Shown here: piece after piece, positions 1 to 60,556 of the stretch
Position numbering within the stretch: the first letter of the stretch is position 1
Layout: the number at the start of each line of letters is the position of its first letter
NCBI GenBank assembly: GCA_001784875.1
Contig: MFSH01000006.1
Location: 1-60,556, forward strand
From: Candidatus Moranbacteria bacterium RIFOXYB1_FULL_43_19
GTDB taxonomy: Bacteria; Patescibacteriota; Minisyncoccia; Moranbacterales; UBA11712
Direction of reading: 5' to 3'
DNA: 60,556 nucleotides
Notes under the pieces: generated by a model
What the model saw: the letters and a program-made list of their open reading frames with translations, nothing else
Databases searched by the model: none
What the model was told of the DNA's origin: nothing
Made by a program: the position numbers and the translations under genes

Positions 1-122
1 ATTGTTAGCTATCTCCAAGGTTAGATTTTAAATGATAAATCGAATAGAAGGAAACTTAGGTTTTGGATGATTTACTGCGAGAGCTTGAAAAAAATCAGGA
101 GATTTGCTAGTATTAGAAATAC

Positions 123-235
123 ACCCCCACACCAATCCGGGTAGAGCGCGCAAATTTATAATCAACGGAAAGCGAAGCGATTTCGCCTATCTGAAGTCGG
201 ATGATCAAGATACTTGCCAGGATTGTTGTGGGGGT
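123..235. mobile_element. MITE/REPIN-like element with 16-bp imperfect terminal inverted repeats
   Basis: ACCCCCACACCAATCC (123-138) vs GGATTGTTGTGGGGGT (220-235): 15/16 complementary; 113 bp, intergenic, no coding capacity. Confidence 0.65.
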
Positions 236-252
236 AAATTAACCACAAAAAT

Positions 253-510
253 ATGGCCGATCAAGAAGTGGGAAAAGTAATCCACTACTATGACAAGGCA
301 ATGGTGGCAGTGGTGAAGCTGGCAAAAAAAATCAAAGCCGGCGATCCGCTCAAAGTTGTGAAGGGAGAAAATGAGTTTGAGCTCACGGCGGATTCCATGC
401 AGCTCAACCACGAGCCGATAAGCGAGGGAAAACCCGGGGAAGAGGTGGCAATTAAGGTGCCAAGCCCGGCAAAAGAAGGAGCAATTGTTTTCAAGGTTGA
501 AGCTGCCTAA
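253..510 (+). CDS. Small beta-barrel protein, EF-Tu domain II-like / U32 C-terminal-like ('translation elongation factor-like protein')
   Basis: 85 aa; VGKVIHYYDKAMVAVVKL...IKAGD...SMQLNHEPISEGKPGEEVAIKV matches this family's pattern. Confidence 0.7.
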   Translation: MADQEVGKVIHYYDKAMVAVVKLAKKIKAGDPLKVVKGENEFELTADSMQLNHEPISEGKPGEEVAIKVPSPAKEGAIVFKVEAA

Positions 511-589
511 AAAGGACCGGGAGAATATTTTTCCGGGGTGGCAAAGAATACAACCCCGCTGTTTAATTTGTATCGCAAAATATTTTAAA

Positions 590-835
590 ATGAGTTCAAT
601 ACTTGAAAACTACTGGATTTTGATCCCGCTTATTATTTGGACACTTTTCTGGAAGGGCATTGCCCTTTGGAAGTCGGCGCGGCGCAGTGAAATGATTTGG
701 TTCGCCGCTCTTTTGGTCCTGAACACTCTTGGCATTCTTGAGATAATCTATTTTTTTTTCATTGCAAAAAATAAAACGGATGAAATTCAGCCCGACGCAA
801 GAATAGACGATCTTGTCAAAAAAAGAATTATTTAA
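590..835 (+). CDS. DUF5652-like small membrane protein
   Basis: LIIWTLFWKGIALWKSARRSEMIWFAALLVLNTLGILEIIY motif; start moved to ATG at 590 within ORF 485..835. Confidence 0.75.
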   Translation: MSSILENYWILIPLIIWTLFWKGIALWKSARRSEMIWFAALLVLNTLGILEIIYFFFIAKNKTDEIQPDARIDDLVKKRII

Positions 836-874
836 GTTCGCATACCAAAAAGTTAATTTATTTTTTCAAAAAAT

Positions 875-1150
875 ATGGCGAAAAAATCCAACATCGAGCC
901 TTTGGGCGAAAATGTCCTCATTGAACCGGCAAAGGCTGACCAAAAAACCGCCTCCGGCATCGTTCTCCCGGACACCAGCGAAGAAAAGCCGCAGGAAGGC
1001 CTGGTTGTCGCTGTCGGAACGGACAAAAAAATACGGGTCAAACCGGGACAAAAAGTGATTTATTCGAAATATTCCGGAAATGAAATAAAAGTCGGGGAAA
1101 CCGAATATCTGTTAGTGAAGAACGAGGATATTTTGGCGGTGGTGAAATAA
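875..1150 (+). CDS. groS: Co-chaperonin GroES
   Basis: IEPLGENVLIE, mobile loop KTASGIVLP, G.VVAVG, YSKYSGNEIK, EYLLVKNEDILA. Confidence 0.95.
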   Translation: MAKKSNIEPLGENVLIEPAKADQKTASGIVLPDTSEEKPQEGLVVAVGTDKKIRVKPGQKVIYSKYSGNEIKVGETEYLLVKNEDILAVVK

Positions 1151-1171
1151 GCTATACCGTTCCAAAAATAG

Positions 1172-1197
1172 AGACGCCCCTGGGGGGGCGTCTTTTT
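1172..1197 (+). terminator. Intrinsic terminator-like hairpin after groES
   Basis: AGACGCCCC-TGGG-GGGGCGTCT followed by TTTT, between convergent genes. Confidence 0.7.
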
Positions 1198-1238
1198 GAA
1201 GCAGAACAACAGGAAATATTTTTTTGAGAGCCAAATTC

Positions 1239-2069
1239 TTATTCGATTTTACCGCCCGCTTTTTTCCAGGCGTCGAGGCCTCCGTCCATCACAAAAACAT
1301 TGAAGAAGTTGAGGTCAAAAAGGATCACTGCCGCTTTGTTGGCGTCCTGCTCATTTTCGCCGTAAATTATAATTTTTTTTCCGGAAGAAATTGTTTTCTG
1401 GTCCTGCTCAAGAAGAGAAAGGGGGAGATTGGTCGCTTTGGGGACATGGCCGGAGTCGAATTTTTCTTTTTCCCTTAGATCAACAAACTGAATAAGCTCG
1501 TCTCCTCCCGCGAGGTCGCTGGCAATTTTTTCAACAGTGATTTTTTTGATCTTATTCTCGTCTCCCGGGGATTTCCCCTCCGAAACTAAAGTATATCCCT
1601 CGCTTCGCCAGTCTGCTATTCCTCCTCTAAGGTATTTTGCGTTTATAAAGCCGGCTGAAATGAGATTGTTCACAATTTTGGCGGTCTCAAAAACATCATT
1701 TCCTTCATTAAGTGTGATTATGGAGGCTGTTTTTTCCGCTCCAAGGAGGCCAAACTGCCTTTCGAGGTCTTTCCCGAACGGCAAATTCACCGCTCCAGCT
1801 ATGTGGCCCTTTGAAAATTCATCGGCGCTCCGCAGGTCAACGATGAATATTTTTTCATTGATGCCAGCCTGATCAGAAAAATCTTTTATGGTAATCGTCG
1901 GAGCCCTGAGAATTTCTTCGTTGATTTTTGTGTCTTCTTTTTCTTTCTCTGAATTTTTGAAAATAATCGGGCGGGCGAGAGACCAGGCCACAACTGCCAA
2001 GATCAAAACGAATCCCAGAAAGAATACCTTGTTCTGATTTTTTGGTTGAAATATCGGATTATTTTTCAT
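1239..2069 (-). CDS. Membrane-anchored tandem rhodanese-domain protein lacking catalytic Cys
   Basis: N-terminal TM helix; two domains with VDLR..EF..GHI/V.GA.N.P and L.GG...W motifs; no Cys anywhere in the 276 aa. Confidence 0.8.
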   Translation of the reverse strand: MKNNPIFQPKNQNKVFFLGFVLILAVVAWSLARPIIFKNSEKEKEDTKINEEILRAPTITIKDFSDQAGINEKIFIVDLRSADEFSKGHIAGAVNLPFGKDLERQFGLLGAEKTASIITLNEGNDVFETAKIVNNLISAGFINAKYLRGGIADWRSEGYTLVSEGKSPGDENKIKKITVEKIASDLAGGDELIQFVDLREKEKFDSGHVPKATNLPLSLLEQDQKTISSGKKIIIYGENEQDANKAAVILFDLNFFNVFVMDGGLDAWKKAGGKIE

Positions 2070-2084
2070 TTTGTTTTGATTTTC

Positions 2085-3041
2085 CTAAACTAAAACGCTG
2101 TTTAAAAATTCCTTGTTTCCTTTGGCAAAATCTTCCGCGTCCGTTATTTTTTTTCCTTCAAGCTGTATCTTTTCCAATATTATAAACCCCTTTCCCGTCT
2201 GAACGGCTATTTTGCTGTTGTATTTTACCACTTTTCCCGGAATTTCTCCAATGATCTTTTCTTCCGCCAATCCTATTTCCACGAGTTTAAGCCTTTTTTT
2301 GCCATTTTTCATCGGAAGGAAAGTGAATATTCCCGGCCAGCGAAAATAAGCTCGCCATTTCCTGAAAATTTTTTCTGCCGGATCGTTCCAGTTGATTTTT
2401 CCGTCTTCTTTTTTGACCGTCCGGCAATAAGCGGCTTCTTTTTCATTTTGCCGGGTTCCTTTGATTGCTCCGCCGATCCAGAGAGGGAGAGTCTCGACCA
2501 AAATCTTTCCCCCTGCCCGGGCCAGTTTCTCGGTCAAGGAGAGCGTATTTTCATCGGCTTCAATCCCAATTTCTTCCTGGTTTATGATTTCTCCGCTGTC
2601 CATCTTTTCGTTCATCAGCATCAGCGTTATGCCCGTCTTTTTTTCACCAGAAAGTATCGCTTCCTGGACAGGAGAGGCTCCGCGGAACTTTGGGAGGAGG
2701 GAAGCATGGATGTTTATGGCGCCGAATTTTGGAATTTCAAGAATACCCTTGGGAAGAATTTTTCCATAAGCGGCGACAACAATAAGATCCGGGCGCATTT
2801 GGGATATTTCATCTTTTGCCTTTCCGCGTTCCAAATTTTGCGGCTCAAAAACGGGAATGGACTTTTTTTCGGCCAATTCCTTAGCAGCTGACTTTTTCAT
2901 TTCTTGCGACCTTCCAAATTTTTTATCCGGCTGAGTGAAAACAGCGGAAATATTGTATTTACTTTCGATCAATGTTTGCAAAATCTCCGCCGCAAATTTC
3001 GGTGTGCCGAAAAAAACAATTTTTGTTTCTTGTGGATTCAT
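2085..3041 (-). CDS. fmt: Methionyl-tRNA formyltransferase
   Basis: FFGTPKFA, VVAAYGKILP, INIHASLLPKFRGASPVQ, MDSG motifs. Confidence 0.97.
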   Translation of the reverse strand: MNPQETKIVFFGTPKFAAEILQTLIESKYNISAVFTQPDKKFGRSQEMKKSAAKELAEKKSIPVFEPQNLERGKAKDEISQMRPDLIVVAAYGKILPKGILEIPKFGAINIHASLLPKFRGASPVQEAILSGEKKTGITLMLMNEKMDSGEIINQEEIGIEADENTLSLTEKLARAGGKILVETLPLWIGGAIKGTRQNEKEAAYCRTVKKEDGKINWNDPAEKIFRKWRAYFRWPGIFTFLPMKNGKKRLKLVEIGLAEEKIIGEIPGKVVKYNSKIAVQTGKGFIILEKIQLEGKKITDAEDFAKGNKEFLNSVLV

Positions 3042-3071
3042 GGCACAGTCTTTTTGTAGTTCGTAGAGATA

Positions 3072-3512
3072 TTACTTTATTGCTCTGTCAATAACCAAAA
3101 TTCCGTCAAGATGGTCGATCTCATGCTGAAGAACGCGCGCCAGGAGGCCGTTGGCTTTGATTTTTATTTTTTCCCCGCTCAGATCCCTGGCTTTGATTTT
3201 CACTTTTATCGGCCGCTCGACCGGAAAAAACTTTCCCGGGAAACTGAGACAGCCCTCTTCAAAAATTTCTTTTTTTCGGGAAGAAGATTTTATCTTCGGA
3301 TTGATCAAAGTGTGGACCGTATCATCAACCCGGACAACGCATATCCGAAGATCCGATCCCACTTGCGGCGCAGCCAGACCGATTCCTTTTTCCGCTTCCA
3401 TTGTTTTCACCATATCGGAAACCAGCCTCGGGAGATCGGGGTTTTTGAAATCTTCGACTTCCCGCGCCTTTTTGCGCAGAAAATCATCTGGATATTTTAG
3501 GACTTTAAGCAT
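3072..3512 (-). CDS. def: Peptide deformylase
   Basis: GIGLAAPQVG, EGCLS, QHEIDHLDG motifs. Confidence 0.98.
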   Translation of the reverse strand: MLKVLKYPDDFLRKKAREVEDFKNPDLPRLVSDMVKTMEAEKGIGLAAPQVGSDLRICVVRVDDTVHTLINPKIKSSSRKKEIFEEGCLSFPGKFFPVERPIKVKIKARDLSGEKIKIKANGLLARVLQHEIDHLDGILVIDRAIK

Positions 3513-3524
3513 CGCTTTGTTGCT

Positions 3525-5459
3525 CTAAATCGTTGATATCGGGTCCACATCAATAGCCCAGCCCTTTTTGAGCCCTCCCAGAAACGGAAAAATAGGCAGT
3601 TTTCTGATATCAGCGCCGGGCTTGGCTTTCAGCAATATGTTTTTGTAGTAGCAGCCTCTTTTCTTCGCTGAAAAAGGCTCGTAGGGCTCGCTTATATCAA
3701 TATTACTATCCGAAAGCGCATGAAGCAAGCTAAATACTTTTTGGGACTCGGCGTCAATTTTTTTCTTGTCTTTTTCGCGATAGAATATCTTCACCAGCCT
3801 GGAAAAGGGAGGGGCGGACGTTTTCTTCCTTTCCTTCAATTCTTTATCAAAAAATATTTCGTAATTTTTTTCTTGAAACGATGTGAGCAAGAAATTATCC
3901 GGATAAGTTGTTTGGACAAGCAAAATTCCGTCTCTTTTCGCCAGGCTTTCGGCCTGTCCCAGCAGCGAAAAAACCAATTCTCTCGAGTTGAAATCAGAAA
4001 TACTTCCCAAGTCGTCGAAACTGGGAAAAGAAACCAGATCAAATTCGCAAAGGCTGCCGGATTTCAAGGCGACCTGGGTGCCAACAAGAATATCGAAATC
4101 TCCATTTTCCAGGGCTTTCAAAACTCTCACACTTTCCTTTTTTGATTTTGAAACGCCTGAATCGAGACGCAAAACACGCGCTGAAGGAAAAAGCCTCATG
4201 ATTTTTTTTTCAACGATTTGAAGTCCTACTCCCTGATGCGAAAACTGGCAAGATCCGCATGTTGGGCAGGCGCTCAAAAGATCAATTTTATGGCGGCAAT
4301 GAAGGCATCGGTACTCTTCCTTTTCCTCGAAATAGACCAGGGCCCGGTCACAGTCCGGACAGCGCAAAACCGTTTTGCAACTTCGACAGACCGAATAGCT
4401 TGAAAATCCTTTGCGATTCACAACGAGAAGCGCTTTCTTGTTTTTTTCTATCGCATTTGAAAGCAAGCCATACAATTCTTTCCCGATAGGAAAATCCACC
4501 CCTTTCCTTTCCTTGAAAATATTTGATACTTCGATTTTGGGCTTTGCCGGATTCTCTGCGCCAATGCCAATTATTTTTAAACTTTCTTCCTTTTTTCTTT
4601 TCCATATTTCTACCGAAGGGACAGAATTTGAATATATTATTTTTGCCTTGTGAATGTCTGCCAGCGCCCTGGCTACCTGCGCCGCATTATATCTCGGATT
4701 CATATCCCACTGTTTGTGGGATATGTCCGCCGACTCCTCGACAAAAACCGCTCCCAAGTCGTGAAAAGGAAGAAAGAGGCCCATTTTTGTGGCAACGATT
4801 ATTTTTGCGCTGCCGCTTTTGACTTTTTCCCAGGCTTCGAAAATTTCTCCTTTTGAAATCGCCCCGTGGACCAAAGCAATTTCTTCTTCCGGAAAGTATT
4901 TTTTGAGCTTTTCGAAGAGAGCGGCGGCGGAAAATATTTCCGAGGCAAGATAAAGAAACTGCTTCTTTTTTTTCTGCATTTTTTCCATAGCCAAAAAAGC
5001 GACCTGGTCTCTTTCTTTTTTGGATCCGATGAGCGCGAATTCCTGGTCTCTAGATTTCACTATTTCTTTCGGCCAGCCGCTATTTTCCAGATTTTCCAGT
5101 CTCGTTGTTCCACCCCTTTCTCTCTTTTTTGTTTTTGCTATTTTCGGAATCATCATCTTGAAGGCTGTCCCAAGAGAAGAGAGGTAGGTGTCAGCCAATC
5201 TTTTCGCCAGTTCAATCTGTTTTTTAGAAACCATTCCTTCCCGGATTATTTTTTTCACTTTCTTTAGCTCAAAATTTCCCTTTCGGGGAAAATCGTTCCG
5301 GCTTTCCAGCGCAATTCCCAAAATTACCCGGCTGAAAAAGGGAACTTCTACCAAACTTCCGCGCTTGATTGGTTCATGGAACAAATACGAAAAAACCTGC
5401 GTTCTCGCGATTGGCAGGCGAATGAGAGGAACCACTTGTATGATAAAATCTTTTTTCAT
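3525..5459 (-). CDS. priA: Primosomal protein N' (degenerate helicase motifs)
   Basis: VEVPF N-terminus, four CxxC pairs, NRKGFSS, ILVGTQ, PPFSRL; priA-def-fmt synteny. Confidence 0.9.
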   Translation of the reverse strand: MKKDFIIQVVPLIRLPIARTQVFSYLFHEPIKRGSLVEVPFFSRVILGIALESRNDFPRKGNFELKKVKKIIREGMVSKKQIELAKRLADTYLSSLGTAFKMMIPKIAKTKKRERGGTTRLENLENSGWPKEIVKSRDQEFALIGSKKERDQVAFLAMEKMQKKKKQFLYLASEIFSAAALFEKLKKYFPEEEIALVHGAISKGEIFEAWEKVKSGSAKIIVATKMGLFLPFHDLGAVFVEESADISHKQWDMNPRYNAAQVARALADIHKAKIIYSNSVPSVEIWKRKKEESLKIIGIGAENPAKPKIEVSNIFKERKGVDFPIGKELYGLLSNAIEKNKKALLVVNRKGFSSYSVCRSCKTVLRCPDCDRALVYFEEKEEYRCLHCRHKIDLLSACPTCGSCQFSHQGVGLQIVEKKIMRLFPSARVLRLDSGVSKSKKESVRVLKALENGDFDILVGTQVALKSGSLCEFDLVSFPSFDDLGSISDFNSRELVFSLLGQAESLAKRDGILLVQTTYPDNFLLTSFQEKNYEIFFDKELKERKKTSAPPFSRLVKIFYREKDKKKIDAESQKVFSLLHALSDSNIDISEPYEPFSAKKRGCYYKNILLKAKPGADIRKLPIFPFLGGLKKGWAIDVDPISTI

Positions 5460-5462
5460 TTT

Positions 5463-5987
5463 TTATTCCTCGGAATATTTTTTGACTAAAAACCGGAAAA
5501 AGTCCAGCTTCTTTTCGGTCGCCAGATTTATGCCGGCCTTCTCGGAAGCGATGGAAATCTGTTGCCAGGCAGTTTCGATTGCTTCAAGGCCGGGCAGCAG
5601 CAATCCGCACCGCCCGTCAGGAGCTTTCACAATAACACCGTATTTTTTCGGGTCAAGGCTTTCAGGATTTGCAATTTTTTCCGGCTCGCTCAAGATGCTG
5701 ACTTCGATGGATAATTTCGGCAATTCCTCCGGACTCACAGGAAAGAAACGATTATCCTGAGAACAAGCGGTAACGGCGTTCAGAACGATTTCTTCGGCCA
5801 GATTTTTGTGGACCGGGAGATATGTGCCGATACATCCCCGCAATTCTTTGCCTTTATGAATACTCACGAAAACTCCATTTTTTTTCTCATAAAATTCCGG
5901 CGGCAAGTTGTCCGGAATATCGATAATTTTTCGGTGCTTGATGTATTTCTCTATCGCTCTTCGCGCTAATTTTGCGTATTCGTTCAT
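5463..5987 (-). CDS. amrA: AmmeMemoRadiSam system protein A (AMMECR1 family)
   Basis: GVFVSIHKGKELRGCIGT, DNRFFPV, IEVSILS, GLLLP motifs. Confidence 0.93.
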   Translation of the reverse strand: MNEYAKLARRAIEKYIKHRKIIDIPDNLPPEFYEKKNGVFVSIHKGKELRGCIGTYLPVHKNLAEEIVLNAVTACSQDNRFFPVSPEELPKLSIEVSILSEPEKIANPESLDPKKYGVIVKAPDGRCGLLLPGLEAIETAWQQISIASEKAGINLATEKKLDFFRFLVKKYSEE

Positions 5988-6005
5988 TTTGAAATGAATT
6001 GATCT

Positions 6006-6803
6006 TTATTTAATATTCAAGTTAACAACCATATACCCGACTCCGAACGGCGCTTCGTAGCTCAAGGATTTCACCTCCCATCTCAAATTTTCCAGAGCCC
6101 CCAAAAGCATGATAATCGACCTTAGTCCGCATTCCCCGGCGTCTTCAATAAGATACGGATCAAGATTGAGAATCCCCTTGGTATTTTTCCGCCGGATAAG
6201 ATCAGCAAGTGTCCTGTCGAAGATTCTTCCCTGGGGCGAATAGCCAGCCGGAGAGTCGGAAGTGACCCGGTGCGACAAGTCGCCGCTGGCAATGAAAGAA
6301 ACTATTTTGGGACTGCTCTCGAGAACTTTTCCCAAAACTTCTCCGAAATGGAAATGATAGTCAAAAGGCAACATGGAAAAAGACATATGGATAAGCCGCG
6401 GATTATAGCTTACGTCCTTTTCACTGATCAGATAGTGAAGGGGGACCAGCGCGCCATGGTCAAGTTCCAATTCTCTCGCCAGGCCGACCGGCAAGTGGGA
6501 TGAGCGGCAGTTTTTTACTATTTCGTCAATGAGCTCGCGGTCGTTTTCGAAGATGAATTTTCTATGGTCGCCGAAAGAGGAAAGATCGCCGCGAAGGGTG
6601 GGGGAGTAGTTTATAATGAACTTGTCGTATTGGACCGGTCCGTGGGGCGAAACAATCACAATCGTGTCCGCTTTCACGGAGCGGAATTTTTCTCCCGCCG
6701 CTTTCATCGCGTTCACGGTCTTTCGGCACAAATTCAAGTTGCTCCGGCCGATAGTCGGAATGATGATAGGCGGATGGGGGGTAATGGCGGCATATCTAAT
6801 CAT
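6006..6803 (-). CDS. amrB: AmmeMemoRadiSam system protein B (MEMO1 / extradiol dioxygenase-like)
   Basis: PHPP, SPHG, LDHGALVPL, ASGDLSH, ECG, SYEAPFGVGY motifs. Confidence 0.9.
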   Translation of the reverse strand: MIRYAAITPHPPIIIPTIGRSNLNLCRKTVNAMKAAGEKFRSVKADTIVIVSPHGPVQYDKFIINYSPTLRGDLSSFGDHRKFIFENDRELIDEIVKNCRSSHLPVGLARELELDHGALVPLHYLISEKDVSYNPRLIHMSFSMLPFDYHFHFGEVLGKVLESSPKIVSFIASGDLSHRVTSDSPAGYSPQGRIFDRTLADLIRRKNTKGILNLDPYLIEDAGECGLRSIIMLLGALENLRWEVKSLSYEAPFGVGYMVVNLNIK

Positions 6804-7696
6804 ATGTTTCCCGTATAAACATGCTTGAGTCCGGCTTTTTTTCCGATTTCACAGGCTTCTTTCACTTTTTCAACTGGCGTTTCGGAAAGGCGCTGGAGTT
6901 TCCAGGAGATGGCTCCCGAAAAAGCGCTCACGTGCCAGGGAACAAAATCACCCAGTTCTTTTCTGATGAAATTGGCAATTTTTTCAAGCATTTTTTTGTC
7001 GTCCGATAATTTTGGGATTATAAGGGTTGTAATCTCCAGCCAAATCTTTTTTTTCACAATCTCCTTGCAGTTTTCGAGAACCGGCTTGAGCCGGGCTCCG
7101 CAATTTTCAAGGTAGAATTTGTCATCGAAGGACTTGATGTCTATGTTTATGGCGTCGAGATAGGGCGCCACAAGCTCCAGAGTTTCCGGGCTCATAAAAC
7201 CGTTGGAAACCCAGATATTTTTGAGCCCCGCTTTTCTGGCCAGCTTCATGGTGTCAAGGGCATATTCGAGAAAGATTGTCGGTTCGGTGTAGGTATAGGA
7301 GATGCTCGGGCATCCGCTTTCCTTTGCCAGCCGGACAACTTCTTTCGGCGGAAGATTTTCTCCGCTTCCCGCGATCATCTCGCGGGTTGCTTTCCGACTT
7401 TTCGAAAATTGGGAAATTTGCCAATTCTGGCAGTTCCCACAGCGGAAATTGCACCCGACAGTGGCGATGGAAAAGGTGAATGTACCGGGCAAAAAATGAT
7501 AAAGCGGTTTTTTTTCCACCGGATCAATGCTGGCCGCAACAGCCCTTCCATAAGCGAGGAAGTATAGTTTTCCGTCCACATTCTCCCGCACTCCGCAAAC
7601 TCCGCGATGCCCCGGCGCCACTAGACAGAAATGATTGCAGGTTTTGCATCGGACATTATTATTTCCTAATCTTTCGTATAAAACGGATTCTTTCAT
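6800..7696 (-). CDS. amrS: AmmeMemoRadiSam system radical SAM enzyme
   Basis: N-terminal C..C...C zinc-like motif, DPVEKKPLYHF, CNFRCGNCQN (CxxxCxxC), YTYTEPTI. Confidence 0.95.
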   Translation of the reverse strand: MKESVLYERLGNNNVRCKTCNHFCLVAPGHRGVCGVRENVDGKLYFLAYGRAVAASIDPVEKKPLYHFLPGTFTFSIATVGCNFRCGNCQNWQISQFSKSRKATREMIAGSGENLPPKEVVRLAKESGCPSISYTYTEPTIFLEYALDTMKLARKAGLKNIWVSNGFMSPETLELVAPYLDAINIDIKSFDDKFYLENCGARLKPVLENCKEIVKKKIWLEITTLIIPKLSDDKKMLEKIANFIRKELGDFVPWHVSAFSGAISWKLQRLSETPVEKVKEACEIGKKAGLKHVYTGNI

Positions 7697-7775
7697 AATT
7701 TGCCTAAATGCGAAATATTTAATACAATCTTATCATAATCAACTTTTATTTTCAAAAAATATCCGCATCAAATTT

Positions 7776-8150
7776 ATGAATAAAGCAGAAACCGGAAAAA
7801 TTATTGAGCTGGCCCCGATTCGAAGACATAGGGAATATGAAAAACAAAAGTCTGAAATCCAAAAAACTGTGGAGTTCGGCAGTATTGCGCAAGTTGTGGA
7901 AATGATAGAAAACGGAGAAGTCGACCAAAAAATGCTTTTCAAGCGCAAAAATTCAACCGAAACAGAATTGTTTATGTTGAAAAAAATATGCGAATTAATG
8001 GAGCAAACTGACATTGATGCGCAATCTCAAGATCGGGCGGAAAGCGAAATTGCGCTTTTGAAAGAAGAACGAAATGATCTTAAACGACAGTTAGTGAAAG
8101 CAAAACAAATAATCGAAAGATTGGCTTCGAGGAAAGATACTAATACATAA
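7776..8150 (+). CDS. Hypothetical protein with C-terminal coiled coil
   Basis: 124 aa from ATG 7776; fills the gap between amrS and folD; heptad-like EIALLKEERNDLKRQLVKAKQIIERL. Confidence 0.65.
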   Translation: MNKAETGKIIELAPIRRHREYEKQKSEIQKTVEFGSIAQVVEMIENGEVDQKMLFKRKNSTETELFMLKKICELMEQTDIDAQSQDRAESEIALLKEERNDLKRQLVKAKQIIERLASRKDTNT

Positions 8151-8172
8151 CACCTTTTTCAGACTCATAAAT

Positions 8173-9006
8173 ATGGCTCTCCTCGACGGCAAAAAGCTGG
8201 CCGGAAAAATTATCCGGGATCTCAAAAAGCAGGTTTCGCGCCGAAAAAAGAAGCCTGTTTTGGCAATGGTTTTGGTCGGAAGCGATCCGGCGTCTTCGAT
8301 TTATGTCCGGCGAAAAGGCATATTTTGCGAAGAAGCGGGGATTATATCAAAAACCTTGAGGCTTCCCGCCGATACTTCCGAGAAAAAACTTCTGGCGATT
8401 ATAAATAAGTTGAATAAAGACAAAAACGTTTCCGCTATTATGGTCCAACTTCCACTTCCGAAACATATCAACAAGACCAAAATTATCGAAAGTATTGATC
8501 CCAAAAAAGACGCTGACTGCCTCCACCCGGAAAATTTTGGCAAGTTCGTGCAGGCCAATGAGGAATATTCAATTGTTGCCCCGGCCACGCCTTTTGGAAT
8601 CGTGAGGCTTCTTGAAGAATATAAAGTGAAAATTGAGGGCAAGCACGCCATCGTTGTCGGACGCTCAAATATCGTTGGGAAGCCAGTCGCCCAATTGCTC
8701 TTGAACCGCGGAGCGACTGTCACTGTCTGCCACCGCCATACGAAGAACTTGGCCGCTTTCACGCGCCAGGCGGACATTCTTGTCGTTGCTGCCGGGAAAA
8801 GAAATTTGATTCGGGCCAATATGGTCAAGAGAGGGGCGATTGTGATTGACGTCGGCGTCAACCATGTCGGAAAGAAAATTTTCGGTGATGTTGATTTTGG
8901 GAGTGTCTCGAAAAAAGCCTCGTATATTACTCCTGTTCCGGGAGGCGTAGGGCCAGTGACAATTGCGATGCTTTTGTGGAACACGGTGAGATTGGCGAAA
9001 AAATAG
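8173..9006 (+). CDS. folD: Bifunctional methylenetetrahydrofolate dehydrogenase/cyclohydrolase
   Basis: LLDGK, MVQLPLP, KDADCLH, GRSNIVGKP, ITPVPGGVGPVT. Confidence 0.97.
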   Translation: MALLDGKKLAGKIIRDLKKQVSRRKKKPVLAMVLVGSDPASSIYVRRKGIFCEEAGIISKTLRLPADTSEKKLLAIINKLNKDKNVSAIMVQLPLPKHINKTKIIESIDPKKDADCLHPENFGKFVQANEEYSIVAPATPFGIVRLLEEYKVKIEGKHAIVVGRSNIVGKPVAQLLLNRGATVTVCHRHTKNLAAFTRQADILVVAAGKRNLIRANMVKRGAIVIDVGVNHVGKKIFGDVDFGSVSKKASYITPVPGGVGPVTIAMLLWNTVRLAKK

Positions 9007-9035
9007 AATTTTTTAGTCGTCCTGACAAAACTTTC

Positions 9036-10526
9036 TCAGACAAGATCTTCAAGCTCTTCTTCGGGAGCTTTTTTCTTTCGCAGAAGCTGTTTCGCCAGCT
9101 CAAGCTCTTGTGAGCCGAATTCTTTGAGAACAAAAAGCAAAAGAAGGTATATTGCAAATAAAATTGCCGACCAAGCAATGAAAACATAATGCCCACCTGA
9201 AAAAAAAGTTGAGAGAAAATACATAATCGCCGATGCCAAAACTATTTTCAAAAAACTGGAAAGCTTAAACAAATACCCGAAATATTTGTAAGAATAAGCA
9301 AGAATCAGAGCCATCGCCACAAAAGAGGTGATTGAGGTGGCGACTGCCGCGCCAGGAAGGGCGTATTTTTTTATGAAAAAATAGCTCAAAACGATATTGG
9401 TTGCCAGTCCCACAAACGAAATAAGCATCGGGGTTTTCACACGTCCTGCGCCGTTCAAAGCAAAAGCCATAACATAAAATATCGTGAGAAACGCCACGCC
9501 GCCCATGAGAATTGACATCGGAAGAGCTGCGTCAAGAAATTTCTTGCCGTAGAATATTTGAAGTATCGGCGCTGAATAAACAGACATCAAAATTGAAATG
9601 GGGAGCAGAAACATCACCATGAGTCGAAGTGAATGGCTGATCAGTTTTTTTGTTTCAGCGTGATTTTCGCTCGAAGTGGATTTTGAAACGGCGGGCAGGA
9701 TAATGATTGTAAGGGCATAAAAAAGAAAATAGGGAATGCGCCCGACAGTAATTGCACCGTTGTAGAGTCCGGTCAGCCTGTCATCCCGCAAAATCCCTTT
9801 CACAAGATACAGATCAATTGTAATCAAGAACTCGTAGGCAATCAGGAAAAGCGTCATCGGCCAGGCGTAGCGGAGAAGCTTTCGCCAGTCAAAGAAGCCT
9901 TCCGGCTTTTGTTTTTTATAGGGATCAAATAAGGTTGCCGCCAGAAAAACAAAAAAAGGAGCAAAAACATACCCGATAATCGCTCCCTCAAGGGCCAACC
10001 CTCGAGATTTCAGATAATACGCAAGGCCAAGAATAAACCCCAGGCGCGCGACTGACCGGATGGTTTTGAGCCAGGCTTGGGTGCTGAACTGATGAAGACC
10101 GGTGTAATAATAGAAATAAAAAGATGCCAAAGAGAAAGCGGGGATAACGAGTGATGAAATTCGAAATAAATTCGTGAGGCTTGGATCGCCGAGAATCCAG
10201 GAAATGAACGGGGATAGGAGAAAAAATAAAATTGTTACGCCGCCGATCAAAAAAAGCTGGACTTTGGCCGTTTGTTTTTTAATGATCGGAATGAGACCAA
10301 GCTTTGTGTCGTATATTTCCCCGAGATATTTTGCCATCGCGGTCGGCACGCCTTGGCCGATGAGCACGACGACCATCGTTGTCAATGTGACAACGAGACC
10401 GTAGCGTCCATACTGGGCCGGACCCAAAATCCGCCCCATACCGGAATGGATGATGTATGCCGAGAGATTATATATCACTTCCGAGAGCGTGACCCAGAAA
10501 AATGATTTTACAAGAAACCTACTCAT
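9036..10526 (-). CDS. Polysaccharide flippase (Wzx/MOP superfamily)
   Basis: 496 aa with about 14 TM segments; ILGPAQYGRYG, TGLYNGA...GRIP, ILPAVS. Confidence 0.85.
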   Translation of the reverse strand: MSRFLVKSFFWVTLSEVIYNLSAYIIHSGMGRILGPAQYGRYGLVVTLTTMVVVLIGQGVPTAMAKYLGEIYDTKLGLIPIIKKQTAKVQLFLIGGVTILFFLLSPFISWILGDPSLTNLFRISSLVIPAFSLASFYFYYYTGLHQFSTQAWLKTIRSVARLGFILGLAYYLKSRGLALEGAIIGYVFAPFFVFLAATLFDPYKKQKPEGFFDWRKLLRYAWPMTLFLIAYEFLITIDLYLVKGILRDDRLTGLYNGAITVGRIPYFLFYALTIIILPAVSKSTSSENHAETKKLISHSLRLMVMFLLPISILMSVYSAPILQIFYGKKFLDAALPMSILMGGVAFLTIFYVMAFALNGAGRVKTPMLISFVGLATNIVLSYFFIKKYALPGAAVATSITSFVAMALILAYSYKYFGYLFKLSSFLKIVLASAIMYFLSTFFSGGHYVFIAWSAILFAIYLLLLFVLKEFGSQELELAKQLLRKKKAPEEELEDLV

Positions 10527-10530
10527 AAAT

Positions 10531-10593
10531 TCAAAATGCGAATATCAAAATGCAAAATGATAATGGAAAATGTAAAATTTTCGAATTTTGATT
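10531..10593. repeat. Degenerate 7-bp tandem repeat array (TCAAAAT-type), partly inverted
   Basis: TCAAAAT GCGAATA TCAAAAT GCAAAAT GATAATG GAAAATG TAAAATT TTCGAAT TTTGATT. Confidence 0.6.
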
Positions 10594-10643
10594 TGTCGGT
10601 TTGGCAGAATTTCGCTGAAAGCGAAAGAGGTGGTGTGACCTTT

Positions 10644-11222
10644 TTAATCTTTGATTTTTGATATAATACTTTCGAATATTTCCTCTTTGTCCTTCTCTCC
10701 ATCTAAAACCATCATATCCCAATCTTCTATTCTTTGCGCGTATATTTTTTCTTTCGCCGCCAAGTATTCCAACCCCTGATCCGGCTTTCGCTCGCGCCGC
10801 ATTATTTTTTCCGGATCAACTTTGAGATAAAAGGCAAAATCGGGCCAAGGAATGAATTTTTCCGCAAATATTTTACTTGGAAGTTCGGCTTCCAAGTAGT
10901 TTATATTCACCACGGTGTCATAAAAATATCTATCGCTTATAATATAATCAACCTTCAATTTCTTCAATAATCGATTAAATCTGCAAGTATCAATCATCAG
11001 CGCAAGTTTCCGCAATTGAATTTTCAACCAATTCGCTTTGGTTACGCTTCCAATATTTTGACTTTTGACCTTTGGCTTTTGACATAAATTCCCGATTGAA
11101 AACTCTACGGCATGAAAATAATAAAAAGACTTTCCCTGTGATCTCAGGCAATTTTTAAGCAATTCAATTTGAGTCGATTTTCCGGAGCCATCAGGACCGG
11201 AAATAGATAATAATATAGGCAT
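10644..11222 (-). CDS. Thymidylate-kinase-like P-loop kinase (divergent)
   Basis: ISGPDGSGKSTQ Walker A, IISDRYFYD, PD.AFYLKVDPE; start taken at MPILL (11222). Confidence 0.8.
   Translation of the reverse strand: MPILLSISGPDGSGKSTQIELLKNCLRSQGKSFYYFHAVEFSIGNLCQKPKVKSQNIGSVTKANWLKIQLRKLALMIDTCRFNRLLKKLKVDYIISDRYFYDTVVNINYLEAELPSKIFAEKFIPWPDFAFYLKVDPEKIMRRERKPDQGLEYLAAKEKIYAQRIEDWDMMVLDGEKDKEEIFESIISKIKD
10875..10897. repeat. Palindromic element inside the kinase CDS
   Basis: ACTTGGAAG-TTCGG-CTTCCAAGT; the 27-mer 10875-10901 is identical to 51805-51831. Confidence 0.85.
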
Positions 11223-11255
11223 TGACAAAATATATTTATTGTGCTTATATATAAT
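11222..11255 (+). promoter_or_regulatory. Putative sigma70 promoter for the small ORF at 11286
   Basis: TTGACA (11222-27), 18-nt spacer, TATATA(AT); followed by SD AAGGAGG (11269-75). Confidence 0.45.
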
Positions 11256-11285
11256 TAATCTGACGTTTAAGGAGGGAAGAAAAAT

Positions 11286-11513
11286 ATGGAAACTCAGATT
11301 GGGGCAAAAATGCCCGTCAGCCAACTATTAACCAACGCCTTCGTGACCCGAGGAGGAAAGCCCTTTTTGGCATCAGCGATTGGCGTAAACGTCACGATTT
11401 GCCCTGTTGACAGGGCGGGGCGAGTCATTGGCAAAAAAGAGCTCCTGCCAGCCGGTGAATTTTATCTCGAGGTCATCCATCCGGACGACCTGCGCAAATT
11501 TAGCGGGAGATAA
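11286..11513 (+). CDS. Small hypothetical protein (75 aa)
   Basis: Strong SD AAGGAGG, candidate promoter upstream and terminator downstream; opposite strand to both neighbours. Confidence 0.75.
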   Translation: METQIGAKMPVSQLLTNAFVTRGGKPFLASAIGVNVTICPVDRAGRVIGKKELLPAGEFYLEVIHPDDLRKFSGR

Positions 11514-11540
11514 CCCGAAATGCAGAAAAAACCTGTTCAG

Positions 11541-11584
11541 CGCCCTTATTATAGGCAGCCTCATCGCCTGTGATAAGGGCTTTT
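11541..11584 (+). terminator. Long-stem intrinsic terminator
   Basis: GCCCTTATTATAGGC-AGCCTCATC-GCCTGTGATAAGGGC (15-bp stem with G:U pairs) then TTTTT. Confidence 0.75.
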
Positions 11585-11605
11585 ATTTATCCTAAAAAAC
11601 TAATC

Positions 11606-13129
11606 CTAATACATCAGCACCGCCACCGGTTCCATTTTCGCCACTACGTGAGCAACACCATTGTCTTCAACACCTGCAATGACCTTGTTAATATCTTTAT
11701 ATCTTGCGGAATCCTGATCGACAACTATTCGCGACCGGGCGTTATAAAGCCGCACGCCTTTATCTTTCATTTTTGCAAACAGTTCATCTTTTGTGGTGAT
11801 GGATTTTTCTTTTTCATTTTTTCCTTTTCCGGTGCCGTGGGGAGCGGAGAAAAAACTATCCTCATTTTTGTCCGTCCCGACGCAAATATAGGCATCGGTG
11901 GACATGGAAGAGGGAACGAACACCGGCTCGCCGGTTTTTTTGTAAACCGGATGATTGGCCATTCTGGCCGGCCCAAAAGACCGCGAAGTGTTGCTGCGAT
12001 GGACCCAAACATCGTTCCCGAAATGATTTTCTTTGGATATTGATATGTGGGGCATATCATAAATCAAATCCATCTCCGGATCGCGGTTGAAAAGTTTTTT
12101 GATTGTTTGCGAGATGTTGTGAGTGATGACCGCCCTGTTAGCCGAGCCAAAATTGGAAGCAGCGGCTCGAGCGTCCATATACATTTTGCCATCCGGGCCG
12201 TCGGCACCGTACCTTAGGAGCGAGTTGTCTCCCCGCATATGGCGCTTTATATTCTTTTGCATTTCATAATAAATATCTTTTTTTCTCGAGCCGAATGTCA
12301 ATTTGCCCAGACTGACCATCGTTGATTGGGATATGTGCTCCCGTTTCTTGGCGGTATGGGTATACATAGTGTATTGTCCTAAAATTCCGGAACCGGTATG
12401 AACCATGAAAAGGTACTGCCCTTTTTTAAGTCCTAGAATTTCCGCCATTTCGGGATCAACGAGATCGGACACTTTCATGAGATCTAAAAAATGGTTCCCG
12501 GCCGCACCGAGGATGCCCAAGCGAAATTTGGCAAAAAATAGAAATAATTTCGGAATAACGTCAAAAATATCCTGGCGCGTCACTTCACGCGAAAAAAAAT
12601 TTCCGCCGTTTTGGGTATTTTCCAATTCGTTTTTAGTTTTGATTCCGAGGTAATCAATGACGGCTCGCGTGCCTTTCCGGCAGATGTCTACGACGACATC
12701 AAAAGGGACTTTTGTTCCGACGAGTTTTTTGGTAGGAACCGCTTTTATCAGCTCTTGAAAAAGTTTTTCAATCTGTTCCGGCGAAAAATTATCTTCCGAG
12801 AGATTCGTCTTGAGAAGTCGCATACCGCAGTTGGGATCGGAATCGTTGACTTGAGGAAGAATATATTTTTCGGAAACAACCACTGTTCCGGACGCATTTT
12901 TCCGGCCTGGTTTTGATGAGACATCCGGCATAGCCACAAGATTGTGAAAAAGGGTATCCGGATTGGAAGCCACGTCCTCCAGTTTGTTCCAGGTCTCATC
13001 TTCAGGAAGCAGGTCTTCGCTCATGAAAAAAATTGCCGGAACTTTCATTTTGTCCGTCTGGAATTTCTTTTTATGAGCGGTTAGGGATTCTATCTTGTGT
13101 TCCATGATTCTTGGTTCTTCAATCGACAT
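11606..13129 (-). CDS. Divergent RtcB-family protein
   Basis: MPDV, DPNCGMRL, GNHFL, MVHTGS, YDMPH, VHR, APHGTG, YKD motifs align with the RtcB metal and guanylylation sites. Confidence 0.88.
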   Translation of the reverse strand: MSIEEPRIMEHKIESLTAHKKKFQTDKMKVPAIFFMSEDLLPEDETWNKLEDVASNPDTLFHNLVAMPDVSSKPGRKNASGTVVVSEKYILPQVNDSDPNCGMRLLKTNLSEDNFSPEQIEKLFQELIKAVPTKKLVGTKVPFDVVVDICRKGTRAVIDYLGIKTKNELENTQNGGNFFSREVTRQDIFDVIPKLFLFFAKFRLGILGAAGNHFLDLMKVSDLVDPEMAEILGLKKGQYLFMVHTGSGILGQYTMYTHTAKKREHISQSTMVSLGKLTFGSRKKDIYYEMQKNIKRHMRGDNSLLRYGADGPDGKMYMDARAAASNFGSANRAVITHNISQTIKKLFNRDPEMDLIYDMPHISISKENHFGNDVWVHRSNTSRSFGPARMANHPVYKKTGEPVFVPSSMSTDAYICVGTDKNEDSFFSAPHGTGKGKNEKEKSITTKDELFAKMKDKGVRLYNARSRIVVDQDSARYKDINKVIAGVEDNGVAHVVAKMEPVAVLMY

Positions 13130-13131
13130 AT

Positions 13132-13157
13132 ATTCTAGTTCACTGGAGAACTAGAAT
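13132..13157. other. Perfect 10-bp hairpin just upstream of the RtcB-like start codon
   Basis: ATTCTAGTTC-ACTGGA-GAACTAGAAT; start codon at 13129. Confidence 0.6.
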
Positions 13158-13166
13158 CTTTGCTGA

Positions 13167-14297
13167 TTATTTGAAAATTATTTCGGAATAGATTTTTTCG
13201 TATTCCTCGACAATTTTCATTATATCAAAATTTTCCCTCGCGAATCGCAGGCCTTTTTCACCAAGCTCGCGCCGCGCCTCTGAATTGTTGTGTAAATAAA
13301 GTATCTTTTCTTTGAGCGCTGCATGGTCACCAACCTCAATTAAGATGCTGTTCTCACTGTTCAAAAAATATTTCAGCCTTTCCAGATTGCTTGCAATCAC
13401 CGGTTTTCCGCAAGCCATCGCCTCCGGAATTACAAGGGGAATATCGAATTTTCCGGCCATCGTCCGGGCGGGAAAAATAGAGATGTCGCAGAGGTTGAAA
13501 ATATCCTCCATGACATAACTCCCGTCATCGATAAATACCACTTGACCCAAAGCTTCTTCCTTCTCAAATCTTTTTCTCACTTCTTGCTTCTTTTCAGCGT
13601 CTTTTCCATTTTTCACCCGGACAGCCAGATGTAATTTGAGATTTTTGTTAACTTTCGCCAGATCGGAAAAAACCGAAACAATGTCGTCCATATCTCCCAG
13701 CCGAACATATTCGCCAGTATAATTTATCACGAAGTCATTTTCTTTTGTTTCAAATTTTTGCATCAGCTCCGGTTTTTTTGGGGCGGGAGAGAATAAACTG
13801 ATATCAATTCCAGGATAAATTCTTTTCACATTGCTAAATCCAATTTTTTCAAGTTTTTCTTTGGAATAGTCGGAGTAGGCGATGATTAGATCGGCGTAGA
13901 TTATTCTTTTTAAATGTTCGTCGCCATAAATATCATCCCGAAGCGTAGCCAGCGTCTGAATGGTTTTCAATTTCTTGTTTCGTAAACACATTTTCAGCGC
14001 AAAAACATTCAATTTTGTCGGTGTGAAAAAAGAGTGGATAATATCATAATCCTTCCCGCCCTTCAAAAAAATTTCTTTGACTAGGAATAAGTATGCCCGC
14101 ACTTTTTGCCCAAAATCCCACTTTGGAGATGTATAAATCTTGTGCTGAACAACATTTTCCGGAAGATCTGCTACTTTGCCAAAGGTCAAAAGATGCACCT
14201 CGAAATCCCGTGCGTGCTTTGCCAGAGTATACGCGAAATCTTTGGATCCCTCGTCCCACGGCGGACAAATCGGCCGGGTTAGTAAAAGTATTCTCAT
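13167..14297 (-). CDS. Glycosyltransferase family 4
   Basis: PWDEGSK, IYPGID, DIPLVIPEAMACGKPVIAS (GT-B EX7E-like region). Confidence 0.9.
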   Translation of the reverse strand: MRILLLTRPICPPWDEGSKDFAYTLAKHARDFEVHLLTFGKVADLPENVVQHKIYTSPKWDFGQKVRAYLFLVKEIFLKGGKDYDIIHSFFTPTKLNVFALKMCLRNKKLKTIQTLATLRDDIYGDEHLKRIIYADLIIAYSDYSKEKLEKIGFSNVKRIYPGIDISLFSPAPKKPELMQKFETKENDFVINYTGEYVRLGDMDDIVSVFSDLAKVNKNLKLHLAVRVKNGKDAEKKQEVRKRFEKEEALGQVVFIDDGSYVMEDIFNLCDISIFPARTMAGKFDIPLVIPEAMACGKPVIASNLERLKYFLNSENSILIEVGDHAALKEKILYLHNNSEARRELGEKGLRFARENFDIMKIVEEYEKIYSEIIFK

Positions 14298-14695
14298 TTC
14301 AAATTCTTATAAATTCTATACTTCAGGTCTTTCGCGCTGATTTCAAGCGAAACTCTTGCATCATTTTTTCTTTCAAGGTCAAAAAGCGGCGCGACCTGTC
14401 GTGTTTCGCCGGCTTCAATTTCGACTTGGCCTTCGGCAATCTTTTTTCCATCGGCCAAAATTTCATAGCTGTATTTCATTTTCTCGCCTTCATGGTTTTC
14501 AATCGCAAAATCAAGCGAATCACCCGCCTGCAGCGATGCAGCAGCTTCGGGAAGGTCCCGCGGATTTTCAAAATAGGCGACGCTCCACGATTTTTTGTAG
14601 TCGAGATCGTGGTTTTTTGTCTCGACGACGAAAAGCACCGAAAAACTGACAAGAAGAAGAATTATGGTTGCAATGACAATAATTTTGGAGGACAT
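14294..14695 (-). CDS. Membrane-anchored small hypothetical protein (DUF1616-like Ig-type domain possible)
   Basis: N-terminal TM from MSSKIIVI (14695), then a beta-rich domain; the in-frame upstream extension to 14758 is repeat-derived. Confidence 0.7.
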   Translation of the reverse strand: MSSKIIVIATIILLLVSFSVLFVVETKNHDLDYKKSWSVAYFENPRDLPEAAASLQAGDSLDFAIENHEGEKMKYSYEILADGKKIAEGQVEIEAGETRQVAPLFDLERKNDARVSLEISAKDLKYRIYKNLK

Positions 14696-14703
14696 AATTT
14701 TCC

Positions 14704-14763
14704 AAAGCTCGGCTTTTTCCTCCCTCCCTTCGCGAAGGGAGGGATTCCTCAAAGCCAAGCTTT
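14704..14763. repeat. Nested palindromic element
   Basis: AAAGCTCGGCTTT (14704-16) and AAAGCCAAGCTTT (14751-63) are inverted (12/13); they flank the perfect palindrome TCCCTCCCTTCGCGAAGGGAGGGA (14721-44). Confidence 0.75.
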
Positions 14764-16625
14764 TAGTTTCGTTTAAAAACCGAAATGTAATTTGAACTAT
14801 ATATCTTGGAAAAATCCGGATATTGTTCGAAACTGTTTCCTTCGAGTTGAGCGTTCAGGACGACGTAATTCACTCCTGTTTCTGAAAAGCACAGTCTTCC
14901 CTGGTCGCTTTCGGGCTCCATGATCATGTCCCTCGTGCAGATTTCCCGAGGTTTTGTCGGATCAACATAGCGTGACAAATTCCCGCGGCTCAAAGGATAT
15001 CTATAGTCTTTCATAAAAAACAACTTGTACCAGGAATCGGCGTATATGTTCACATGGTCCTTGAGCACCACGTCCTTCGCGGTGTCCAACCTGTCGGCCA
15101 AATACTGGGCGGAATGAAAGGTCTGGATGGCTTCCTGAAACTGCGGCCGGGTCTTGAATGCTTCGGCGCTGTCAGCCATTCCATCCGTGATCACAAAAAA
15201 CAGCAGAACGAAAAGGAGGACGGAAGAAAAAAAGACAGTCGAACTCTTTTTGAAAAGCCTCAAAAATTCAACCAGGCCAAAAGCGGCAAGCAGAGAAAGC
15301 GGAAGATACAGATAATTCCCGATCCGGTCGCTGGGAATATTGACATAGAGCCACCCCGGCTTCGCGCTCATGAGGAGCAATACGGCTGCCCAGGCGAGAG
15401 CGAAGCTGAATTGGTAATCTTTCCTATTAAAAACCCAAAAAAGCAATGCGAACCCCAAAGCGCCAAGAATTAGCCTCGCGCTTCCGGCATTTGCCTCTAT
15501 CTGATTGAAGCTTAGTCCGACTCTGGTTATTTTTGACGGCTCGCCGGTGGCCTGGCTGACAGCCGAAGGGTTGAAATAAGAGGGAGTAAATATAAGTAAA
15601 AAGTAAAAAGTTAAAAGAAAAAGGATGACTATCGGGAAAGGCTTTAAAAATATTTTCAGCCAATCGCCCATGATTTTGAAAGCCCGCTCAAAATTGAGCC
15701 CGAGATGGAGCAAAATAATCGCGGCGATTGAATAAAGCAAAATAAAACTTGAAAGATGGTGGGTATATAGAAGTCCGACACTCGAAAAAATAAAAAGGCT
15801 GGCAAAGACTGAATCTTTTTCTGAAAGCGCCCGATACAAAAAGTACAAAACAACCGGAATGAGCATGTTGCCGATGATATTTCCGACTACGCCGCCGCTA
15901 ACATACTTTGCTTGAGGGGCATTTATCGCGTATAAAACTCCGGTGACAAAAAAAGCCATGGCTGCTATTTTCGGGCTTTTGAAAATCCTTCCAGCGAGTA
16001 TTGACAGAGCAAATATCCCGACGATATTGAAAAAAAGCAAAACAAGGGCCGGCATCGCCCCTAAAATCGCCGCGCCGCTCAAAAGATTGAAAACCGAAAA
16101 AACCATATGTTCGCCGATAATAAAGTCCGGCATTCCGTAGTCAGGAAGCTGGCCGCTGTCAACAATTGCCTGACTCCAATACATATGGTGGCCCAGATCA
16201 GTGGAAGAGGGAATGATCGTATCCGAAAGATAAGTTGTTCGAATGAAAATCGCGAGAAATAGCGAGATCAGGATGAAAATTGCCTGCCAATAAGAAAAAT
16301 TAAAGAAATCATGCAATACTTCTTTTTTTCCGGCCTCTTTTTTTTCTTTTCCGGTGAAGCGAAATTGAAAAATTATATATCCGATAATCGAAAAAATGAG
16401 AATTGATCCAACGAGAACCGGTCCGCTCAAAAAAATATGCATCCGGTTGAGAAGCAAAACCAGAAAATCAACCGAAATCAAGCTCATAGGAACAGTGAGA
16501 ACTGCTTTTTCGAAAAAAGAAATTTTTGAATTTCTCCAGCCAAAAACAGCCAGTAAAAGACAGAATCCTGGGAGCACAAGCACGAAAGGAAAAGTCAAAA
16601 TGAGTTTTAGCAGATCTAAAATCAT
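14763..16625 (-). CDS. Multi-pass membrane protein, GT-C-like (DUF6541/DUF2206-like)
   Basis: 620 aa, more than 12 TM; VLPG...S.FEK N-terminus, luminal PSSTDLGHH, YTHHLS, C-terminal soluble domain. Confidence 0.7.
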   Translation of the reverse strand: MILDLLKLILTFPFVLVLPGFCLLLAVFGWRNSKISFFEKAVLTVPMSLISVDFLVLLLNRMHIFLSGPVLVGSILIFSIIGYIIFQFRFTGKEKKEAGKKEVLHDFFNFSYWQAIFILISLFLAIFIRTTYLSDTIIPSSTDLGHHMYWSQAIVDSGQLPDYGMPDFIIGEHMVFSVFNLLSGAAILGAMPALVLLFFNIVGIFALSILAGRIFKSPKIAAMAFFVTGVLYAINAPQAKYVSGGVVGNIIGNMLIPVVLYFLYRALSEKDSVFASLFIFSSVGLLYTHHLSSFILLYSIAAIILLHLGLNFERAFKIMGDWLKIFLKPFPIVILFLLTFYFLLIFTPSYFNPSAVSQATGEPSKITRVGLSFNQIEANAGSARLILGALGFALLFWVFNRKDYQFSFALAWAAVLLLMSAKPGWLYVNIPSDRIGNYLYLPLSLLAAFGLVEFLRLFKKSSTVFFSSVLLFVLLFFVITDGMADSAEAFKTRPQFQEAIQTFHSAQYLADRLDTAKDVVLKDHVNIYADSWYKLFFMKDYRYPLSRGNLSRYVDPTKPREICTRDMIMEPESDQGRLCFSETGVNYVVLNAQLEGNSFEQYPDFSKIYSSNYISVFKRN

Positions 16626-16626
16626 A

Positions 16627-17733
16627 CTAGGTTTTTTCTATGACTTCTAAATATCTTCTTGCAATCTTATCCCAACTATAATTCTCAAGCGTAAATTGGC
16701 TGGCTTTTTCTCCGAATTTTTTTCGGAAATCATCATCAGACAAGATTTTTTTTATTTTTTTTTCCCAGATATCCGCTTTTTCCGGCTCGAGAAGAAATCC
16801 GTTTTGTCCATCTTTTACTGCGTCCCGAAGCCCCTCAAGATCAGCCGCCAAAACAACTCTTCTGCAAGCGGCCGCCTCAATAGCAGTTATACCGAATCCT
16901 TCCAGAGACCCATGAACTTTTATGTTCGGGGAAATGTATAAATCGCACACATTGAAAAGAATCTTCATTTGCGGCCTTGGCAGGTTGAGCATCAGCTTCA
17001 CTCGATTTCGCATTCCCAGATCTTTGACCGCTTTTTCGCATTTCGGATAATAGTTTTCATCCCCCGCGGTTTTCCTCGCGATTCCGCCGCCCGCCGCGAC
17101 CAATAAATAATTTTCCGGAAGTTTCGTCATCACATTTCGAATAAACCATTCCACGCCCTTATGCTTTGTGAATCTTCCGCCCCTGAAAATCACTTTTTTA
17201 CCGCCAAGGTCAATTCCGAGTAGCTTCTCCAGGTCTTTTCCATTATCTTTGGAAATTATTTCATTCATGTCGAACCCATTGGGCACGAATTCGCATTTTT
17301 CTTCCGGAATTCCCAATTTTTGCGCTTCAGCAATCGTTTCTCTTCCGACCATGATCAAACGGTCAAGTTTTTTGAGAGATGGTATATTGACACTCCTGTA
17401 TACTTTTCCAAGAAATGATTTTTTATGTGCAAAAGTAATGTCCAAGCCATGCACTATAGAAATATATTTTTTCTTTCGGAAAAAAGTTTTCCAAAGAACT
17501 GCAAGGGGAGACAGAATGCCGTCACCAATGAGAACAACGTCATATTTTGGAATGACAAAAAAGGATTTCAGTGCAACCCAGGGCAAAAAAAACGGCAGAT
17601 TTTTTTTCCCAAGTTTATTGGCGATTATTCTCGTCGGGGTGATTTCGGAGAGGGCATGAGCAATGCCATAGTTCTGATTCTCGATGCCTCCCAAAACCGG
17701 CGGGTAAGCCCGGGAAATAAAGAGTATTTTCAT
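16627..17733 (-). CDS. Glycosyltransferase family 4
   Basis: YPPVLGGIE, VHGLD, VPNG, EGFGITAIEAAAC. Confidence 0.92.
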   Translation of the reverse strand: MKILFISRAYPPVLGGIENQNYGIAHALSEITPTRIIANKLGKKNLPFFLPWVALKSFFVIPKYDVVLIGDGILSPLAVLWKTFFRKKKYISIVHGLDITFAHKKSFLGKVYRSVNIPSLKKLDRLIMVGRETIAEAQKLGIPEEKCEFVPNGFDMNEIISKDNGKDLEKLLGIDLGGKKVIFRGGRFTKHKGVEWFIRNVMTKLPENYLLVAAGGGIARKTAGDENYYPKCEKAVKDLGMRNRVKLMLNLPRPQMKILFNVCDLYISPNIKVHGSLEGFGITAIEAAACRRVVLAADLEGLRDAVKDGQNGFLLEPEKADIWEKKIKKILSDDDFRKKFGEKASQFTLENYSWDKIARRYLEVIEKT

Positions 17734-17788
17734 AAAAAAGCCACAAAATTACTATACCACAGCCAGCCAAAAAAATCGAGCTTTCTAT

Positions 17789-17817
17789 TTGCCTTGGAAC
17801 TGCATTTATCGTATGAT
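17789..17817 (+). promoter_or_regulatory. Putative sigma70 promoter (near-leaderless) for GT4 at 17827
   Basis: TTGCCT-17 nt-TATGAT; ATG 9 nt downstream of the -10 box. Confidence 0.55.
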
Positions 17818-17826
17818 AATAGCAGC

Positions 17827-18954
17827 ATGAAAATCGGCATAAACGCCTCATTTTTGAGGAAAATCGACACTGGCATCGGCCAGGTGACACAAGGATTTGT
17901 CCAGGAGCTTGCAAAATCCCATTCGAAAAAGAACGAGTATTTTTTGTATCTCGAAAAAGACATCAACTTGAATCTCCCTAAAAATTTCCAAAAGCGCGTT
18001 TTTCTGCCGTTGCTTTGGCGGCGCGACGATTTGATTCGAAAAGTATGGTGGGAGAAAATTCTCTTGCCGCGACGCGCCAAAAAAGACGGATGTGATGTTT
18101 TTGTCTCGCTTTATCAATGCCCGACTTTTTTTCCGAAAAATATACGGCACAAAATGCTCGTCCATGACCTTATTCCGAAAGTTTTTCCGGAATATCTTGA
18201 TAACTGGCGCAAAAAAATATATTTCTTTTTTTCGAATCAGGCTGTTCGGAGCGCCGACAAAGTATTTACTGTTTCTGAATGGTCGAAAAAGGACATTCAC
18301 AAATATCTCAAGGTGCCGAATAAAAAGATAGAAGTAGTTCACCCAAGCGTCGGGGAGAATTTTTTCGAAAGAGCGAGCCACGAAAAAGATAACTCGGTTT
18401 TGGAAAAATATGGAATTTTTGGTCGCTATATTTTTTACGTCGGCGGATTCGACTTCCGGAAAAATGTTTCCGCACTCTTGAAGGCATATCGAAGGTTGAT
18501 TGAAAGATACGAGATAAACGACGTAAGCCTGGTTCTGGGAGGGGAAGACAAATCACGGTTCAGCCCTCTTTTCACCGATATAAAAAAGGAAATTGAGATA
18601 CTCGGGCTTGAAAAAAAAATAAAATTGACTGGTTTTATCGCGCAAAAAGATCTGCCGGCTTTTTATCGCCAGTGCGAACTTTTTGTCCTGCCAGCTTTGT
18701 ATGAGGGTTTCGGGCTTATGGCTCTTGAGGCAATGGCATCCGGCACGCCAGCGGTTGTTTCAAAAACTTCTTCTCTTCCCGAAGTCGGCGGCGACGCGGT
18801 TCTTTATTTCAATCCCTATGACGAAGAAGAGATGTCCCGGGTGATGGGAAAAATTCTGCAAAACGACAAATTGAAAAGGGCTTTGTCCGAGCGCGGAAAG
18901 AAAAGGGCCCAAAAATTCAGCTGGAAAAAATTCGTGGAAATAATTTTGAAATAA
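17827..18954 (+). CDS. Glycosyltransferase family 4 (mannosyltransferase-like)
   Basis: MKIGINASFL, VHDLIP, RKNV, YEGFGLMALEAMASGTP; true start at 17827 within ORF 17425..18954. Confidence 0.92.
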   Translation: MKIGINASFLRKIDTGIGQVTQGFVQELAKSHSKKNEYFLYLEKDINLNLPKNFQKRVFLPLLWRRDDLIRKVWWEKILLPRRAKKDGCDVFVSLYQCPTFFPKNIRHKMLVHDLIPKVFPEYLDNWRKKIYFFFSNQAVRSADKVFTVSEWSKKDIHKYLKVPNKKIEVVHPSVGENFFERASHEKDNSVLEKYGIFGRYIFYVGGFDFRKNVSALLKAYRRLIERYEINDVSLVLGGEDKSRFSPLFTDIKKEIEILGLEKKIKLTGFIAQKDLPAFYRQCELFVLPALYEGFGLMALEAMASGTPAVVSKTSSLPEVGGDAVLYFNPYDEEEMSRVMGKILQNDKLKRALSERGKKRAQKFSWKKFVEIILK

Positions 18955-19037
18955 TTTTCACTACAATTAGTTGTAGTATGCAATTTCAAAAATTTATTCC
19001 AATTAACATTCACTACGATATATCGTGGTGAGAAAAA

Positions 19038-20720
19038 ATGTCTATCTATAACAATCCAGGAAATATTATAAAAAATATTTTCAAAAGAGAACTCACCTGG
19101 GTTTGGGTTTTTGGTTTTGTCTTGAGTCTGGCTGCTGTGGCTCTTTCTGCAAAAAATAAACTGCCTCTCGGGAAAGGGGATTTTGTTTTTCTTGCTCTGG
19201 TGACTTTGCTTGTGGCGCTCTACCGTCCCCGCTGGATATTTTTTCTTTTCGTGGGAAGCATTTCTCTCGAAAACATAATTTTGACCGGCGGTTTTCTCCC
19301 GATTCAATTGCGGCTCTATCAGTTTTTCGGAGGAATATTGATTCTGGCTTTGGCTATTCTATTTGCCTCCAAACGGCTTAGTTTCAAACTGCTCAAACCA
19401 ATTTGGATCGATTGGCTTGTTTTTTCGCTGATTCCTTTCAGCTTCCTGGCTCTGATGGCCGCTCCGAACAAATCTGCCAGCCTTAAAAATAATTTCGTTT
19501 TAATTTCTTTTGTCGCCCTATATTATCTTTCCCGCAATTTCATGAGAAGCCGGAAGGATTTTGCCAAAACAGCCGCTTTTTTGACAATTTCTTTTTTGGC
19601 AACAACTTTATTCGGCTTTTGGCAGGTTTTCGCCGATAAATTCGGTGCCAAATCTCTTGAGGTGATGTTTGGGCGGCCAAATTCCACTTTTACGGAACCA
19701 GATTGGCTGGGGCTATATTTGTGCTTCGCGCTGGCCGTTTTTCTTTCGTTGATGTTTTATATCCTCCAGACAAAGAAAAAGGCATTCGTTTCAAAAAAAT
19801 CTTCCGCCTTGATTTTGGATATTTTGATTTTTCTCGACGTGACATTGATTGTTCTGACACTTTCCCGCTCGGCTTGGATTGGAGCGGCCGCCGTTTTCAC
19901 TTTTTACTTCCTTGCGCTTGTGCCATCGCAAAAATATATTTCCGCCAGAAAATATGCTGCGGGCTGGAGAGGATTTTTGAGAGAAGCGGCAATAATATTT
20001 TCGATTGTTGTTATCTCTCTGGCAACAGTTCATTTTGGAAAACTTTCGAAGTTTGATCTAAGCGACCGGGCGCGTTCAGCGGCTACCAGCGAACAAAAAA
20101 TCACAATCGCCTGCGAAAATAGTACGAGTATTTTGCAAACAGTTTCCAACACGGACGAACTGAAAAAATTCAATTGCCGGCATATCAATCTCGAGGAAAT
20201 TAATTTCTATAAATCGCAGGGAAAAGTCGTCACTGAAATTTTCCGGAAAGACCCGAATGTGATGACTCGAAGCGCGATTTATCAAAAAAGCTGGGAGATT
20301 CTCAAAATTCATCCAATCACGGGAGTCGGCTTTGGATCAATCACGCAAAATCTGGGAGCTGACGAGCGGGGAGCGGGGCTCAATGAGAGCAACGTTTTCC
20401 TTCAGGTCTGGGCGGGAAGCGGAATCTTTGGACTTATAGCTTTCGTTGTGGCAATTGGATATTTATTTGTTTACGCGTTTCGACGTGTATCTCCAGTCTG
20501 CCCAATGAATAAATTTTTTGGCTGTCCGATTATAAAGGATGATTTTGAAAAAATTTTATCTGTTTTCGCGGTCTTAGGCATTTCAGCCTTGATAATTCCA
20601 AATCTTTTCAACGCGGGGCTATTCATGGGAATTTTTTGGCTTGGATTGGCGGTTGTTGTAAATATTCGTGATTTTATTGAGGTCGAACCTCGCTCGGGCA
20701 AGGTGTTAGATATAATTTAG
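19038..20720 (+). CDS. O-antigen ligase / Wzy-like membrane protein
   Basis: Many TMs; RPNSTFTEPDWLG, LTLSRSAWIG, R..IYQKSWEI..HPITGVGFG, ESNVFLQ. Confidence 0.82.
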   Translation: MSIYNNPGNIIKNIFKRELTWVWVFGFVLSLAAVALSAKNKLPLGKGDFVFLALVTLLVALYRPRWIFFLFVGSISLENIILTGGFLPIQLRLYQFFGGILILALAILFASKRLSFKLLKPIWIDWLVFSLIPFSFLALMAAPNKSASLKNNFVLISFVALYYLSRNFMRSRKDFAKTAAFLTISFLATTLFGFWQVFADKFGAKSLEVMFGRPNSTFTEPDWLGLYLCFALAVFLSLMFYILQTKKKAFVSKKSSALILDILIFLDVTLIVLTLSRSAWIGAAAVFTFYFLALVPSQKYISARKYAAGWRGFLREAAIIFSIVVISLATVHFGKLSKFDLSDRARSAATSEQKITIACENSTSILQTVSNTDELKKFNCRHINLEEINFYKSQGKVVTEIFRKDPNVMTRSAIYQKSWEILKIHPITGVGFGSITQNLGADERGAGLNESNVFLQVWAGSGIFGLIAFVVAIGYLFVYAFRRVSPVCPMNKFFGCPIIKDDFEKILSVFAVLGISALIIPNLFNAGLFMGIFWLGLAVVVNIRDFIEVEPRSGKVLDII

Positions 20721-20771
20721 CTTGTCGGCAATATTTTTTGTTATTAATCGGCCGTAGCGAGGTTCGACCTC
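20679..20771. mobile_element. 93-bp element with perfect 16-bp inverted termini overlapping the end of the ligase gene
   Basis: GAGGTCGAACCTCGCT (20679-94) and AGCGAGGTTCGACCTC (20756-71). Confidence 0.8.
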
Positions 20772-20779
20772 TCAATTTT

Positions 20780-21913
20780 ATGAGAATCGGCATAGACATT
20801 CGAGTGATCGGCAAAAAACGCACCGGGGACGAAGTGTATTTTTTCAATTTGGTGAAAAACTTAGCGGCTATCGACCAAAAAAATGAATACTCTTTATATA
20901 CCGACCGCGATCCGGAAAAAGACGAGGGCTTGGCGCGAGAGATAGCCAAACTCGAGCTGGGCGAGAATCTCAAAGTCGTATTCGTCAAAAATACGAACCG
21001 CTTTTGTTGGAATTTCCGGTATCTGCCGATGTATCTCAAAAAAAATCCAGTGGATATTTTTCATACCCAGTATATCGCGCCCTTTCGGCTGCCGAAAAAT
21101 ATTAAATTAGTTCTCACAATTCACGATATTTCATTCAATTTTTTCCCGCAGCATATCAAAAAGTCCGATTTGGTTTTTCTAAAAACACTTATCCCTCGAA
21201 GCATCCAGCGAGCCGATAAAATCATAGCTGTTTCCAAAAGCGAAAAGAAAAATATCATTGATTTTTATAAACTATCTCCTGAAAAAGTAGATTTCACCTA
21301 TAACGGCGTGAACTACCAGAAATTCAATCAAAAATTTTCACCTGAAAAAATAAAAGAAATAAATACCAAATACCAAATACCAAATACCAGATACATACTT
21401 TATATCGGCACCTTCCAGCCGAGAAAAAACATTCCGGTTCTTATTGAATCGATAAAAAATCTGGACATAAAATTGATCCTGGCCGGAAACAGAGAAGCTC
21501 ATAATTTTGACAAAAGAATTGACGAAGCAATCGAGAAAAACAATCTCAAAAATAAAGTGATTTTCCCCGGTTGGATTGATGAGGATGACAAACCCTTCCT
21601 GCTCCAATCCGCCAGCTGTTTCGTTTTTCCATCACTTTATGAAGGCTTTGGAATTCCCGTCATTGAAGCGATGTCTGCCGGAACGCCAGTTATTTGCTCT
21701 AACATTCCCGTCCTTCAGGAATTAGCGGACGATACGGCGCTTTTCTGCGATCCGAAGAACAGTGGTGATTTCACAAAAAATATTCAAAAAATACTAATCA
21801 ACGAAAATTTGCGGAATAACTTGGTCAAAAAAGGTCGAGATACCGCCCAAAAATTCATCTGGCAAAAAACGGCTGAAAAAACGCTTGAAATTTACACTTC
21901 CCTTATAAAATGA
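20780..21913 (+). CDS. Glycosyltransferase family 4
   Basis: MRIGIDIR, TIHDISF, QPRKNI, YEGFGIPVIEAMSAGTP. Confidence 0.92.
   Translation: MRIGIDIRVIGKKRTGDEVYFFNLVKNLAAIDQKNEYSLYTDRDPEKDEGLAREIAKLELGENLKVVFVKNTNRFCWNFRYLPMYLKKNPVDIFHTQYIAPFRLPKNIKLVLTIHDISFNFFPQHIKKSDLVFLKTLIPRSIQRADKIIAVSKSEKKNIIDFYKLSPEKVDFTYNGVNYQKFNQKFSPEKIKEINTKYQIPNTRYILYIGTFQPRKNIPVLIESIKNLDIKLILAGNREAHNFDKRIDEAIEKNNLKNKVIFPGWIDEDDKPFLLQSASCFVFPSLYEGFGIPVIEAMSAGTPVICSNIPVLQELADDTALFCDPKNSGDFTKNIQKILINENLRNNLVKKGRDTAQKFIWQKTAEKTLEIYTSLIK
21361..21395 (+). repeat. In-frame heptamer tandem repeat (AAATACC)4-AGATACA inside GT4
   Basis: Four perfect copies at 21361-88 plus one degenerate copy; encodes NTKYQIPNTRY. Confidence 0.9.
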
Positions 21914-21921
21914 TTCAGCAC

Positions 21922-21950
21922 TTGCCTTTTTATATTTTGTATGGTATAGC
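21922..21950 (+). promoter_or_regulatory. Putative sigma70 promoter for the small ORF at 21987
   Basis: TTGCCT-17 nt-TATAGC with extended -10 TG. Confidence 0.55.
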
Positions 21951-21986
21951 TTCATGATTTCAAAAATCATTAGGGAGGAAGAGATC

Positions 21987-22166
21987 ATGTCTAAGGGAGG
22001 AAAATGTTACGTCCATGAGAAGCACTATCCTCATGGAAAACCAGTAGCAAAAAAGGTCGCGCCTCCGGTTGTTTCAACGGAAATCATGCAAAGGGCCCTC
22101 GACTCTATCGGGCGTTTTCAAAAAAGGACCGCGGATTCAATTCCCGGCTCCAGCACGCCCAAATAA
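21987..22166 (+). CDS. Small basic hypothetical protein (59 aa)
   Basis: SD AGGGAGG 8 nt upstream; candidate promoter upstream and hairpin terminator downstream. Confidence 0.7.
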   Translation: MSKGGKCYVHEKHYPHGKPVAKKVAPPVVSTEIMQRALDSIGRFQKRTADSIPGSSTPK

Positions 22167-22202
22167 CTGCGGACGCTAAGCTGAATCTGGCTTAAAACCC
22201 CT

Positions 22203-22226
22203 AAGGCGGCCAACGGTCGCCTTTAT
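22203..22226 (+). terminator. Hairpin, probable terminator
   Basis: AAGGCGGCC-AAC-GGTCGCCTT then TAT. Confidence 0.5.
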
Positions 22227-22361
22227 CATTTCCAAGTCAAATACTTGCAAAAATAACGAGGATATTGTATTTTGTATATTGAAAAAAGGAGCAGGAGGGC
22301 TCTGTTTTTTTGACAGATTCCTGCCCTTTAAAAACCTGCAAAGGAAAGGTGGTGATCCCGA

Positions 22362-25037
22362 ATGTCTGAGTTTGATGAAGAAATTCTGGAAATGGTTACC
22401 AGAATAATCCCGGAAGAAGATCCCGAAGAAGACCTCGGGATACCGTTTTTTCCTGTTGAACCATCTAGGGAAGATTTTCCGGAAAACGAAGAGCTGCAAT
22501 CTGGCGAAGGGATTGACCCTTTTTCGGCCAAATTCAATGATCCGGTTCGGCTATATCTCAGGGATATGGCAACCTTTCAAGTTCTTACCCGCGAAGGAGA
22601 AATTGGGATTGCTCAACGGATCGAAGCCGGAGAAAAAGATGTGTTTCTTGCTCTTTTGGAAATTCCCTACACCGCCAAAGTAATTGCCGGTCTTCTCCAC
22701 GTGTTTGAGTTGGAACCGGAACAGGAAAAACCGAATCCGGAAGAATATTCCATTGATTTTTTCGGGAATGGAGTTGTTCCAGAACAAAACCAACTCACTC
22801 AAAAGAAAAGAATGCTGGGTTTTATCCGGAACTTTCTCCTAAAAGACGACAAAGTCCAACAATTGGAAAAGAACCTTGCTTCCTTTCCGGAAAAGAGCGA
22901 GATGCGCGGCCGAATCCAACTGAAAATTGTAAGCCTTCGCCGCCACATGGCCGATCTTCTCAACGCTTTGCATTTTGATCTCTTGGATATGGATCCGGCC
23001 CTGAGTGTATTGCGCCAGTCAGCATCCCGGCTTCGTGATCTAAACCGAAAAATGAGCCGCGCTCTGGCTCCGTTCGGCTTTTCGGTGACCAGATTCCGCG
23101 AGCTTGTCAGGAAAGCCAACAAAGACGAAAATTCATTTCTTCATTTAAAAATGAATCCGGAACAATTGGCGGAACTAGTTGGGATGCAAAAAGAAATCCG
23201 CAAAGAATCATACGGAATTGAGCAAAAAATCGGTTTAACCGGCCCTCGACTCTTGGCTGCTATGGACCGGCTGGAAAAAGCCGATCGGGAGATCCAAAAG
23301 GCAAAACGGGATATGGTCCAAGCCAACCTCCGGCTTGTCGTGAGTATCGCGAAAAAATATACTCACCGGGGTTTGCAATTTTTGGATCTTATTCAGGAAG
23401 GCAATACAGGTCTCATGAAATCTGCGGGAAAGTTTGAATATAAACGCGGCTACAAATTTTCGACCTATGCGACCTGGTGGATCCGCCAGGCCATCACCCG
23501 GGCGATTGCCGACCAAGCGCGGACTATCCGCATCCCGGTTCATATGATCGAATCCATCAACAAGATCCTTCGCACGTCCCGCTACCTGGTTCAGGAACTG
23601 GGGCGCGAACCTACCCCGGAGGAAATTGCGGCTAAAATGGAGATGCCTTTGGGAAAGATCCTCAAAGGCCTCTGTATTGCCAAAGAGCCGTTCTCTCTTG
23701 AAACGCCCATCGGTGACGATGGCGACGACTTTTTGGGAAATTTCATTGAGGATAAAATAATTCCCACTCCCTTTAAAGCCGTAAGTGACATCAATTTAGC
23801 GGATCAAATCCGCAAGACGCTCACTGCCTTAAGCCCTCGCGAGGAAAAGGTTGTCCGCAAAAGGTTTGGCATCGGCGAAAAGCATGATCAAACATTGGAA
23901 GAAATCGGCCAAGAATTTGAGGTGACCCGGGAACGCATACGCCAAATCGAGGCAAAGGGATTGCAGAAGTTGCGGCATCCGTCCCGAGCAAAACGCTTGG
24001 GGGGCTTCACTGAAGATTGCGGAAAAGAAAAAAAACGGTACAATGCCGGAAATCCTCCTCCCTCACCGGTGCTTGCTGACCCTGAACCGGTTCCCAAAAT
24101 CATCTTCAACCCAAACCATTGGAGCCCGAAAGAAGTAGAAGATGATTCGCCTCCGGAGTTCTTCAAAATCTCTGAAATTCCTGAATCTCGACCCAAAAGT
24201 CCGCTGTCTTCAAAAACGCCGACCAAAGCGGGTTTCGGTAATCCTGGACCAAGGGTTTTCCCTCCGGAAAACTTGCCCCGAATTTTTGAGATCGTTCTTT
24301 CGCCGATCCAATGGGAAATAGTCCGCCGTTTCTTCAACGGTGGAGCGGAGAAACTCGAGTGTTCAGAGATCGGCTGTCTGGAATCCGTGCGAAAGCTGAA
24401 TAGCGGATTTTCGATGCAGCCAAGCCGAGTGGCAAGAATAAAGGACAGGGCCCTGAATATCCTGGCAACTTTTGTCGGGCATTCGCTGCCCGATAGTTTG
24501 TATGTCTGGGACACATGGCTGCATAATCTCGTTCTTGCGATTGAGAGGCGTAAATCGGCTCTGCGTCTTGGACTCGAAACGACACTATGTCTGACCGAAT
24601 TTTTCAAACCCGTTGCAATCAACGACGGGGATCGCCGCATATCCAAAACCAAAAAACCGGAAAGGTACGAAGAAACTGCAAATATGATTATCGCACGCGT
24701 GCCGCCGGAAGGATCTCAAGGTATCGGCGAAAACAGGCAGCTCGTGATTTTCAGGGATAGGAAAGCATTAATTCTTTATCCTGAACTTGCCGAGGCTATT
24801 CGTATCCGGCTGAAAAAAGGAGGTAAAAACCTTCAGAAAAATAGCGTCAGTCCGGAAATCGCCAAGATTATCACAGGTCTCAAGCCTTCTGATATGAAAC
24901 TGCTCAAGCTACTTGGCATAGACCAGTTGAAAGTTGGAAAGGCAACGAGCCATCAGCTTAATGTAACGCCCCTAGTTCTCATTTCGATGGTGGAGGAACT
25001 TATCGAAAAGATAACCGGCCTGTCTTCAGGCTCTTGA
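22362..25037 (+). CDS. RpoD-like group-1 sigma factor with a C-terminal extension of about 340 aa
   Basis: DPVRLYL (region 1.2), [66 protein letters not shown]; ORF stays open to 891 aa. Confidence 0.9.
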
Positions 25038-25039
25038 CC

Positions 25040-25070
25040 AACGCCCACAGCATAGCTTTGGGCGTTTTTT
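25040..25070 (+). terminator. Intrinsic terminator after the sigma gene
   Basis: AACGCCCA...TGGGCGTT followed by TTTT. Confidence 0.75.
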
Positions 25071-25074
25071 ATAT

Positions 25075-25103
25075 TTGCATTGCCATAATTATTATTTTAT
25101 AAT
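25075..25103 (+). promoter_or_regulatory. Putative sigma70 promoter for the LCP-GT2-S41 operon
   Basis: TTGCAT-17 nt-TATAAT. Confidence 0.65.
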
Positions 25104-25173
25104 ATACTCGCTAATGATGCCTTTGGGGCAAGTTATTTTTATTTTGAGCGTAAACCAATAAAGAGCAAAAAAT

Positions 25174-26232
25174 ATGGGATTTTTTTCACGAAACCATGAA
25201 GATGAAAATATGAAGCTGAGAAAGAACAGATTCTGGAAAAAAAGATGGTTTAAAGTTTTGGTGATCATCCTTTTTCTTTTGATCGCCACCGGCGGATACG
25301 CCATGTATCGAACCGGAACGACTCTCAGCAAAATTTCAACCAAAGACGGGTTCATGAAATCGCTCTGGAAATCCATCCCGGGTGTCGGCCCCGACCAGCT
25401 CCAAGGAGAAGAAGAGGGACAAATCAATGTCCTCTTGCTAGGCATGCGCGGAAACAATATGCCCGGCGGAGGCCTTCTGGCGGACTCAATAATGGTCGTT
25501 ATGGTCAGACCCAAGGAAAACAAGGTGGCAATTGTTTCCGTTCCCCGCGACCTGTGGGTGAACTATCCCGAAACTTCCAACCAGGGAAAAATAAATTCTG
25601 TTCACGCCCTTTATGAAGAAAAAGGCGAAGGAAAAGGCATGGAAGCCATGAAAAAAGTTGTCGGCGACATCACGGGTCTCCCGGTACACTATGCCGTCCG
25701 AATCGATTTCAACGGCTTCAAGGAATTGGTCGACACTGTCGGGGGAGTGGATGTTTATCTCGACCAGCCTTTTTCCGAACCAACTCAATTTGAAGGCGAG
25801 AATGCTCTCGATTTTTCGCTTCCGGCAGGTAAAAATCACATTGACGGATCGAAGGCCTTGTTTTTTGTCCGGGCCCGATACGCTTCTTCCGATTTTGACC
25901 GGGCAAAACGGCAGCAGCAAGTCCTGCTGGCCCTCAAAGACAAGCTTTTGAGCCTTGGAACGCTCACTGATTTTGGGAAAGTGAACAACATTCTCAACGT
26001 GCTTGGAGAAGATGTCCGCACCGATATGGATATTTCCGAAATGAAGAAATTTTTCAATCTGGCAAGCTCAATGCAAAATCCTGACATACAGCAAAAAGTT
26101 TTTGACACATCGGAAGAGGGTTTGCTGTATTCCACTAAAGCTGACACTCCGGAAGGAAAAACATATGTGCTCCTGCCAACGGGAGGGAATTATGATAAAA
26201 TTCGACAGGTGTGCCAGAATATTTTCCAATAA
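25174..26232 (+). CDS. LytR-CpsA-Psr (LCP) family protein
   Basis: TM helix, INVLLLG, ADSIMV, VSVPRDLWV, KINS, ARYASSDFDRAKRQQQVL. Confidence 0.93.
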   Translation: MGFFSRNHEDENMKLRKNRFWKKRWFKVLVIILFLLIATGGYAMYRTGTTLSKISTKDGFMKSLWKSIPGVGPDQLQGEEEGQINVLLLGMRGNNMPGGGLLADSIMVVMVRPKENKVAIVSVPRDLWVNYPETSNQGKINSVHALYEEKGEGKGMEAMKKVVGDITGLPVHYAVRIDFNGFKELVDTVGGVDVYLDQPFSEPTQFEGENALDFSLPAGKNHIDGSKALFFVRARYASSDFDRAKRQQQVLLALKDKLLSLGTLTDFGKVNNILNVLGEDVRTDMDISEMKKFFNLASSMQNPDIQQKVFDTSEEGLLYSTKADTPEGKTYVLLPTGGNYDKIRQVCQNIFQ

Positions 26233-26253
26233 CAGGGAATTTTGTCGAGAAAA

Positions 26254-27072
26254 ATGAATAAGGATTTATCAATCATTGTCACGAGCTACAAAAACCCTTC
26301 GGTTCTTCGGCTTTGCCTTGAGTCCCTGAAGAAGAACGTTCTCAACGAAAACTTCGAAGTCCTGGTTCTCGATAGCTCCACTGAAGAAGACACGGAATTG
26401 ATGATGAGAGAGAATTTTCCGGATGTTCATTTTTTTCCGTTCAAAGAAAATATGGGCTTTTCAAGGCTTGTAAACAGCGGCCTTCGGAAAGCCAAGGGAA
26501 ATTATATTCTCATTCTGAATGCCGACATCATCGTTGAAAAAAAATCGGCCGACATGCTGCTCCAAGAGCTGAAAAAAAATCCCCAGATAGGGATTATCGG
26601 GCCAAAACTCATGAATTTTGACGGAAATGTGCAGCCTTCGTGCTTCCGGCTTTATACCCCACCCGTCATAATCTATCGCCGCACATTTCTGGGAAAATTT
26701 CCTTTTGCCAAAAGAAAAATAGACAAATTTTTGTATAAGGACAAAGACCTCGGAAAAACCCAAGAAGTTGACTGGGTGATGGGATCTGCCATGATGACCA
26801 GCCGAAAAGCCTTTGAGAAAGTCGGTTTTATGGAAGAAAATTTTGGCTTTATGTATTTTGAAGATGTTGACTGGTGTCGCCGTTTTTGGGATAAGGGACT
26901 GAAAGTCGTTTATTATCCGCACGTGAAGATGTTCCACTACCACGGAAAAGGTTCAGCCAGCCAGAGCGCTCTGGGAGCAATATTTTTGAACAAGCTTACT
27001 CGGGAACATATAAAAAGCGCTCTTAAGTATTTTTGGAAATATATTGGAAAAGAAAGTCCGCACAAAAAATGA
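26254..27072 (+). CDS. Glycosyltransferase family 2 (WbbL-like)
   Basis: LSIIVTSY, NMGFSRLVN, LILNADI, DWVMGSA, FMYFEDVDWCRR. Confidence 0.9.
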   Translation: MNKDLSIIVTSYKNPSVLRLCLESLKKNVLNENFEVLVLDSSTEEDTELMMRENFPDVHFFPFKENMGFSRLVNSGLRKAKGNYILILNADIIVEKKSADMLLQELKKNPQIGIIGPKLMNFDGNVQPSCFRLYTPPVIIYRRTFLGKFPFAKRKIDKFLYKDKDLGKTQEVDWVMGSAMMTSRKAFEKVGFMEENFGFMYFEDVDWCRRFWDKGLKVVYYPHVKMFHYHGKGSASQSALGAIFLNKLTREHIKSALKYFWKYIGKESPHKK

Positions 27073-28376
27073 CACAAAGACCTATGAATGATATAAAATT
27101 GCCTGAAGAAAAAAATATAGAGCCGGCCAGAAGCTCTTTTCGAAAGCATTTTCGCTTTTTTTTGGTAATCGCGCTTTTGTGCGTCAGTTTTTACGGCGGA
27201 GTCTTTTATTCCCAGCATAAGTCCGCCAAAACCAACAAAACTGATATAATTCAAAATCTTCTTCTGGAAAGCCACGACAAAAATCAGCCGGGCGATGTTG
27301 ATTCGGATCTTTTTTGGGAAGCCTGGAACCTCGTCACTGAAAAATACGTCGACCCCTCGAAAGTTGACAAGAACAAGATGCTCTATGGCGCCATTTCCGG
27401 TATGGTAAAATCACTCGGCGATCCGTTTTCAAGCTTCATGAGTCCGGAAGAAAGCGATCAGTTTTCAGCCGACATGCAGGGAACTTTTGAGGGAATAGGC
27501 ACAGAAATAAGCATGAAAAATGATATTTTGACTGTTATCGCCCCGATCGGAGGAACTCCCGCAGATCAAGCGGGTCTCAAGGCCGGGGATATGATCTTGA
27601 AAATTGACGATACGGTGACGACTGATATGAGCGTCGACGAGGCGGTTTCAAAAATTCGCGGTCCGAAAGGAACGGAAGTGAGGCTGACGATCCTCCGTGA
27701 AAAAAACGGCAGCCCCAAGGAAATAGCCATTGTCCGCGATACCATAAACGTCAAGAGCGTAAAAATTGAATTCAAGGAAAACAACATCGCCGTCATCAAA
27801 ATATCCAAATTTGGAGACGACACAAGCTTTGAATTCAATAAGGCTGCCAATGAAATTGTCAACCGTAAAGCCTCGGGCATAATCGTCGACCTTCGAAACA
27901 ACCCGGGAGGATATCTGGAAACATCCGTCGAAATTGCCTCCAAGTTCGTTCCGAAAGACGCTCTCGTGGTCGCTGAAGAAAACCGGGGGGGAAGCCGAAC
28001 TGAATATAAAGCCGAAGGCGGAGACATCCTCAAGGGAATTCCCCTGGTGATTCTTGTGAATGGCGGCAGCGCCAGCGCTTCGGAAATATTGTCCGGCGCC
28101 TTGAGAGACGATTTGGGAGCAAAGCTCGTCGGCGCCAAGACTTTCGGGAAAGGCTCGGTCCAACAGCTTGAAAAAATGTCTGGCGGATCAAGTTTGCGCA
28201 TCACCATTGCGCGCTGGCTTACTCCCAAGGGAGATTATATAATGGAAAAAGGAATTGAGCCGGACATCAATGTTGATATTTCTGAGGAAGATTACAACAG
28301 CGGCCGCGATCCCCAGATGGACAAAGCGCTTGAAATTTTAAAAGAGGAAATAAGCGCCCTGTCAAAAAATTCGTAG
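27069..28376 (+). CDS. S41 family carboxyl-terminal processing protease (PDZ)
   Basis: GMVKSLGDPFS, FEGIG, DLRNNPGG, VNGGSASASEI, KTFGKGSVQ; ATGA overlap with GT2. Confidence 0.94.
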   Translation: MTQRPMNDIKLPEEKNIEPARSSFRKHFRFFLVIALLCVSFYGGVFYSQHKSAKTNKTDIIQNLLLESHDKNQPGDVDSDLFWEAWNLVTEKYVDPSKVDKNKMLYGAISGMVKSLGDPFSSFMSPEESDQFSADMQGTFEGIGTEISMKNDILTVIAPIGGTPADQAGLKAGDMILKIDDTVTTDMSVDEAVSKIRGPKGTEVRLTILREKNGSPKEIAIVRDTINVKSVKIEFKENNIAVIKISKFGDDTSFEFNKAANEIVNRKASGIIVDLRNNPGGYLETSVEIASKFVPKDALVVAEENRGGSRTEYKAEGGDILKGIPLVILVNGGSASASEILSGALRDDLGAKLVGAKTFGKGSVQQLEKMSGGSSLRITIARWLTPKGDYIMEKGIEPDINVDISEEDYNSGRDPQMDKALEILKEEISALSKNS

Positions 28377-28432
28377 TTTTTTGATTGTCGGCATTTATTG
28401 TTTTGGAGCAGGGCGAAATAATTTTCCAGGCC

Positions 28433-28461
28433 TTGGCAGCTTTTGAATTTTTCTATATAAT
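28433..28461 (+). promoter_or_regulatory. Putative sigma70 promoter of rplI
   Basis: TTGGCA-17 nt-TATAAT. Confidence 0.6.
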
Positions 28462-28484
28462 CATTGCAAGGGACCGAAAAAAAT

Positions 28485-28937
28485 ATGAAAGTCATACTAA
28501 CGAAAGATGTCGAAAATCTCGGCAAGGAGGGAGAGATAAAGGAGGTCGCAGATGGATTTGCGAGAAATTTTTTGATTCCAAGGAATATGGCGGAGCCGGC
28601 GACAGACACAGCCATAAAAAACGCTGAAGGGAGAAAGAAACAGAAGACCGAAACTGCCAAAGTCGAGCTTGAAGAGGCTCAAAAACTTGCCGAACAGCTT
28701 GAGGGACGCGAACTCTTCATAAAAGTCAAAGAAGAAGAAGGGAAGCTTTTCGGTTCAGTGAACGAAAAAACGATTGCCAAAACTTTCAAAGACGAGGGAA
28801 TTTCCATCAATCCGGAAAGCATCAAGCTGGCTGAGCCAATCAAGGATATAGGTGAATACGACGCTCAAATCAGCCTCGACCACGGCCTTGAAGCCAATAT
28901 CAAACTGATTCTTGTAAGCGAAGAGGAAGAGAAATAA
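28485..28937 (+). CDS. rplI: 50S ribosomal protein L9
   Basis: MKVILTKDVENLGKEGEIKEVADGFARNFLIP, GKLFGSV. Confidence 0.97.
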   Translation: MKVILTKDVENLGKEGEIKEVADGFARNFLIPRNMAEPATDTAIKNAEGRKKQKTETAKVELEEAQKLAEQLEGRELFIKVKEEEGKLFGSVNEKTIAKTFKDEGISINPESIKLAEPIKDIGEYDAQISLDHGLEANIKLILVSEEEEK

Positions 28938-28970
28938 TTCTTTTTCCTGCATTTTGATAATTTTGGATAG

Positions 28971-28995
28971 GGGTGAGTTTATCACCCTTATTTTC
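28971..28995 (+). terminator. Possible terminator hairpin after rplI
   Basis: GGGTGA-GTTTA-TCACCC then TTATTTT. Confidence 0.45.
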
Positions 28996-29006
28996 GTAAA
29001 ATGCTT

Positions 29007-29076
29007 TACGAATATGCGAATCCAAGAAAATTCGTAATTCGTATATTTGTAGAGCGAAGCGAATTCGTAATTCATA
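29007..29076. repeat. Inverted plus direct heptamer array (ATTCGTA) upstream of pyrG
   Basis: TACGAAT and TGCGAAT (reverse complement units), then ATTCGTA x2, GAGCGAAGCGA, ATTCGTA ATTCATA. Confidence 0.7.
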
Positions 29077-29086
29077 AAGAATATCC

Positions 29087-30712
29087 ATGAAACCGAAATA
29101 CATTTTTGTCGTAGGGGGAGTAATGAGCGGAGTCGGAAAAGGAACCACGACGGCTTCGATCGGAAATATTCTTCAATCCAAAGGATACCGTATTACAGCC
29201 ATGAAAATTGACCCGTACCTCAATGTTGACGCAGGCACGATGAATCCGACCGAGCACGGAGAAGTTTTTGTTTTGAACGACGGGATGGAAACCGACCAGG
29301 ATATGGGGCATTATGAAAGATTTATCAATCTGACCCTCCCTAACATAAACTATATGACCAACGGGATGGTCTACAAAGCCATTATCGACCGAGAGCGATC
29401 GATGGGCTATGGCGGCCGGTGCGTTGATGTCGTTCCGGATGTCCCGAGGGAAATCATCAGCCGGATTCGAAAAGCGCAACAAAAATCGAATGCAGAAATA
29501 ATGCTTATCGAAATCGGAGGGACACTTGGAGAATACCAGGGACTTCTTTTCCTTGAAGCAGGAAGGATGCTTCGCCTTGAAAACCGGGGTGACGTTCTTT
29601 TTGTCCTTGTGAGCTATCTCCCTGTTCCGCCAAAAATTGGAGAAATGAAGACTAAGCCGACGCAATACGCCGTCCGGTCTTTGAACGCTGCCGGCATCCA
29701 GCCGGATATGATTATTGCCCGGTCGGAAATAGCCCTTGACAAAAAACGCAAAGAAAAACTGGCCGACCATTGCAACTTGAAGGAAGAAGACATCATCAGC
29801 GCGCCAGATGTTGACAGCGTCTATGAAGTTCCGCTTAACTTCGAAAAAGACGAACTTAGCAAGACAATTCTTAAAAAATTAGGCCTCCGGCCTAAAAAAA
29901 AGGATCTGGTAAAATGGCGGGCCATGGTCAATAATATCAAAGCCTCGAAAAAGCCGCTTCGCATCGGGATTGTTGGAAAATATTTTGGCACAGGAGACTT
30001 TGTCCTTTCGGACGCTTATATTTCTGTCATTGAGGCCATAAAGCACGCTTGCTATTTCCACCGGCGAAAGCCAGTTGTCGACTGGCTCAATTCCGAGGAA
30101 TATGAAAAGAATCCGGCCAAAGTCCGGGAACTCAAAAAATACGCCGGCATCATTGTGCCTGGAGGATTTGGGGAGCGGGGAGTGGAGGGAAAGATCAAGG
30201 CCATTGAATTCTGTCGCAAAAACAAAATTCCCTATTTCGGCCTTTGCTACGGAATGCAGCTCCTCGTGATTGAATTCGCGCGAAATGTCTTGGGCCTCAA
30301 GGGCGCAAACACAACTGAAATAAACCGCAACACGAAATTTCCGGTGATCGATATTATGCCTGAACAGAAGAAAAATCTGGCCGACAAAAATTACGGCGCT
30401 TCGATGCGGCTGGGTTCTTATCCGGCAGCCCTCAAGAAAAATACTATCGCTTTTGACGCCTATAAAAGCCAGCTGATTTCCGAACGCCACCGCCACCGCT
30501 GGGAAGTAAATCCGGAGTATATTGAGAAAATTGAAGCCATGGGACTTGTCTTTTCCGGAAAATCTCCCGACGGACGCCTGATGGAAATCGCCGAACTGTC
30601 CAAAAAATCACACCCTTTCTTTTTAGGAACCCAGTTCCATCCTGAATTCAAATCTTCGCCAGTGATTCCTCATCCGCTTTTCAGGAATTTTATCAAAAGT
30701 GCGATAAAATAA
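29087..30712 (+). CDS. pyrG: CTP synthase
   Basis: GGVMSGVGKG, KIDPYLNVDAGTMNPTEHGEV, KTKPTQ, GLCYGMQ, QFHPEF. Confidence 0.98.
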   Translation: MKPKYIFVVGGVMSGVGKGTTTASIGNILQSKGYRITAMKIDPYLNVDAGTMNPTEHGEVFVLNDGMETDQDMGHYERFINLTLPNINYMTNGMVYKAIIDRERSMGYGGRCVDVVPDVPREIISRIRKAQQKSNAEIMLIEIGGTLGEYQGLLFLEAGRMLRLENRGDVLFVLVSYLPVPPKIGEMKTKPTQYAVRSLNAAGIQPDMIIARSEIALDKKRKEKLADHCNLKEEDIISAPDVDSVYEVPLNFEKDELSKTILKKLGLRPKKKDLVKWRAMVNNIKASKKPLRIGIVGKYFGTGDFVLSDAYISVIEAIKHACYFHRRKPVVDWLNSEEYEKNPAKVRELKKYAGIIVPGGFGERGVEGKIKAIEFCRKNKIPYFGLCYGMQLLVIEFARNVLGLKGANTTEINRNTKFPVIDIMPEQKKNLADKNYGASMRLGSYPAALKKNTIAFDAYKSQLISERHRHRWEVNPEYIEKIEAMGLVFSGKSPDGRLMEIAELSKKSHPFFLGTQFHPEFKSSPVIPHPLFRNFIKSAIK

Positions 30713-30763
30713 ATTCAGGGGAGGTTTGCAGTTCGTTTCCAACAAAATTTGCGGAGGGCAATC

Positions 30764-31192
30764 ATGATAGCAATTCACAAAAAAAAGGCCCGCAACTGTG
30801 GGAAATGCGATACTGTCAAAAACCTGACGCTACACCATATTTTGCCGAAAAGATGGTTTCAGAACAGCTTGAAAATAACCCTATGCCGGCATTGTCATGA
30901 CAAGCTGGAAGTGCTTATTCACGAAAAAGAAAGAGTGAACAGAGGCACACTTTCTGTTTGTGAATATTTCAACCTGGCTATCGGCTTTGTTCTTGTCGAA
31001 ACCCGTGACTTGGAAAATGAGCCGCTGATTCTAGACAGCTATACTCTCGTTCTTGACAATCCGGAAAGCGTCAAAAGAAAAAACGGTCAACTGACCATTT
31101 TTCTCAAGAAATCCATTGACTATCTTTCTGATTTAAACATCAGCAATGTCTGCTTTTTTCAGGATATACTTTTTATTTGTGAAAACATTTGA
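30764..31192 (+). CDS. HNH-endonuclease-like protein with C-terminal extension
   Basis: CGKC...LTLHHILP...ITLCRHCHDKLE; SD GGAGG 6 nt before ATG 30764. Confidence 0.7.
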   Translation: MIAIHKKKARNCGKCDTVKNLTLHHILPKRWFQNSLKITLCRHCHDKLEVLIHEKERVNRGTLSVCEYFNLAIGFVLVETRDLENEPLILDSYTLVLDNPESVKRKNGQLTIFLKKSIDYLSDLNISNVCFFQDILFICENI

Positions 31193-31225
31193 CGCCACCG
31201 CCAAAAACGGTGGCGCAACTTTTTT
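31193..31225 (+). terminator. Intrinsic terminator after the HNH gene
   Basis: CGCCACCG-CCAAAAA-CGGTGGCG then CAACTTTTTT. Confidence 0.7.
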
Positions 31226-31285
31226 ATTAAGAATAGTCAAAAATATAATACAATTTAATAAGAAGTTCTTAAAATCGCGATAAAA

Positions 31286-31314
31286 TAAAAAGCTCCAGGC
31301 CTGAAGACCTGGAG
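31286..31314 (-). terminator. Intrinsic terminator of the 31769 gene
   Basis: Minus strand CTCCAGG-TCTTCAGG-CCTGGAG then CTTTTTATTTT. Confidence 0.65.
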
Positions 31315-31331
31315 AGATACAGTTTGTATTT

Positions 31332-31769
31332 TTAGGCTTCGATAACAATGTTATTGCAATTGCCTAACAATACAGGAGCCGGGGATGATAATACGGCTAC
31401 CCTGAAATGCCGGTAAAGGACCACTATAGTGTCATATGACACTTGATGCCTTGCAATGCGTTGGTCCTCGTTTCCGTTGTATTCCCAGACCGTTACCCAA
31501 CATCCAAGATTAGGGTCATAATTTGAATCATCTTTTCCCTTGGCGATCAAAACGGCCGGGACAAAAAACGTTTTCACATATTCCGAGTGATCCGGGCAGA
31601 TATGGAATTTGTTTTCTTCCAAAACCACGTCTCCCCGCCGTGCCTCCTTGACTTTAGGATGAACACCGAAAACGATTTCCAGGCTATTGTTCCTCAAATT
31701 CTCCTTCCACGGCCCGAAGTGACATCCAATAATATCGCATACCTTATGAGGAATTTGTATTGTGGCCAC
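31332..31769 (-). CDS. Hypothetical protein with a possible zinc site
   Basis: GTG start with SD AAGGAGGAG; CDIIGC...HICPDH motif; 145 aa. Confidence 0.7.
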   Translation of the reverse strand: MATIQIPHKVCDIIGCHFGPWKENLRNNSLEIVFGVHPKVKEARRGDVVLEENKFHICPDHSEYVKTFFVPAVLIAKGKDDSNYDPNLGCWVTVWEYNGNEDQRIARHQVSYDTIVVLYRHFRVAVLSSPAPVLLGNCNNIVIEA

Positions 31770-31813
31770 TTCCTGTCTCCTCCTTAGGAAATATAAATCT
31801 TTGAAGCAAAATA

Positions 31814-32086
31814 TCACTCCACATTCACAAACTGCGCTCTTTCGAGTTTTCCCGTGAATTTGCGGATTTTTTTGGCAGTGAATTTCACGACTCCATCGGC
31901 CATGGCAAAAAGCGTGTCATCGCTGCCGCGTTTCACGTTTTTTCCCGCCCGAAATTTCGTCCCGCGCTGGCGGATGATAATATTCCCAGTTTTTACTTTT
32001 TCTCCGCCGAATTTTTTGACGCCGAGCCGTTTTGAGATTGAATCGCGGCCCAGTTGAGTCGAACCACCGGCTTTTCTGTGTGCCAT
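31814..32086 (-). CDS. rpmA: 50S ribosomal protein L27
   Basis: [28 protein letters not shown]. Confidence 0.98.
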
Positions 32087-32125
32087 AGAAGAAATCTAAA
32101 TCTAAAATCGAAAATTTTTAAACTT

Positions 32126-32154
32126 TTGAAGACTATTGGATTTTATATTATAAT
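32126..32154 (+). promoter_or_regulatory. Putative leaderless sigma70 promoter
   Basis: TTGAAG-17 nt-TATAAT; ATG at 32162 lies 7 nt after the -10 box. Confidence 0.6.
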
Positions 32155-32161
32155 ATGGCAA

Positions 32162-32632
32162 ATGTCAACCTTCGAGGAAATATACAACAAAAAATTGCCT
32201 TTGAAACCTGCGCCTCCGCGAAGAATAAAGTCTTTTTGGCTTAAGTATGGGGAAAAAATCATTCTTGCCTTCGGCATAATCTTGATTGCGCTGGTTTCTT
32301 TTGAAGCCGGATATCTCAAAGGCCAGAAAAACAATGAAGAACCGATCGAAATCAAACAACCGGCTTGCGCGCCTTGTCCGAAGACTGCTGAAAAAGCAAA
32401 TGCTAATTCTGCCAGCAGCAATTCCCAGCAAAATTATCAGGATAAAACCGGCAATCAGCCCAATGCCGAAAATCAAAAATGTTCTTTCGTGGCCAGCAAA
32501 AATTCGAACAAATATCACCTCGCAACCTGCCAATGGGCGGAAAGAATAAAACCGGAAAATAAAATATGTTTTTCCTCTGAAGAAGAGGCGGAGAGCAGGG
32601 GATACCAGGGCGCCAAATGCTGTATCAAATAA
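32162..32632 (+). CDS. Membrane-anchored protein with a C-terminal Ada-type metal-binding domain
   Basis: TM helix LAFGIILIALVSFEAGY; FVASKNSNKYHLATC.WAERIKPENKICFSSEEEAESRGY. Confidence 0.8.
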   Translation: MSTFEEIYNKKLPLKPAPPRRIKSFWLKYGEKIILAFGIILIALVSFEAGYLKGQKNNEEPIEIKQPACAPCPKTAEKANANSASSNSQQNYQDKTGNQPNAENQKCSFVASKNSNKYHLATCQWAERIKPENKICFSSEEEAESRGYQGAKCCIK

Positions 32633-32644
32633 GGCTTGAAAGGG

Positions 32645-33151
32645 CTAATCTCCCAAATCTTCCTTGTGAAGCAGATGGATATTTTTTCGATTTCCCTTGA
32701 AGTTCAGAAAAAACAGCAAAAGAAAATAGGCGGCTAGCGCGGCAATCCCGGCCGCAAGAAAATACCCGCACGCCAGAGGAAGCGTGAGATCAAAAAAAAC
32801 GGACTTTGTAAAAAAACTTTTTATGCCAAGCCGATAAGTATCCTCAAAGCAGGTCTTCATGTCCTGGTAATCTACTCCGAAAATCGCGCCCCCGATGAAC
32901 GCCGCCGGAGCGAAAAACAAAAAATTTGTCCAGATATTCATCACACCGGCGACAGCCAGCGCGGCTAAACGGTTGAAACGAAGAATGCTCGAAATGACAA
33001 GCGTGGCTAGAAAACCCATTCCCGGGACGACACCCAGAAATATGCCCAGCGCCGCACCCGCCGCGATCTTGTGCGGCGTGTCATCAATCAAAAAAAATCG
33101 TTTCAAAAAATATTTTACTTTATCCTTGAAATAATTCACAGAGACTGCCAT
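32645..33151 (-). CDS. DUF2062 family membrane protein
   Basis: DDTPHKIAAGAALGIFLGVVP, RFNRLAA...NIWT. Confidence 0.88.
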   Translation of the reverse strand: MAVSVNYFKDKVKYFLKRFFLIDDTPHKIAAGAALGIFLGVVPGMGFLATLVISSILRFNRLAALAVAGVMNIWTNFLFFAPAAFIGGAIFGVDYQDMKTCFEDTYRLGIKSFFTKSVFFDLTLPLACGYFLAAGIAALAAYFLLLFFLNFKGNRKNIHLLHKEDLGD

Positions 33152-33184
33152 TGCTAAATCTTGCTATCGCAAAAATTAGCAATA

Positions 33185-34336
33185 TTATGACTTTTTAATA
33201 AAAAAACTCTTGCTTTCTTTGTCTACGATTTTCGCTTTTTCAGCTTCCTTGCGCGTTTTAAATGGCAAAACGCCGAGAATATTTTTCAAGGCGATGCCGT
33301 CAATCTTGAGCACGTCTTCCCATTTGTCCAGCGGCTCTAAAATCGCGCGCAGTTTTTCTTTGTCGTATTTATAAGCCTTTCGAAGCGTCCGCAAAATTCG
33401 CCCGGCATCGGAAAAAACCTGTTCCACGTTCTCCTGGTCCATATAGCCGGATAATATCTCCTGCAGCTCTCCGATGCGATCCGTTTTTGATTTCACTTCG
33501 TCCTTAAGCGAAATATACTCTTCAATAATCTTTTCCGTATCGATATCTTTTTTCGCTTTATCTTTGAATTTGTGTTTCCACATCGGGCAGATATTCTGGT
33601 ATCCGCACCAGTCGCAAAGCCCGGAAATCTGCGGTTCAAACTTTGATTGGCTTATTTGATTGATGAGGTCGAGCATTAATTCTTCGCTTTTCTTTACCTC
33701 GTCAAGTGTCCTTTGCGAGGTGAGTTTCACTCCGTGCTTGAGATAATAGAGGCTGACTTTTATTTTTCCAAGATTGTCAATTTCTTTCGGATAGCGCTTG
33801 AGAAATCCCGCGAGATATATCGAAAGCTGGAGATCGTTGTCCACTTTTTCCTGGCTCGGCAGCTTGCGGGTGGTTTTATAATCAATAATTTCGTATCCGT
33901 CTTCAGTTTTATCTATCCTATCAATTATGCCACTTACTATGTGATTTTCTTTTTTTACCCCGTGGTCCGACTTGTCGGACTTTACGGAGCCTATTTCGAC
34001 CTGAAAACGGGATTCAAGATCTATGATGTTTGTCTTTGCTGGATCATTTTTTTTGTAATAATCCTGAAGCATGGAAACTCCCTGCGCGAAGGCCGATCGC
34101 TCTTCCGTTTCATCCGCAAAAACCTCGGCGTTCCAATTTTTGGAAAAAAAATCAAGCGCCTGCTCGAGAGTTGGAGAAAGAATACCCGGCGTGTGGACAA
34201 CTTTCAAAGTGTTATGAAGAAGCGTGCCGAAAAACTGCTCTTTTGATTTCGGAGTTTTTAGGCGGTCTATTTGCTGGTATTTGTATTTCCGGGGACACGT
34301 CAGAAACGTGTCGAGGGCGGAATAGGAGGTGTTCAT
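33185..34336 (-). CDS. PD-(D/E)XK nuclease (AddB/RexB C-terminal-like, 4 Cys)
   Basis: SYSALDTFLTCP, GTLLH, GIIDRID, IIDYKT, QLSIY, CDWCGYQNICP; start taken at MNTSYS (34336). Confidence 0.88.
   Translation of the reverse strand: MNTSYSALDTFLTCPRKYKYQQIDRLKTPKSKEQFFGTLLHNTLKVVHTPGILSPTLEQALDFFSKNWNAEVFADETEERSAFAQGVSMLQDYYKKNDPAKTNIIDLESRFQVEIGSVKSDKSDHGVKKENHIVSGIIDRIDKTEDGYEIIDYKTTRKLPSQEKVDNDLQLSIYLAGFLKRYPKEIDNLGKIKVSLYYLKHGVKLTSQRTLDEVKKSEELMLDLINQISQSKFEPQISGLCDWCGYQNICPMWKHKFKDKAKKDIDTEKIIEEYISLKDEVKSKTDRIGELQEILSGYMDQENVEQVFSDAGRILRTLRKAYKYDKEKLRAILEPLDKWEDVLKIDGIALKNILGVLPFKTRKEAEKAKIVDKESKSFFIKKS
33960..33987. repeat. In-frame palindrome within the nuclease gene
   Basis: CCGT-G-GTCCGAC-TT-GTCGGAC-TTT-ACGG; encodes VKSDKSDHG. 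Confidence 0.55.
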
Positions 34337-34342
34337 GTTGGC

Positions 34343-34407
34343 TTGAAGGTTCGACATTGAGGAATTTTCCGACGAATAGTCGGAAAAGGGAAAGGTCGAA
34401 CCTTGAA
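34343..34407. repeat. Nested palindromic element upstream of the nuclease gene
   Basis: TTGAAGGTTCGACATT vs AAGGTCGAACCTTGAA (14/16 inverted), flanking TTTTCCGAC-GAATA-GTCGGAAAA. Confidence 0.75.
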
Positions 34408-34473
34408 ATTCAAGATTCAAAATTTACCAGTGCCTAATACGCATCTTAACCGCCTTTCCTTCCTTCCGCAAGC

Positions 34474-34482
34474 TGGTATAAT
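34474..34482 (+). promoter_or_regulatory. Extended -10 promoter upstream of the methyltransferase
   Basis: TGGTATAAT (TGn-TATAAT). Confidence 0.45.
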
Positions 34483-34609
34483 GAAAGAAATCAGCCTGTT
34501 TGAAATACCGCCCTTGCGCGAATAGTGATATAGTGATAATATATTGCCAAACAAGTATTTGAAAGATGGCAGCGCAACGAGAAAGAGTGCAGGAGCAAGA
34601 AATAAATTT

Positions 34610-35740
34610 ATGGCGACCAAATCATCGAACAAAAATTTGCACAAGGCGAGCCTTGCCAAGAAAGACGAGTTTTACACTCAACTTGACGATATTGAGAAAG
34701 AGCTAAAACACTACAAAGATCAATTTCGGGGCAAGGTTGTTTATTGCAATTGCGATGATCCGTTTGAGAGCAATTTTTTTAAGTATTTTGCTTCCAATTT
34801 CAACGCGTTAAAGCTAAAAAAACTTATCGCCACAAGCTATGTCAAGTCGCCGATTGTTGGTGGCCAATTGTCTTTATTTGAAATGGAAGGATTGAAGCCG
34901 GAAGGCAAGGAGCCGTTCAAAATCGAAATTAGCGAGGTGTCGGACGTTAATTCTGATGGTGCGGTTGGCCTCACAGATATCGAGTGGTTGCTTCGACATG
35001 ATGCCAATGTCTCGTCGTCCCTCAAGGATGGCGGCGATTTCCGCAGCCAGGAATGTATTGAGCTACTCAAAGAAGCTGATATAGTCGTAACTAATCCGCC
35101 ATTCTCTCTGTTTCGGGAGTATCTCACACAACTCATTGAATACAACAAAAAATTTTTGATTATTGGTAACGTAAATGCAATTACTTATAGAGAGTGTTTC
35201 AAGCTTATAAAAGATAATAAAATGTGGCTCGGGGCAAGCATTCATAGTGGCGATCGAGAGTTTCGAGTGCCCGACAGTTATCCGCTTAATGCGGCAGGGT
35301 TTAGAGTTGATGAAAATGGCAATAAATACATTCGTGTCAAAGGCGTACGTTGGTTCACAAATTTAGACTACAAGGAGCGTCACGAAGAGTTGACCTTGTA
35401 TAAAAATTACAATCCTGAAGAATATCCAAAATATGAGAATTATGATGCAATTAATGTCAATAAGGTTTTAGAAATTCCGAAGGATTATAATGGTATTATT
35501 GGTGTACCAATTACCTTTCTCGATAAATATAATCCGGAACAATTCGAGATTATTGGTTTAGGTATATCTAATTCGGGAAAAGAAATTGGGGTTAAGCCAT
35601 ATAAAGAAGAGCATAAAAAATATAGAAAAGAAATTCAAAAAAGAGGTGCCGTTGATGGTGATTTATATATGATTACAAAAGGAATAGTTGATGTTCCCTA
35701 TGCGAGAGTTATTATAAAAAATAAGAAAGCAAAAAAATAA
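34610..35740 (+). CDS. Adenine-specific DNA methyltransferase, EcoRI family
   Basis: KKDEFYTQL, VYCNCDDPFESNF, GDFRSQEC, VVTNPPFSLFREY (motif IV NPPF), WFTNLD, YARVIIK. Confidence 0.92.
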   Translation: MATKSSNKNLHKASLAKKDEFYTQLDDIEKELKHYKDQFRGKVVYCNCDDPFESNFFKYFASNFNALKLKKLIATSYVKSPIVGGQLSLFEMEGLKPEGKEPFKIEISEVSDVNSDGAVGLTDIEWLLRHDANVSSSLKDGGDFRSQECIELLKEADIVVTNPPFSLFREYLTQLIEYNKKFLIIGNVNAITYRECFKLIKDNKMWLGASIHSGDREFRVPDSYPLNAAGFRVDENGNKYIRVKGVRWFTNLDYKERHEELTLYKNYNPEEYPKYENYDAINVNKVLEIPKDYNGIIGVPITFLDKYNPEQFEIIGLGISNSGKEIGVKPYKEEHKKYRKEIQKRGAVDGDLYMITKGIVDVPYARVIIKNKKAKK

Positions 35741-35761
35741 ATTAGGAAAAATGTATAGACT

Positions 35762-35784
35762 TTCCTAAAGTCGAACTTTAGGAA
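35762..35784. repeat. Perfect palindrome at the MTase-rhuM junction
   Basis: TTCCTAAAGT-CGA-ACTTTAGGAA; same GT-CGA-AC core as the 20679 and 34392 repeats. Confidence 0.75.
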
Positions 35785-35795
35785 TAAGATAACTT

Positions 35796-36833
35796 ATGCC
35801 CAAGAAAAAATTGCCGGACAATCAAATAGCGTTTTATCAGACTCCGGACGGGTCGGTGAACATTGAAGTGCTTTTCGCCCGCGAAAACATGTGGCTCACG
35901 CAAAAGCGAATGGCCGAGCTTTTTGATACGACCGCTCAAAATATTACGATGCATCTGAAAAATATCTACTCTGAAGGAGAATTAGAAGAGCGGGCAACTT
36001 GTAAGGATTTCTTACAAGTTCAAAAAGAGGGAGAAAGAGAAGTAAAGAGAAATCTGACTTTTTATTCCCTCGAAGCCATTATAGCTGTCGGTTATCGCGT
36101 CAATTCTGAACGCGGCACTCAATTCCGCCAGTGGGCGATTGCCATCTTGAAAGAATATATTCACAAGGGCTTTGCTTTGGACAGCGACCGTTTCAAACAC
36201 GGATCAAGATTCAGCGCCAGATTCTTTGACGATTTGCTGGAAGAAATTCGTGACATCAGAAGCAGCGAGAGGATGCTTTATCAGAAAATCACCGATATTT
36301 ACGCGACAGCGATCGATTATTCGCCGAAAACGGAAATCACCAAAAAATTTTTCGCCGCCGTCCAAAACAAATTGCATTTCGCCATCACTGGCAAAACCGC
36401 CGCGGAAATAATCAGCGAGCGGGTGAGCAGCAAAAAGAATAAATTAGGTCTGACCTCGTGGCACCGTGGACCGAAAGGAAAAATAATGCCAAGCGACGTC
36501 GTAATCGCAAAAAATTATTTGAACAGGAAAGAACTCGATCATCTGAACAGAATAGTTTCCTTGTATCTTGATTATGCCGAATTGCAGGCCGCGAGAAGAA
36601 AGCCGATGCGCATGAAAGATTGGGCGGAAAAACTGAACGCATTTTTGAAATTTAGCGAATATGAAATTTTGACCAACGCCGGGAAAATAAGCCATGAAGT
36701 CGCGGAGAGTTTGGCTTTGGGTGAATACGAAAAATTCAACAAGATTCAGGATAAAAACTATATTTCCGATTTTGACCGCGAAGTCAAGAAAATATTAGGC
36801 GTTAAAAATAAGAAAAAAAAGCATGAAAATTGA
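35796..36833 (+). CDS. RhuM family protein
   Basis: WLTQKRMAELF, YSLEAIIAVGYRVNSERGTQFRQWA, IRDIRSSER..YQKITDIYA, VQNKLHFA. Confidence 0.93.
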   Translation: MPKKKLPDNQIAFYQTPDGSVNIEVLFARENMWLTQKRMAELFDTTAQNITMHLKNIYSEGELEERATCKDFLQVQKEGEREVKRNLTFYSLEAIIAVGYRVNSERGTQFRQWAIAILKEYIHKGFALDSDRFKHGSRFSARFFDDLLEEIRDIRSSERMLYQKITDIYATAIDYSPKTEITKKFFAAVQNKLHFAITGKTAAEIISERVSSKKNKLGLTSWHRGPKGKIMPSDVVIAKNYLNRKELDHLNRIVSLYLDYAELQAARRKPMRMKDWAEKLNAFLKFSEYEILTNAGKISHEVAESLALGEYEKFNKIQDKNYISDFDREVKKILGVKNKKKKHEN

Positions 36834-37915
36834 TCTACATAAAATTACAATCCGCAAAGTAATCGTTGGCTATAAAGATAGTGCCGAGGAGGGCGTTGTG
36901 GCTTACGACGGCAAGCTTGATATTCGTCCGAAATATCAGCGTGAGTTCGTGTATAAAGAGAAGCAACGCAATGCCGTGATAGAAACTATCAAAAACAGTT
37001 TTCCATTGAATGTGATGTATTGGATGATAAGAGATGATGGTGGTTTTGAAGTGTTGGACGGCCAACAGCGCACCATCAGCATTGGGCAATATGTGAATGG
37101 CGATTTTTCGCTGAACGACCGTTTTTTTCATAATCTCACCAAAGAAGAACAGGACAAAATTTTGGATTATGAATTGATGATATATTTTTGCGAAGGCACG
37201 GACAAAGAAAGATTGGATTGGTTCAGAATCATCAATGTCGCCGGAGAAAAGTTGACCGACCAGGAAATCCGCAACGCGGTTTACACGGGGCCGTGGCTTT
37301 CTGACGCAAAACTGAAATTCAGCAAATCAAACTGCACGGCATATCTGTTGGCGAATGACGGCGGGCAATTAGTCGGTGGTTCGCCAATCCGGCAGGAGTA
37401 TCTCGAAACTGCTCTTTCGTGGATAAACGACGGCAAGATAGAAGATTATATGGCCAAGCACCAACATAATCAGAACGCTGAAGAATTGTGGCAGTACTTT
37501 CAAGAAGTGATTGCATGGACGCGAAAGATTTTTCCGAATTATCGCCGGGAAATGAGCGGCGTGCAGTGGGGCGAGCTGTATAACCGATTCAAAGATAAAA
37601 AATTTGATTCAAAGAAACTGGAAAAAGAAATAACCAAGTTGATGCAAGACGAAGATGTGACAAAAAAATCCGGAATTTATCCGTATGTTTTGACTCGAAA
37701 TGAAAAATTTTTGAACATTAGGGCGTTTACGGAGAAACAAAAAAAGAGAAGCATATGAAAGGCAAAAAGGTAACTGCAAAAAATGCAAGAAACACTTCGA
37801 AATAGAAGAAATGGAAGCCGATCATATAAAACCTTGGCATGAGGGCGGAAAAACTGTTTCAAAAAATTGCCAAATATTGTGCAAGCAAGACAATCGGACT
37901 AAATCCGGGAAGTAA
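36823..37915 (+). pseudogene. DUF262 (ParB/GmrS-like)-HNH nuclease interrupted by a +1 frameshift
   Basis: RPKYQREFVY and EVLDGQQR in 36823..37758; the next frame after the A7 run (37739-45) reads REAYERQKGNCKKC...EADHIKPWHEGGKT...NCQILCKQDNRTKSGK*. Confidence 0.85.
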
Positions 37916-37983
37916 TCATTCCTAAAATTAAACATTGGAAAATTAAGGCAAGCAAAAAAATAAATTTTAATCTTTCAAAAACA

Positions 37984-38169
37984 ATGAAAAGCAAAAAGCC
38001 GAAAAAAGCGAAAAGGGGAGCGAAGTTGGACGATTTTCTTTTTGATGATTGCCCGATCTGCCGGGCCATGAAAAAAGCCAACGAGCAGGGAAAAAATTTA
38101 GATGGAGAAGATCTTCTGAAAGCGTTTGCCGAAGCGAACAAAAAAACGAAACATTCCAAAATGCCATGA
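37984..38169 (+). CDS. Small hypothetical protein with CxxC
   Basis: 61 aa, DDCPICRAMK; ATGA overlap with the next gene. Confidence 0.7.
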   Translation: MKSKKPKKAKRGAKLDDFLFDDCPICRAMKKANEQGKNLDGEDLLKAFAEANKKTKHSKMP

Positions 38170-38915
38170 AGCCGCGTTATGCCTTGGATAAAATAAAATT
38201 CGCGACCGACGCCCCGACATTCGAGCGGGGGATTGGGCTGTATGAAAGCGGAAAAGTGAAAGATTTCCAGGAAAATATTCACGGATATTCGGCGATTGTC
38301 CTAGGGAGCAAGCCATATAATGTTTCCATTTCAAATCGCTATTACGATCAGGGAAATTGCGATTGTTATCTTGGGGAAAATGATATCCTCTGCAAGCACA
38401 TGGTGGCAGTGGCGCTTCAAGCGGTTTTGGGTGGGAAAAAAATCTCCAGTGAAGATAAAAAGCAGCCTAGTGAAGCAAGTTGCAGCGGCAAAATCGGAAA
38501 ACTTTCCAAAACAGAAATCTCTTCCGTAAAAAAATTAATCACTGATGCCATGCGGTACATTAAGCCCTATAATGGCCCATCGCGCGTCTGGTTTCAATAT
38601 CAAGACTCTTTGAGCGAAGGATGCGCTAGATTGTCGGCAATTGTATCCAGTTTGCCGGTGAGCAAGGATACCGCGAAAATTTTAGTTGGCATGCTTTTGC
38701 GACTCGATAAAAAAATATGCGGCGGAGTTGATGATTCAGACGGCACAGTCGGCGGTTTTATCGAAGAAACCACCGTAGTTCTCCGAAAATACGCTGAACT
38801 GGATCCAAAATGCATTGAAGCATTTGAAAAACTAAGGGGCGAGGAAACCTGTTTTGGCTGGGAAGATCCGCTTCTGAATATTTCAACGAGAAACCGTTCA
38901 TCAAACACAAACTAA
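38166..38915 (+). CDS. SWIM zinc-finger domain protein
   Basis: FERGIGLYESGKV, CDCYLGENDILCKHMVA (SWIM CxC...CxH), DDSDGTVGG. Confidence 0.85.
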   Translation: MKPRYALDKIKFATDAPTFERGIGLYESGKVKDFQENIHGYSAIVLGSKPYNVSISNRYYDQGNCDCYLGENDILCKHMVAVALQAVLGGKKISSEDKKQPSEASCSGKIGKLSKTEISSVKKLITDAMRYIKPYNGPSRVWFQYQDSLSEGCARLSAIVSSLPVSKDTAKILVGMLLRLDKKICGGVDDSDGTVGGFIEETTVVLRKYAELDPKCIEAFEKLRGEETCFGWEDPLLNISTRNRSSNTN

Positions 38916-38942
38916 CATAAAGAAGAAATTTTGACCCTAATT

Positions 38943-38976
38943 TTTTCTTGCAAGAAAACGCCTAAGGCTTTAGTAT
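38943..38976 (+). promoter_or_regulatory. iscS promoter with a perfect 16-bp palindrome over the -35 box
   Basis: TTGCAA-17 nt-TAGTAT; palindrome TTTTCTTGCAAGAAAA (38943-58). Confidence 0.5.
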
Positions 38977-38986
38977 TATATTACAT

Positions 38987-40192
38987 ATGCGAAAGAAAAA
39001 GGTTTATCTTGATTATGCTTCGACCACCCCGCTTGATCCGCGGGTTTTTGCCGCGATGAAGCCATATTTTTCGCAAAAGTTTGGAAACCCGATGTCTCTC
39101 CATTCTTTCGGGAAAGAGGCGAGTGAAGCAGTTGAAAAGGCCCGCAAGCAAGCGGCTGATTTTTTCGGATGCGAACCGAGTGAAATTATTTTCACCTCAG
39201 GAGCGACAGAAAGCAACAATTTCGCCGTCAAAGGGACAGTGATAGCTTTTGCTTCCCATTCCAGAAAAAAAACAAAGCCTCACATTATTACTACGCAGTT
39301 TGAGCACTCCTGCGTTCTTGCTTCGTGCAAAAAAATTGAAGAGCAGGGGATGGCTGATGTTTCTTTGGTCCCGGTTTCCCGGGAAGGGATTATTAGCATA
39401 AATGACCTGAAAAATGAAATCCGGGAAAATACGATTCTTGTTTCAGTGATGTATGCAAACAACGAAATCGGCACCATCCAGCCGATAAAAGAAATCGGTA
39501 AAATTCTTGAAAAAATAAACCGTGAGCGGGAAATGAAAAATCTTCCCCAGATCGCGTTCCACACCGATGCAGTGCAAGCGATAAACTATCTCGACTGCCG
39601 CGTAGACAGCCTTGGAGTTGACCTCCTCACAGCTTCAGGACACAAAATATACGGCCCAAAGGGCATTGGATGTCTCTATATCCGCAAGAACACGCCCATT
39701 CGGCGCATCCAGGATGGCGGAGGGCACGAAAGCGGCCTTAGGGCCGGAACTTTGAACGTCCCCGGAATCGTCGGATTCGGGGAGTCTCTCCGGATCGCCG
39801 AAAAAGAAAGAAGGAGAAATTACAAAATAGTTGAGAAAATGAGAGATTACCTGATTTTAAGAATTCTCAAGGAGATAAAAGGAGTGAGGCTCAACGGATC
39901 AAGAATAAAAAGAATTCCCAATAATATTAATCTGACTCTGATAAATGTTGAGGGAGAGGGAATGCTCCTGGGACTTGATATGAAGGGTGTTGCCGTCTCA
40001 ACCGGAAGCGCTTGCTCGTCCGGAGACCTTCGCCCATCGCACGTCCTCACGGCTATCGGAGTGAGCGAGGAAGAAAGCCACGGAAGCCTTCGGGTGACGC
40101 TCGGAAAATACACAACCAAACAGGAGGCTGATTATTTTTTGAATTCGCTGAAAGAGGTGGTCACCCGGCTTCGAAAAATCGCGGGGAAATGA
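38987..40192 (+). CDS. iscS: Cysteine desulfurase (IscS/NifS)
   Basis: YLDYASTTP, FTSGATESNN, HTDAVQA, SGHKIYGPKG, STGSACSS. Confidence 0.96.
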   Translation: MRKKKVYLDYASTTPLDPRVFAAMKPYFSQKFGNPMSLHSFGKEASEAVEKARKQAADFFGCEPSEIIFTSGATESNNFAVKGTVIAFASHSRKKTKPHIITTQFEHSCVLASCKKIEEQGMADVSLVPVSREGIISINDLKNEIRENTILVSVMYANNEIGTIQPIKEIGKILEKINREREMKNLPQIAFHTDAVQAINYLDCRVDSLGVDLLTASGHKIYGPKGIGCLYIRKNTPIRRIQDGGGHESGLRAGTLNVPGIVGFGESLRIAEKERRRNYKIVEKMRDYLILRILKEIKGVRLNGSRIKRIPNNINLTLINVEGEGMLLGLDMKGVAVSTGSACSSGDLRPSHVLTAIGVSEEESHGSLRVTLGKYTTKQEADYFLNSLKEVVTRLRKIAGK

Positions 40193-40194
40193 TT

Positions 40195-40274
40195 TTGGTA
40201 TCTAGTGTTTAGTATTTTGTATAATAGATGTCCCATTATAGTATGCTAAATACCAGATACTAAATACTAGATAT
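40195..40274. repeat. Head-to-head heptamer arrays between iscS and iscU
   Basis: TTGGTAT CTAGTGT TTAGTAT TTTGTAT ... TAAATAC CAGATAC TAAATAC TAGATAT. Confidence 0.75.
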
Positions 40275-40280
40275 AAAATT

Positions 40281-40703
40281 ATGTATTCCAATCTCGTTCT
40301 CAAACATTTTACCAAACCCAAAAACCAGGGCCGGATGAAAAATCCTGACGGAGTCGGCACGGTCGGAAATCCGACTTGCGGAGATATCATGACTGTTTAT
40401 ATCAAAGTGAAAAAAAAGAACGACAAAGAAATTATCTCTGACATCAAATTTGAGACGCTTGGCTGCGCTGCCGCGATAGCGACATCATCTATGGTGACGC
40501 AAATGGCTAAGGGGAAAAATTTGGACGCGGCATCGGAAATTACCCGCAGTGATATCGCCGAAGGCCTCGAGGGGCTCCCGCCAGCCAAAATGCATTGTTC
40601 AAACCTGGCTGCAGATGCCTTGAAGCGGGCAATTGAAGATTATAGGATCAGGGACTTGAAGAAAAACAAAACGTCGACTAAAACAAAGAAAATGGGAAAA
40701 TAA
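40281..40703 (+). CDS. iscU: Fe-S cluster scaffold, IscU/NifU N-terminal type
   Basis: HFTKPKN.G, GNPTCGD, FETLGCAAAIATSS, LPPAKMHCSNLA. Confidence 0.94.
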   Translation: MYSNLVLKHFTKPKNQGRMKNPDGVGTVGNPTCGDIMTVYIKVKKKNDKEIISDIKFETLGCAAAIATSSMVTQMAKGKNLDAASEITRSDIAEGLEGLPPAKMHCSNLAADALKRAIEDYRIRDLKKNKTSTKTKKMGK

Positions 40704-40736
40704 TTTTTTCTATATATACTGATTATATAAGGAATG

Positions 40737-40766
40737 AGCCCCCAAAGAAAAGAGTGGGGGCTTTTT
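40737..40766 (+). terminator. Intrinsic terminator after iscU
   Basis: AGCCCCCA...TGGGGGCT followed by TTTT. Confidence 0.75.
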
Positions 40767-40840
40767 GTATGAAAAATATTCTTTTTATAAATTCCTTTTA
40801 TTCAAGGGAAAAATAGAAGGGAGGGGGTTTGGGATTGATA

Positions 40841-40876
40841 TAATATGTCGTACAATGTTGCTTATGCGACATATTA
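40841..40876. repeat. Intergenic inverted repeat (terminator or repeat element)
   Basis: TAATATGTCG (40841-50) and CGACATATTA (40867-76), perfect 10-bp stem. Confidence 0.55.
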
Positions 40877-40918
40877 AGTGGATTTTAAGCTGACTCAGCT
40901 AAAAGAAAAATTATTTTT

Positions 40919-42343
40919 TTATTTGTGATAAATTATCATCTGGTCAATCGTTACTCCGCTCCCGTACAAGGCGCCTACGTATGCTTTTGTCGAGCTCAAG
41001 AAAATATTCGATCCCCAATAAGGATCATGGACAACGTATTCGCCGTTTTTGTCCTTTCCGTGAATGACTACGTAATGGCCCGCTCCCCTCTTGGTGGCTT
41101 TCACGAAAACGATGACCGGATTATCATTTTTTATTTCTTTATCCACTGTGTCCCAGTCTATGTTTCCATGCCCGGTCGACGAAGCCAGGCTGACGCCTTT
41201 CCAGGCCTGAGGCCAGACAATCAGGTCATGATAAAAAATTGGCTGCTGGGCGAGGGTGCCTGGATTGATGTCGACGCCATGGTAGCGGAAAACCATCGCC
41301 ACCGCCGTCACCGCGCAGCCATAACTTTTCATCAGCGTATTTGAAAACCCGATATGCTGGTCTCCCCAGCGGGAATCGCGCTGTGAAAAATACCACTTCG
41401 TCGAAGCCAGACCCGATTTCGGTTTTTCAAGTTTTGCTTCGATAGCCGCCAACTCCGAACTTTTTTCTTCCGAAAGCTCAGAGATGTCTCCGAGAAGTTC
41501 CTGCTTCTGCTCTTCAACTCTCGCCAGGAGATCCTGGTATTTTTGCTCCTCTCCCTGCGTTTGGCTCAAGAGACTTTCTTTGGAAGCCTGCTCGTTGTCA
41601 ATGCTGCGCTTTTTTTCCAAAATTTTTCCTTGCTTTTCTTTCTGCTCGTCATTTTTCTTTTGGAGTTCCTTCTGGTCGTTTTCAAGTTCGTCTCTGGCGC
41701 TGATGACCGTCGCAAGGATCTCGTCAACTTTCGCCCCCGTCTGTGCCGCATAGTCCGACTGGCTCAAAAATTCGGAGAGGTTTGTGTTCCGTAAAAAAAA
41801 TTCTACCAGGGAGTCCTGGTTTGTCTCATAATATGACTGGATGACACCGGCCAGTATTTTTTTCTTGTTCTCGATATCTTCTTCCTTTTCCCCGATTTGC
41901 AACGAAAGACCGTTGATCTCTCCTGTTGTCTTGTTGATATCCTCCTGCAGCCTGACAATATCACTCGTGAGGCTCGCAATTTGGCCTTCCATGAGGTCAA
42001 TCTGGTTTTGGAGGGTCTGGGCCTTGTTCTGCTTCATTTCAATCATCTGGCGGTAGCTTTCGGCTTTTTTTTGAAGATCTTCGATCTGCTCTTGCTTGTC
42101 CTCGATCTGCTGTTGATTGGCATTGTCCGTGCTGCTCGGTGTTGTGCTTTGAGCAATAACATTATTTTTCAAATAATAAGAAAAAATTGCGATCAGGAAA
42201 ATATATAAAAATGTCGTGGCGAAGCCTGACAGAAACTGCGATACCGTTGCAGGAGGGCGATACCATATTTTTGTTTTTTTCCGCCCGAAACGGATAAGCC
42301 TTTGGCGGAGATTTTTGATTTTTGATTTATTATTGTCTAACAT
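40919..42343 (-). CDS. Secreted coiled-coil protein with a C-terminal C39-like (papain-fold) peptidase domain
   Basis: TM/signal helix, long Q/E/K coiled coil, YFSQRDSRW...YGCAVTAVAM...HYVVIHG...VHDP. Confidence 0.85.
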   Translation of the reverse strand: MLDNNKSKIKNLRQRLIRFGRKKTKIWYRPPATVSQFLSGFATTFLYIFLIAIFSYYLKNNVIAQSTTPSSTDNANQQQIEDKQEQIEDLQKKAESYRQMIEMKQNKAQTLQNQIDLMEGQIASLTSDIVRLQEDINKTTGEINGLSLQIGEKEEDIENKKKILAGVIQSYYETNQDSLVEFFLRNTNLSEFLSQSDYAAQTGAKVDEILATVISARDELENDQKELQKKNDEQKEKQGKILEKKRSIDNEQASKESLLSQTQGEEQKYQDLLARVEEQKQELLGDISELSEEKSSELAAIEAKLEKPKSGLASTKWYFSQRDSRWGDQHIGFSNTLMKSYGCAVTAVAMVFRYHGVDINPGTLAQQPIFYHDLIVWPQAWKGVSLASSTGHGNIDWDTVDKEIKNDNPVIVFVKATKRGAGHYVVIHGKDKNGEYVVHDPYWGSNIFLSSTKAYVGALYGSGVTIDQMIIYHK

Positions 42344-42346
42344 GAA

Positions 42347-43825
42347 CTAATTCTCAGTTAAACTTATTGCTTTTTTAATTCTCTTTACGCTCTCCTTTTT
42401 CCCCACCACCCACGCAATTTCCCAGGGAGAAGGACTTTTTTCTTTTCCGGTAAGCGCCACCCGAAGCGGCCAAAGAAGCGCCCCTCTGTTTTTTGGATCA
42501 GCCACGGCCATCAATTTATTTTTCAAATTTACCAAATCCCAATTTTTTTCTTCGGCCTCCCCCATCACCTCCAAAGATTTTTGAAGCGAAGTTAAAATTT
42601 CTTTTTTGTCCATTTTTTTCCAGACTAAAAGATTCTTTTCATATACAGGTTCCTCGAGATATATTTTTGCAGCTTCCTTAATATCCGACAATTTTTTCAT
42701 TCTTTCTTTTTCAACTGTAATGATTTTTTCAAGATATTCATCTGACAACCTATCATTATCTTCCCCTAGGTATGGCCGACTCGGCTCAACAAGTTCGGCA
42801 TCTTTCTTTTCTCGAGTATAAATTCCGTTCATCCAATCCAGTTTTTCCCTGTCAAAAATTGCACCAGACTTATTGAGTTTTGATAAATCGAATTCTTCGA
42901 TTAATTCTTCCAAAGAGAAAATTTCTTTTTCCGTTTTGGGGTTCCAGCCAAGCAGAGCAATAAAATTTATCACTGCCTCTGGAAGGTATCCTTTTTTCGT
43001 AAAGTCTTCAACGCTCACGTCACCGTCGCGTTTGGATAGTTTGCGCTTGGTAGTCTTGTTAAGTATCACACAAAGATGAGCGTATTCCGGCGCTTCCCAC
43101 CCAAAGGCCTGAAACATAAGGATGTGCTTGGGCGTGCTCGGCAGCCACTCTTCTCCCCGGAATACCAGACTCGTTTTCATCAAATGGTCGTCAATGACAT
43201 GCGCCAAATGATAGGTCGGATAGCCGTCTGATTTTAAAATCACAAAATCGTCAAGGTTTTTGTTTGCGAAGCTTATTTTCCCGCGCACCGCGTCCGTGAA
43301 CCCGGTCTCCCCTGTTTCTGGAACATCAAATCGAACGACGTATTTTTCCCCGCCAGCGATTCTTTTTTTCGCCTCCTTCAGTGAAACATCCTTTCGGCAC
43401 AGTTTGTCGTAAGCCGGAGCAAGCTTTGCCTGTTCCTGAACCGCCCGCAGGCTGTCGAGCCTTTCCGGCGTGCAGAAGCAATAATAGGCTTTCCCCTTCT
43501 CGACAAGCTCGTGGGCGTATTCTTGGTAAATATTGAGTCTCTTCGATTGGATATACGGCCCATACTTGCCTCTTTCAGAAATATCTCCTGATTTTCCCGC
43601 GAAAACTCCTTCTTCGGGCATTACTCCGGCCCATTTCAATGATTCAATAAGTTTTGCAATCGCGTCCGGAACAATTCTTTTTTGGTCTGTATCTTCGATC
43701 CGCAAAAAATAATCTCCCCCTTTTTTTTTGGCATAGAGAAAATTATAAAGCGCCGTCCGAAGGCCTCCGATATGCAAATATCCGGTTGGACTGGGAGCAA
43801 ATCGCACCCTTGGTTTTTCTTTCAT
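42347..43825 (-). CDS. gltX: Glutamate--tRNA ligase
   Basis: RFAPSPTGYLHIGG, RIEDTD, PTYHLAHVIDD, KLSKR. Confidence 0.98.
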   Translation of the reverse strand: MKEKPRVRFAPSPTGYLHIGGLRTALYNFLYAKKKGGDYFLRIEDTDQKRIVPDAIAKLIESLKWAGVMPEEGVFAGKSGDISERGKYGPYIQSKRLNIYQEYAHELVEKGKAYYCFCTPERLDSLRAVQEQAKLAPAYDKLCRKDVSLKEAKKRIAGGEKYVVRFDVPETGETGFTDAVRGKISFANKNLDDFVILKSDGYPTYHLAHVIDDHLMKTSLVFRGEEWLPSTPKHILMFQAFGWEAPEYAHLCVILNKTTKRKLSKRDGDVSVEDFTKKGYLPEAVINFIALLGWNPKTEKEIFSLEELIEEFDLSKLNKSGAIFDREKLDWMNGIYTREKKDAELVEPSRPYLGEDNDRLSDEYLEKIITVEKERMKKLSDIKEAAKIYLEEPVYEKNLLVWKKMDKKEILTSLQKSLEVMGEAEEKNWDLVNLKNKLMAVADPKNRGALLWPLRVALTGKEKSPSPWEIAWVVGKKESVKRIKKAISLTEN

Positions 43826-43832
43826 ATGCGGT

Positions 43833-44354
43833 TTAAGCCGTTATGATTATGAAAGGATTTTGCCAGTATAAAAAAATTGTGAGCAGAACCGCCGCCAGCC
43901 AAAGATTTCTCAAAACAAAATATGCTGTCGGATTGTTGAAAAACTTCCATCCAGAAAGAAATCCTGTTCTTGAAAAACTGCTTTCCGCCGCTGTCGCTAT
44001 GATGAATATAAGAGCAAAAAAAAGAAAAAAGAAAAGAGCCAGAGTGTCAGAAACAAATGCTGCTTTTTGGATCATGTTTCCAAACAAATAGCGGGCAACC
44101 GGAGCATATATCATCTGGAAAAAAAATATGAAAGAAATGAGCGCTGAACTCGCCATCCTTTCAATTCTTGCTGCAAAGTCTTCTTCATATTGCTGATTCG
44201 AAACAAGAACCGCTAAAAAATAAAAAAACAAAATTATGTGGATAAAATAAGCCAGCCGTCCGTCCATATCAATGCTCCCTTTGAGCAGAAAAAGGCCGAG
44301 CGCTGCCGCTAAGACTGTCGACACAACTAATGAAAATTTCCTTTGGCTCGTCAT
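43833..44354 (-). CDS. Hypothetical membrane protein (about 5 TM)
   Basis: 173 aa hydrophobic ORF tightly packed between wecB/tagA and gltX. Confidence 0.7.
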   Translation of the reverse strand: MTSQRKFSLVVSTVLAAALGLFLLKGSIDMDGRLAYFIHIILFFYFLAVLVSNQQYEEDFAARIERMASSALISFIFFFQMIYAPVARYLFGNMIQKAAFVSDTLALFFFLFFALIFIIATAAESSFSRTGFLSGWKFFNNPTAYFVLRNLWLAAVLLTIFLYWQNPFIIITA

Positions 44355-44358
44355 CTGA

Positions 44359-45081
44359 TCATTTTTTATGGGTTAAGAATATCCAGGGAAAAACAATGAC
44401 CGCGTTTTTTATTCTCTTTATTCTTTTGGGTTCCTCAAGAAGCCGCCAGAGCCATTCAAGTCCAATTCTTCTCACCCATCGCGGCGCCCGCTTCATTTTT
44501 CCGCTGAGAAAATCGAAAGTTCCCCCCACTCCCGCCAAAATTTTCGCCCTTGGAAACTTTGAGCGATTTTCAAAAATAAAATTTTCCTGCTCCGGGGCTC
44601 CAAAATTCAAAAAAACAATTTCCGCTGATTTTGCCTCCTCGTTTTCAAAAAATTTTTCCCCGTTCCAATATTTCGCCCGTGTCTTGAAATTATATTTGCG
44701 CCCTATCCCCCGCTCTATTTCCTCGGGGCTGCTCAAGCTTTTTTTCGAAACGATAATCAGCGCAGTGATGCTTTTTTCTCTTGCCAGTTTCAGAACTCGT
44801 TCAACCAGGTCAACTCCGGTGTATCTCGAGTTTATTTTTCGACCCTTGATGCTGAATAAAAATTTTATCCCGAATCCGTCACAGAGATTCAAGTCGGCGC
44901 TATTGAGGACCTCTCGATATTCTTTGTTTTGATGCGCTTCAAGAACGATTTCCGGATTGAGCGTAGTCACAAATTTACGTTCCGGCGGATTATCAAGAGT
45001 ATTTTCTATCCAGCCGTTTATTTCGGCTCTTGAAAGATTATCAACTCTCACTCCCATTATTTTCAATGCATTCTCTCCCAT
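44359..45081 (-). CDS. WecB/TagA/CpsF family glycosyltransferase (GT26)
   Basis: TLNPE, ADLNLCDGFG, TGVDL, GAPEQE, GVGGTFD, KRAP.W....GLEWLWRL. Confidence 0.93.
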   Translation of the reverse strand: MGENALKIMGVRVDNLSRAEINGWIENTLDNPPERKFVTTLNPEIVLEAHQNKEYREVLNSADLNLCDGFGIKFLFSIKGRKINSRYTGVDLVERVLKLAREKSITALIIVSKKSLSSPEEIERGIGRKYNFKTRAKYWNGEKFFENEEAKSAEIVFLNFGAPEQENFIFENRSKFPRAKILAGVGGTFDFLSGKMKRAPRWVRRIGLEWLWRLLEEPKRIKRIKNAVIVFPWIFLTHKK

Positions 45082-45101
45082 TCGCTTTTGATTTTTCCGA
45101 A

Positions 45102-45647
45102 TTAGCGCAAAGAAAATGACTCCAGAACGTAATAAACTCTTTTTCCTTTCTCGAATTTGCTTTCAAAAAGCTCAATCGAAGAAACAGGCGCAGAAAATTC
45201 AAAGTTTTTTTCAATTTTCAGAGGAGGAGAAATTATTTTCCATTCTTTTTTTTGAATTCTTCCGAGCGTTATATGCGGCCTGAAGTCCTTTTTCTCTCTC
45301 GTGAAAAAACCCAGCGCCTTGTCTAATTGATATTTGAATTCTGAAAGCTCTTTGTTCTTTTCCCCTCTTATCCAGATCATTTTTTTTGCTTTGCTGTTTG
45401 GCCCCAGCTCCGCTCCCAAAAATTTGAGATCAAATGATTGGAAATTTTGGGCTAAGGCTTCAATTGAATGGCAAATGTCCAAAACATTTTCGTCCAGAAT
45501 ATAGCCTAAAAAATTCAATGTTATATGAAAATTTTCCTTCCGCACCCATTTTACGGGCAAATTCCTGTACTCTTTTTCGACAAATCGAAACAGGCGCTTT
45601 TTGATATCTTCCGGCAAGCTTATGGCCACAAATAAGCGCTTTTGCAT
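45102..45647 (-). CDS. thpR: RNA 2',3'-cyclic phosphodiesterase (2H family)
   Basis: RLFVAI; two HxT motifs (FHITLNFLG, PHITLGR); LFES. Confidence 0.93.
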   Translation of the reverse strand: MQKRLFVAISLPEDIKKRLFRFVEKEYRNLPVKWVRKENFHITLNFLGYILDENVLDICHSIEALAQNFQSFDLKFLGAELGPNSKAKKMIWIRGEKNKELSEFKYQLDKALGFFTREKKDFRPHITLGRIQKKEWKIISPPLKIEKNFEFSAPVSSIELFESKFEKGKRVYYVLESFSLR

Positions 45648-45754
45648 CCCGGTAGTAGTCCGCCCCCAAATTATTTGGCGGGAAAAATAATTAGCCGAAA
45701 AAACTGAAACTTAGCCCGAAAAATGACCTGATTTTTTGGCGGATCACTACCGGG
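45648..45754. mobile_element. 107-bp MITE-like element inserted at the thpR start codon
   Basis: Termini CCCGGTAGTAGTCCGCC / GGCGGATCACTACCGGG (15/17), flanked on both sides by CAT (minus-strand ATG). Confidence 0.8.
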
Positions 45755-45763
45755 CATGAGTAA

Positions 45764-45792
45764 ATTATAGCATTTTTTCAATTATATTTCAA
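45764..45792 (-). promoter_or_regulatory. Sigma70 promoter upstream of thpR
   Basis: Minus strand TTGAAA-17 nt-TATAAT with extended TG; predicted start about 45757. Confidence 0.7.
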
Positions 45793-45803
45793 CCCAAAAA
45801 AGC

Positions 45804-48110
45804 CTATTGATCTATGCTCAGCTGGTAGACCACAATCGTATCCGATTTTTTGTCGGAACGGATTTCTGTTCCATCCGCCGCAAAAACACCAAAGGTAATG
45901 TCATTTTCTCCCGGCTGGATATCGCTTAGGTCCACTGAAATCGCCTGCTTTTGATTGATACTGGTGATATATTTGTTATAAACTTCGTTTCCGTTGAGAA
46001 ACACTTTTGCTCTGAGAGGTTTTGCCACTTTCAAATTGAAATTCATCTCGCCGCTTTGCACAGCGCCGGTCATATTCACCAGCTTCACTCCCGCCCCATT
46101 TTCGGCCCAGCGATGAAGGCCATTTTTCGACTTGCTTTTTCCGACCCAGTGATTGTTTGAATAGTCCATCGCCAGAAACATATGATTGGGCTTTTCTCCG
46201 ACATCAATCTTGCAGGCATAAAGATACTCATCCTGATATTCATCCGCGCATTTTATCACATTCTGGACATATGCTTGAGCTGAATAAAACATATTCAAAT
46301 CGCCCTTGGCCGGATTGCCTTTGAGCCCCTCTTTGTCCAATATTATATAGCGAATATTGTAATAATTCAGTATTTCACTTGAAATGTCATAATATGAATC
46401 TTTCATCATGTCCCGGTCATTGCCGTTGCTCCCGCCCGGCAAATCATAAAGAATTGTTCGAATGATCGGAGTTCCCCGCTGGAAAGTATAGTGATCGTCA
46501 ATCACCCGGGCAAAGTCATATCCGTTGACGGTGTTTTTGCGATGAATGCTTTTCCAGACCAAATCGCGCGATGCAAAGTCGTAATCCGTGCTTCCAGGAA
46601 CTTCAAGGACGCTGTAGTTTTCTTTGTCCTGCCCAAGCTTTTCATAAAAAGAAGAATGCAGCAGTAAGTTTGTTTTGATCGGAACAGCAAGATACTCAAT
46701 GACAATTATTATGGAAATTGCAAAAAATATAATCTTCTGCCCGAGATTGTTCCCGAATAAATAGGCTAACTCTTTTTCCTCTTTGTTTTCATTCAGAACT
46801 TCTTCTTTTATTTTTTCGCTTTTATTTCTTTTTTTTGATATCAAGTACGCAGCTCCCCACGCCGCCAGGACAGAAAATGCCAGCATCGAATACACGAAAA
46901 GCCGCCCGACAGTGCGGATATTATTGAAAAACGGAAGGTAGTTGTAGGTCAAAAGATACGGCATCTTGACCGGCGGCTCGATTTGTCCCTTGAAGTGAAG
47001 ATACGGCCCGAGAGACAAAACATAGAAGCCGAGGGCAACTGCCAGCCAAAACCACTTTTTTGAAATTCGATCCTTGAAAAATGCGAAGATGGATAGCGCC
47101 AGCACCAGAAAACCGACGTAGACAGAAAAAGAGCTTTCAATTTTTCGCTCAAATGTGCCGCGCAGCTTGGCAAAGGCATCCGGCCAAAATGCGTGAAAGC
47201 TCGGCGGGATAAAAACGCTCAAGGTGTCATTTGAGTACTTCACGGCCGCTTTGAATCCCGGATTGAGATAATTATTTTCCGAGGAAGCAATCTTGAAAAG
47301 CGAGCGGAACATAAAAAAGAAAACCAGGGAAAGAACCAGAGCGCCAACAACAGCGTAAATCCAGAATTTTTTCCGCAGAAACACCTTTGGCTGGGTAAAA
47401 ATCTTATATACAAGAAAAAACAAGACAAAAATAAGAGAAAAAGCCAAAAGCTGGTGCTCCGTAAAGGCAATGATGGCCAGAAAAAGTCCGGCAAGAAAAA
47501 AGTATTTTACCTTGAGATTGCCTGCCCCGTTAGAAATTTCCGATGGTCCAGAGATTCGACCATTCGAAATATTTGCGTCTATATTTTTTGAACTGTTATC
47601 ATAATTTCTAACGGGGTCGAAAAATTTGAAAAGATACAGCGCGAAAAAAGGCAGCCACTCTTGATGCATTGTTCCCACGTTCGTGCTCAAAGAATTGTGA
47701 ACGTGGAACGGAGAAAAAGCAAAGATTATTCCGGCGATAAGAGAAGCCGGCTTGCTTCGGGTGAAATAAAAGGCCAAAAGATACATCCCAAAACCGGAAA
47801 GCACAAAAGACAAGAAAAAGAGAAGGTTATAGCCGGCTACGCGCCCGAAAATGATTTCAAAATAGGCATAGATCGTGACTATGTTGAATTCAGAACGCTT
47901 GGCAAGCTCAAGTGTTCCGCCAAAAAAACCATTGTCTTTGAGAACATTGACCCGTTCCCCCGCAACGCCGATAACCTGCATGGTGTCCGAGCCGAGACTT
48001 GGAACCGACGAGAAAAAATGCCAAGCAACCGGCCAAGTGAGGATGACCGTCAGCACTGCATAGAAAAGAATAACTCTAACTTTTTCGTTTTTAAAAATTT
48101 CTGTCTTCAT
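45804..48110 (-). CDS. Large multi-pass membrane protein, GT-C / YfhO-like
   Basis: LGSD, GRVAGYNLL, FAFSPFH, LSLGP, IRTVGR, C-terminal extracellular domain; 768 aa. Confidence 0.75.
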   Translation of the reverse strand: MKTEIFKNEKVRVILFYAVLTVILTWPVAWHFFSSVPSLGSDTMQVIGVAGERVNVLKDNGFFGGTLELAKRSEFNIVTIYAYFEIIFGRVAGYNLLFFLSFVLSGFGMYLLAFYFTRSKPASLIAGIIFAFSPFHVHNSLSTNVGTMHQEWLPFFALYLFKFFDPVRNYDNSSKNIDANISNGRISGPSEISNGAGNLKVKYFFLAGLFLAIIAFTEHQLLAFSLIFVLFFLVYKIFTQPKVFLRKKFWIYAVVGALVLSLVFFFMFRSLFKIASSENNYLNPGFKAAVKYSNDTLSVFIPPSFHAFWPDAFAKLRGTFERKIESSFSVYVGFLVLALSIFAFFKDRISKKWFWLAVALGFYVLSLGPYLHFKGQIEPPVKMPYLLTYNYLPFFNNIRTVGRLFVYSMLAFSVLAAWGAAYLISKKRNKSEKIKEEVLNENKEEKELAYLFGNNLGQKIIFFAISIIIVIEYLAVPIKTNLLLHSSFYEKLGQDKENYSVLEVPGSTDYDFASRDLVWKSIHRKNTVNGYDFARVIDDHYTFQRGTPIIRTILYDLPGGSNGNDRDMMKDSYYDISSEILNYYNIRYIILDKEGLKGNPAKGDLNMFYSAQAYVQNVIKCADEYQDEYLYACKIDVGEKPNHMFLAMDYSNNHWVGKSKSKNGLHRWAENGAGVKLVNMTGAVQSGEMNFNLKVAKPLRAKVFLNGNEVYNKYITSINQKQAISVDLSDIQPGENDITFGVFAADGTEIRSDKKSDTIVVYQLSIDQ
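47525..47616. mobile_element. 92-bp inverted-repeat element inserted in frame
   Basis: CCCCGTTAGAAATT / AATTTCTAACGGGG, perfect 14-bp termini; encodes PVRNYDNSS...SEISNG between TM segments. Confidence 0.85.
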
Positions 48111-48111
48111 G

Positions 48112-48173
48112 TTCTAATTTCTAATAAAATGACCAATATCTAATGCCGAAAAATTAGTAATTGGAAATTGGAA
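48112..48173. repeat. Head-to-head heptamer arrays
   Basis: TTCTAAT x2, GACCAAT, ATCTAAT ... ATTAGTA ATTGGAA ATTGGAA. Confidence 0.7.
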
Positions 48174-48176
48174 ATT

Positions 48177-48905
48177 TTATTTATATTTACCCTTCCAATA
48201 ATTCACCCTGATTTTCACAAGATCAAGGATCATATTAATCGGATCGCGAACCAGCCTTACGTGACTCTCGGGAGGATTTTGGAGCGATATTGGGAGTTCC
48301 CTGATTTTGTATTTCAATTTATTGGCAATGAATATGACTTCTGCGTCAAAAGCAAACCTCTCCACCGTCACTCGGGAGAAAATATCCATAGCTGCTTTTC
48401 TTCGGAATACTTTGAAGCCGCATTGAGTGTCCCTCACGTTCCAGTCATTGATTATAGTCATACGAAGAATTTGGAAAACCTTTTCCATAATCCGCCGATA
48501 CCAAACAACCGGCCGCACTATGCGAAGCCCTGGCACAAATCTCGAGGCGATAACAATATCGTACCCATTATCAAACTCAAGAACAAATTTTGGCAGTTCC
48601 TCAATCGGGATGCCAAGATCCGCGTCCAAAAACATCACCAGTTCGCAGGAGCTTTCTAAAATTCCCTGCTTCACAACCTTGCCTTTTCCCTGATTTGTTT
48701 TGTTGTCAATGATGCGAAGATGCAGATTCTCTTGAATTTTTTTCAGTTCTTTTGACGTTCCGTCAAAACTTCCGTCGTTCACGACAATTATTTCAAAAAC
48801 TCCAAACCGGTCTTTGAGAAAATTGTGTATCTTTGTTAGGTTTCTTTGGATAGTCTGCTCTTCGTTATACGCAGGAATAATGACTGATATTGCCTTGTTT
48901 TTCAT
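48177..48905 (-). CDS. GT2 polyprenyl-phosphate glycosyltransferase (Dol-P-Glc synthase-like)
   Basis: SVIIPAYNEE, VNDGS.D, NQGKG, FLDAD, DTQCGFK, RFAFDAE; start at MKNK (48905). Confidence 0.9.
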   Translation of the reverse strand: MKNKAISVIIPAYNEEQTIQRNLTKIHNFLKDRFGVFEIIVVNDGSFDGTSKELKKIQENLHLRIIDNKTNQGKGKVVKQGILESSCELVMFLDADLGIPIEELPKFVLEFDNGYDIVIASRFVPGLRIVRPVVWYRRIMEKVFQILRMTIINDWNVRDTQCGFKVFRRKAAMDIFSRVTVERFAFDAEVIFIANKLKYKIRELPISLQNPPESHVRLVRDPINMILDLVKIRVNYWKGKYK

Positions 48906-48966
48906 AAAAAAATAAGCCCGCAGTCTTTTCAAAACCATTATGCTATATTTTACAACAAATGGGCAT

Positions 48967-50709
48967 TTATTTCCACAAATCTTTCCAAAATATACGGTTT
49001 GATTTCTCGTTTTCCTCTCCTGCGCTTTTATAGGTCGGCAAGAGCTGGCCGGCAAAATTTTCTTTCAGAGCCAATTTGTATACTCCTACAGCGCCGATTT
49101 TGTTTTGCTCGCCAGCCTCAAATTCCGCCTGTATTTTTTTATCAATCGGCAATTTTTTCGTCCGTGTCAGCCCCATTGCGAAAACGCATTTTTCCTCGTC
49201 TCCTGTTTTCAGGCTGCTTATGGAAATAGCTTTTATTCCTTTTTGCTCCAACAAATATTTCACGGGCCTTTTATACTCGGCAGGCGCATTGTAATACACT
49301 TCCTTTTCTGAACAGTTTTTCTCCATATATTCTGTGGCTTTTTCAAGGTGCCAAAGAACAATTCCGTCTTTAGCTTTGAGAATTATTGTCCGCCGGGGAT
49401 AAGTCCCTTTTTTCTGGGCTGCTTCGATTTCCTTAAACCAGGCAAATGTCCCAACCAAGTTTCCGAAGAATATGACCAGAAGGACAGCCGCGACACAAAC
49501 CTTCCAAAATGCGTGCCTCTTTCGCCAGAATAATGTCGCGATATACCCTGCAAATATGAACGGCAGCCCTAAAAGAGGAAGAAAAAATCTCGGCCGGATC
49601 TGATAGGCCACAGGAATATACGTGAGAAAATAAACCAAAAACCAGAGGAGCGAAACCAGGATAAAGTTTTTTTTCACCAAGTTTTTTTCCTGACGGAAAG
49701 ATCGAAGACCGACGTAAAGCGCCGGTAAAATTGCGCCCAACCAGGCTAGAGCCGCGCTGCTTATCCCGCTTTTACGGCTTATCCAACTGGTCAGAATAAG
49801 CAACCAATTCTGCCCCCAATACCGCACATCCCGATTCACATTTTTCCAAAAACTGTGCGCTGATGGCTTTTCTTTGAGCGCCAGCATGAATTGACGGGTA
49901 TTTTCTCCTTTGGAGGCAATTTCATTCAAAATCACCGGGATATACACCAAAAGGACAATCGCCAAAAACAAAAGGATATATTTCCAGTTGAGCGCTTTTC
50001 TTGCATATTTCCAGTTGAAAATAATGAATAATACTGTAATCACAGGCAGCGTAAGAAAAGAAAGAAAATGAAGCTGGGTCGAAACGGCGAAAGAAAATCC
50101 GGCCAGAACCACCCAGCGAAGCCGGTATTTTATTCCCTCGCCCCGCACTGTTTTCCCTTTTTCAACAGGGTGCGGTATTTCTTTGTCCTGCTTATTTTTT
50201 GCTAAAGAAGTGGCGCAGGGTAAATCGAATACATTGAGAAGCGAAAAGAAAAAAAGAAGATTGAAGAAGACGAGACCGTTTGGATTCCAGGCAAAGCGGG
50301 AATATTGGACTCCCAAAAAGCAAACGGCGTAGAGGCTCGCCAGGATCATCGACCAGTCACGCGAAAAGTATTTCTTGGAAAACACATAGAAAAGCGGGAT
50401 GGACAGAATTCCGAACAGAAGATCCGGAAATGCCAGGACCGCCGGATGGGCGCTTTGAAAAAGAACGGCCGCAGCATATTGGAAATAGTAGAAGGCCGGC
50501 CCAAGATTGAGATCTGTTCCGCCAGCTTTTGGTCCAAGGAGCGGCAGCCAGCCGGGGCCCAGTTCAAGGGCTTGCCGAATGGTAGATGCGTCCCGCGCCT
50601 GGTCCATCTTGAAAAAAAGCCAATCGGAAAAATTTGATACGCGAAGAAAAACCGCGAGGGCAATAATGGCAAAAAATAAGATTATTTTCCAGTTTGGTTT
50701 GGATTTCAT
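48967..50709 (-). CDS. GT39/ArnT/PMT-like membrane glycosyltransferase
   Basis: LRVSNF...KMDQARD, LLGPKAG...LGPAFYYF, YSRFAWNPN, QLHF, PRFF. Confidence 0.8.
   Translation of the reverse strand: MKSKPNWKIILFFAIIALAVFLRVSNFSDWLFFKMDQARDASTIRQALELGPGWLPLLGPKAGGTDLNLGPAFYYFQYAAAVLFQSAHPAVLAFPDLLFGILSIPLFYVFSKKYFSRDWSMILASLYAVCFLGVQYSRFAWNPNGLVFFNLLFFFSLLNVFDLPCATSLAKNKQDKEIPHPVEKGKTVRGEGIKYRLRWVVLAGFSFAVSTQLHFLSFLTLPVITVLFIIFNWKYARKALNWKYILLFLAIVLLVYIPVILNEIASKGENTRQFMLALKEKPSAHSFWKNVNRDVRYWGQNWLLILTSWISRKSGISSAALAWLGAILPALYVGLRSFRQEKNLVKKNFILVSLLWFLVYFLTYIPVAYQIRPRFFLPLLGLPFIFAGYIATLFWRKRHAFWKVCVAAVLLVIFFGNLVGTFAWFKEIEAAQKKGTYPRRTIILKAKDGIVLWHLEKATEYMEKNCSEKEVYYNAPAEYKRPVKYLLEQKGIKAISISSLKTGDEEKCVFAMGLTRTKKLPIDKKIQAEFEAGEQNKIGAVGVYKLALKENFAGQLLPTYKSAGEENEKSNRIFWKDLWK
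50141..50221. repeat. Degenerate inverted-repeat element in frame in the GT39 gene
   Basis: CCCCGCAC...TGGCGCAGGGT with an internal CCGCAC-TGTT / AACA-GG-GTGCGG hairpin; hydrophilic insert of about 27 aa. Confidence 0.45.
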
Positions 50710-50779
50710 GAAACCATTCTTTGAATTAAAAAGTTTTTATGAAAGGGGAAGCTTGCTATGGCCTCCCCCTCCAGACTGT

Positions 50780-50980
50780 CTAGAGATTGTCAAATATTCT
50801 TGATTTGAACCACTCCGGGTCGGGGTTTGGAGGACCGGCGAGTGGATTGGCGTAATAGAATCCATCTCGATGATTCATACGATCGAATCTTTTCCGGAAT
50901 TCCCTTTTTTCTCTCCGCAGGCGCTTAATCATTTTTCTCATGCGCCAAAAAAGCAAGAAACGACTTCTCCAGTTCCGCAT
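50780..50980 (-). CDS. Small, very basic hypothetical protein (66 aa)
   Basis: SD GAGGAGG 5 nt before ATG; Arg/Lys-rich N-terminal half, Pro-rich C-terminal half. Confidence 0.7.
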   Translation of the reverse strand: MRNWRSRFLLFWRMRKMIKRLRREKREFRKRFDRMNHRDGFYYANPLAGPPNPDPEWFKSRIFDNL

Positions 50981-50991
50981 ATGTCCCTCCT

Positions 50992-51984
50992 CTATTTGCC
51001 ACGTTTGGCAATTTTAAAAATAAAAATTCTTTTTTTTATTAATCCAAATAAATTCCAAATAACGCTCCCCCATGCTTTGAGAATCACAAGCGCTACTTTG
51101 CCCTTGCTGTATCCTTTTACAAATTCAGTTTCCCGCTTCTTGTTTTTGAATATGTTCAAGACTAACTGCAGATAGCTCAAAAATCGCCAAAAAAATGCTT
51201 CTATCATTTCTCCGAAGGAGAAATTCTTGATAACCATGAAAAAATAATTCCGATGCAGATAATAGGCTTTCAAAAGCGATGCCTTTCCCGCCGTTCCGCT
51301 ATGGACATGGTATGCCAACGCTTGCGGACAAAAATAGGATTTGAATCCGGCTTTTTTCATCCGCCAGGCCAAATCCACGTCCTCATAAAAAGCAAAATGG
51401 TCTTCGTCAAAATAATTATTCCCGGGAAAAGCCGTCTTTTCCAGCGCTTGCCGGGTAAACAGCGAAGCTGTCCCGTTTGCGCCAAAAATTTCTTTTTCGT
51501 CGCTGTATTTTTTTTCATCTTTTCCGTATCCCCTGTTGTGCGCCGTCCCGTCACGTGAAATATATATTCCCGCGCAGTCGATTTTATTTTTTTCAAAAAA
51601 ATTCAGAACCTTCGGCTGGATCGATCCGGCCTCGGGACGATTTTCGGCGCAACTCTGCAACTCCTTGACGTATTTTTCATCCAGCTTCGTGTCGTTGTTG
51701 AGAACAATGACATAATTGATATTTTTGTCTTCGAGAGCTTTTTTTATTCCTGTGTTGTATCCAAAGCAAAAGCCAGTATTCGCTCTCAACTGAACAATCT
51801 CCAAACTTGGAAGTTCGGCTTCCAAGTAGTTAGCTTTTATAAAATCAACCGAATCGTCTTCCGAACCATTGTCCACAAAAATCACTTTGAAATTTTTTTC
51901 TGTCTGCGCTTCGAGCGAATCAAAACAATCTTTGAGATACTTTTTTCCGTTCCAGTTGACAATGATAACTGCAATTTTATACAT
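50992..51984 (-). CDS. Glycosyltransferase family 2
   Basis: IIVNWNG, VDNGSED, NTGFCFGYN, LNNDT, GANGTASL, FAFYEDVDLAWR. Confidence 0.92.
   Translation of the reverse strand: MYKIAVIIVNWNGKKYLKDCFDSLEAQTEKNFKVIFVDNGSEDDSVDFIKANYLEAELPSLEIVQLRANTGFCFGYNTGIKKALEDKNINYVIVLNNDTKLDEKYVKELQSCAENRPEAGSIQPKVLNFFEKNKIDCAGIYISRDGTAHNRGYGKDEKKYSDEKEIFGANGTASLFTRQALEKTAFPGNNYFDEDHFAFYEDVDLAWRMKKAGFKSYFCPQALAYHVHSGTAGKASLLKAYYLHRNYFFMVIKNFSFGEMIEAFFWRFLSYLQLVLNIFKNKKRETEFVKGYSKGKVALVILKAWGSVIWNLFGLIKKRIFIFKIAKRGK
51805..51827. repeat. Palindromic element inside the GT2 CDS
   Basis: ACTTGGAAG-TTCGG-CTTCCAAGT, identical to 10875-10897; both encode LEAELPS. Confidence 0.85.
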
Positions 51985-52022
51985 AATGCATTTCGAAAAA
52001 CTAAAATAGCAGCTTGTGTCAG

Positions 52023-52062
52023 CCTGCCTGCCCGACTCGCTTTGCGATTCGAAGCGGGAGGG
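52023..52062. repeat. Intergenic GC-rich palindromic element
   Basis: CCTG-CCTGCCCG ... TCGC-TTT-GCGA ... CGGGAGG. Confidence 0.5.
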
Positions 52063-52094
52063 TTTAAAAAATTCTATTTTTCGCTTTTCTTTTT

Positions 52095-53270
52095 TTACAG
52101 TTTCGACCGCAAATAATCATAATACTCTTTACCGTGGCTGTTTTTTGTGGTATATTCCCGCATTGACTTCTCCCGCGCTTCTTTCCCCATATTCCGCCGA
52201 AGCTCCTCGTTGTTTATCAATTTTTCAATTTTTTCAAACCACTCATCTTCGCTTCCCGCCAAAAATCCGTCCGCTCCGTCGTCAATTGCTTCGCGATAGG
52301 TCCCATTATCAACCGCCACCGAAGGCACACTTAAAATCCCCGCCTCAAAAAATTTGAGTTCCGATTTCCCTTCACGGAATGGATCTCCTTTCAAAAGCGG
52401 AATGATATTGATGTCTACGTTTGAAATATTTCTGAAGTGCTCTTCTCTTGGGGAAAAGGGCAGTTTTTCCACTTGATTTGAAAAATTATTGAATCTATTG
52501 CTTATATTCAGCGGTCCGGCGAGAACCAGGCTTACTTTCGGATATTTTCCAAGAATCCGGACGAGCGCGGTTTCAATTGATGCAAAATCTTCATCATGTC
52601 CCTTTGTCCCGGAAAAATAACCGATCTTTAGGCCTATAGTGTTTGACGAAGGTTCAACTTTCGTCAAAATATTTTCAACGATTTCGAGATCTTTGAGGGA
52701 TAATTTGTTTTTCGATATAAAAACTTTTTTTTCATATTTTTCCAATATTTTCCCAATATAAGTCGTTGAAGTTATACAAGTTTTCACATAAGGGTCTTTC
52801 AACATCTCTTCCCCCACTCCCTTTTCATATTGCTTGCGTTCGAAAGAGTTCATTTTTTTGAAATGCTCCGTCTCCTGGATATATTTTGGGTCAAAAACAA
52901 GATCGTCCGTTTCAAAAATTATCTCTTTTCCCATCTTTTTCGCGTTTTCTACAAGTTTTGCGATTTTTGAAGTAAAAAGCGTCCGATGAAAAATAAATAT
53001 CTTGAATTTTTCCGCATATTTCGGAAGAAACGGATTATCCTGGATAGTCACCGAACACTTGAAGCCATGGAGACGCAGCTCTTCGGCCTGATTATGGGTG
53101 CGAAACATCGCGCTGTCACCGACTCCCGTTGTCACAAACAAAATGTCCCCCGGCCGCACCCGTCCAAACTGCGCCACAAAAGATTTCGCCACTCTTTTTC
53201 CGCCTCGAACCAATCCCTCCTGCTTGAGGGCATTCCACGCTTTTCCGGTTTTTATAAGGATTGTTTTCAT
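52095..53270 (-). CDS. Glycosyltransferase (GT4-like)
   Basis: IFETDDL, IGYFSGT, GKSELKFFEAG, DGADGFLA. Confidence 0.85.
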   Translation of the reverse strand: MKTILIKTGKAWNALKQEGLVRGGKRVAKSFVAQFGRVRPGDILFVTTGVGDSAMFRTHNQAEELRLHGFKCSVTIQDNPFLPKYAEKFKIFIFHRTLFTSKIAKLVENAKKMGKEIIFETDDLVFDPKYIQETEHFKKMNSFERKQYEKGVGEEMLKDPYVKTCITSTTYIGKILEKYEKKVFISKNKLSLKDLEIVENILTKVEPSSNTIGLKIGYFSGTKGHDEDFASIETALVRILGKYPKVSLVLAGPLNISNRFNNFSNQVEKLPFSPREEHFRNISNVDINIIPLLKGDPFREGKSELKFFEAGILSVPSVAVDNGTYREAIDDGADGFLAGSEDEWFEKIEKLINNEELRRNMGKEAREKSMREYTTKNSHGKEYYDYLRSKL

Positions 53271-53272
53271 TG

Positions 53273-54421
53273 TTATTTTGTGAGCAGGCGGAAAATGGCC
53301 ATCAGTTTTTGGACTTCTTTTTTGGGGCTCACATTTTGCAAATTGTATTCAATCTTTTCCCGTCCGTTGATTTTTTTCAAGATTCCTTCGAGATTGGAAA
53401 ATGTCTTCATGAAATATCCTTTTTCTTCAAGGCGCGACCGGTTGAAATCATTGTCAAAACAGATTATCGGCAGTTTGGTCGCCATCAGATTGACCAGTTT
53501 GCCGCTTGATTCAGAGCTTGATCTCTTTGGATCAATGGCCGCGTCCCCGAGAGCCATGAAAGCCGGCAAAGAGAAATAAGCCACTTTCCCGGCAAAATGG
53601 ACGAAATTTTCAAAATTATTTTCCTTGGCATACCTCTTATATTTTTCTTCGTCGCTTCCGAATCCGCCAACCAACAGTTTCCACTCGCCATCCGGCGCCG
53701 CGAAATTGCCAAATGCTTCCAAGAGATCGCCTACTCCTTTATTGTCGCTCAAGCCGCCGATATAGACCAGCAGTTTCTTTTCTCCTTTCCATTCTTTTAT
53801 TTCTTCAATTTTTTTCTGCTCCTTCCCGGCGAGCTTCGGCGCCTCGCCGAACAGCTCTGTGTCAACGCCGTCCTTTATCACAAAAATCCTGTCTTTGTAA
53901 GGAAATATTTTTTCTATTTTCGGCAGCATATTCTCGCTGCTGAGAACCAGCCAATCGCACCGCCCGATGAATTTTTTTGAAAGCCAGACAAAAAAATGGC
54001 GGGCTGCATAATTTTTCCTGTTGTAGCTTTTGAATTCTTCTTCGAGGTCCCCCTGCAAGTCAAAAACAATGGGTACGCTGCTCCCGGCGAGAATTTTCGC
54101 AATGTAGCCAACGCCCAGCCCTTCATAAAGATGGGCATGGATAATGTCCGGTTCAAAAGTTTTTATTTGCCTTCGGCACAGGAAAATCAGCTTCAAATCC
54201 AACCAAAATTTTCCCCAAGAAAATCCCGGGGCCGTTCTTTTGTACCACTTTACTTCTTTTATTCTCTCAACATCGAGGCCGCCAATATCTTTTCCGTAGT
54301 GGTAAGCGCAGATTTTCACAACAGAGCCAAATCTTTGCAAAAACTTCGCTTCATTGTATATCCTCATGTGGCAGCCGCGATCGGAAAAAAAAGGAGTAGC
54401 CGTAATAGTCAATATTTTCAT
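53273..54421 (-). CDS. Glycosyltransferase family 4
   Basis: TPFFSDRGCHMRI, IHAHLYEG, YIGGL...KGV, ESSGKLVNLMA. Confidence 0.88.
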   Translation of the reverse strand: MKILTITATPFFSDRGCHMRIYNEAKFLQRFGSVVKICAYHYGKDIGGLDVERIKEVKWYKRTAPGFSWGKFWLDLKLIFLCRRQIKTFEPDIIHAHLYEGLGVGYIAKILAGSSVPIVFDLQGDLEEEFKSYNRKNYAARHFFVWLSKKFIGRCDWLVLSSENMLPKIEKIFPYKDRIFVIKDGVDTELFGEAPKLAGKEQKKIEEIKEWKGEKKLLVYIGGLSDNKGVGDLLEAFGNFAAPDGEWKLLVGGFGSDEEKYKRYAKENNFENFVHFAGKVAYFSLPAFMALGDAAIDPKRSSSESSGKLVNLMATKLPIICFDNDFNRSRLEEKGYFMKTFSNLEGILKKINGREKIEYNLQNVSPKKEVQKLMAIFRLLTK

Positions 54422-54467
54422 AGCTTTTGGCGCTTTTCAAGAATGGCAAAAGAAAAAATATCCCGGT

Positions 54468-55283
54468 TTATTCTCCCCTGATCCTGTCGTTGCTCTCAAG
54501 AACCGCTTTCACAAATTTTGGATCATATCCCGCTTTTTCACTGGCTTTGGCGATGGCATTCACGTCTTTTGGAAGGCATTTTCCCTCAAAACCGCGTTTG
54601 TCTGGAAAAACAGCCGTAAACATTCTTCCTACCCGCTCATCGAGAAGCCAAAGCTCGCGAAGTTCCTTGTACTCAATTCCCATCGTCTCGGCAATGTTAT
54701 AAAATTCATTGCAAAAAGTCACTTTCGTGGCGATGAAAGCATTTTCCATGTATTTCACCAGCTCGGCCGTTTTTGAACTGGTGAGATGGAATCTGGCTTC
54801 CGGCCCCATCACCCGCACAAAAAAATCCATTATTTTGGAAGCCGTCTCCCTGTCACCGCCTATTATTTGAAAACTGTGCTTTTTCATGTCCTTTGGATCG
54901 GGATATTTCCAGTAAGGAACGAAATAGCCCCCTTCTCCCATATACTCGGGAGAAAAGCATATTTTCTTGCCGGTCTCCTTTTCCAGGCTCTCTGTCGTCC
55001 CGGGCGGAATAGTGCTTTTGATGAGAATCAGAGGGGTATCCAGCCAACCCAGGGTTTCTCTTATGATTGCTAGGTCGCATGACCCGTCGTCGCCCATCGG
55101 GGTCGGAACCGAGACCACGGCAAAATCACACTTATTCACTTCTTCCTTGCTGGCTGATCCTTCCACGTTCGGATCGAAATAAATGGTTTCGAATTTGCCT
55201 TCGAAGAAGTTATACACTCCTTTTCCTACATAGCCATAGCCAACTATGGCAATTTTTTTGGGGGTCTTCTTTGCTTCTGTCAT
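54468..55283 (-). CDS. Short UDP-glucose/GDP-mannose dehydrogenase family protein
   Basis: GYGYVG, VPTP, KSTIPPGTT, SPEY, AELVKYMENAFIATKV, GFEGKCLPKD; 271 aa, C-terminal domain absent. Confidence 0.88.
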   Translation of the reverse strand: MTEAKKTPKKIAIVGYGYVGKGVYNFFEGKFETIYFDPNVEGSASKEEVNKCDFAVVSVPTPMGDDGSCDLAIIRETLGWLDTPLILIKSTIPPGTTESLEKETGKKICFSPEYMGEGGYFVPYWKYPDPKDMKKHSFQIIGGDRETASKIMDFFVRVMGPEARFHLTSSKTAELVKYMENAFIATKVTFCNEFYNIAETMGIEYKELRELWLLDERVGRMFTAVFPDKRGFEGKCLPKDVNAIAKASEKAGYDPKFVKAVLESNDRIRGE

Positions 55284-55351
55284 AAGATAAGTTTAAATAA
55301 TAATTACGCTGATTAAGGCATTTTACATAATGCCATGGGACAAAAATATTT

Positions 55352-55819
55352 TCAATTCTTATGGATAATCGTTTCGTCCTCCAAAATCGGCTCTTTGGCA
55401 AAAACAAATTTTTTTCTCATGAAAAAATTCCATTGGAGAACTAGCACGATTGATACCATTTTGGCAAACATTATATAAATATTGAGCTTATCCACTAAAA
55501 TCCAAAGGATGATTTCCGTCCAAATGAGCCCTCCGATGCCGATAATCGCAAAAATAGGAAATTCTTTTTTTACTTCACCGCTGCTTTTGAAAACAAGGAT
55601 CGTATTGAGAGAATAATTGACAATTATGCCAGTCAAAAACGCGCCAGCGGCAGCAACAAGATAATTGATGTGGAAAATGTGCGTCAAAAAAAACAAAATG
55701 CTGATATCCGTCACCGTCGCCACCCCACCGCACATAAGGTAGCGAAAATATTGCAAAAGCCCTTTGTTCACTTTCCGGCCCAGCACTTTTTCAACAAATT
55801 TATCTATTTTTTGTTTCAT
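55352..55819 (-). CDS. GtrA family flippase-like protein
   Basis: FRYLMCGGVAT..D, VNYSLN..LVF, AKMVSI...WNFFMRKKFVF. Confidence 0.9.
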   Translation of the reverse strand: MKQKIDKFVEKVLGRKVNKGLLQYFRYLMCGGVATVTDISILFFLTHIFHINYLVAAAGAFLTGIIVNYSLNTILVFKSSGEVKKEFPIFAIIGIGGLIWTEIILWILVDKLNIYIMFAKMVSIVLVLQWNFFMRKKFVFAKEPILEDETIIHKN

Positions 55820-55831
55820 TGGATAGCTTTC

Positions 55832-57667
55832 TTATTGGCCCAAATCCTGGGGCGGATTGATAATTTTCACGAAATCGTTGGGATTATGATTGATCAAAAC
55901 TTCGTATACAAAATCTTTGCTCGCATAAAGTTTTTCAAAATTGATTTCTTTTTTCATATGCTTTGTTCTTTTCAGGCTGCGGGATTTCCGGTCAGTAGAC
56001 AAAACAAAAAAATCAAATTTGTCTTCTTTGAATTTTTCCCTTTTGAAATCAGTGGCGCACTTGCCCACGAAGGCTTCGCATACTGCGCCTTTGTCCGACC
56101 AGATGACCAGTTCTCTGGCATTGGGCAAATTATTCAAATAACTCGCGGCTTCGTAGCTCCCTTCTCCCATGCCTTTGAGATTGACGATGAAATTTTTAGG
56201 AAGAATCTCCGAAGCATAGGCTAAAAAATGGGGCTTTACGATAAACAGGCTGGCCAACAGAACCATCGCTGAAGCGACATAAACCGTGAGAAGAGGCACA
56301 TTCTTTTTGACTTTTTTGATTTCCAGAAATTGGGACGCGCCAATAGCCGCCACGACAAAAATCAGGGGATAAACCATTATCTGGTATCTGACGGTGGTGA
56401 TGACCTTGTTCACGGCCGCCCCGAGATAAAAAATGAAAATAAACAGAATTATATAAACGGCGATAATCGAATCCCGCTTCAACTCTTTTTTTCGGAAAAA
56501 ATTTGCCGCGGCGAACAACAAAAAAACGAGAACGAGCGGCGAAATGCTGAACATAAGGCTGTAGACGTCGGCTGACAAAGCACCCGTATATTTCTGAATC
56601 ACGTTCCCCTCTCCGATTCCCTTCGGCGAAGCAATAATCTTTTGGAGGTCAAAAAAAGAAAGCTGCGCGTATACCTGCAAAAAAACAAACGCGGCCAGAA
56701 GCAAAAAAAATCCCGCCGCAGCTTTGGCAATAACGATTTTATGTTTTGCCAAAAAACTGAAGACTACATTCGAAAACCTGGCCTCGAAAACCAGGATGTC
56801 GACAGCCAAGAGGCCAATGACGCCGGCAAAAAGAGGCCAGGTGGATGAGAAAACCTTGTTTCCGACTGTCGCTCCGATAAGAAGAGAAAGATTCACCCAT
56901 GTCGCCGGAAAAAAGACAAAAGCCGTCGCCATTGCGGTCAAAAAAAGAATGGCATAGTCCCGAAGAGCCTGTTTCATATATTTTGCGATAGGAACACGCT
57001 CGTGCGCGTAAAATATATATTCCAGGAGATATATCAGGAAGAAATAAACAAAGAGAATATTGGCGACATATTTGGTGATCACGGACAGCCCGAGCAAAAA
57101 CCCCGAGAGAAGAAGAAATTTTCTCTCTCCCGCCTTGAGATACGCAAAAAGGCTAAGAGTGGACAGTCCTCCCAAAATCCAAAGCATCGCGTCCGAATTG
57201 ATAATCAGGGAGATGCCCAAAAGCACCGGCGACAGGCCGATGAATAAAAGGGAAAATCTGGCGGTATTTTTCCCCAGCAGTTTTTTGATGAGAAAATAAA
57301 AAACGGGAAGAATCGCCAAAGTGAACAGAAAAACCGGCAGGCGCAAGAAAAAATAAACATCTTGAATCTTCTGGAGCTCTTCGGCTGTTTTCGGCTCAAA
57401 GCGCAGATATTTGTAGTTTTTCGGATGCTCCCCGATGAAGGGCAAGCCGATCCCGGAAACAATCGCCAGCGGTATGCCCGGCTTGTCGCTTATGTTGGTC
57501 GCTCCCCAGTCCTTTTCTTTCACGTTTTTCCAGAGTTTGGGCACCCTTCCATACGCCCAGAGCGGCTCATCCACACCGGAAAAATTTTCGAGGCGCGAAA
57601 ACCCGAAAAAAAAACTTGAAGAAACAACAACAAAAAAAATCAAAATTGTGATTATTCTTTCTCTCAT
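55832..57667 (-). CDS. GT39/ArnT-like membrane glycosyltransferase
   Basis: GVDEPLW, SDKPG, RLPV, INSDA, LSVITKY, RYQI; more than 11 TM. Confidence 0.8.
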   Translation of the reverse strand: MRERIITILIFFVVVSSSFFFGFSRLENFSGVDEPLWAYGRVPKLWKNVKEKDWGATNISDKPGIPLAIVSGIGLPFIGEHPKNYKYLRFEPKTAEELQKIQDVYFFLRLPVFLFTLAILPVFYFLIKKLLGKNTARFSLLFIGLSPVLLGISLIINSDAMLWILGGLSTLSLFAYLKAGERKFLLLSGFLLGLSVITKYVANILFVYFFLIYLLEYIFYAHERVPIAKYMKQALRDYAILFLTAMATAFVFFPATWVNLSLLIGATVGNKVFSSTWPLFAGVIGLLAVDILVFEARFSNVVFSFLAKHKIVIAKAAAGFFLLLAAFVFLQVYAQLSFFDLQKIIASPKGIGEGNVIQKYTGALSADVYSLMFSISPLVLVFLLFAAANFFRKKELKRDSIIAVYIILFIFIFYLGAAVNKVITTVRYQIMVYPLIFVVAAIGASQFLEIKKVKKNVPLLTVYVASAMVLLASLFIVKPHFLAYASEILPKNFIVNLKGMGEGSYEAASYLNNLPNARELVIWSDKGAVCEAFVGKCATDFKREKFKEDKFDFFVLSTDRKSRSLKRTKHMKKEINFEKLYASKDFVYEVLINHNPNDFVKIINPPQDLGQ

Positions 57668-57795
57668 CCCGGTAGTAGAATTTCGGCATTTATACCTAAA
57701 TGTCGCAAAATTTTATCAGTTTTAAGACTAAAAATATCACTTATAGACCCCGGCAGTTTTTTCCGCGCAAACTCATCCGAAATTTTACTACCGGG
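57668..57795. mobile_element. 128-bp MITE-like element inserted at a start codon
   Basis: Termini CCCGGTAGTAGAATTTCGG / CCGAAATTTTACTACCGGG (18/19); 4-bp direct repeat TCAT (minus-strand ATGA) on both sides. Confidence 0.85.
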
Positions 57796-57801
57796 TCATG
57801 T

Positions 57802-58821
57802 TCAGTTTTCCACAATCTCTTTTATCTTATAGTTCATTCTTCCCTTCATCTTATAGTAGTTTTTCACGGAAATGTCAGCCAGGAGCCCAAAAACGAAAAG
57901 CTGAATGCCCATCAAAATCATGAAGAGCGCGATAAGAGGCCAAATTTTGTCCGATAGCGGGACAGCATAGAAAATTCGGGCGACAATAAGGACCGAACTG
58001 ATAATCGCCCCGAGAGTAAAAATAATCAGTCCCCCGGCTCCGAACAGATGCAGAGGCCGATTGGCATATTTTTTCCAGAACCAAACCGAAATCATGTCAA
58101 CAAAGCCTTTCAGTCCCCGCTTCCAATTATATTTTGTCGCGCCGTGCTTGCGCGGGTGATGCGATACGACAACTTCGCTGATTTTGAATCCCTGGATCTT
58201 GAGAAGCGCCGGAATGAAACGGTGCATTTCGCCGAAAAGGTCAACATCCTCAAAGCATTCCCGCCGGTAGGCTTTCAAGCTGCATCCGCTGTCATGAATC
58301 CCGTCATTGATCAGAATCTTCCTCAAGGCATTCGCCATGCGCGAATTGAAGTGTTTGAGAAACGGGTCTTTCCTGTTTTTTCTCCAGCCGGAAACAACAT
58401 CGTAGCCTTCGTTTATTTTTTCAAGCAGCAGAGGGATGTCAGCCGGATCATTTTGAAGATCGCCGTCCATGGTCACGATGATTTCCCCTTTCGAATTTTT
58501 TATTCCCGCGTCCATTGCCGCAGTCTGCCCGAACCATTTGCGCTGGACAATCAGCTTCAGCGGACTCAAGGCCATGGCGATCTCTTTTGTCCTGTCTGTG
58601 CTTCCGTCATCGACAAAAACAACCTCAAAAGGCTTGCCAAGCGCCCGGCAGGCTTCGACAATTTTTTTGTGGAGTTCTCCGACATTCCCCTCTTCATTGT
58701 AGAGAGGAACGACGACCGACAGGAAAGGTTTTTTATCCCCACGCCAATTTTTTCGCCTGAATTGTTCTTCACTTTCTTTCTTCGCTGAATCTTGGTATGG
58801 GGATGAGCTGGCATTTTCCAT
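57802..58821 (-). CDS. GT2 undecaprenyl-phosphate glycosyltransferase (ArnC/GtrB-like)
   Basis: LSVVVPLYNEE, DDGSTD, FGQTAA, MDGDLQNDP, SGWRKNRKD, DSGCSLKAYR, two C-terminal TMs. Confidence 0.92.
   Translation of the reverse strand: MENASSSPYQDSAKKESEEQFRRKNWRGDKKPFLSVVVPLYNEEGNVGELHKKIVEACRALGKPFEVVFVDDGSTDRTKEIAMALSPLKLIVQRKWFGQTAAMDAGIKNSKGEIIVTMDGDLQNDPADIPLLLEKINEGYDVVSGWRKNRKDPFLKHFNSRMANALRKILINDGIHDSGCSLKAYRRECFEDVDLFGEMHRFIPALLKIQGFKISEVVVSHHPRKHGATKYNWKRGLKGFVDMISVWFWKKYANRPLHLFGAGGLIIFTLGAIISSVLIVARIFYAVPLSDKIWPLIALFMILMGIQLFVFGLLADISVKNYYKMKGRMNYKIKEIVEN
58735..58804. mobile_element. 70-bp inverted-repeat element in frame at the GT2 N-terminus
   Basis: ATCCCCACGCCAA / TTGGTATGGGGAT (11/13), same terminal family as 123-235. 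Confidence 0.6.
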
Positions 58822-58890
58822 GTATTTATGTTAACTTAAAATAGTATTTAAGGCAATGAAATCTGCTTTGTTTGTTGAATTTGGCCCCTT

Positions 58891-60468
58891 ATGAACTCTA
58901 AATTGAAATTATCCCACACAAAATTTCATCTGTCAATCATAGTCGTCTTGTCCCTTGCTGCCAGCTTCGCCACTTGTTATTTCGCTACCCCGAGTGTTTT
59001 TGGCGGACGCGACCAGGGCGCCATTGCCACCGCCGCAATTGATCTTGCGGAATATAAGTCTTTCACTTTCTCAACGCCCGTATCGCGCGACTTGTTCCAG
59101 AAATACGGAGCCGGAAAAGCGCTCAATTATCCGGGATTTGACTATACGAAAGACGGCCAGCTGACAAGCCGCTTTCCCAAGGCTTATATCGCCTATCTGG
59201 CGATTGGCTACAAATTTTTTGGGCTGAAAGGCCTTCAGTATGCCAATCTCCTCCCCCTCTTTCTCTTTCTCTTTCTCTTCTGGCTTACTCTCCGCTATTT
59301 TTTCTCCGAAAAAATTTCTTTTCTCGGGTTTCTGGTTGCCGCGACTTTTTTTCCGTTTCTCTGGTTCGCAAAATACACTCTTACGGAAATTTTCATGCTT
59401 TTTCTGGTCTGGGCGGGAATTTATTTTCTGACTTCTTATCGTAGAGGTTTAATCTCTACGAAAGCAATATATTTTTCGCTGACCTTTTTCGCCTTTTCCG
59501 CTCTCGCCCGGATTGAGGGAATTATTTTCTTTCTGCTGGCCGCCGGCTATGCCTACGCCCTCGACAGGAAAAAAATTGTCGCGCTGCCGAAAAATTTCAA
59601 AAAATATGCCTTGGTTTTCTCTTTGCTGCTGATAATAGCTTGCGCGTATTTCAATTTTCCGACTCTTCTCGACAGCCTGAAAAATTTCGCCAAAACATTT
59701 CTTCCGAATTCGACAAAAGATTCCGCTCCTTCGGCAAATTTATACTCTCACCTGGCCAGAGTTTTCTTCAGCTATAATATTGTTCTCTATCTCATTTTTG
59801 GGCTAACCGGAATATTTTGGCTCTTCAAAAATACCAAAAAAAATTGGCCAAGACTTGAATATATTCCTCTGCTGATAACTTTTCCTGCTTTTTTCTATCT
59901 CCTGAGCCCCCAAATTTCACTCGATGATCCCTGGCTTCTGCGCCGCTTTGTTTTTGCGGTTTTCCCTGTTTTGATTTTCTATTCTATTTATCTTCTTGAT
60001 CGCTTTTTTTACCATAAAATATTTTTGCATATAATACTTGTTGCCCTGATTCTTGGAAATTTTGTTATCAGCTGGCGATTCCTCCCGGTTTCGGAAAACA
60101 AAGGCCTCCTTCCTCAAATTGAAAAAATATCCCAAAAATTCGGACCTGAAGACCTCGTTCTGGTTGATCGAATGGCAACCGGCAGCGGGTTTTCGCTTAT
60201 GAGCGAGCCGATGGCTTCCCTTTTTGGAAAAAACGCTGTTTATTTTTTCAACGCGGATGACTTGAAGCTTATCGACCGCGCGAAATACAAAAATATATAT
60301 TTGGCCGTCCCCGCAGAAGACGGCAAAAAATGGTATACCGGCGTTGAAAAGCTTCCCGCCGGATTTTCGGTGATCACCAACAATTTTCTTGAACCGTCAG
60401 AAAAAAAATGGGGCCTCGCCATCAACACGGAATTTGAGGGAGCAATCATATTTTGGAAAGTGAAATGA
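58891..60468 (+). CDS. Multi-pass membrane protein, GT-C-like
   Basis: GGRDQG, YPGF, SRFP, KYTLTE, ARIEG, PWLLRRF; about 11 TM. Confidence 0.72.
   Translation: MNSKLKLSHTKFHLSIIVVLSLAASFATCYFATPSVFGGRDQGAIATAAIDLAEYKSFTFSTPVSRDLFQKYGAGKALNYPGFDYTKDGQLTSRFPKAYIAYLAIGYKFFGLKGLQYANLLPLFLFLFLFWLTLRYFFSEKISFLGFLVAATFFPFLWFAKYTLTEIFMLFLVWAGIYFLTSYRRGLISTKAIYFSLTFFAFSALARIEGIIFFLLAAGYAYALDRKKIVALPKNFKKYALVFSLLLIIACAYFNFPTLLDSLKNFAKTFLPNSTKDSAPSANLYSHLARVFFSYNIVLYLIFGLTGIFWLFKNTKKNWPRLEYIPLLITFPAFFYLLSPQISLDDPWLLRRFVFAVFPVLIFYSIYLLDRFFYHKIFLHIILVALILGNFVISWRFLPVSENKGLLPQIEKISQKFGPEDLVLVDRMATGSGFSLMSEPMASLFGKNAVYFFNADDLKLIDRAKYKNIYLAVPAEDGKKWYTGVEKLPAGFSVITNNFLEPSEKKWGLAINTEFEGAIIFWKVK
59439..59461. 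repeat. REP-like GTAG palindrome in frame
   Basis: TCGTAGAG-GTTTAAT-CTCTACGA; encodes YRRGLIST. Confidence 0.5.
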
Positions 60469-60470
60469 AT

Positions 60471-60497
60471 TACCCAGCCGCAGCAAGCTGCGGGGTA
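60471..60497. repeat. Intergenic palindromic element between convergent genes
   Basis: TACCC-AG-CCGCAGC-AA-GCTGCGG-GGTA. Confidence 0.6.
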
Positions 60498-60502
60498 TCC
60501 TG

Positions 60503-60556
60503 TTAAAATTTAAACAGCCTGAGTTGATTTGATTGAACTTTTTCCTGATGGTCGCC
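60503..60556 (-). CDS. 3' end of a gene running off the window edge (…GDHQEKVQSNQLRLFKF*)
   Basis: Open minus-strand frame from the window edge to TAA at 60505-60503; too short to identify. Confidence 0.35.
   Translation of the reverse strand, partial: GDHQEKVQSNQLRLFKF

Follow-up and report, generated by a model that had tools for sequence, protein, structure and literature searches.

Gene content of the locus

The DNA analyzed here, referred to as the window, is a stretch of 60,556 nucleotides from Candidatus Moranbacteria bacterium RIFOXYB1_FULL_43_19. A run of genes on its minus strand begins with a GT4 glycosyltransferase in a conserved position (GT4b, 16627–17733; Pfam Glycos_transf_1, 102 bits), followed by a polytopic membrane protein of 620 aa (14763–16625), a small membrane protein (14294–14758; an ORF of 154 aa, weakly conserved at 28–64% identity), and a further GT4 glycosyltransferase (GT4a, 13167–14297; Pfam Glycos_transf_1 and Glyco_transf_4), whose nearest solved relatives are BshA enzymes (E 5e-11). 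It continues with an RtcB-fold protein of subtype A1 (11606–13129, an ORF of 507 aa) and a P-loop kinase of the Tmk fold with a rebuilt phosphate-acceptor site (10644–11222; Pfam Thymidylate_kin, 44.5 bits), and ends with a Wzx-type (MOP) flippase (9036–10526; Pfam Polysacc_synt, Polysacc_synt_3, and MurJ). This order is the one given in the preliminary description of this DNA. The 620-aa protein had been called GT-C-like there: it is indeed a membrane protein, but support for the GT-C label is limited to a sub-threshold DUF1616 match in the window and to DUF1616 and DUF6541 matches in the orthologues, and we refer to it as a DUF1616/DUF6541-type protein, possibly a GT-C-like transferase. In most Moranbacteria-type loci the small membrane protein sits, as here, between the DUF1616 gene and GT4a. 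The RtcB-like and kinase genes are separated by a non-conserved spacer of 383 bp (11223–11605) without counterpart in related loci, many of which have a gap of only 10–30 bp at this place. The spacer holds an ORF of 75 aa on the opposite strand (11286–11513, +), which we rejected as part of the module, as it has no Pfam match and a comparison with 68 related loci revealed no conservation at the DNA or protein level.

The glycan locus continues in a divergent arm (17821–21913, +), which encodes a GT4, a Wzy_C protein of the O-antigen polymerase/ligase type (19038–20720), and another GT4, all assigned by Pfam. With a MOP flippase, Wzy_C, and four GT4 genes, the window has the Pfam content of a Wzx/Wzy-type pathway. 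LCP and TagA/WecG genes are found elsewhere in the window, the former being a LytR-CpsA-Psr glycopolymer-to-wall ligase (LytR_cpsA_psr, 128.8 bits) next to a GT2 gene (Glycos_transf_2; 25174–27072, +), which shows that wall attachment of glycopolymers takes place in this organism. The window ORFs scanned gave no match to an MraY/WecA-type or Bac_transf-type domain of an initiating phosphoglycosyl transferase, the gene for which may be located in another part of the genome. In these ORFs the domain scan also returned no RtcA, archease, RtcR, or PrfH, as had been stated for the first three, and none of the four occurs among the called genes of those related loci that have gene tables. No tRNA gene or Rfam family was detected in the window, so neither an RNA substrate nor a riboswitch suggests itself locally. 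A promoter and terminator scan of positions 8900–18100 gave counts near those of shuffled sequence.

Conservation of the GT4a-RtcB-Tmk triad

To count gene linkages we used 62 non-redundant related loci, with denominators that vary by gene. The RtcB-like gene was followed by a Tmk-like gene within 3 kb in 54 of 56 loci and preceded by GT4a within 3 kb in 50 of 53 non-redundant loci; the full GT4a-RtcB-Tmk triad was present in 45 of 49, and Wzx lay within 5 kb downstream in 45 of 49. As most of these loci belong to a single order (Moranbacteria), they do not represent independent events; about five cases are independent (L053, L054, L056, L069, and L070). The co-occurrence of this RtcB clade with a Tmk-like kinase, GT4, and Wzx, which had been proposed earlier as a test, is strong, and it extends across CPR classes and to loci with different flanking genes. 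The triad is kept down to RtcB identities of 31–39%, often with overlapping reading frames. Its stop and start codons overlap even in L053, L054, and the Saccharimonadales locus L056, where other genes differ and an LPG_synthase_TM protein stands in place of Wzx; in L053 it is adjoined by a sulfotransferase gene. Some related loci also carry conventional NTP_transferase genes. The nearest outgroup RtcBs adjoin GT4 genes as well: the triad was found again, in a different gene order, around outgroup RtcB P0126, and a GT4 gene starts 8 bp after P0129. Insertions between the RtcB-like and kinase genes occur in few loci and consist of Wzy-like membrane proteins, a peptidase, and mobile-element genes, identities that suggest no extra pathway enzyme. 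All clade members with names are CPR bacteria, in whose operons unrelated genes are frequently mixed.

The members of the triad do not diverge together. Identity among subtype A1 loci versus identity between subtypes A1 and B was 51.7% versus 51.5% for GT4a and 52.0% versus 50.8% for the kinase, while for the RtcB-like protein it was 75.4% versus 37.6%. The RtcB-like subtypes differ mainly at nucleotide-pocket residues, and neither GT4a nor the kinase co-varies with subtype.

The RtcB-like protein retains the catalytic core and lacks guanine and 5′-OH-strand contacts

The RtcB-like protein matches the Pfam RtcB model with 240.6 bits over model positions 3–424 of 426, and its AlphaFold model (pLDDT 93) gives TM scores of 0.80–0.84 to the P. 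horikoshii RtcB (PhoRtcB) structures 4dwq and 1uc2. Translation may in fact begin at its second Met (13105), as the orthologues are 497–500 aa long and align from residue 8–13. We read its residues one by one from an alignment to PhoRtcB and from family alignments. The ligands of the metal center and the nucleophile are present (Asp98, Cys101, His213, His244, His361, and His431), and all of these except Asp98 are invariant across a 48-sequence alignment of the clade. In PhoRtcB numbering, the motifs DPNCG (Asp95/Cys98), GNHF (Asn202/His203), VHTGS (His234), MPH (His329), and APHG (His404) are kept; at the Asp95 position most other clade members have Ala and keep His67 instead. The flanks are altered, with PDxH changed to PDVS, HTGSR to HTGSG, HN to HI, HRKG to HRSN, and the C-terminal KG to MY (MY, TY, or MA in the clade). 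Every one of the retained motifs and altered flanks listed in the preliminary description was confirmed by these alignments. The protein also has about 25 residues more than canonical RtcB around 254–300. The fold, the Pfam family, the Cys/His two-metal center, and the histidine nucleophile are thus common to this protein and to canonical RtcB (P. horikoshii, E. coli, and human RTCB), which makes the same three-step chemistry plausible: formation of a nucleotidyl-histidine, activation of a phosphate, and attack by a hydroxyl. We considered the possibility that the window protein is an inactive pseudo-enzyme and ruled it out, as the catalytic residues are all invariant. Inactivation seems to have occurred in one member of the clade, P0128. 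Fusions of RtcB to a glycosyltransferase or kinase were also sought, but the extra regions of long RtcB homologs carry no Pfam domain.

Canonical RtcB has Lys480, Glu206, Asn330, Arg238, and Arg190, whereas all five are replaced in the window protein. Lys480 contacts the guanine O6 and Glu206 the guanine N1/N2 (PMC9745838); neither is retained, the first being Met (Thr or Ala in other clade members) and the second Asp (Ser, Thr, or Tyr in subtype B). The 5′-OH polynucleotide is held by Arg238, Arg190, Gln194, and His242, the two arginines touching the phosphates of the strand (PMC8051266), and none of the four is present: in two independent alignments the substitutions are R238G, R190F (Phe or Ile in the clade), Q194R, and H242Q. 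Asn330, which contacts the γ-phosphate (PMC9745838; PMC8051266), is replaced by Ile (Ile or Val in the clade), and His67 by Ser. Arg238 is absent, too, from many other non-canonical RtcB subfamilies without known function. Subtype A1 retains Asn202, an Asp at 206, and the Tyr-Lys pair of the GMP pocket, so the window's own protein could use GTP. With its core intact and its guanine and 5′-OH-strand contacts gone, the residue pattern of the RtcB-like protein fits a non-RNA substrate.

The kinase keeps its ATP site and has lost dTMP-site residues

We placed the start of the kinase at the ATG at 11222, which gives 192 aa identical to P0386, and not at the TTG at 11324. The best matches of its model in a fold search are all Tmk structures (TM about 0.7), and it shares with Tmk (PF02223) the fold, a P-loop with Asp, the DRY motif, and an arginine-rich lid. 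The earlier observation that Walker A and DR are kept while the REPG-type motif is gone proved correct: the window protein has SGPDGSGKST and SDRY, and YFHAVEFS replaces REPGG. Across the family the motifs are SGlDGSGKSTQ, YFHaxxFS (where Tmk has REPGG/FPxR), LRkxxLxiDxxRF, SDRYFYDxxxN, and RERxPDQG, with G10, D12, G13-T18, D98-R99-Y100, and the lid arginines R144 and R146 invariant. His38, Asp79, and Asn107 are new invariant residues. Against the NCBIfam dTMP-kinase equivalog (TIGR00041) the kinase scored 40.7 bits, below the cut-off of 83.25. In a profile alignment to PfTMPK, from which the residue numbers were counted, Arg47 is replaced by Val, Phe74 by Ile, and Tyr107 by Asn. We take the Arg of REPGG/FPxR to bind the TMP phosphate, Phe74 to stack on thymine, and Tyr107 to gate the sugar; on these presumed roles, the dTMP-site residues are lost. 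The equivalents of PfTMPK Arg78 and Asp17 are kept. The former presumably corresponds to the thymine-O4 contact and the latter to the Asp that binds the 3′-OH in Tmk, so a nucleotide acceptor is possible. Queries with the Tmks of T. maritima and T. thermophilus against the window and the 68 loci (about 1.2 Mb, covering this neighborhood only) matched only RtcB-linked copies. In a genome without another tmk, this kinase would have to make dTDP. The orthologs are named hypothetical protein by NCBI and dTMP kinase in the JGI annotation.

Discussion

The functional link of the triad to glycan synthesis is well supported. As to what the triad does, we give a probability of about 0.5 to the reading that its three members constitute a dedicated cytoplasmic module of a CPR Wzx/Wzy-type envelope glycopolymer pathway, in which the substrate of the RtcB-like protein would be a sugar, glycan, or head-group that carries a phosphate, and not RNA. 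From the sequence evidence we infer that its chemistry would be nucleotide activation of a non-RNA phosphomonoester, probably yielding a phosphodiester. In the proposed scheme, GT4a would make a glycoside, and the Tmk-fold kinase would use ATP to place a phosphate on a hydroxyl of this intermediate or of a precursor, a step suggested by its intact ATP site and rebuilt dTMP site. His431 of the RtcB-like enzyme, present together with the two-metal center, would then take up an NMP from an NTP, the recognition of which probably differs from that of GTP. The NMP would be moved to the substrate phosphate to give X-O-P-O-P-nucleoside, the counterpart of RNA3′pp5′G, and attack by a non-nucleic-acid hydroxyl would yield a phosphodiester and free NMP. 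The product would be flipped by Wzx or an LPG_synthase_TM-type protein, the genes of which are found at these loci. The nucleotide would be a transient group, as the pocket varies by RtcB-like subtype while GT4a and the kinase do not co-vary.

We regard it as unlikely that the genes have no functional link. In that case an RNA repair or splicing ligase and a housekeeping dTMP kinase would be kept next to glycan genes by synteny inherited in the small and dense genomes of CPR bacteria. The two proteins clearly belong to their respective Pfam families and folds, the RtcB catalytic core is complete, and the conservation of subtype A1 (mean 75%) far exceeds that of its neighbors (about 50%), as would be the case for a housekeeping enzyme. 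The JGI name of the kinase and the lack of a second Tmk in about 1.2 Mb of related DNA, which samples this neighborhood only, also agree with it. Nevertheless, the triad stays joined, with overlapping frames, across CPR classes and in changed surroundings, and recurs in another gene order in L070; the residues lost from the RtcB-like protein are exactly the guanine-reading and 5′-OH-strand-holding ones, those of the dTMP site are exchanged for other invariant residues, and the kinase falls under the NCBIfam dTMP-kinase cut-off and is hypothetical to NCBI.

The triad could also act as a cassette for a nucleotide sugar or activated head-group, where the kinase makes a sugar phosphate, the RtcB-like protein stops at X-P-P-nucleoside as an unconventional nucleotidylyltransferase, and GT4a uses the product as its donor. 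This would account for all three members as one self-contained unit, and RtcB enzymes are indeed said to leave capped ends as final products. The kinase would use scavenged sugar, in agreement with the dependence of CPR bacteria on salvage. The loss of Arg238 fits as well, as the equivalent R189A mutation in E. coli RtcB slows sealing 200-fold and formation of the ppG intermediate only 3-fold (PMC8051266). We consider such a cassette rather improbable: the nucleotide pocket varies by subtype without matching divergence in GT4a, which is unexpected if GT4a reads the nucleotide of the product, and conventional NTP_transferase genes are already present in some loci. Moreover, we know of no anomeric sugar kinase of the Tmk fold. 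Least probable, and in our view very doubtful, is that the kinase serves as the nucleotide kinase of the module, recycling NMP from the RtcB-like enzyme or a phosphoglycosyl transferase, or phosphorylating a nucleotide-linked intermediate into a PAPS-like donor. It has the Tmk fold, the P-loop Asp, and the equivalent of what we take to be the base-contact Arg, and the sulfotransferase gene adjoining the triad in L053 would suit such a donor. P-loop nucleotide kinases also occur in capsule-modification pathways, an example being the cytidine diphosphoramidate kinase of the Campylobacter MeOPN pathway. However, common NMPs would already be recycled by housekeeping NMP kinases, and the residues presumed to be the NMP-phosphate Arg and base-stacking Phe of true Tmks are replaced.

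The envelope module that we favor differs in several ways from the systems it resembles. Unlike canonical RtcB genes, its RtcB-like genes occur without archease, RtcA, RtcR, or PrfH and are flanked by GT4 and Tmk-like kinase genes in glycan loci. Some RtcBs reportedly guanylylate an end and then stop: RtcB3 of M. xanthus is said to cap phosphomonoester ends and not to seal them, and the E. coli enzyme to form DNA3′pp5′G as a final product. A phospho-sugar would have to be activated by this very reaction, but the enzymes named act on nucleic-acid ends and retain the guanine pocket, and we know of no glycan context for them. TagB/TagF, LicD, Stealth/hexose-1-phosphate transferases, and phosphoglycosyl transferases are found in similar loci and form sugar or polyol phosphodiesters with release of NMP, as proposed here. 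They use pre-made CDP- or UDP-activated donors and have folds unrelated to RtcB, whereas the proposed module would combine activation and transfer on one RtcB-fold enzyme, via His-NMP, starting from a phosphomonoester made by the kinase. GalT forms NDP-sugars by transferring an NMP from a covalent histidine-NMP intermediate to a sugar phosphate. This is a precedent for the transfer step, but the HIT fold of GalT is unrelated, and the source of its NMP is a UDP-sugar instead of an NTP.

More tentatively, this whole RtcB branch may be an unrecognized class of glycan enzymes, NTP-dependent, histidine-nucleotidylating “phospho-sugar ligases” that would work together with a dedicated kinase of the Tmk fold acting on a sugar or glycoside. 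Without CDP- or UDP-donors, they would form phosphodiester linkages of the teichoic-acid type, or activated sugar phosphates, in polymers of the cell envelope. The branch would comprise the CPR clade without the C-terminal KG and possibly KG-bearing sister groups beside GT4 genes. To our knowledge, RtcB has been known only as a nucleic-acid end-joining enzyme. We found no literature linking it to glycan synthesis, Tmk-like kinases, or Patescibacteria biology, in a search whose scope did not extend to the survey of RNA-repair neighborhoods by Burroughs and Aravind (2016). The evidence gathered here suggests that RNA-ligase chemistry may have been borrowed for sugar-phosphate chemistry in CPR envelope gene clusters. 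If so, phosphodiester-linked wall polymers or activated sugars would be made by a new enzymatic route, a clear case of RNA-repair chemistry recruited to envelope biogenesis, and the database labels “tRNA-splicing ligase RtcB” and “dTMP kinase” would have to be corrected for at least several hundred proteins. CPR/Patescibacteria live as ultra-small episymbionts of reduced metabolism that attach to their hosts by way of the envelope; the module would provide a first handle on how they decorate their surface.

Genetic context of the RtcB-like gene

Gene calls and Pfam searches bore out the gene run of the preliminary description in both membership and strand. Seven tightly spaced genes occupy the minus strand of 9036-17733 and code, in order of transcription, for the glycosyltransferase GT4b (16627-17733, Pfam Glycos_transf_1), a polytopic membrane protein of 620 aa whose match to Pfam DUF1616 is only sub-threshold (14763-16625), a small membrane protein (14294-14758), GT4a (13167-14297, Glycos_transf_1), the RtcB-family protein (11606-13129, Pfam RtcB, 240.6 bits), a Tmk-family kinase (10644-11222, with an ATG start codon at 11222; Thymidylate_kin, 44.5 bits) and a Wzx-type flippase (9036-10526, Polysacc_synt, 79.6 bits). 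The plus strand encodes, divergently, a GT4, a Wzy_C protein and a second GT4 (17821-21913) and, at 25174-27072, an LCP ligase accompanied by a GT2; the gene of a TagA/WecG enzyme occupies 44359-45081 (minus strand). The presence of Wzx, Wzy_C, glycosyltransferases, LCP and TagA/WecG in the window indicates that the organism builds a wall-linked glycopolymer by a Wzx/Wzy-type route. The names of homologues place the window in the Moranbacteria, within the candidate phyla radiation (CPR, or Patescibacteria). As had been reported for the vicinity, RtcA, archease and RtcR domains were absent from the window ORFs scanned, and neither tRNA genes nor Rfam families gave a match anywhere in the window. 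The opposite-strand ORF of 75 aa was rejected as a member of the module, as its 383-bp spacer has no counterpart in any relative.

Other features of the window were recorded alongside. FolD flanks the glycan locus, and just beyond it AMMECR1, a Memo/LigB-like protein and a radical-SAM enzyme are encoded in a row (5463-7696, minus strand; an AmmeMemoRadiSam-type trio). A gene for a LigT/2H-family cyclic phosphodiesterase (45102-45647, minus strand) directly adjoins the TagA/WecG glycosyltransferase gene, which puts a second RNA-end-type enzyme beside wall-polymer genes of this window; in the related loci L001-L003, a LigT-like gene is likewise found some 8 kb away from the GT4a, RtcB-like and kinase genes. 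The second glycan cluster, at 48177-58821, contains GT2, GT4, GtrA and PMT_2 and includes a UDP-glucose/GDP-mannose dehydrogenase homologue (54468-55283, minus strand) that is just 271 aa long and possibly truncated or frameshifted, its N-domain being partial and its C-domain missing. The sigma-70 factor encoded at 22362-25037 (plus strand) is 891 aa long; its regions 1.2 to 4 stop near residue 540, and the C-terminal extension of about 350 aa has no Pfam match. An EcoRI-type adenine methylase, a RhuM-family protein and a GmrSD_N-domain protein in a row (34544-37758, plus strand) form a small defence or restriction islet.

Conservation of the module across related loci

We compared 44 species-level genome loci, 10 metagenome loci carrying the most divergent subtype and 12 look-ups of single homologues, and took counts over 62 non-redundant loci. 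The association of this RtcB clade with a Tmk-like kinase, a GT4 and Wzx, which had been put forward as a check, was recovered. A Tmk-like gene lies within 3 kb downstream of the RtcB-like gene on the same strand in 54 of 56 loci (in 23 of those 54 within 30 bp), GT4a lies within 3 kb upstream in 50 of 53, the three genes occur together in 45 of 49 and Wzx is found within 5 kb in 45/49, most of the counted loci being Moranbacteria, so that the counts are not independent events. Stronger evidence comes from loci where the triad is intact and all else changes. In L053, L054 and L055 its reading frames overlap, the RtcB is 31-36% identical, and the flanks differ (LPG_synthase_TM, DUF2142, RmlABCD, GT2 or sulfotransferase); the frames overlap again in L056, from Saccharimonadales, flanked by Metallophos, LPG_synthase_TM, Epimerase_2 and GT2. 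The triad is a conserved operon module inside a glycan locus.

Predicted active sites of the RtcB-like protein and the kinase

The structural model of the RtcB-like protein (pLDDT 93; TM 0.80-0.84 against P. horikoshii RtcB-GMP) indicates a genuine RtcB fold. Alignment pairs Asp98, Cys101, Asn212, His213, His244 and His361 with Asp95, Cys98, Asn202, His203, His234 and His329 of the P. horikoshii enzyme, and His431 with its nucleophile His404; across 48 aligned clade sequences, neither the Cys nor any of the four His varies. The catalytic apparatus is, by alignment, complete, and the site is predicted to be equipped for His-NMP formation and phosphomonoester activation. The alignments also reproduce every RtcB motif change listed in the preliminary description, and the substitutions affect residues to which crystal structures have assigned a role. 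In P. horikoshii numbering, Lys480, which contacts guanine O6, is replaced by Met, the C-terminus reading MY versus the universal KG; Glu206, which contacts guanine N1/N2, by Asp; and Asn330, which contacts the GTP gamma-phosphate, by Ile (PMC9745838). Arg238, which holds the first two 5'-OH-strand phosphates, is replaced by Gly, and the strand-binding residues Arg190 and His242 by Phe and Gln; mutating the E. coli counterpart of Arg238 (R189A) slows sealing 200-fold and ppG formation just 3-fold (PMC8051266). Residues that read guanine and hold the strand have been lost. In one clade member, P0128, the His203 motif is lost (EPVVY) and the His234 motif altered (HSDPVN); this protein is probably inactivated.

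The kinase model (pLDDT 88) supports a Tmk fold, the top fold-search matches all being thymidylate kinases (TM about 0.7). Its ATP side is kept, with SGxDGSGKSTQ, SDRY and the lid residues R144/R146 invariant in the family alignment. The acceptor side is rebuilt. In profile alignment with P. falciparum TMPK, YFPNR becomes YFHAV, losing the Arg that binds the TMP phosphate; Phe74, which stacks on thymine, becomes Ile, and Tyr107 becomes Asn, whereas the P-loop Asp and a counterpart of Arg78 are retained. His38, Asp79 and Asn107 are new invariant residues of the family. The kinase scores 40.7 bits against the NCBIfam dTMP-kinase equivalog, whose cut-off is 83.25 bits, and its orthologues are labelled 'hypothetical protein' by NCBI and dTMP kinase by JGI. 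No second Tmk was found in the window or in any fetched locus, DNA that samples this neighbourhood only.

Subtypes of the RtcB-like protein

By its motifs the clade falls into four subtypes: A1, that of the window (PDV[SC], DPNCG, NHFLD, HGTGK, LMY), A2 (SDVH, APNCG, HGTGR), A3 (SDVH, APNCG, HGTGK, ending mostly in LMA) and B (SHFL[SY], APFxx, NHEIGK, LTY). Their differences cluster at GMP-pocket positions. Mean pairwise identity of the RtcB-like protein falls from 75.4% within A1 to 37.6% between A1 and B, whereas that of the kinase is 52.0% and 50.8%; subtype is decoupled from the remainder of the locus. Three A2 loci (L042, L043 and L058) have neighbours 62-83% identical to those of the window and an RtcB-like protein just 56% identical; while the rest of these loci stayed conserved, the RtcB-like gene was either exchanged or underwent abrupt divergence. 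We take the decoupling to mean that the RtcB-like enzyme can come to handle another nucleotide while GT4a and the kinase stay as they are.

In loci of subtype B, the most derived one, a Metallophos phosphoesterase almost always adjoins the module (L051, L056, L057, L059-L064, L066 and L068; for example L056:7749-8816 and L057:13438-14763), and in A1 loci rarely; this enzyme may serve as an additional member of the pathway or supply a compensating activity.

A proposed pathway and its alternatives

We propose that the kinase would phosphorylate a hydroxyl on a GT4a-related sugar, glycoside or head-group, that the RtcB-like enzyme would turn this phosphate into an X-P-P-nucleoside, and that a hydroxyl would then displace NMP to give a phosphodiester for export by Wzx or the LPG_synthase_TM protein. 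We give the pathway as a whole about an even chance. The enzyme could instead halt at X-P-P-nucleoside and so supply the donor of GT4a, which we consider rather unlikely: GT4a is not adjusted to the RtcB-like subtype (51.7% mean identity within A1, 51.5% between A1 and B). This decoupling offers a modest argument that the nucleotide is a transient activating group, which would fit better than one ending in the GT4a donor.

The genes might also be a housekeeping RNA ligase and dTMP kinase kept together by synteny, an unlikely explanation, if slightly less so. The window protein does share the fold and catalytic residues of the RtcB family, but differs from the GTP-dependent RNA ligase in lacking the guanine contacts, the 5'-OH strand contacts and the RNA-repair partners; likewise the kinase shares the Tmk fold, yet falls below the equivalog threshold and lacks dTMP-site residues. 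A nucleotide substrate for the kinase within the module, as its fold might imply, is improbable given the changed acceptor site. The preliminary description, in which the kinase phosphorylates a sugar or glycan and the RtcB-fold enzyme makes a phosphodiester or cap rather than repairing RNA, stands in its comparative part, the co-occurrence of the genes; its chemistry we still infer.

Origin and reach of the glycan link

In a neighbour-joining tree the clade without KG is monophyletic. Its nearest outgroup, P0126, keeps KG and Glu206, and its neighbours on a contig of 33% GC (L070) are, in another order, LPG_synthase_TM, a GT4a-like GT4 (E 4e-41), a B12-radical SAM enzyme and a distant Tmk-like gene. 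A further outgroup RtcB, P0129 (L069:218-2585, 54% GC), which likewise keeps KG and Glu206, is followed by a GT4 after 8 bp. SHV, HRHG and G-x-NCG motifs mark the sister groups, to which P0126, P0129, P0133 and P0134 belong. From these two outgroup loci, the GT4 linkage seems to predate and extend past the derived CPR clade. Our literature search returned nothing tying RtcB to glycan synthesis, Tmk-like kinases or CPR biology. There is a fair chance that the finding represents a new functional class, and with L069 at 54% GC its glycan link may reach beyond the CPR.

Follow-up and report, generated by a model that had tools for sequence, protein, structure and literature searches.

Palindromes in two unrelated Moranbacteria genes as probable members of a REP-like hairpin family with a RAYT-like transposase partner in Patescibacteria

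Introduction

How does one palindrome come to be translated, in the same frame, in two unrelated proteins of a single bacterium? This question is raised by a 60.5-kb stretch of DNA from Candidatus Moranbacteria bacterium RIFOXYB1_FULL_43_19 (the window, here always at its full length), in which ACTTGGAAGTTCGGCTTCCAAGTAGTT has two exact matches on the + strand, 10875-10901 and 51805-51831. The initial annotation had described an identical 27-mer in two unrelated genes, on the same strand and in the same frame, read as NYLEAELPS, and exact matching and translation bear this out. It had also taken the repeat for a very short mobile palindrome that spread recently into coding sequence. Here, we propose that the two palindromes are copies of a Patescibacteria (CPR)-specific family of REP-like hairpins, partnered with a RAYT-like Y1 (HUH) single-stranded DNA transposase, a reading that we hold at a probability of about 0.7.

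Results

A 23-nt palindrome shared by two genes

The 27-mer is the sole long exact repeat within the window, where no other match to ACTTGGAAGTTCGGCTTCCAAGTAGTT with up to 3 mismatches was found (0 in 100 shuffles). On the minus strand, both copies are read in frame as AAC TAC TTG GAA GCC GAA CTT CCA AGT. The palindrome proper comprises 23 nt, with 9-bp arms plus a T.G pair and a TCG loop, and as RNA it has a free energy of -13 to -15 kcal/mol (z ~ -7); in the kinase-like gene, a flanking T...A lengthens the stem to 10 bp. The extra 4 nt of the 27-mer (AACT) encode Asn and supply the first base of the following Tyr codon; both residues are present also in orthologues without the hairpin. The exact 23-mer was found at 39 distinct metagenome sites, with the AACT extension in none of them (0/39). 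Since the extension is missing at all these sites, the shared element is 23 nt long; the palindrome described earlier thus stands as a dispersed unit, but not at its proposed length of 27 nt. No Rfam 15 match at the gathering score was detected anywhere in the window.

Table 1 Features of the window discussed in the text.
Feature	Position	Strand	Description
Putative REP-type hairpin, copy 1, in the kinase-like gene	10875..10897 (27-mer to 10901)	-	core ACTTGGAAG-TTCGG-CTTCCAAGT, read (N)YLEAELPS
Putative REP-type hairpin, copy 2, in the GT2 gene	51805..51827 (27-mer to 51831)	-	23-nt core identical to that of copy 1, read (N)YLEAELPS
Possible third, divergent relative, in a RhuM-like ORF	35996..36020	+	AACTTGTAAG-GATTT-CTTACAAGTT, membership uncertain
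Host gene 1, dTMP-kinase-like P-loop protein, 192 aa	10644..11222 (Met 11222, stop 10644)	-	PF02223
Host gene 2, family-2 glycosyltransferase (GT2), 330 aa	50992..51984	-	PF00535/PF13641

The kinase-like gene (Table 1) is flanked by a Wzx/MurJ-type flippase gene on one side and rtcB on the other, and the loop of its product that bears the hairpin is a hypervariable indel site among 119 orthologues. In the AlphaFold model of the GT2 protein, LEAELPS (residues 54-60) fills exactly the surface loop that joins helix 45-53 to strand 61-65, in agreement with the surface-loop position that had been predicted. The candidate in the RhuM-like ORF has a 10-bp stem, in which one G:C pair of the family foot (see below) is replaced by T:A in a compensated change, and is read as TCKDFLQV. 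ACTTGTAAG variants adjoin true copies in two other loci (L148 and L159).

Related hairpins occur across Patescibacteria

A genome scan with the pattern ACTTGGAARN5YTTCCAAGT returned at least 160 sites, spread over at least 120 genome stretches, almost all of them from Patescibacteria of many classes. With the centre left unconstrained, 133 of the 160 listed sites (83%) have a stem of at least 10 bp, compared with ~12% expected, while the 5 matches in 2.9 M viral contigs, all of 8-9 bp, are at chance level. The family consists of an invariant 6-bp foot (ACTTGG...CCAAGT), a co-varying top and a loop of 1-5 nt. Between genomes, the upper stem and the loop change with full base-pair compensation, but in any one genome they are largely uniform. 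Copy density is modest (~2 per 40-60 kb), which counts against a REP/RAYT reading; the MAG KR11_S3.mb.10 carries at least 9 copies, on 5 contigs, and H52-bin030_1 at least 5. Neither a GTAG nor a CGTC tag is conserved beside the hairpin: an outward AG, which would give GTAG, is present in 18 of 402 flanks (4.5%), the preferred outward dinucleotides being GG, TG and GA. The GTAG seen at the window copies arises from the context of the Tyr codon.

The hairpin contains no stop codon in any of six frames, and two of its frames yield short peptides (L-E-x-x-L/F-P-S and L-G-S/N-x-x-S-K), which are those read from the coding copies. Among the matches listed, 93 of 163 sites (57%) lie in stop-free stretches of at least 120 codons, in phases of 41 : 41 : 11; for the window variant, this holds for 32 of 39 sites (82%). 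The hosts include IleRS/ValRS-type aaRS, DnaE, FtsK, RecG, GyrB, LigA and TopA, in which the hairpin mostly lies between Pfam domains, and housekeeping Pfam domains were present in nine of the ten in-ORF host stretches checked. A stop-free hairpin with loop-friendly peptides would be tolerated in surface loops and interdomain linkers, so that in the gene-dense, ~1-Mb CPR genomes copies may persist mainly inside genes.

A RAYT-like transposase adjoins the hairpins

A Y1_Tnp protein of 211-236 aa (~215 aa) with a C-terminal helical extension adjoins the hairpins in 22 of 120 listed genome loci and 4 of 41 metagenome loci. Hairpins bracket its gene, one lying ~40 nt upstream of the ATG and another at the stop codon, and the ORF itself holds one or two further in-frame hairpins; in ~20 loci, the slots relative to the gene are -37 to -49, +176 to +191, +437 to +470 and +640 to +669. 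The protein scores 33-36 bits against Pfam Y1_Tnp (cut-off 23), and its sole NCBIfam match is REP_Tyr_transpos (NF047646, equivalog) at 20-26 bits, far under the cut-off of 80. The motifs NHYHF (HUH motif) and SAYVNLN (catalytic Tyr) are invariant in 21 and 40 sequences, respectively. The top PDB match of its AlphaFold2 model is 4er8_A, TnpA-REP with a REP hairpin (E 1.4e-4, TM 0.42/0.53), followed by the TnpA proteins of IS608 and ISDra2, and one homologue is named RayT by its source annotation. The bracketing and in-frame hairpins, together with the fold match to hairpin-bound TnpA-REP, point to a REP/RAYT-type system. The mobile palindrome that had been proposed is thus borne out as a transposase-associated dispersed family, in frame in many unrelated proteins, but is not private to this DNA. 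Many transposase homologues lie on 1-3-kb contigs.

No RAYT-like gene lies within the window, so that the tie between the enzyme and this genome is an indirect one, which counts against the REP/RAYT reading. The exact 23-mer flanks the RAYT gene in three loci (L150, L154 and L164), and the L164 transposase is that of Moranbacteria RIFOXYB1_FULL_43_19; a 93-nt, 100%-identical repeat is common to L164 and the end of the window. A RAYT of 86% identity (P0244) and orthologues of the GT2 (P0006) and kinase (P0198) proteins all come from Moranbacteria GW2011_GWC1_45_18, where they probably lie on a single contig, since 457,957 bp is listed as the longest contig for all three. We infer that the genome of the window itself encodes a RAYT-like enzyme. 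When 11-nt tops are paired within one RAYT locus, 51% of the pairs match exactly, compared with 2.7% for the same slot between loci.

Filled and empty sites in orthologues

The hairpin occupies the same codons in orthologues of both genes from other Moranbacteria, at protein identities of just 65-79%, a finding that speaks against the recent spread first suggested. The codons TAC TTG GAA ... CCA AGT are kept in six GT2 and five kinase orthologues; elsewhere, a single codon is kept in just 20 of 163 amino-acid-conserved columns (Leu 0/13, Ser 0/9). Judged from these alignments, the codons of the hairpin arms are frozen at synonymous sites in both families. The peptide is thus common to orthologues, which is half of what the initial annotation had named as refuting its reading; it is not ancestral to the families, because in the outgroups the sites are empty and read NY-PE-TE or NYLSGKNKK. 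Other empty or decayed sites read NYSETGFSS and NYSKKTFPG.

Filled alleles exceed empty ones by 15 nt in GT2 and 3 nt in the kinase, rather than by 23 or 27 nt. Overall, the differences are +15, +3 and +6 nt, never the element length, which counts against a REP/RAYT reading and makes a simple IS200-type 'peel and paste' a poor description of how the copies originated. The hairpin tops of the orthologues are compensated (ACC..TTT, GCC..TTT with G.T, and GCC..CTT). In GT2 they form a series from A-T through G.T to G-C, which counts against replacement and looks more like in-place compensatory evolution. Further differences in the flanks set the filled GT2 alleles apart from the empty ones (P to L; T to M/L/V), a pattern that favours a single origin with recombination rather than repeated insertion. 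The NJ trees of both families interleave filled with empty alleles. The top of the window kinase copy (GCCGAAC) equals that of the window GT2 copy, while all other kinase orthologues depart from it, with ACTAAGT (three) or ACTGAGT.

Discussion

Origin of the identical copies

Within the REP-like reading, a RAYT-like enzyme would mobilise or renew the hairpins. Those in the GT2 and kinase genes may have arrived before the present Moranbacteria lineages split or, alternatively, may have come in more than once at a shared permissive, partly homologous site, and would then have been kept perfect at the nucleotide level. Both window copies probably carry the current RAYT-linked variant of their genome (top GCCGAAC / GTTCGGC), and within-genome homogenisation to this variant would explain their 23/23 identity better than recent insertion. 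The route could be hairpin-for-hairpin replacement or gene conversion, driven by the transposase on hairpins that are extruded as single strands; no transposition, cleavage or conversion event was observed directly. A bolder version, which we put forward tentatively and consider possible at best, is that of a superphylum-wide, vertically kept CPR REP-RAYT pair in which the enzyme mainly rewrites hairpins in place, by exchange or conversion on single-stranded DNA, instead of pasting new copies, so that hairpins at set in-frame places, both in essential genes and in the gene of the transposase, evolve in concert with it. Such rewriting would amount to a self-maintaining nucleic-acid/protein recognition system embedded in coding sequence and to a steady supply of small loop insertions in CPR proteins.

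The frozen arm codons across orthologues of 65-79% identity and the stepwise GT2 compensation via a G.T intermediate could also reflect a host function: a single old entry per gene, followed by purifying selection for a DNA or RNA stem-loop role, such as stabilising or processing the mRNA, acting as a pause site or binding a domesticated RAYT. The two window copies would then be identical by matching one trans-acting factor, not by ongoing mobility. The invariance of the 6-bp foot over the whole superphylum and the conserved hairpin slots within the RAYT ORF agree with this, as does the behaviour of RAYTs elsewhere, which act like domesticated single-copy genes (PMC5581495). We nevertheless regard it as unlikely, given that many orthologues are fine with empty or decayed sites, that the host genes are functionally unrelated, and that neither an Rfam family nor an intrinsic-terminator-type T-run was matched; moreover, unrelated palindromes occupy the same kinase loop in other lineages, which looks like opportunistic use of a permissive site. 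A recent jump in this genome into two empty coding sites is less probable still. The 27/27 identity of the copies, the interleaved alleles in both NJ trees and the recurrence of the 23-mer at 39 other sites count in its favour; however, the same codons are filled in at least six GT2 and at least five kinase orthologues from independent assemblies, flanking substitutions are common to the filled alleles, their net gain in length is not that of the element, and four of the 27 nt belong to ancestral Asn-Tyr codons.

Least probable, and to our minds hardly credible, is an origin with no mobile element, either as a DNA-uptake-type signal spread by biased uptake and recombination or by local template switching at quasi-palindromes. 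In its favour, an ability to take up DNA is ascribed to CPR bacteria. Furthermore, the empty GT2 site already holds CCGGAAAC, similar to the 5' arm TTGGAAAC, and 23% of sites lie within longer, site-specific palindromes (1.6% expected). On the other hand, the half-sites show no enrichment in the window (ACTTGG, n = 9; CCAAGT, n = 12; ~15 expected per 6-mer), and local template switching cannot explain how one 23-mer recurs at 39 or more unrelated sites; neither process accounts for the tight association with a Y1 transposase. ACTTGGAA and TTCCAAGT occur four and three times in the window, two of each within the two hairpins.

Implications

Full-text literature searches found nothing on REP/RAYT in the Candidate Phyla Radiation. 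If confirmed, the REP-like reading would extend REP/RAYT biology to this radiation and provide an extreme case, in which there is almost no intergenic space and repeats live within genes as LExx[LF]PS and LG[SN]xxSK. Such motifs will give spurious local similarity among unrelated CPR proteins, as happened in the initial annotation; the repeats also break assemblies, with many transposase homologues on short contigs, and mark permissive loops. Orthologous in-gene copies whose top tracks the local transposase would make a tractable case for studying RAYT domestication and the uniformity of REP populations.

Comparison with known systems

The reference set for REP/RAYT comprised E. coli REP and TnpA-REP, Pseudomonas REPINs and the RAYT groups (Bertels et al. 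2017, PMC5581495; PMC3116915). The CPR system resembles these in its short (20-40 nt) dispersed palindromes, in a Y1/HUH IS200-like protein gene flanked by the same palindromes, in the top fold match to hairpin-bound TnpA-REP (4er8), in a repeat that is uniform in one genome and different between genomes, and in inverted doublets with 2-3 nt spacers (L126, L136, L146 and L161). In contrast, the CPR hairpin has no GTAG tag, its copies are mostly intragenic and in frame (57% in long stop-free stretches, against the extragenic location expected of REPs), further hairpins lie within the transposase ORF itself, the 6-bp foot is conserved over a whole superphylum rather than a genus, and copy numbers seem to be in the tens rather than the hundreds. 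The protein, of ~215 aa with its helical extension, also falls far under the NCBIfam RAYT equivalog cut-off. DNA uptake sequences (USS/DUS) were rejected as a match, as half-sites are not over-represented, with window counts below the ~15 expected.

With IS200/IS605 elements (IS608, ISDra2), the CPR system shares the catalytic fold, subterminal hairpins at both gene ends and the expected single-stranded DNA mechanism; however, its dispersed unit is a bare hairpin, not a gene with ends, its left and right hairpins have the same sequence, and its flanks showed no tetranucleotide conserved as a target or cleavage site. The precedent of Rickettsia palindromic elements (RPE), invoked at the outset, is apt as a way of working: these, too, are selfish palindromes in frame in unrelated proteins, kept at orthologous positions in different species, where they are tolerated as peptides on the protein surface. 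The CPR hairpin differs from them in having no sequence relationship (ACTTGG foot, 23 nt, Y1 transposase partner) and in adding just 1-5 residues net. RPE-1 is a longer palindromic insertion, RPE-4 and RPE-6 are CGTC-tagged, and CGTC-tagged repeats are without an associated transposase gene (PMC3733652).

A further comparison is with the intragenic GTAG/CGTC REPs, hairpins wholly inside ORFs that are translated, often in replication or repair genes and often in linkers or loops (Di Nocera et al. 2013, PMC3733652). Only a minority of the copies in those genomes are intragenic, and CPR genomes lay outside that survey (PMC3733652). The CPR copies differ in being intragenic in the majority, in their tag status and in their sequence family, and resemble these REPs in their hosts, which include DnaE, GyrB, LigA, TopA, RecG and FtsK, and in their linker and loop sites.

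A shared hairpin within two unrelated genes

The initial annotation had described an identical 27-mer, read in frame as NYLEAELPS, in two unrelated proteins, and a search of the window together with translation confirmed this. The 27-mer ACTTGGAAGTTCGGCTTCCAAGTAGTT has exactly two copies, both read as AAC TAC TTG GAA GCC GAA CTT CCA AGT, with no further match at up to 3 mismatches and no second long exact repeat anywhere in the window. A chance repeat was ruled out (0 in 100 shuffles), and so was an assembly or chimera artefact, because the same codons hold the hairpin in independent assemblies. A unit of 27 bp, as first proposed, had to be abandoned, since 4 nt belong to ancestral Asn-Tyr codons and are missing from every other copy of the 23-mer; the earlier interpretation as a whole was borne out in part. 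Homologues put the source organism with the Moranbacteria-type Patescibacteria. The stem-loop has a stability of -13 to -15 kcal/mol as RNA (z about -7), and no known RNA family was found for it. In the predicted GT2 model (pLDDT 88.7), LEAELPS (residues 54-60) makes up precisely the loop that joins helix 45-53 to strand 61-65, in agreement with the surface loop that had been expected.

In the window (9036-13129) and in the retrieved stretch L003, the kinase-like gene has rtcB on one side and a Wzx/MurJ-type flippase gene on the other; in three other stretches (L170, L171, and L175) the flippase is the only one of these neighbours visible beside it. This setting suggests that the protein works in a glycan pathway and not in canonical dTMP phosphorylation.

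Positions of host genes, hairpins and related features (L-numbers denote retrieved genome or metagenome stretches)
Feature	Sequence	Position	Strand	Description
dTMP-kinase-like protein	window	Met at 11222	minus	192 aa, PF02223
GT2 glycosyltransferase	window	50992-51984	minus	330 aa
27-mer copies	window	10875-10901; 51805-51831
Kinase orthologue	L174	124-726
Kinase orthologue	L175	201-857
Possible divergent hairpin	window	35996-36020		AACTTGTAAGgatttCTTACAAGTT
RhuM-like ORF	window	35796-36833
ORF with NPPF motif	window	34544-35740		VVTNPPFSLF
Other hairpins	window	1172-1193; 4701-4725; 10376-10396; 13132-13157; 34365-34387; 35762-35784; 52642-52668; 53971-53997
Other hairpin	window	14721-14744		perfect 24-nt palindrome TCCCTCCCTTCGCGAAGGGAGGGA
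Terminal repeat	window	60464-60556		last 93 nt
Copy of terminal repeat	L164	11654-11746		100% identity
Doublet	L126	4764-4812
Doublet	L136	2203-2251
Doublet	L146	2511-2558
Doublet	L161	6155-6203
RAYT-like gene with internal hairpin	L062	2120-2758
RAYT-like gene with internal hairpin	L119	5793-6458
RAYT-like gene with internal hairpin	L079	4582-5232

Filled and empty alleles among orthologues

The initial annotation had called for an alignment of orthologues to establish an insertion, and would have counted the same peptide in orthologues, as ancestral sequence, against one. In many orthologues of both proteins a related peptide (NYLETEFPS, NYLETKFPS, or NYLEAEFPS) occupies that position, and in others the loop is shorter or different (NY-PE-TE in GT2 and N[YF]LSGKNKK in the kinase). 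Between filled and empty alleles the length differs by +15 nt (GT2), +3 nt (kinase) and +6 nt (inside the RAYT gene), which shows that the hairpin did not arrive as a cleanly pasted unit of fixed size. A likeness to the 5' arm is already present in the empty GT2 site (TAT CCG GAA ACA GAA), and the filled GT2 alleles have extra flanking differences in common. More likely, the hairpin would have arrived through replacement or through incorporation guided by microhomology, with selection for frame afterwards.

When six GT2 and five kinase genes, taken from independent assemblies, were aligned by codon, TAC TTG GAA ... CCA AGT proved constant in every filled allele, and the hairpin centre varied with compensation (ACC..TTT, GCC..TTT with a G.T pair, and GCC..CTT). 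All five arm codons are identical across the six GT2 genes, whereas outside the hairpin one codon is kept in only 20 of 163 amino-acid-conserved columns (Leu 0/13, Ser 0/9, and Pro 0/2), indicating a constraint on nucleotides, not on the peptide. Convergence of the proteins on NYLExxLPS is thereby ruled out, as the arm codons show no synonymous change and the codons beside them are variable.

In the neighbour-joining tree of GT2, empty alleles stand among filled ones, and in the leaf order of the kinase tree the filled alleles are dispersed (both trees without support values); as far as these sequence trees go, one origin with recombination and recurrent arrival are both compatible with the gain history. 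The top of the window kinase copy, GCCGAAC, is unlike that of all other kinase orthologues (ACTAAGT and ACTGAGT) and the same as in the window GT2 copy, as homogenisation to the current variant of the genome would predict.

A hairpin family of Patescibacteria

One genome per species was scanned with the pattern ACTTGGAARN5YTTCCAAGT, which yielded at least 120 stretches holding at least 160 sites. Among the matches listed, nearly all hosts are Patescibacteria, spread over many classes (among them Saccharibacteria, Paceibacteria, Giovannoni-, Moran-, Nomura-, Campbell-, and Kaiserbacteria), and 83% of the sites have stems of 10-11 bp in the unconstrained centre, against about 12% expected. A phage-borne element was ruled out by IMG/VR, where 2.9 million viral contigs gave five matches with stems of 8-9 bp, which is chance level, and none with a stem of at least 10 bp. 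A relaxed search beside transposase genes reduced the invariant part to the 6-bp foot ACTTGG/CCAAGT, the upper stem being fully compensated when changed (for example ACTTGGGT..ACCCAAGT and ACTTGGCG..CGCCAAGT). The palindrome extends into the flanks at 55% of sites, and by at least 3 bp at 23% (1.6% expected), some extended sites having terminator-like A-run/T-run contexts. A GTAG-type REP was rejected because the tag is absent from the hairpin flanks, as was an uptake signal because half-sites are without enrichment in the window.

About a quarter of the hairpins lie at the centre of longer palindromes that are specific to the site (L016, L023, L025, L053, L086, and L113); an A-run often stands to one side and a T-run to the other, as if the hairpin had inserted itself into the loop of a terminator-like stem already in place. 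The window itself contains 12 perfect hairpins with stems of at least 9 bp (1.8 expected from shuffles). The hairpin at 35996-36020, AACTTGTAAGgatttCTTACAAGTT, has a 10-bp stem one compensated pair away from the family arm and is translated TCKDFLQV within the RhuM-like ORF; it may be a family member that has diverged, or else sequence native to the RhuM-like protein family. The adjoining ORF has an NPPF motif, read from the sequence only; such motifs are characteristic of N6-adenine/N4-cytosine DNA methyltransferases.

Copies inside genes

The hairpin contains no stop codon in any frame, and stop-free stretches of at least 120 codons enclose 93 of 163 sites among the matches listed, as well as 32 of the 39 for the window variant. 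The 93 sites are read as LExx[LF]PS (41), LG[SN]xxSK (41), or TWKxxFQV (11). When the ten longest stop-free ORFs were scanned, nine had Pfam matches: seven housekeeping hosts (class-I aaRS, DnaE, FtsK, RecG, GyrB, LigA, and TopA), a NeuB/cytidylyltransferase fusion, and an LCAT-family protein. In these ORFs the hairpin lies mostly between Pfam domains.

A transposase partner

Loci with 3-5 hairpins code for a protein of 211-236 aa, which is present at 22 of the 120 genome loci listed and at 4 of 41 metagenome loci. It has a Pfam Y1_Tnp match above the cut-off, its sole NCBIfam match is a sub-threshold REP_Tyr_transpos, and the HUH motif and the tyrosine are invariant. Sequence-only PDB searches, with a single sequence or a profile, gave no meaningful match, and the fold search alone gave one: the AlphaFold2 model (pLDDT 78) best matches 4er8, the E. 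coli REP-associated tyrosine transposase with a REP hairpin bound (E 1.4e-4), followed by the IS608 and ISDra2 TnpA structures. By motif and predicted fold, the partner is thus assigned as a Y1/HUH transposase. Of its 3279 homologues, one carries a RayT annotation, and the source, where named, is almost always a Patescibacteria-group bacterium.

Hairpins are located about 40 nt before the transposase ATG and at the stop codon; one or two conserved in-frame positions inside the gene are occupied as well. The internal copies, found in the three RAYT-like genes tabulated and at about 17 other loci, lie at codons of about 60 and 150 in indel-prone loops, are translated LGSxxSK, and have the same top as the flanking copies. 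Within a locus, 51% of pairs share the same 11-nt top, versus 2.7% for the same slot between loci, a pattern of concerted evolution.

The exact 23-mer of the window occurs at 39 distinct metagenome sites. It flanks the transposase in three retrieved stretches (L150, L154, and L164), and the transposase of L164 comes from Moranbacteria RIFOXYB1_FULL_43_19; tblastn found no transposase gene in the window. This variant also forms head-to-head doublets of opposite loop orientation with 2-3 nt spacers, an arrangement that is REPIN-like, and partially overlapping or nested copies (L128, L134, L142, and L145). The 93 nt that close the window recur in L164, downstream of differing sequences; they take in a terminator-like hairpin (CCGCAGC..GCTGCGG) and the 3' end of a gene on the minus strand. 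The window thus ends inside a repeat present at at least two loci, probably the reason for the contig break.

Discussion

Family membership, association with the transposase, in-frame copies, orthologous occupancy, nucleotide-level constraint and within-locus homogeneity are demonstrated. The reading with the best support is that CPR bacteria (Patescibacteria) have a REP/RAYT-type system, the hairpins of which persist mainly in frame within genes. The enzyme would mobilise or renew the hairpins, and the genome of the window presumably encodes it. The main rival, though less likely, is that the hairpin is a structural element selected by the host. Empty or decayed alleles are frequent, which argues against host selection. 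A further point against it is that unrelated palindromes use the same kinase loop opportunistically, this loop being an insertion hotspot: in other lineages, one kinase orthologue (L174) has an in-frame doublet of TTGGACATCagaGATGTCCAA and the GTAG-containing CGTAGACATcgaATGTCTACG, translated LDIRCPNRRHRMST, and another (L175) has an imperfect palindrome of about 100 nt, translated CHSERSEAKSRNL...VGMT, neither being related to the window hairpin.

The classic case of in-frame palindromes is that of the Rickettsia palindromic elements (RPEs). There is established precedent for REP/RAYT systems and REPINs (PMC3116915, PMC5581495), and REPs inside genes, often replication or repair genes, have already been described (PMC3733652). 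Our full-text searches of the literature found nothing on REP/RAYT in CPR. Compared with known REP/RAYT systems, intragenic REPs and RPEs, the present family differs in its phylogenetic home, the CPR, in having no GTAG/CGTC tag, in its divergent transposase, in the predominance of coding copies, in the hairpins within the transposase ORF itself, and in the one foot sequence kept across a superphylum.

Follow-up and report, generated by a model that had tools for sequence, protein, structure and literature searches.

Two in-gene palindromes of a Moranbacteria contig as probable members of a Patescibacteria REP family with a RAYT-like partner

The stretch of DNA analysed here, which we call the window, comprises 60,556 nt of contig MFSH01000006.1 from Candidatus Moranbacteria bacterium RIFOXYB1_FULL_43_19. 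Its palindromes had been grouped, in the original prediction, into a single family of REP singlets and inverted REPIN-type doublets built on a 13-mer core, and all the cited sites were verified in the window sequence. They are given below together with a further palindrome that was identified by an approximate search:

10875-10901, minus strand: REP copy 1, an exact 27-nt repeat inside the thymidylate kinase gene (tmk; 10644-11222, minus strand)
14704-14763, minus strand: doublet 1, a 60-nt hairpin between the stop of a DUF1616-like gene (14763-16625) and the ATG of the next gene (14695)
20679-20771, plus strand: doublet 2, a hairpin of 93 nt whose inverted arms, of 16 nt each, are GAGGTCGAACCTCGCT / AGCGAGGTTCGACCTC
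34343-34407, no strand assigned: doublet 3, a hairpin of about 58 nt with arms GAAGGTTCGACATT / AAGGTCGAACCTT and centre TTTTCCGAC-GAATA-GTCGGAAAA
35762-35784, plus strand: a single perfect hairpin, TTCCTAAAGT-CGA-ACTTTAGGAA, between a methylase gene and a RhuM gene
35997-36019, plus strand: a perfect palindrome resembling the REP, ACTTGTAAG-GATTT-CTTACAAGT, within the gene of the RhuM family (35796-36833)
51805-51831, minus strand: REP copy 2, with the same 27-mer as copy 1, in a gene for a GT2 glycosyltransferase (50992-51984, minus strand)

The claim that the motif is over-represented held in part. The degenerate core RRRGYCGARCYYY, a pattern defined post hoc, matched the window seven times when 0.58 matches were expected, a count that none of 100 shuffles reached, and the arms were complementary in all seven matches; similarly, the GTCGAAC core lay within stems of at least 5 bp at four of its eight occurrences in the window (0.125 expected). 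A chance assemblage of unrelated short hairpins would be in keeping with the post hoc pattern, with the modest overall enrichment of hairpins with stems of at least 7 bp (70 versus 48 +/- 7.5 expected in the window) and with the loops of perfect 5-bp-stem/3-nt-loop hairpins, among which CGA (n = 4) and TCG (n = 3) are outnumbered by others; we nevertheless consider it scarcely credible, given the seven matches, a 27-nt exact repeat and the recurrence of the motif outside the window. For sites 10875 and 51805, it is effectively refuted already. The flagged sites are in fact a mixed set, made of two REP copies and of separate intergenic hairpins that share with them only the shape of the tip.

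The two sites at 10875 and 51805 are not the generic singlets that had been proposed: they form the longest repeat in the window, exact over 27 nt, and both lie in the same frame inside genes. Copy 1 consists of a perfect 23-nt palindrome, ACTTGGAAG-TTCGG-CTTCCAAGT (10875-10897), followed by 4 nt, with a DNA fold of -9.0 kcal/mol (z = -8.5). Both copies encode N-YLEAELPS, at amino acids 142-150 of the long tmk ORF and 52-60 of GT2, and are spanned by the Pfam Tmk and GT2 domains, respectively. Both real REP copies are intragenic rather than extragenic. There is insertion polymorphism at the orthologous sites, where homologues of tmk and GT2 display different palindromes or none. Among 120 homologues, the tmk site is an in-frame variable hotspot, while GT2 homologues show a 5-amino-acid indel (short form NY-PE; long forms NYLETEFPS and similar) and the orthologous GT2 site of locus L139 holds TACTTGGAAA-ctaat-TTTCCAAGTA. 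Compared with the REP-less form, the tmk site has gained 3 nt and the GT2 site 15 nt, with no clean 23-nt insertion at either. The system had also been described as active, which our data do not bear out: in the assembled contigs of four runs, only the REP-bearing tmk allele was seen, with no REP-less allele and no excision joint.

The palindrome is widespread. Its 21-mer core was found at 10 loci in diverse Patescibacteria MAGs (about 0.3 expected), and at least 154 copies of the palindrome were counted in at least 120 metagenome loci. Among the 154 copies listed, the stem ACTTGGAAG is fixed and the loops are free to vary, showing that a CGA/TCG loop with GY...RC is not the defining core that it had been taken for. 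The conserved form starts with ACTTRG, continues through a small number of variable stem pairs and a free loop, and closes with CYAAGT; its stem changes by compensated pairs between lineages (ACTTAGTGG, ACTTGGGTGC, ACTTAGGGAC), and it lacks the canonical GTAG/CGTC tag. Its density is low, at about 37 per Mb. Approximately half of the copies lie in frame within genes, a proportion that rises to all of them in the window and in the syntenic loci from Moranbacteria. Doublets, abutting or in tandem, are also seen, as are five-copy clusters within 3 kb. Palindromy extends past the 23-nt core by at least 2 bp in 68 of the 154 copies listed (about 10 expected) and by at least 4 bp in 25 of them (0.6 expected).

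At 10 of these metagenome loci, at least three copies of the palindrome surround an ORF of 208-231 amino acids carrying the motifs YHIYNRG, NPNHYHF, SGSLFQGRFK and YVNLN. This gene of about 210 codons matches Pfam Y1_Tnp above the gathering cut-off; its best NCBIfam family is the REP-associated tyrosine transposase, with a score of 30.8 that is below the cut-off of 80. A sequence-level search gave no PDB match to the RAYT-like protein; the AlphaFold model (pLDDT 84.8) gave as its top Foldseek match 4er8_A (E = 6e-7), which is the E. coli RAYT in complex with a REP hairpin (PDB 4ER8), followed by the ISDra2 and IS608 TnpA proteins. All 16 aligned sequences share H78, H80, Q118 and Y138. When four RAYT loci were retrieved by protein similarity alone, all four had ACTTRG...CYAAGT palindromes within 0-17 nt. 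More generally, an upstream REP is present at 21 of 21 RAYT genes examined, most of which also have a downstream REP and in-frame internal copies at amino acids ~59-64 and ~147-160. Two genomes, L135 and L137, share the same gene neighbourhood around RAYT. There are 2402 homologues at E <= 1e-10, with names from Patescibacteria lineages, some of them labelled RayT by JGI and none of those named labelled Moranbacteria. Altogether, these results establish the association with RAYT, the conservation of the catalytic motifs, the fold match, the identity of the repeat and its wide dispersal. The idea of a REP-like system with its own motif can therefore be kept for ACTTGGAAG...CTTCCAAGT, which flanks RAYT-like genes in other Patescibacteria. 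As had been predicted, the window itself encodes no RAYT, and neither Pfam scans of its ~50 ORFs nor a six-frame HMM search detected a remnant; the runs in which the window is found also yield numerous RAYT fragments, which are not assignable to a genome.

A non-mobile role might also account for such a conserved palindrome, either as a DNA uptake sequence or as a parS-, NBS- or matS-like protein-binding site of the chromosome, with genes tolerating its presence. Patescibacteria are thought to rely on DNA uptake, the stem sequence is conserved over class-level lineages, and copies are frequent in coding regions, in fixed frames. Abutting or tandem doublets, clusters of five, stems that vary by compensated pairs between lineages and the tight, invariable placement around and inside the transposase gene all speak against it, making this a highly improbable account. 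Palindromes could also be made in place by fold-back or template-switch replication errors that perfect imperfect inverted repeats without any transposase, in which case shared sequence would simply reflect shared local sequence. The palindromy that reaches into copy-specific flanks, the inverted doublets that are palindromes of palindromes with complementary loops, and net length changes at the tmk and GT2 sites that differ from 23 nt would all fit such errors. Still, they fail to explain why one 21-23-mer should recur in many lineages, at over 160 sites unrelated to each other, or why its place on either side of a Y1 transposase gene should be fixed at 21 of 21 loci, and we regard an origin of this kind as improbable.

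We thus favour, with a probability of about three in four, the reading in which the palindromes at 10875 and 51805 are members of a Patescibacteria REP family with a RAYT-like Y1 HUH partner, and the intergenic hairpins are separate structures. By analogy with IS200/IS605 elements and with the E. coli RAYT-REP complex, whose structure is solved, a RAYT encoded elsewhere in the genome would likely bind the REP hairpin in single-stranded DNA, then cut and rejoin it via its HUH metal site and catalytic tyrosine, which would spread or refresh REP copies. What we infer here is that mobilisation does occur, that it passes through single-stranded DNA and that this genome has a RAYT. Since there is almost no intergenic space in these genomes and since the 23-mer lacks a stop codon in all six frames, many surviving copies would be in frame in tolerant loops of ordinary proteins, here thymidylate kinase and a GT2 glycosyltransferase. 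The palindrome at 35997-36019 (z = -4.9) matches the REP stem except for a single compensated base pair. Its REP membership is uncertain and the likeness may be convergent, because RhuM homologues have the encoded segment, ATCKDFLQV, as a native part of their sequence, with its length conserved.

Measuring 23-93 nt, the intergenic hairpins are insertions at gene junctions that are specific to their lineage, being absent or replaced at the orthologous junctions of syntenic relatives. Doublet 1 (-20.8 kcal/mol, z = -5.5) has an outer stem made of AAAGCTYGGCTTT and its inverted copy around the predicted 24-bp perfect palindrome, which was confirmed at 14721-14744. The left arm of doublet 2 (-25.7 kcal/mol, z = -7.8) forms the last ~14 codons of wzy (19038-20720), and its right arm stops 8 nt upstream of a glycosyltransferase ATG (20780); Wzy homology to L140 stops exactly at the start of the left arm, leaving 15 extra residues in the window copy, and the corresponding 33-nt junction of L140 lacks such an element. 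Doublet 3 (-18.4 kcal/mol, z = -5.8) separates two divergent genes, one for a PD-(D/E)XK nuclease (33185-34336, minus strand), the other for the EcoRI-type methylase (34544-35740, plus strand), and its TTTTCCGAC/GTCGGAAAA centre lies at 34365-34387 as proposed. The hairpin at 35762-35784 (z = -4.6) stops 11 nt upstream of the RhuM ATG (35796). All three predicted doublets are present, but in each the two 13-mers pair together within a single long hairpin, and the arms do not all conform to the 13-mer: doublet 1 has a CAA rather than a CGA loop in its second arm, and doublet 3 an imperfect left arm. Membership of the four structures in the REP family proper is not supported: the REP stem with its ACTTRG head is missing from them, each is present just once in the window, and none was found beside a RAYT. 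In 850 kb of other loci, nothing of them recurred except two apex 13-mers: AAGGTCGAACCTTG of doublet 3, as an inverted doublet in L064, and, 41 nt away from a REP in L034, AAAGTCGAACTTT of the 35762 hairpin. The latter hairpin also resembles an L013 doublet, TTCCTAACAT-CGA-ATGTTAGGAA, in its outer stem and loop.

These four hairpins could alternatively be structural or regulatory elements of the host at gene junctions (intercistronic mRNA stabilisers or attenuators, or protein-binding cruciforms), maintained where they are through compensatory change and not mobilised by a transposase. Of five syntenic genomes, four have a strong palindrome at the DUF1616-like junction, with a different sequence each time; L011, L012 and L140 have palindromes unlike that of the window, those of L012 and L140 having an ACATTCRATGT core in common with compensated outer stems; likewise, the RtcB/GT4 junction hairpins of the window (13132-13157) and of L011 are unrelated, and three of the four structures stop 8-11 nt upstream of a start codon. 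Yet the DUF1616-like junction is empty in L014 (9-nt gap), the wzy 3' end has been overwritten by doublet 2, the genes on either side of doublet 3 are divergent, and an identical hairpin copy is found inside a gene in L011. Furthermore, a CCTAACATT...AATGTTAGG doublet occurs at two L012 junctions and at a third position in L011 and L013, and therefore behaves as a dispersed repeat. There was no Rfam family match and only one weak terminator-like match, the other hairpins having no following T-run. We consider a host role possible but unlikely. Most likely, the intergenic hairpins come from the same hairpin-element population as the REPs, either as headless REP partners or as other REPIN-like families. 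Their tips resemble the apical REP half (purine run-G-Y-CGA-R-C-pyrimidine run) and, in 892 kb of other loci, 42 of the 63 matches to the 13-mer pattern were REP apices and 8-9 were headless hairpins abutting a REP, making a link to the REP system plausible.

Among known systems, the TnpA of IS200/IS605 elements (IS608, ISDra2) resembles the Patescibacteria protein in its modelled fold, catalytic motifs and probable recognition of DNA hairpins, whereas the Patescibacteria gene has neither IS structure nor tnpB and lies in a conserved chromosomal context, with hairpins dispersed independently of it. Rickettsia palindromic elements are roughly 100-150 bp long and have no known transposase, while the Patescibacteria unit is 23 nt long with an identified RAYT partner. 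The two are alike as in-frame palindromic insertions in functional genes, apparently at tolerant positions, in a reduced genome (Ogata et al. 2002, as cited in PMC3733652). Intragenic REPs, REP dimers and REPs within larger target palindromes have all been reported in a survey whose phyla did not include Patescibacteria (Di Nocera et al. 2013, PMC3733652), the last recalling the extended flank palindromy seen here; those GTAG/CGTC-tagged REPs differ by their tag and by the exceptional character of their intragenic copies. TnpA-Y1 subclass 2.4, described from Cyanobacteria and Bacteroidetes in a survey without Patescibacteria (Quentin et al. 2018, PMC6006769), also has REP copies within the tnpA-REP gene itself and, compared by motif, shows NH[IFV]H/WQ/YIxNNP versus NHYH/FQ/Y[IV]NLN here. 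Finally, as for E. coli TnpA-REP (4ER8) and Pseudomonas REPINs, a short palindrome is dispersed as singlets and as inverted or tandem doublets and, as in Proteobacteria REP/RAYT systems, it brackets a Y1 HUH transposase gene with conserved HUH and Tyr motifs, whose best fold match is 4ER8 and whose gene neighbourhood is shared between L135 and L137. Unlike the proteobacterial systems, which have a 5' GT[AG]G or CGTC tetranucleotide, the Patescibacteria one has ACTTRG at the outer stem of a perfect palindrome of just 23 nt, a protein under the NCBIfam RAYT cut-off, and sparse copies of which about half are intragenic and in frame.

All the hairpins from which the original prediction had assembled a REP/REPIN-like family, with RRRGY-(CGA/TCG)-RCYYY as its shared core, were found in the window at their coordinates, and the degenerate core RRRGYCGARCYYY, a pattern defined post hoc, was matched seven times versus 0.58 expected, a count reached in 0 of 100 shuffles. 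The arms are complementary in all seven matches, although the pattern does not demand this, and of the 8 occurrences of the 7-mer GTCGAAC in the window, 4 fall within stems of 5 bp or more (0.125 expected). Hairpins as a whole are only modestly enriched in the window (70 have stems of 7 bp or more, versus 48 +/- 7.5 expected). Since CGA/TCG is not the most frequent triloop among the window's hairpins with 5-bp stems, we dropped this loop as a defining feature. Avoidance of TCGA as the cause of the motif's prominence was ruled out, this tetranucleotide being present at 0.95 of expectation; those under-represented over the whole window are GTAC (0.49 of expectation), TTAA (0.60) and CTAG (0.63).

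The window has a G+C content of 43%, contains no tRNA gene and carries housekeeping and cell envelope genes that are typical of Patescibacteria (fmt, def, priA, folD, RtcB, rpoD, CTP synthase, L9, gltX, IscS/NifU and many glycosyltransferases); two of its proteins have nearest homologues labelled Candidatus Moranbacteria. Two of its open reading frames (ORFs) have unusual domain contents: an rpoD-like ORF of 891 amino acids (22362-25037, plus strand), in which sigma-70 regions 1.2-4 stop at residue 539, leaving about 350 residues at the C-terminus unmatched in Pfam, and a UDP-glucose/GDP-mannose dehydrogenase ORF of 271 amino acids (54468-55283, minus strand), with a partial N-terminal domain, a matched central domain and a missing C-terminal domain, which may be truncated or split.

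The longest repeat in the window is an exact 27-nt match between two sites that share a perfect 23-nt palindrome, ACTTGGAAG-TTCGG-CTTCCAAGT, which we refer to as the REP core. These two copies and a possible third one are as follows.

10875-10901, minus strand: REP copy 1, inside the Pfam-supported thymidylate kinase gene (tmk)
51805-51831, minus strand: REP copy 2, inside a Pfam-supported GT2 glycosyltransferase gene
35997-36019: possible third copy, ACTTGTAAG-GATTT-CTTACAAGT, in a RhuM-family gene, one compensated pair off the REP stem

Extragenic location is one of the criteria by which REPs are recognized, and both window copies depart from it, being in frame within genes; they are read in the same frame, encoding the peptide N-YLEAELPS, and the 23-mer contains no stop codon in any of the six frames, as read from its sequence. 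The segment at 35997-36019 encodes ATCKDFLQV, and in RhuM homologues this stretch is a native one whose length is conserved; this counters its interpretation as an insertion and leaves its membership of the REP family uncertain.

When one genome per species was scanned, the 21-nt core was found at 10 loci versus about 0.3 expected by chance, in Nomura-, Giovannoni- and Kaiserbacteria, Minisyncoccia, other Patescibacteria metagenome-assembled genomes (MAGs) and two contigs of a MAG labelled Bdellovibrionales, some of these loci displaying tandem or abutting inverted doublets. The exact 21-mer on the two 'Bdellovibrionales' contigs (L002 and L004, from CAZQWS01, 48-49% G+C) reflects either a binning error or an element that exists beyond Patescibacteria. 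In metagenomes, ACTTGGAAG-N5-CTTCCAAGT is present in at least 154 copies in at least 120 loci. An adapter or assembly artefact behind an identical 21-mer across studies was ruled out, because ORFs and Pfam domains run in frame on both sides of it, the element follows a single phylum and its copies bracket a transposase gene.

Among the 154 copies listed, the loop is variable and mostly of the form C-NNN-G (TTC/GAA 30, TTA/TAA 24, TCG/CGA 21). Since loops vary freely, the conserved part of the element is its stem, and not the CGA/TCG loop that the original prediction had placed at its core. The conserved head, ACTTRG, is inside the stem, while the flanks beyond the outer A...T vary, no 5' GT[AG]G/CGTC tetranucleotide is conserved, and a GTAG 3' of the hairpin is found only in the window copies. 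Palindromy often extends into the copy-specific flanks, by at least 2 bp in 68 of the 154 copies listed (about 10 expected) and by at least 4 bp in 25 (0.6 expected). The commonest apex, GCGAAGC/GCTTCGC, is carried by 30 of the 154 copies listed (loci L015-L134); d(GCGAAGC) is an exceptionally stable DNA mini-hairpin, and such stability would fit a single-stranded-DNA substrate. Copies lie within open frames of at least 150 amino acids in 55% of the 154 cases listed, whereas positions taken at random from these loci do so in 73%, and each of the three reading frames is represented (LGSxxSK 39 times, LExxLPS 34 times and TWKxxFQV 11 times among the same copies). In Moranbacteria loci, 6 of 6 REP copies are intragenic. 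Over 162 kb of unbiased syntenic loci, REP density is about 37 per Mb; typical REPs are present in more than 100 copies per genome.

Ten of the metagenome loci contain at least three REP copies at recurrent spacing around an ORF of 208-231 amino acids with the motifs YHIYNRG, NPNHYHF, GTGYTKYFN, SGSLFQGRFK and YLLHLSAYVNLN. This ORF scores above the gathering threshold for Pfam Y1_Tnp (PF01797, IS200-like transposase) and its best NCBIfam family is the REP-associated tyrosine transposase (RAYT), with a score below the cut-off. A 16-sequence alignment shows the HUH histidines H78 and H80 (H78-x-H80), Q118 and Y138 to be invariant. Single-sequence and profile searches against PDB sequences gave no match, and an AlphaFold model (pLDDT 84.8) had as its top Foldseek match 4er8_A (E = 6e-7), the E. 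coli RAYT in complex with a REP hairpin, followed by the ISDra2 and IS608 TnpA proteins. The family counts 2402 members at E <= 1e-10; those with names belong to Taylor-, Yanofsky- and Paceibacterota or to the 'Patescibacteria group', and some carry the JGI label RayT.

As an association test free of selection for REPs, four RAYT loci were fetched by protein identity alone, and all four genes turned out to be bracketed within 0-17 nt by perfect ACTTRG...CYAAGT palindromes, whose inner stems are lineage-specific (ACTTAGTGG, ACTTGGGTGC, ACTTGGAAG and ACTTAGGGAC). The flanking of a TnpA/RAYT gene by the motif, which had been proposed as a check, was observed for 21 of 21 RAYT genes in other loci, with a REP 5' of the start at 0-35 nt in 20 of them and at 63 nt in one (the metagenome locus L042); most of these 21 genes also have a REP at or just past the stop codon, and most contain one or two further REPs internally and in frame, at residues ~59-64 and ~147-160. 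The TTCGG-loop variant of the window flanks the RAYT gene in two of the loci (L001 and L008). Two RAYT loci, L135 and L137 (around position 10001 in each), come from different genomes and share one neighbourhood (gltX, M23 peptidase, RAYT, pyridine-nucleotide oxidoreductase), which suggests vertical inheritance rather than IS-like hopping. Another RAYT locus, from Paceibacterota (L136, 12347-14226), adjoins two bAvd/23S_rRNA_IVP-type genes and type IV secretion-like genes (PrgI, TraC-like, TraG-like).

The window itself encodes no RAYT, as had been stated from its sequence: Pfam scans of some 50 ORFs found none, and searching all six frames with a RAYT HMM detected neither a gene nor a remnant (positive controls 1e-110). 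This search covered essentially the whole contig, as the longest contig with an identical Tmk protein is 60,664 nt. The sequencing runs that contain the window hold many RAYT fragments of diverse origin, none of them assignable to one genome.

The two sites occupied by REPs in the window are variable in related genomes. Among 60 homologues, the GT2 site is a 5-amino-acid indel, with a short form (NY-PE) and long forms (NYLETEFPS, NYLETNLPS or NYLEAEFPS) that are interleaved among sequences of 70-79% identity. At the Tmk site, which follows VNINYL, 120 homologues show a hotspot of in-frame segments (SGKNKK, ETKFPS, LDIRCPNRRHRMS, SFRRPTSK and longer ones), which at the DNA level correspond to different perfect palindromes in syntenic relatives: ACTTGGAAAC-TAA-GTTTCCAAGT in L011 and TTTTAGACGT-CCA-ACGTCTAAAA in L012, with a GGACAT...ATGTCC doublet in L013 and two G+C-rich hairpins in L014. 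On a 132-kb contig that is syntenic with the window (L139/L140), the GT2 site holds a perfect TACTTGGAAA-ctaat-TTTCCAAGTA palindrome and the tmk site a decayed copy. In relatives, both sites thus carry the GGAAAC...GTTTCC variant, while both window sites have the compensated GGAAG...CTTCC, identical over 27 nt, which suggests that copies were refreshed or converted within the genome instead of mutating independently. Compared to REP-less forms, tmk is longer by a net 3 nt and GT2 by a net 15 nt, so that neither is a clean 23-nt insertion. The differences between genomes at the orthologous tmk and GT2 sites and at gene junctions would fit mobility; the assembled contigs of four runs show no polymorphism and contain no REP-less tmk allele, assembly being a step that drops rare variants.

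Other coding sequences of the relatives also harbour palindromes. A second in-frame hotspot is found in their tmk genes at residues ~45-65 (L011 8054-8078, L014 10137-10176, L012 10150-10195), among them GTAGACGTC-N-GACGTCTAC units with a GTAG head and one hairpin whose stem measures 20 bp; at this position the window encodes a lysine-rich, low-complexity CQKPKVKSQ, about 30 nt of which attract contigs of other organisms. Orthologues of the window's GT4 glycosyltransferase gene (13167-14297) contain in-frame abutting inverted doublets at the same position, residues ~43-55, in two relatives (L012 7053-7088 and L014 7481-7516), of the types TGGAGAT-TCG-ATCTCCA and TGGAAG-TTTCG-CTTCCA; this doublet is absent from the window gene. 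The RtcB/GT4 junction carries unrelated perfect hairpins with 10-bp stems, ATTCTAGTTC-actgga-GAACTAGAAT in the window (13132-13157) and AATACTTCAA-tac-TTGAAGTATT in L011 (5726-5748).

The intergenic elements of the window are separate from the two REP copies. Each of the three doublets (14704-14763, 20679-20771 and 34343-34407) forms one long hairpin in which two 13-mers pair around a central hairpin, with predicted folding energies of -20.8, -25.7 and -18.4 kcal/mol (z = -5.5, -7.8 and -5.8, respectively). The REPIN interpretation of these doublets is favoured by this folding of inverted units into one long hairpin in 3 of 3 cases, but their arms are not the RAYT-flanking REP and are not repeated as near-identical copies in the window. 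The arms of the doublets and of the hairpin at 35762-35784, which include the 13-mers GAGGTCGAACCTC and AAAGTCGAACTTT, lack the ACTTRG head and occur once each in the window, and a search of 850 kb of other loci found only two of these sequences again: AAGGTCGAACCTTG, as an inverted doublet within a large ORF of the metagenome locus L064, and AAAGTCGAACTTT, 41 nt from a REP in L034.

The doublets and the 35762 hairpin are lineage-specific insertions. The doublet-1 junction is empty in L014 (a 9-nt gap), holds TTTTTTAAGG-tttag-CCTTAAAAAA in L011, with an identical copy of this hairpin inside an L011 gene, a CCCAACATTCAATGTTAGGG inverted doublet in L012, which recurs 3' of tmk in L011, L012 and L013, and a CTAGACATTCGATGTCTAG inverted doublet in L140. 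Doublet 2 starts at the exact end of the Wzy homology to L140 and adds 15 residues to the protein, and the corresponding L140 junction contains no element like it. Doublet 3 lies upstream and the 35762 hairpin downstream of a methylase gene, both with CGA on the plus strand, within a defence-type cluster (33185-37758) that encodes a PD-(D/E)XK/Cas4-like nuclease, an EcoRI-type adenine methylase, RhuM-family and GmrSD_N (DUF262) proteins.

The main rival is that the intergenic hairpins are host structures of gene junctions. They have no terminator signature and match no Rfam family, Rfam 15 at gathering score giving no match over the whole window. As intrinsic terminators, which combine a G+C-rich stem with a following T-run 3' of a gene, only 20759-20771 matches, weakly, and terminator counts are not clearly above those of shuffles (7 versus 9.9 expected; 4 versus 1.7 +/- 1.4). 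In 892 kb of other loci, the 13-mer pattern of the original prediction is matched 63 times versus about 4 expected; 42 of these matches are the apex of full REPs, in loci chosen for their REPs, and another 8-9 are GAAGC-CGA-GCTTC hairpins that lack the head and directly adjoin a REP. Among hairpins with stems of 7 bp or longer, the most frequent triloop in those loci is CGA/TCG (25 of 263, compared to a 2.8% trinucleotide background). Together, these counts indicate that the tips first noticed in the window are typical of this element population. A role of the window's intergenic hairpins as RAYT substrates is unproven. The original observation is thus partly confirmed: the REP/RAYT interpretation stands for the 23-nt palindrome at 10875 and 51805, which flanks RAYT genes in other loci, and is unproven for the intergenic doublets.

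We also considered that the REP/RAYT system of Patescibacteria may be more than a tolerated parasite, repeatedly rewriting the same permissive loops, in housekeeping proteins as well as in its own transposase, with whichever REP variant the genome currently has, so that REPs would be in-frame, concertedly evolving coding cassettes. This is a speculative proposal, to which we would give roughly one chance in five. It is supported by the 27-nt identity of the window copies compared to the compensated GGAAAC...GTTTCC at the sites of relatives, by the single loop sequence common to all copies around any one RAYT gene, and by the different palindrome families found in the same tmk loop in different lineages. 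The RAYT-like family is large (more than 2,400 homologues) and about half of the REP copies are translated within ordinary proteins, showing how such a hairpin can be maintained in a genome that has hardly any non-coding space. For annotation, the peptides YLEAELPS, QLGSxxSK and TWKxxFQV in unrelated proteins can be recognized as repeat-derived, and the pairing of RAYT with REP offers a simple enzyme and substrate for the biochemistry of organisms not yet culturable on their own.

Work on REP/RAYT systems has dealt almost wholly with Proteobacteria and a few other cultivated phyla. We found no description of RAYT or REP in Patescibacteria in the searchable literature, and large surveys do not cover this group. 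The system described here shares with known REP/RAYT systems a short palindromic repeat, in the range of about 20-40 nt, at many dispersed sites, a Y1 HUH transposase with the HUH motif and the catalytic tyrosine, encoded in related loci and not in the window, and the flanking of the RAYT gene by REP. It differs from them in that it has no conserved GT[AG]G/CGTC tag and in that its copies are largely intragenic; what is new is the ACTTRG head motif, the perfect short palindrome and the largely in-frame, intragenic location of the REP copies. Copies inside the tnpA-REP gene are also a trait of subclass 2.4 of Quentin et al. (PMC6006769). This REP resembles Rickettsia palindromic elements in being a palindromic repeat inserted in frame within functional ORFs, although these elements are about 100-150 bp long instead of 23 nt and belong to a different taxon.
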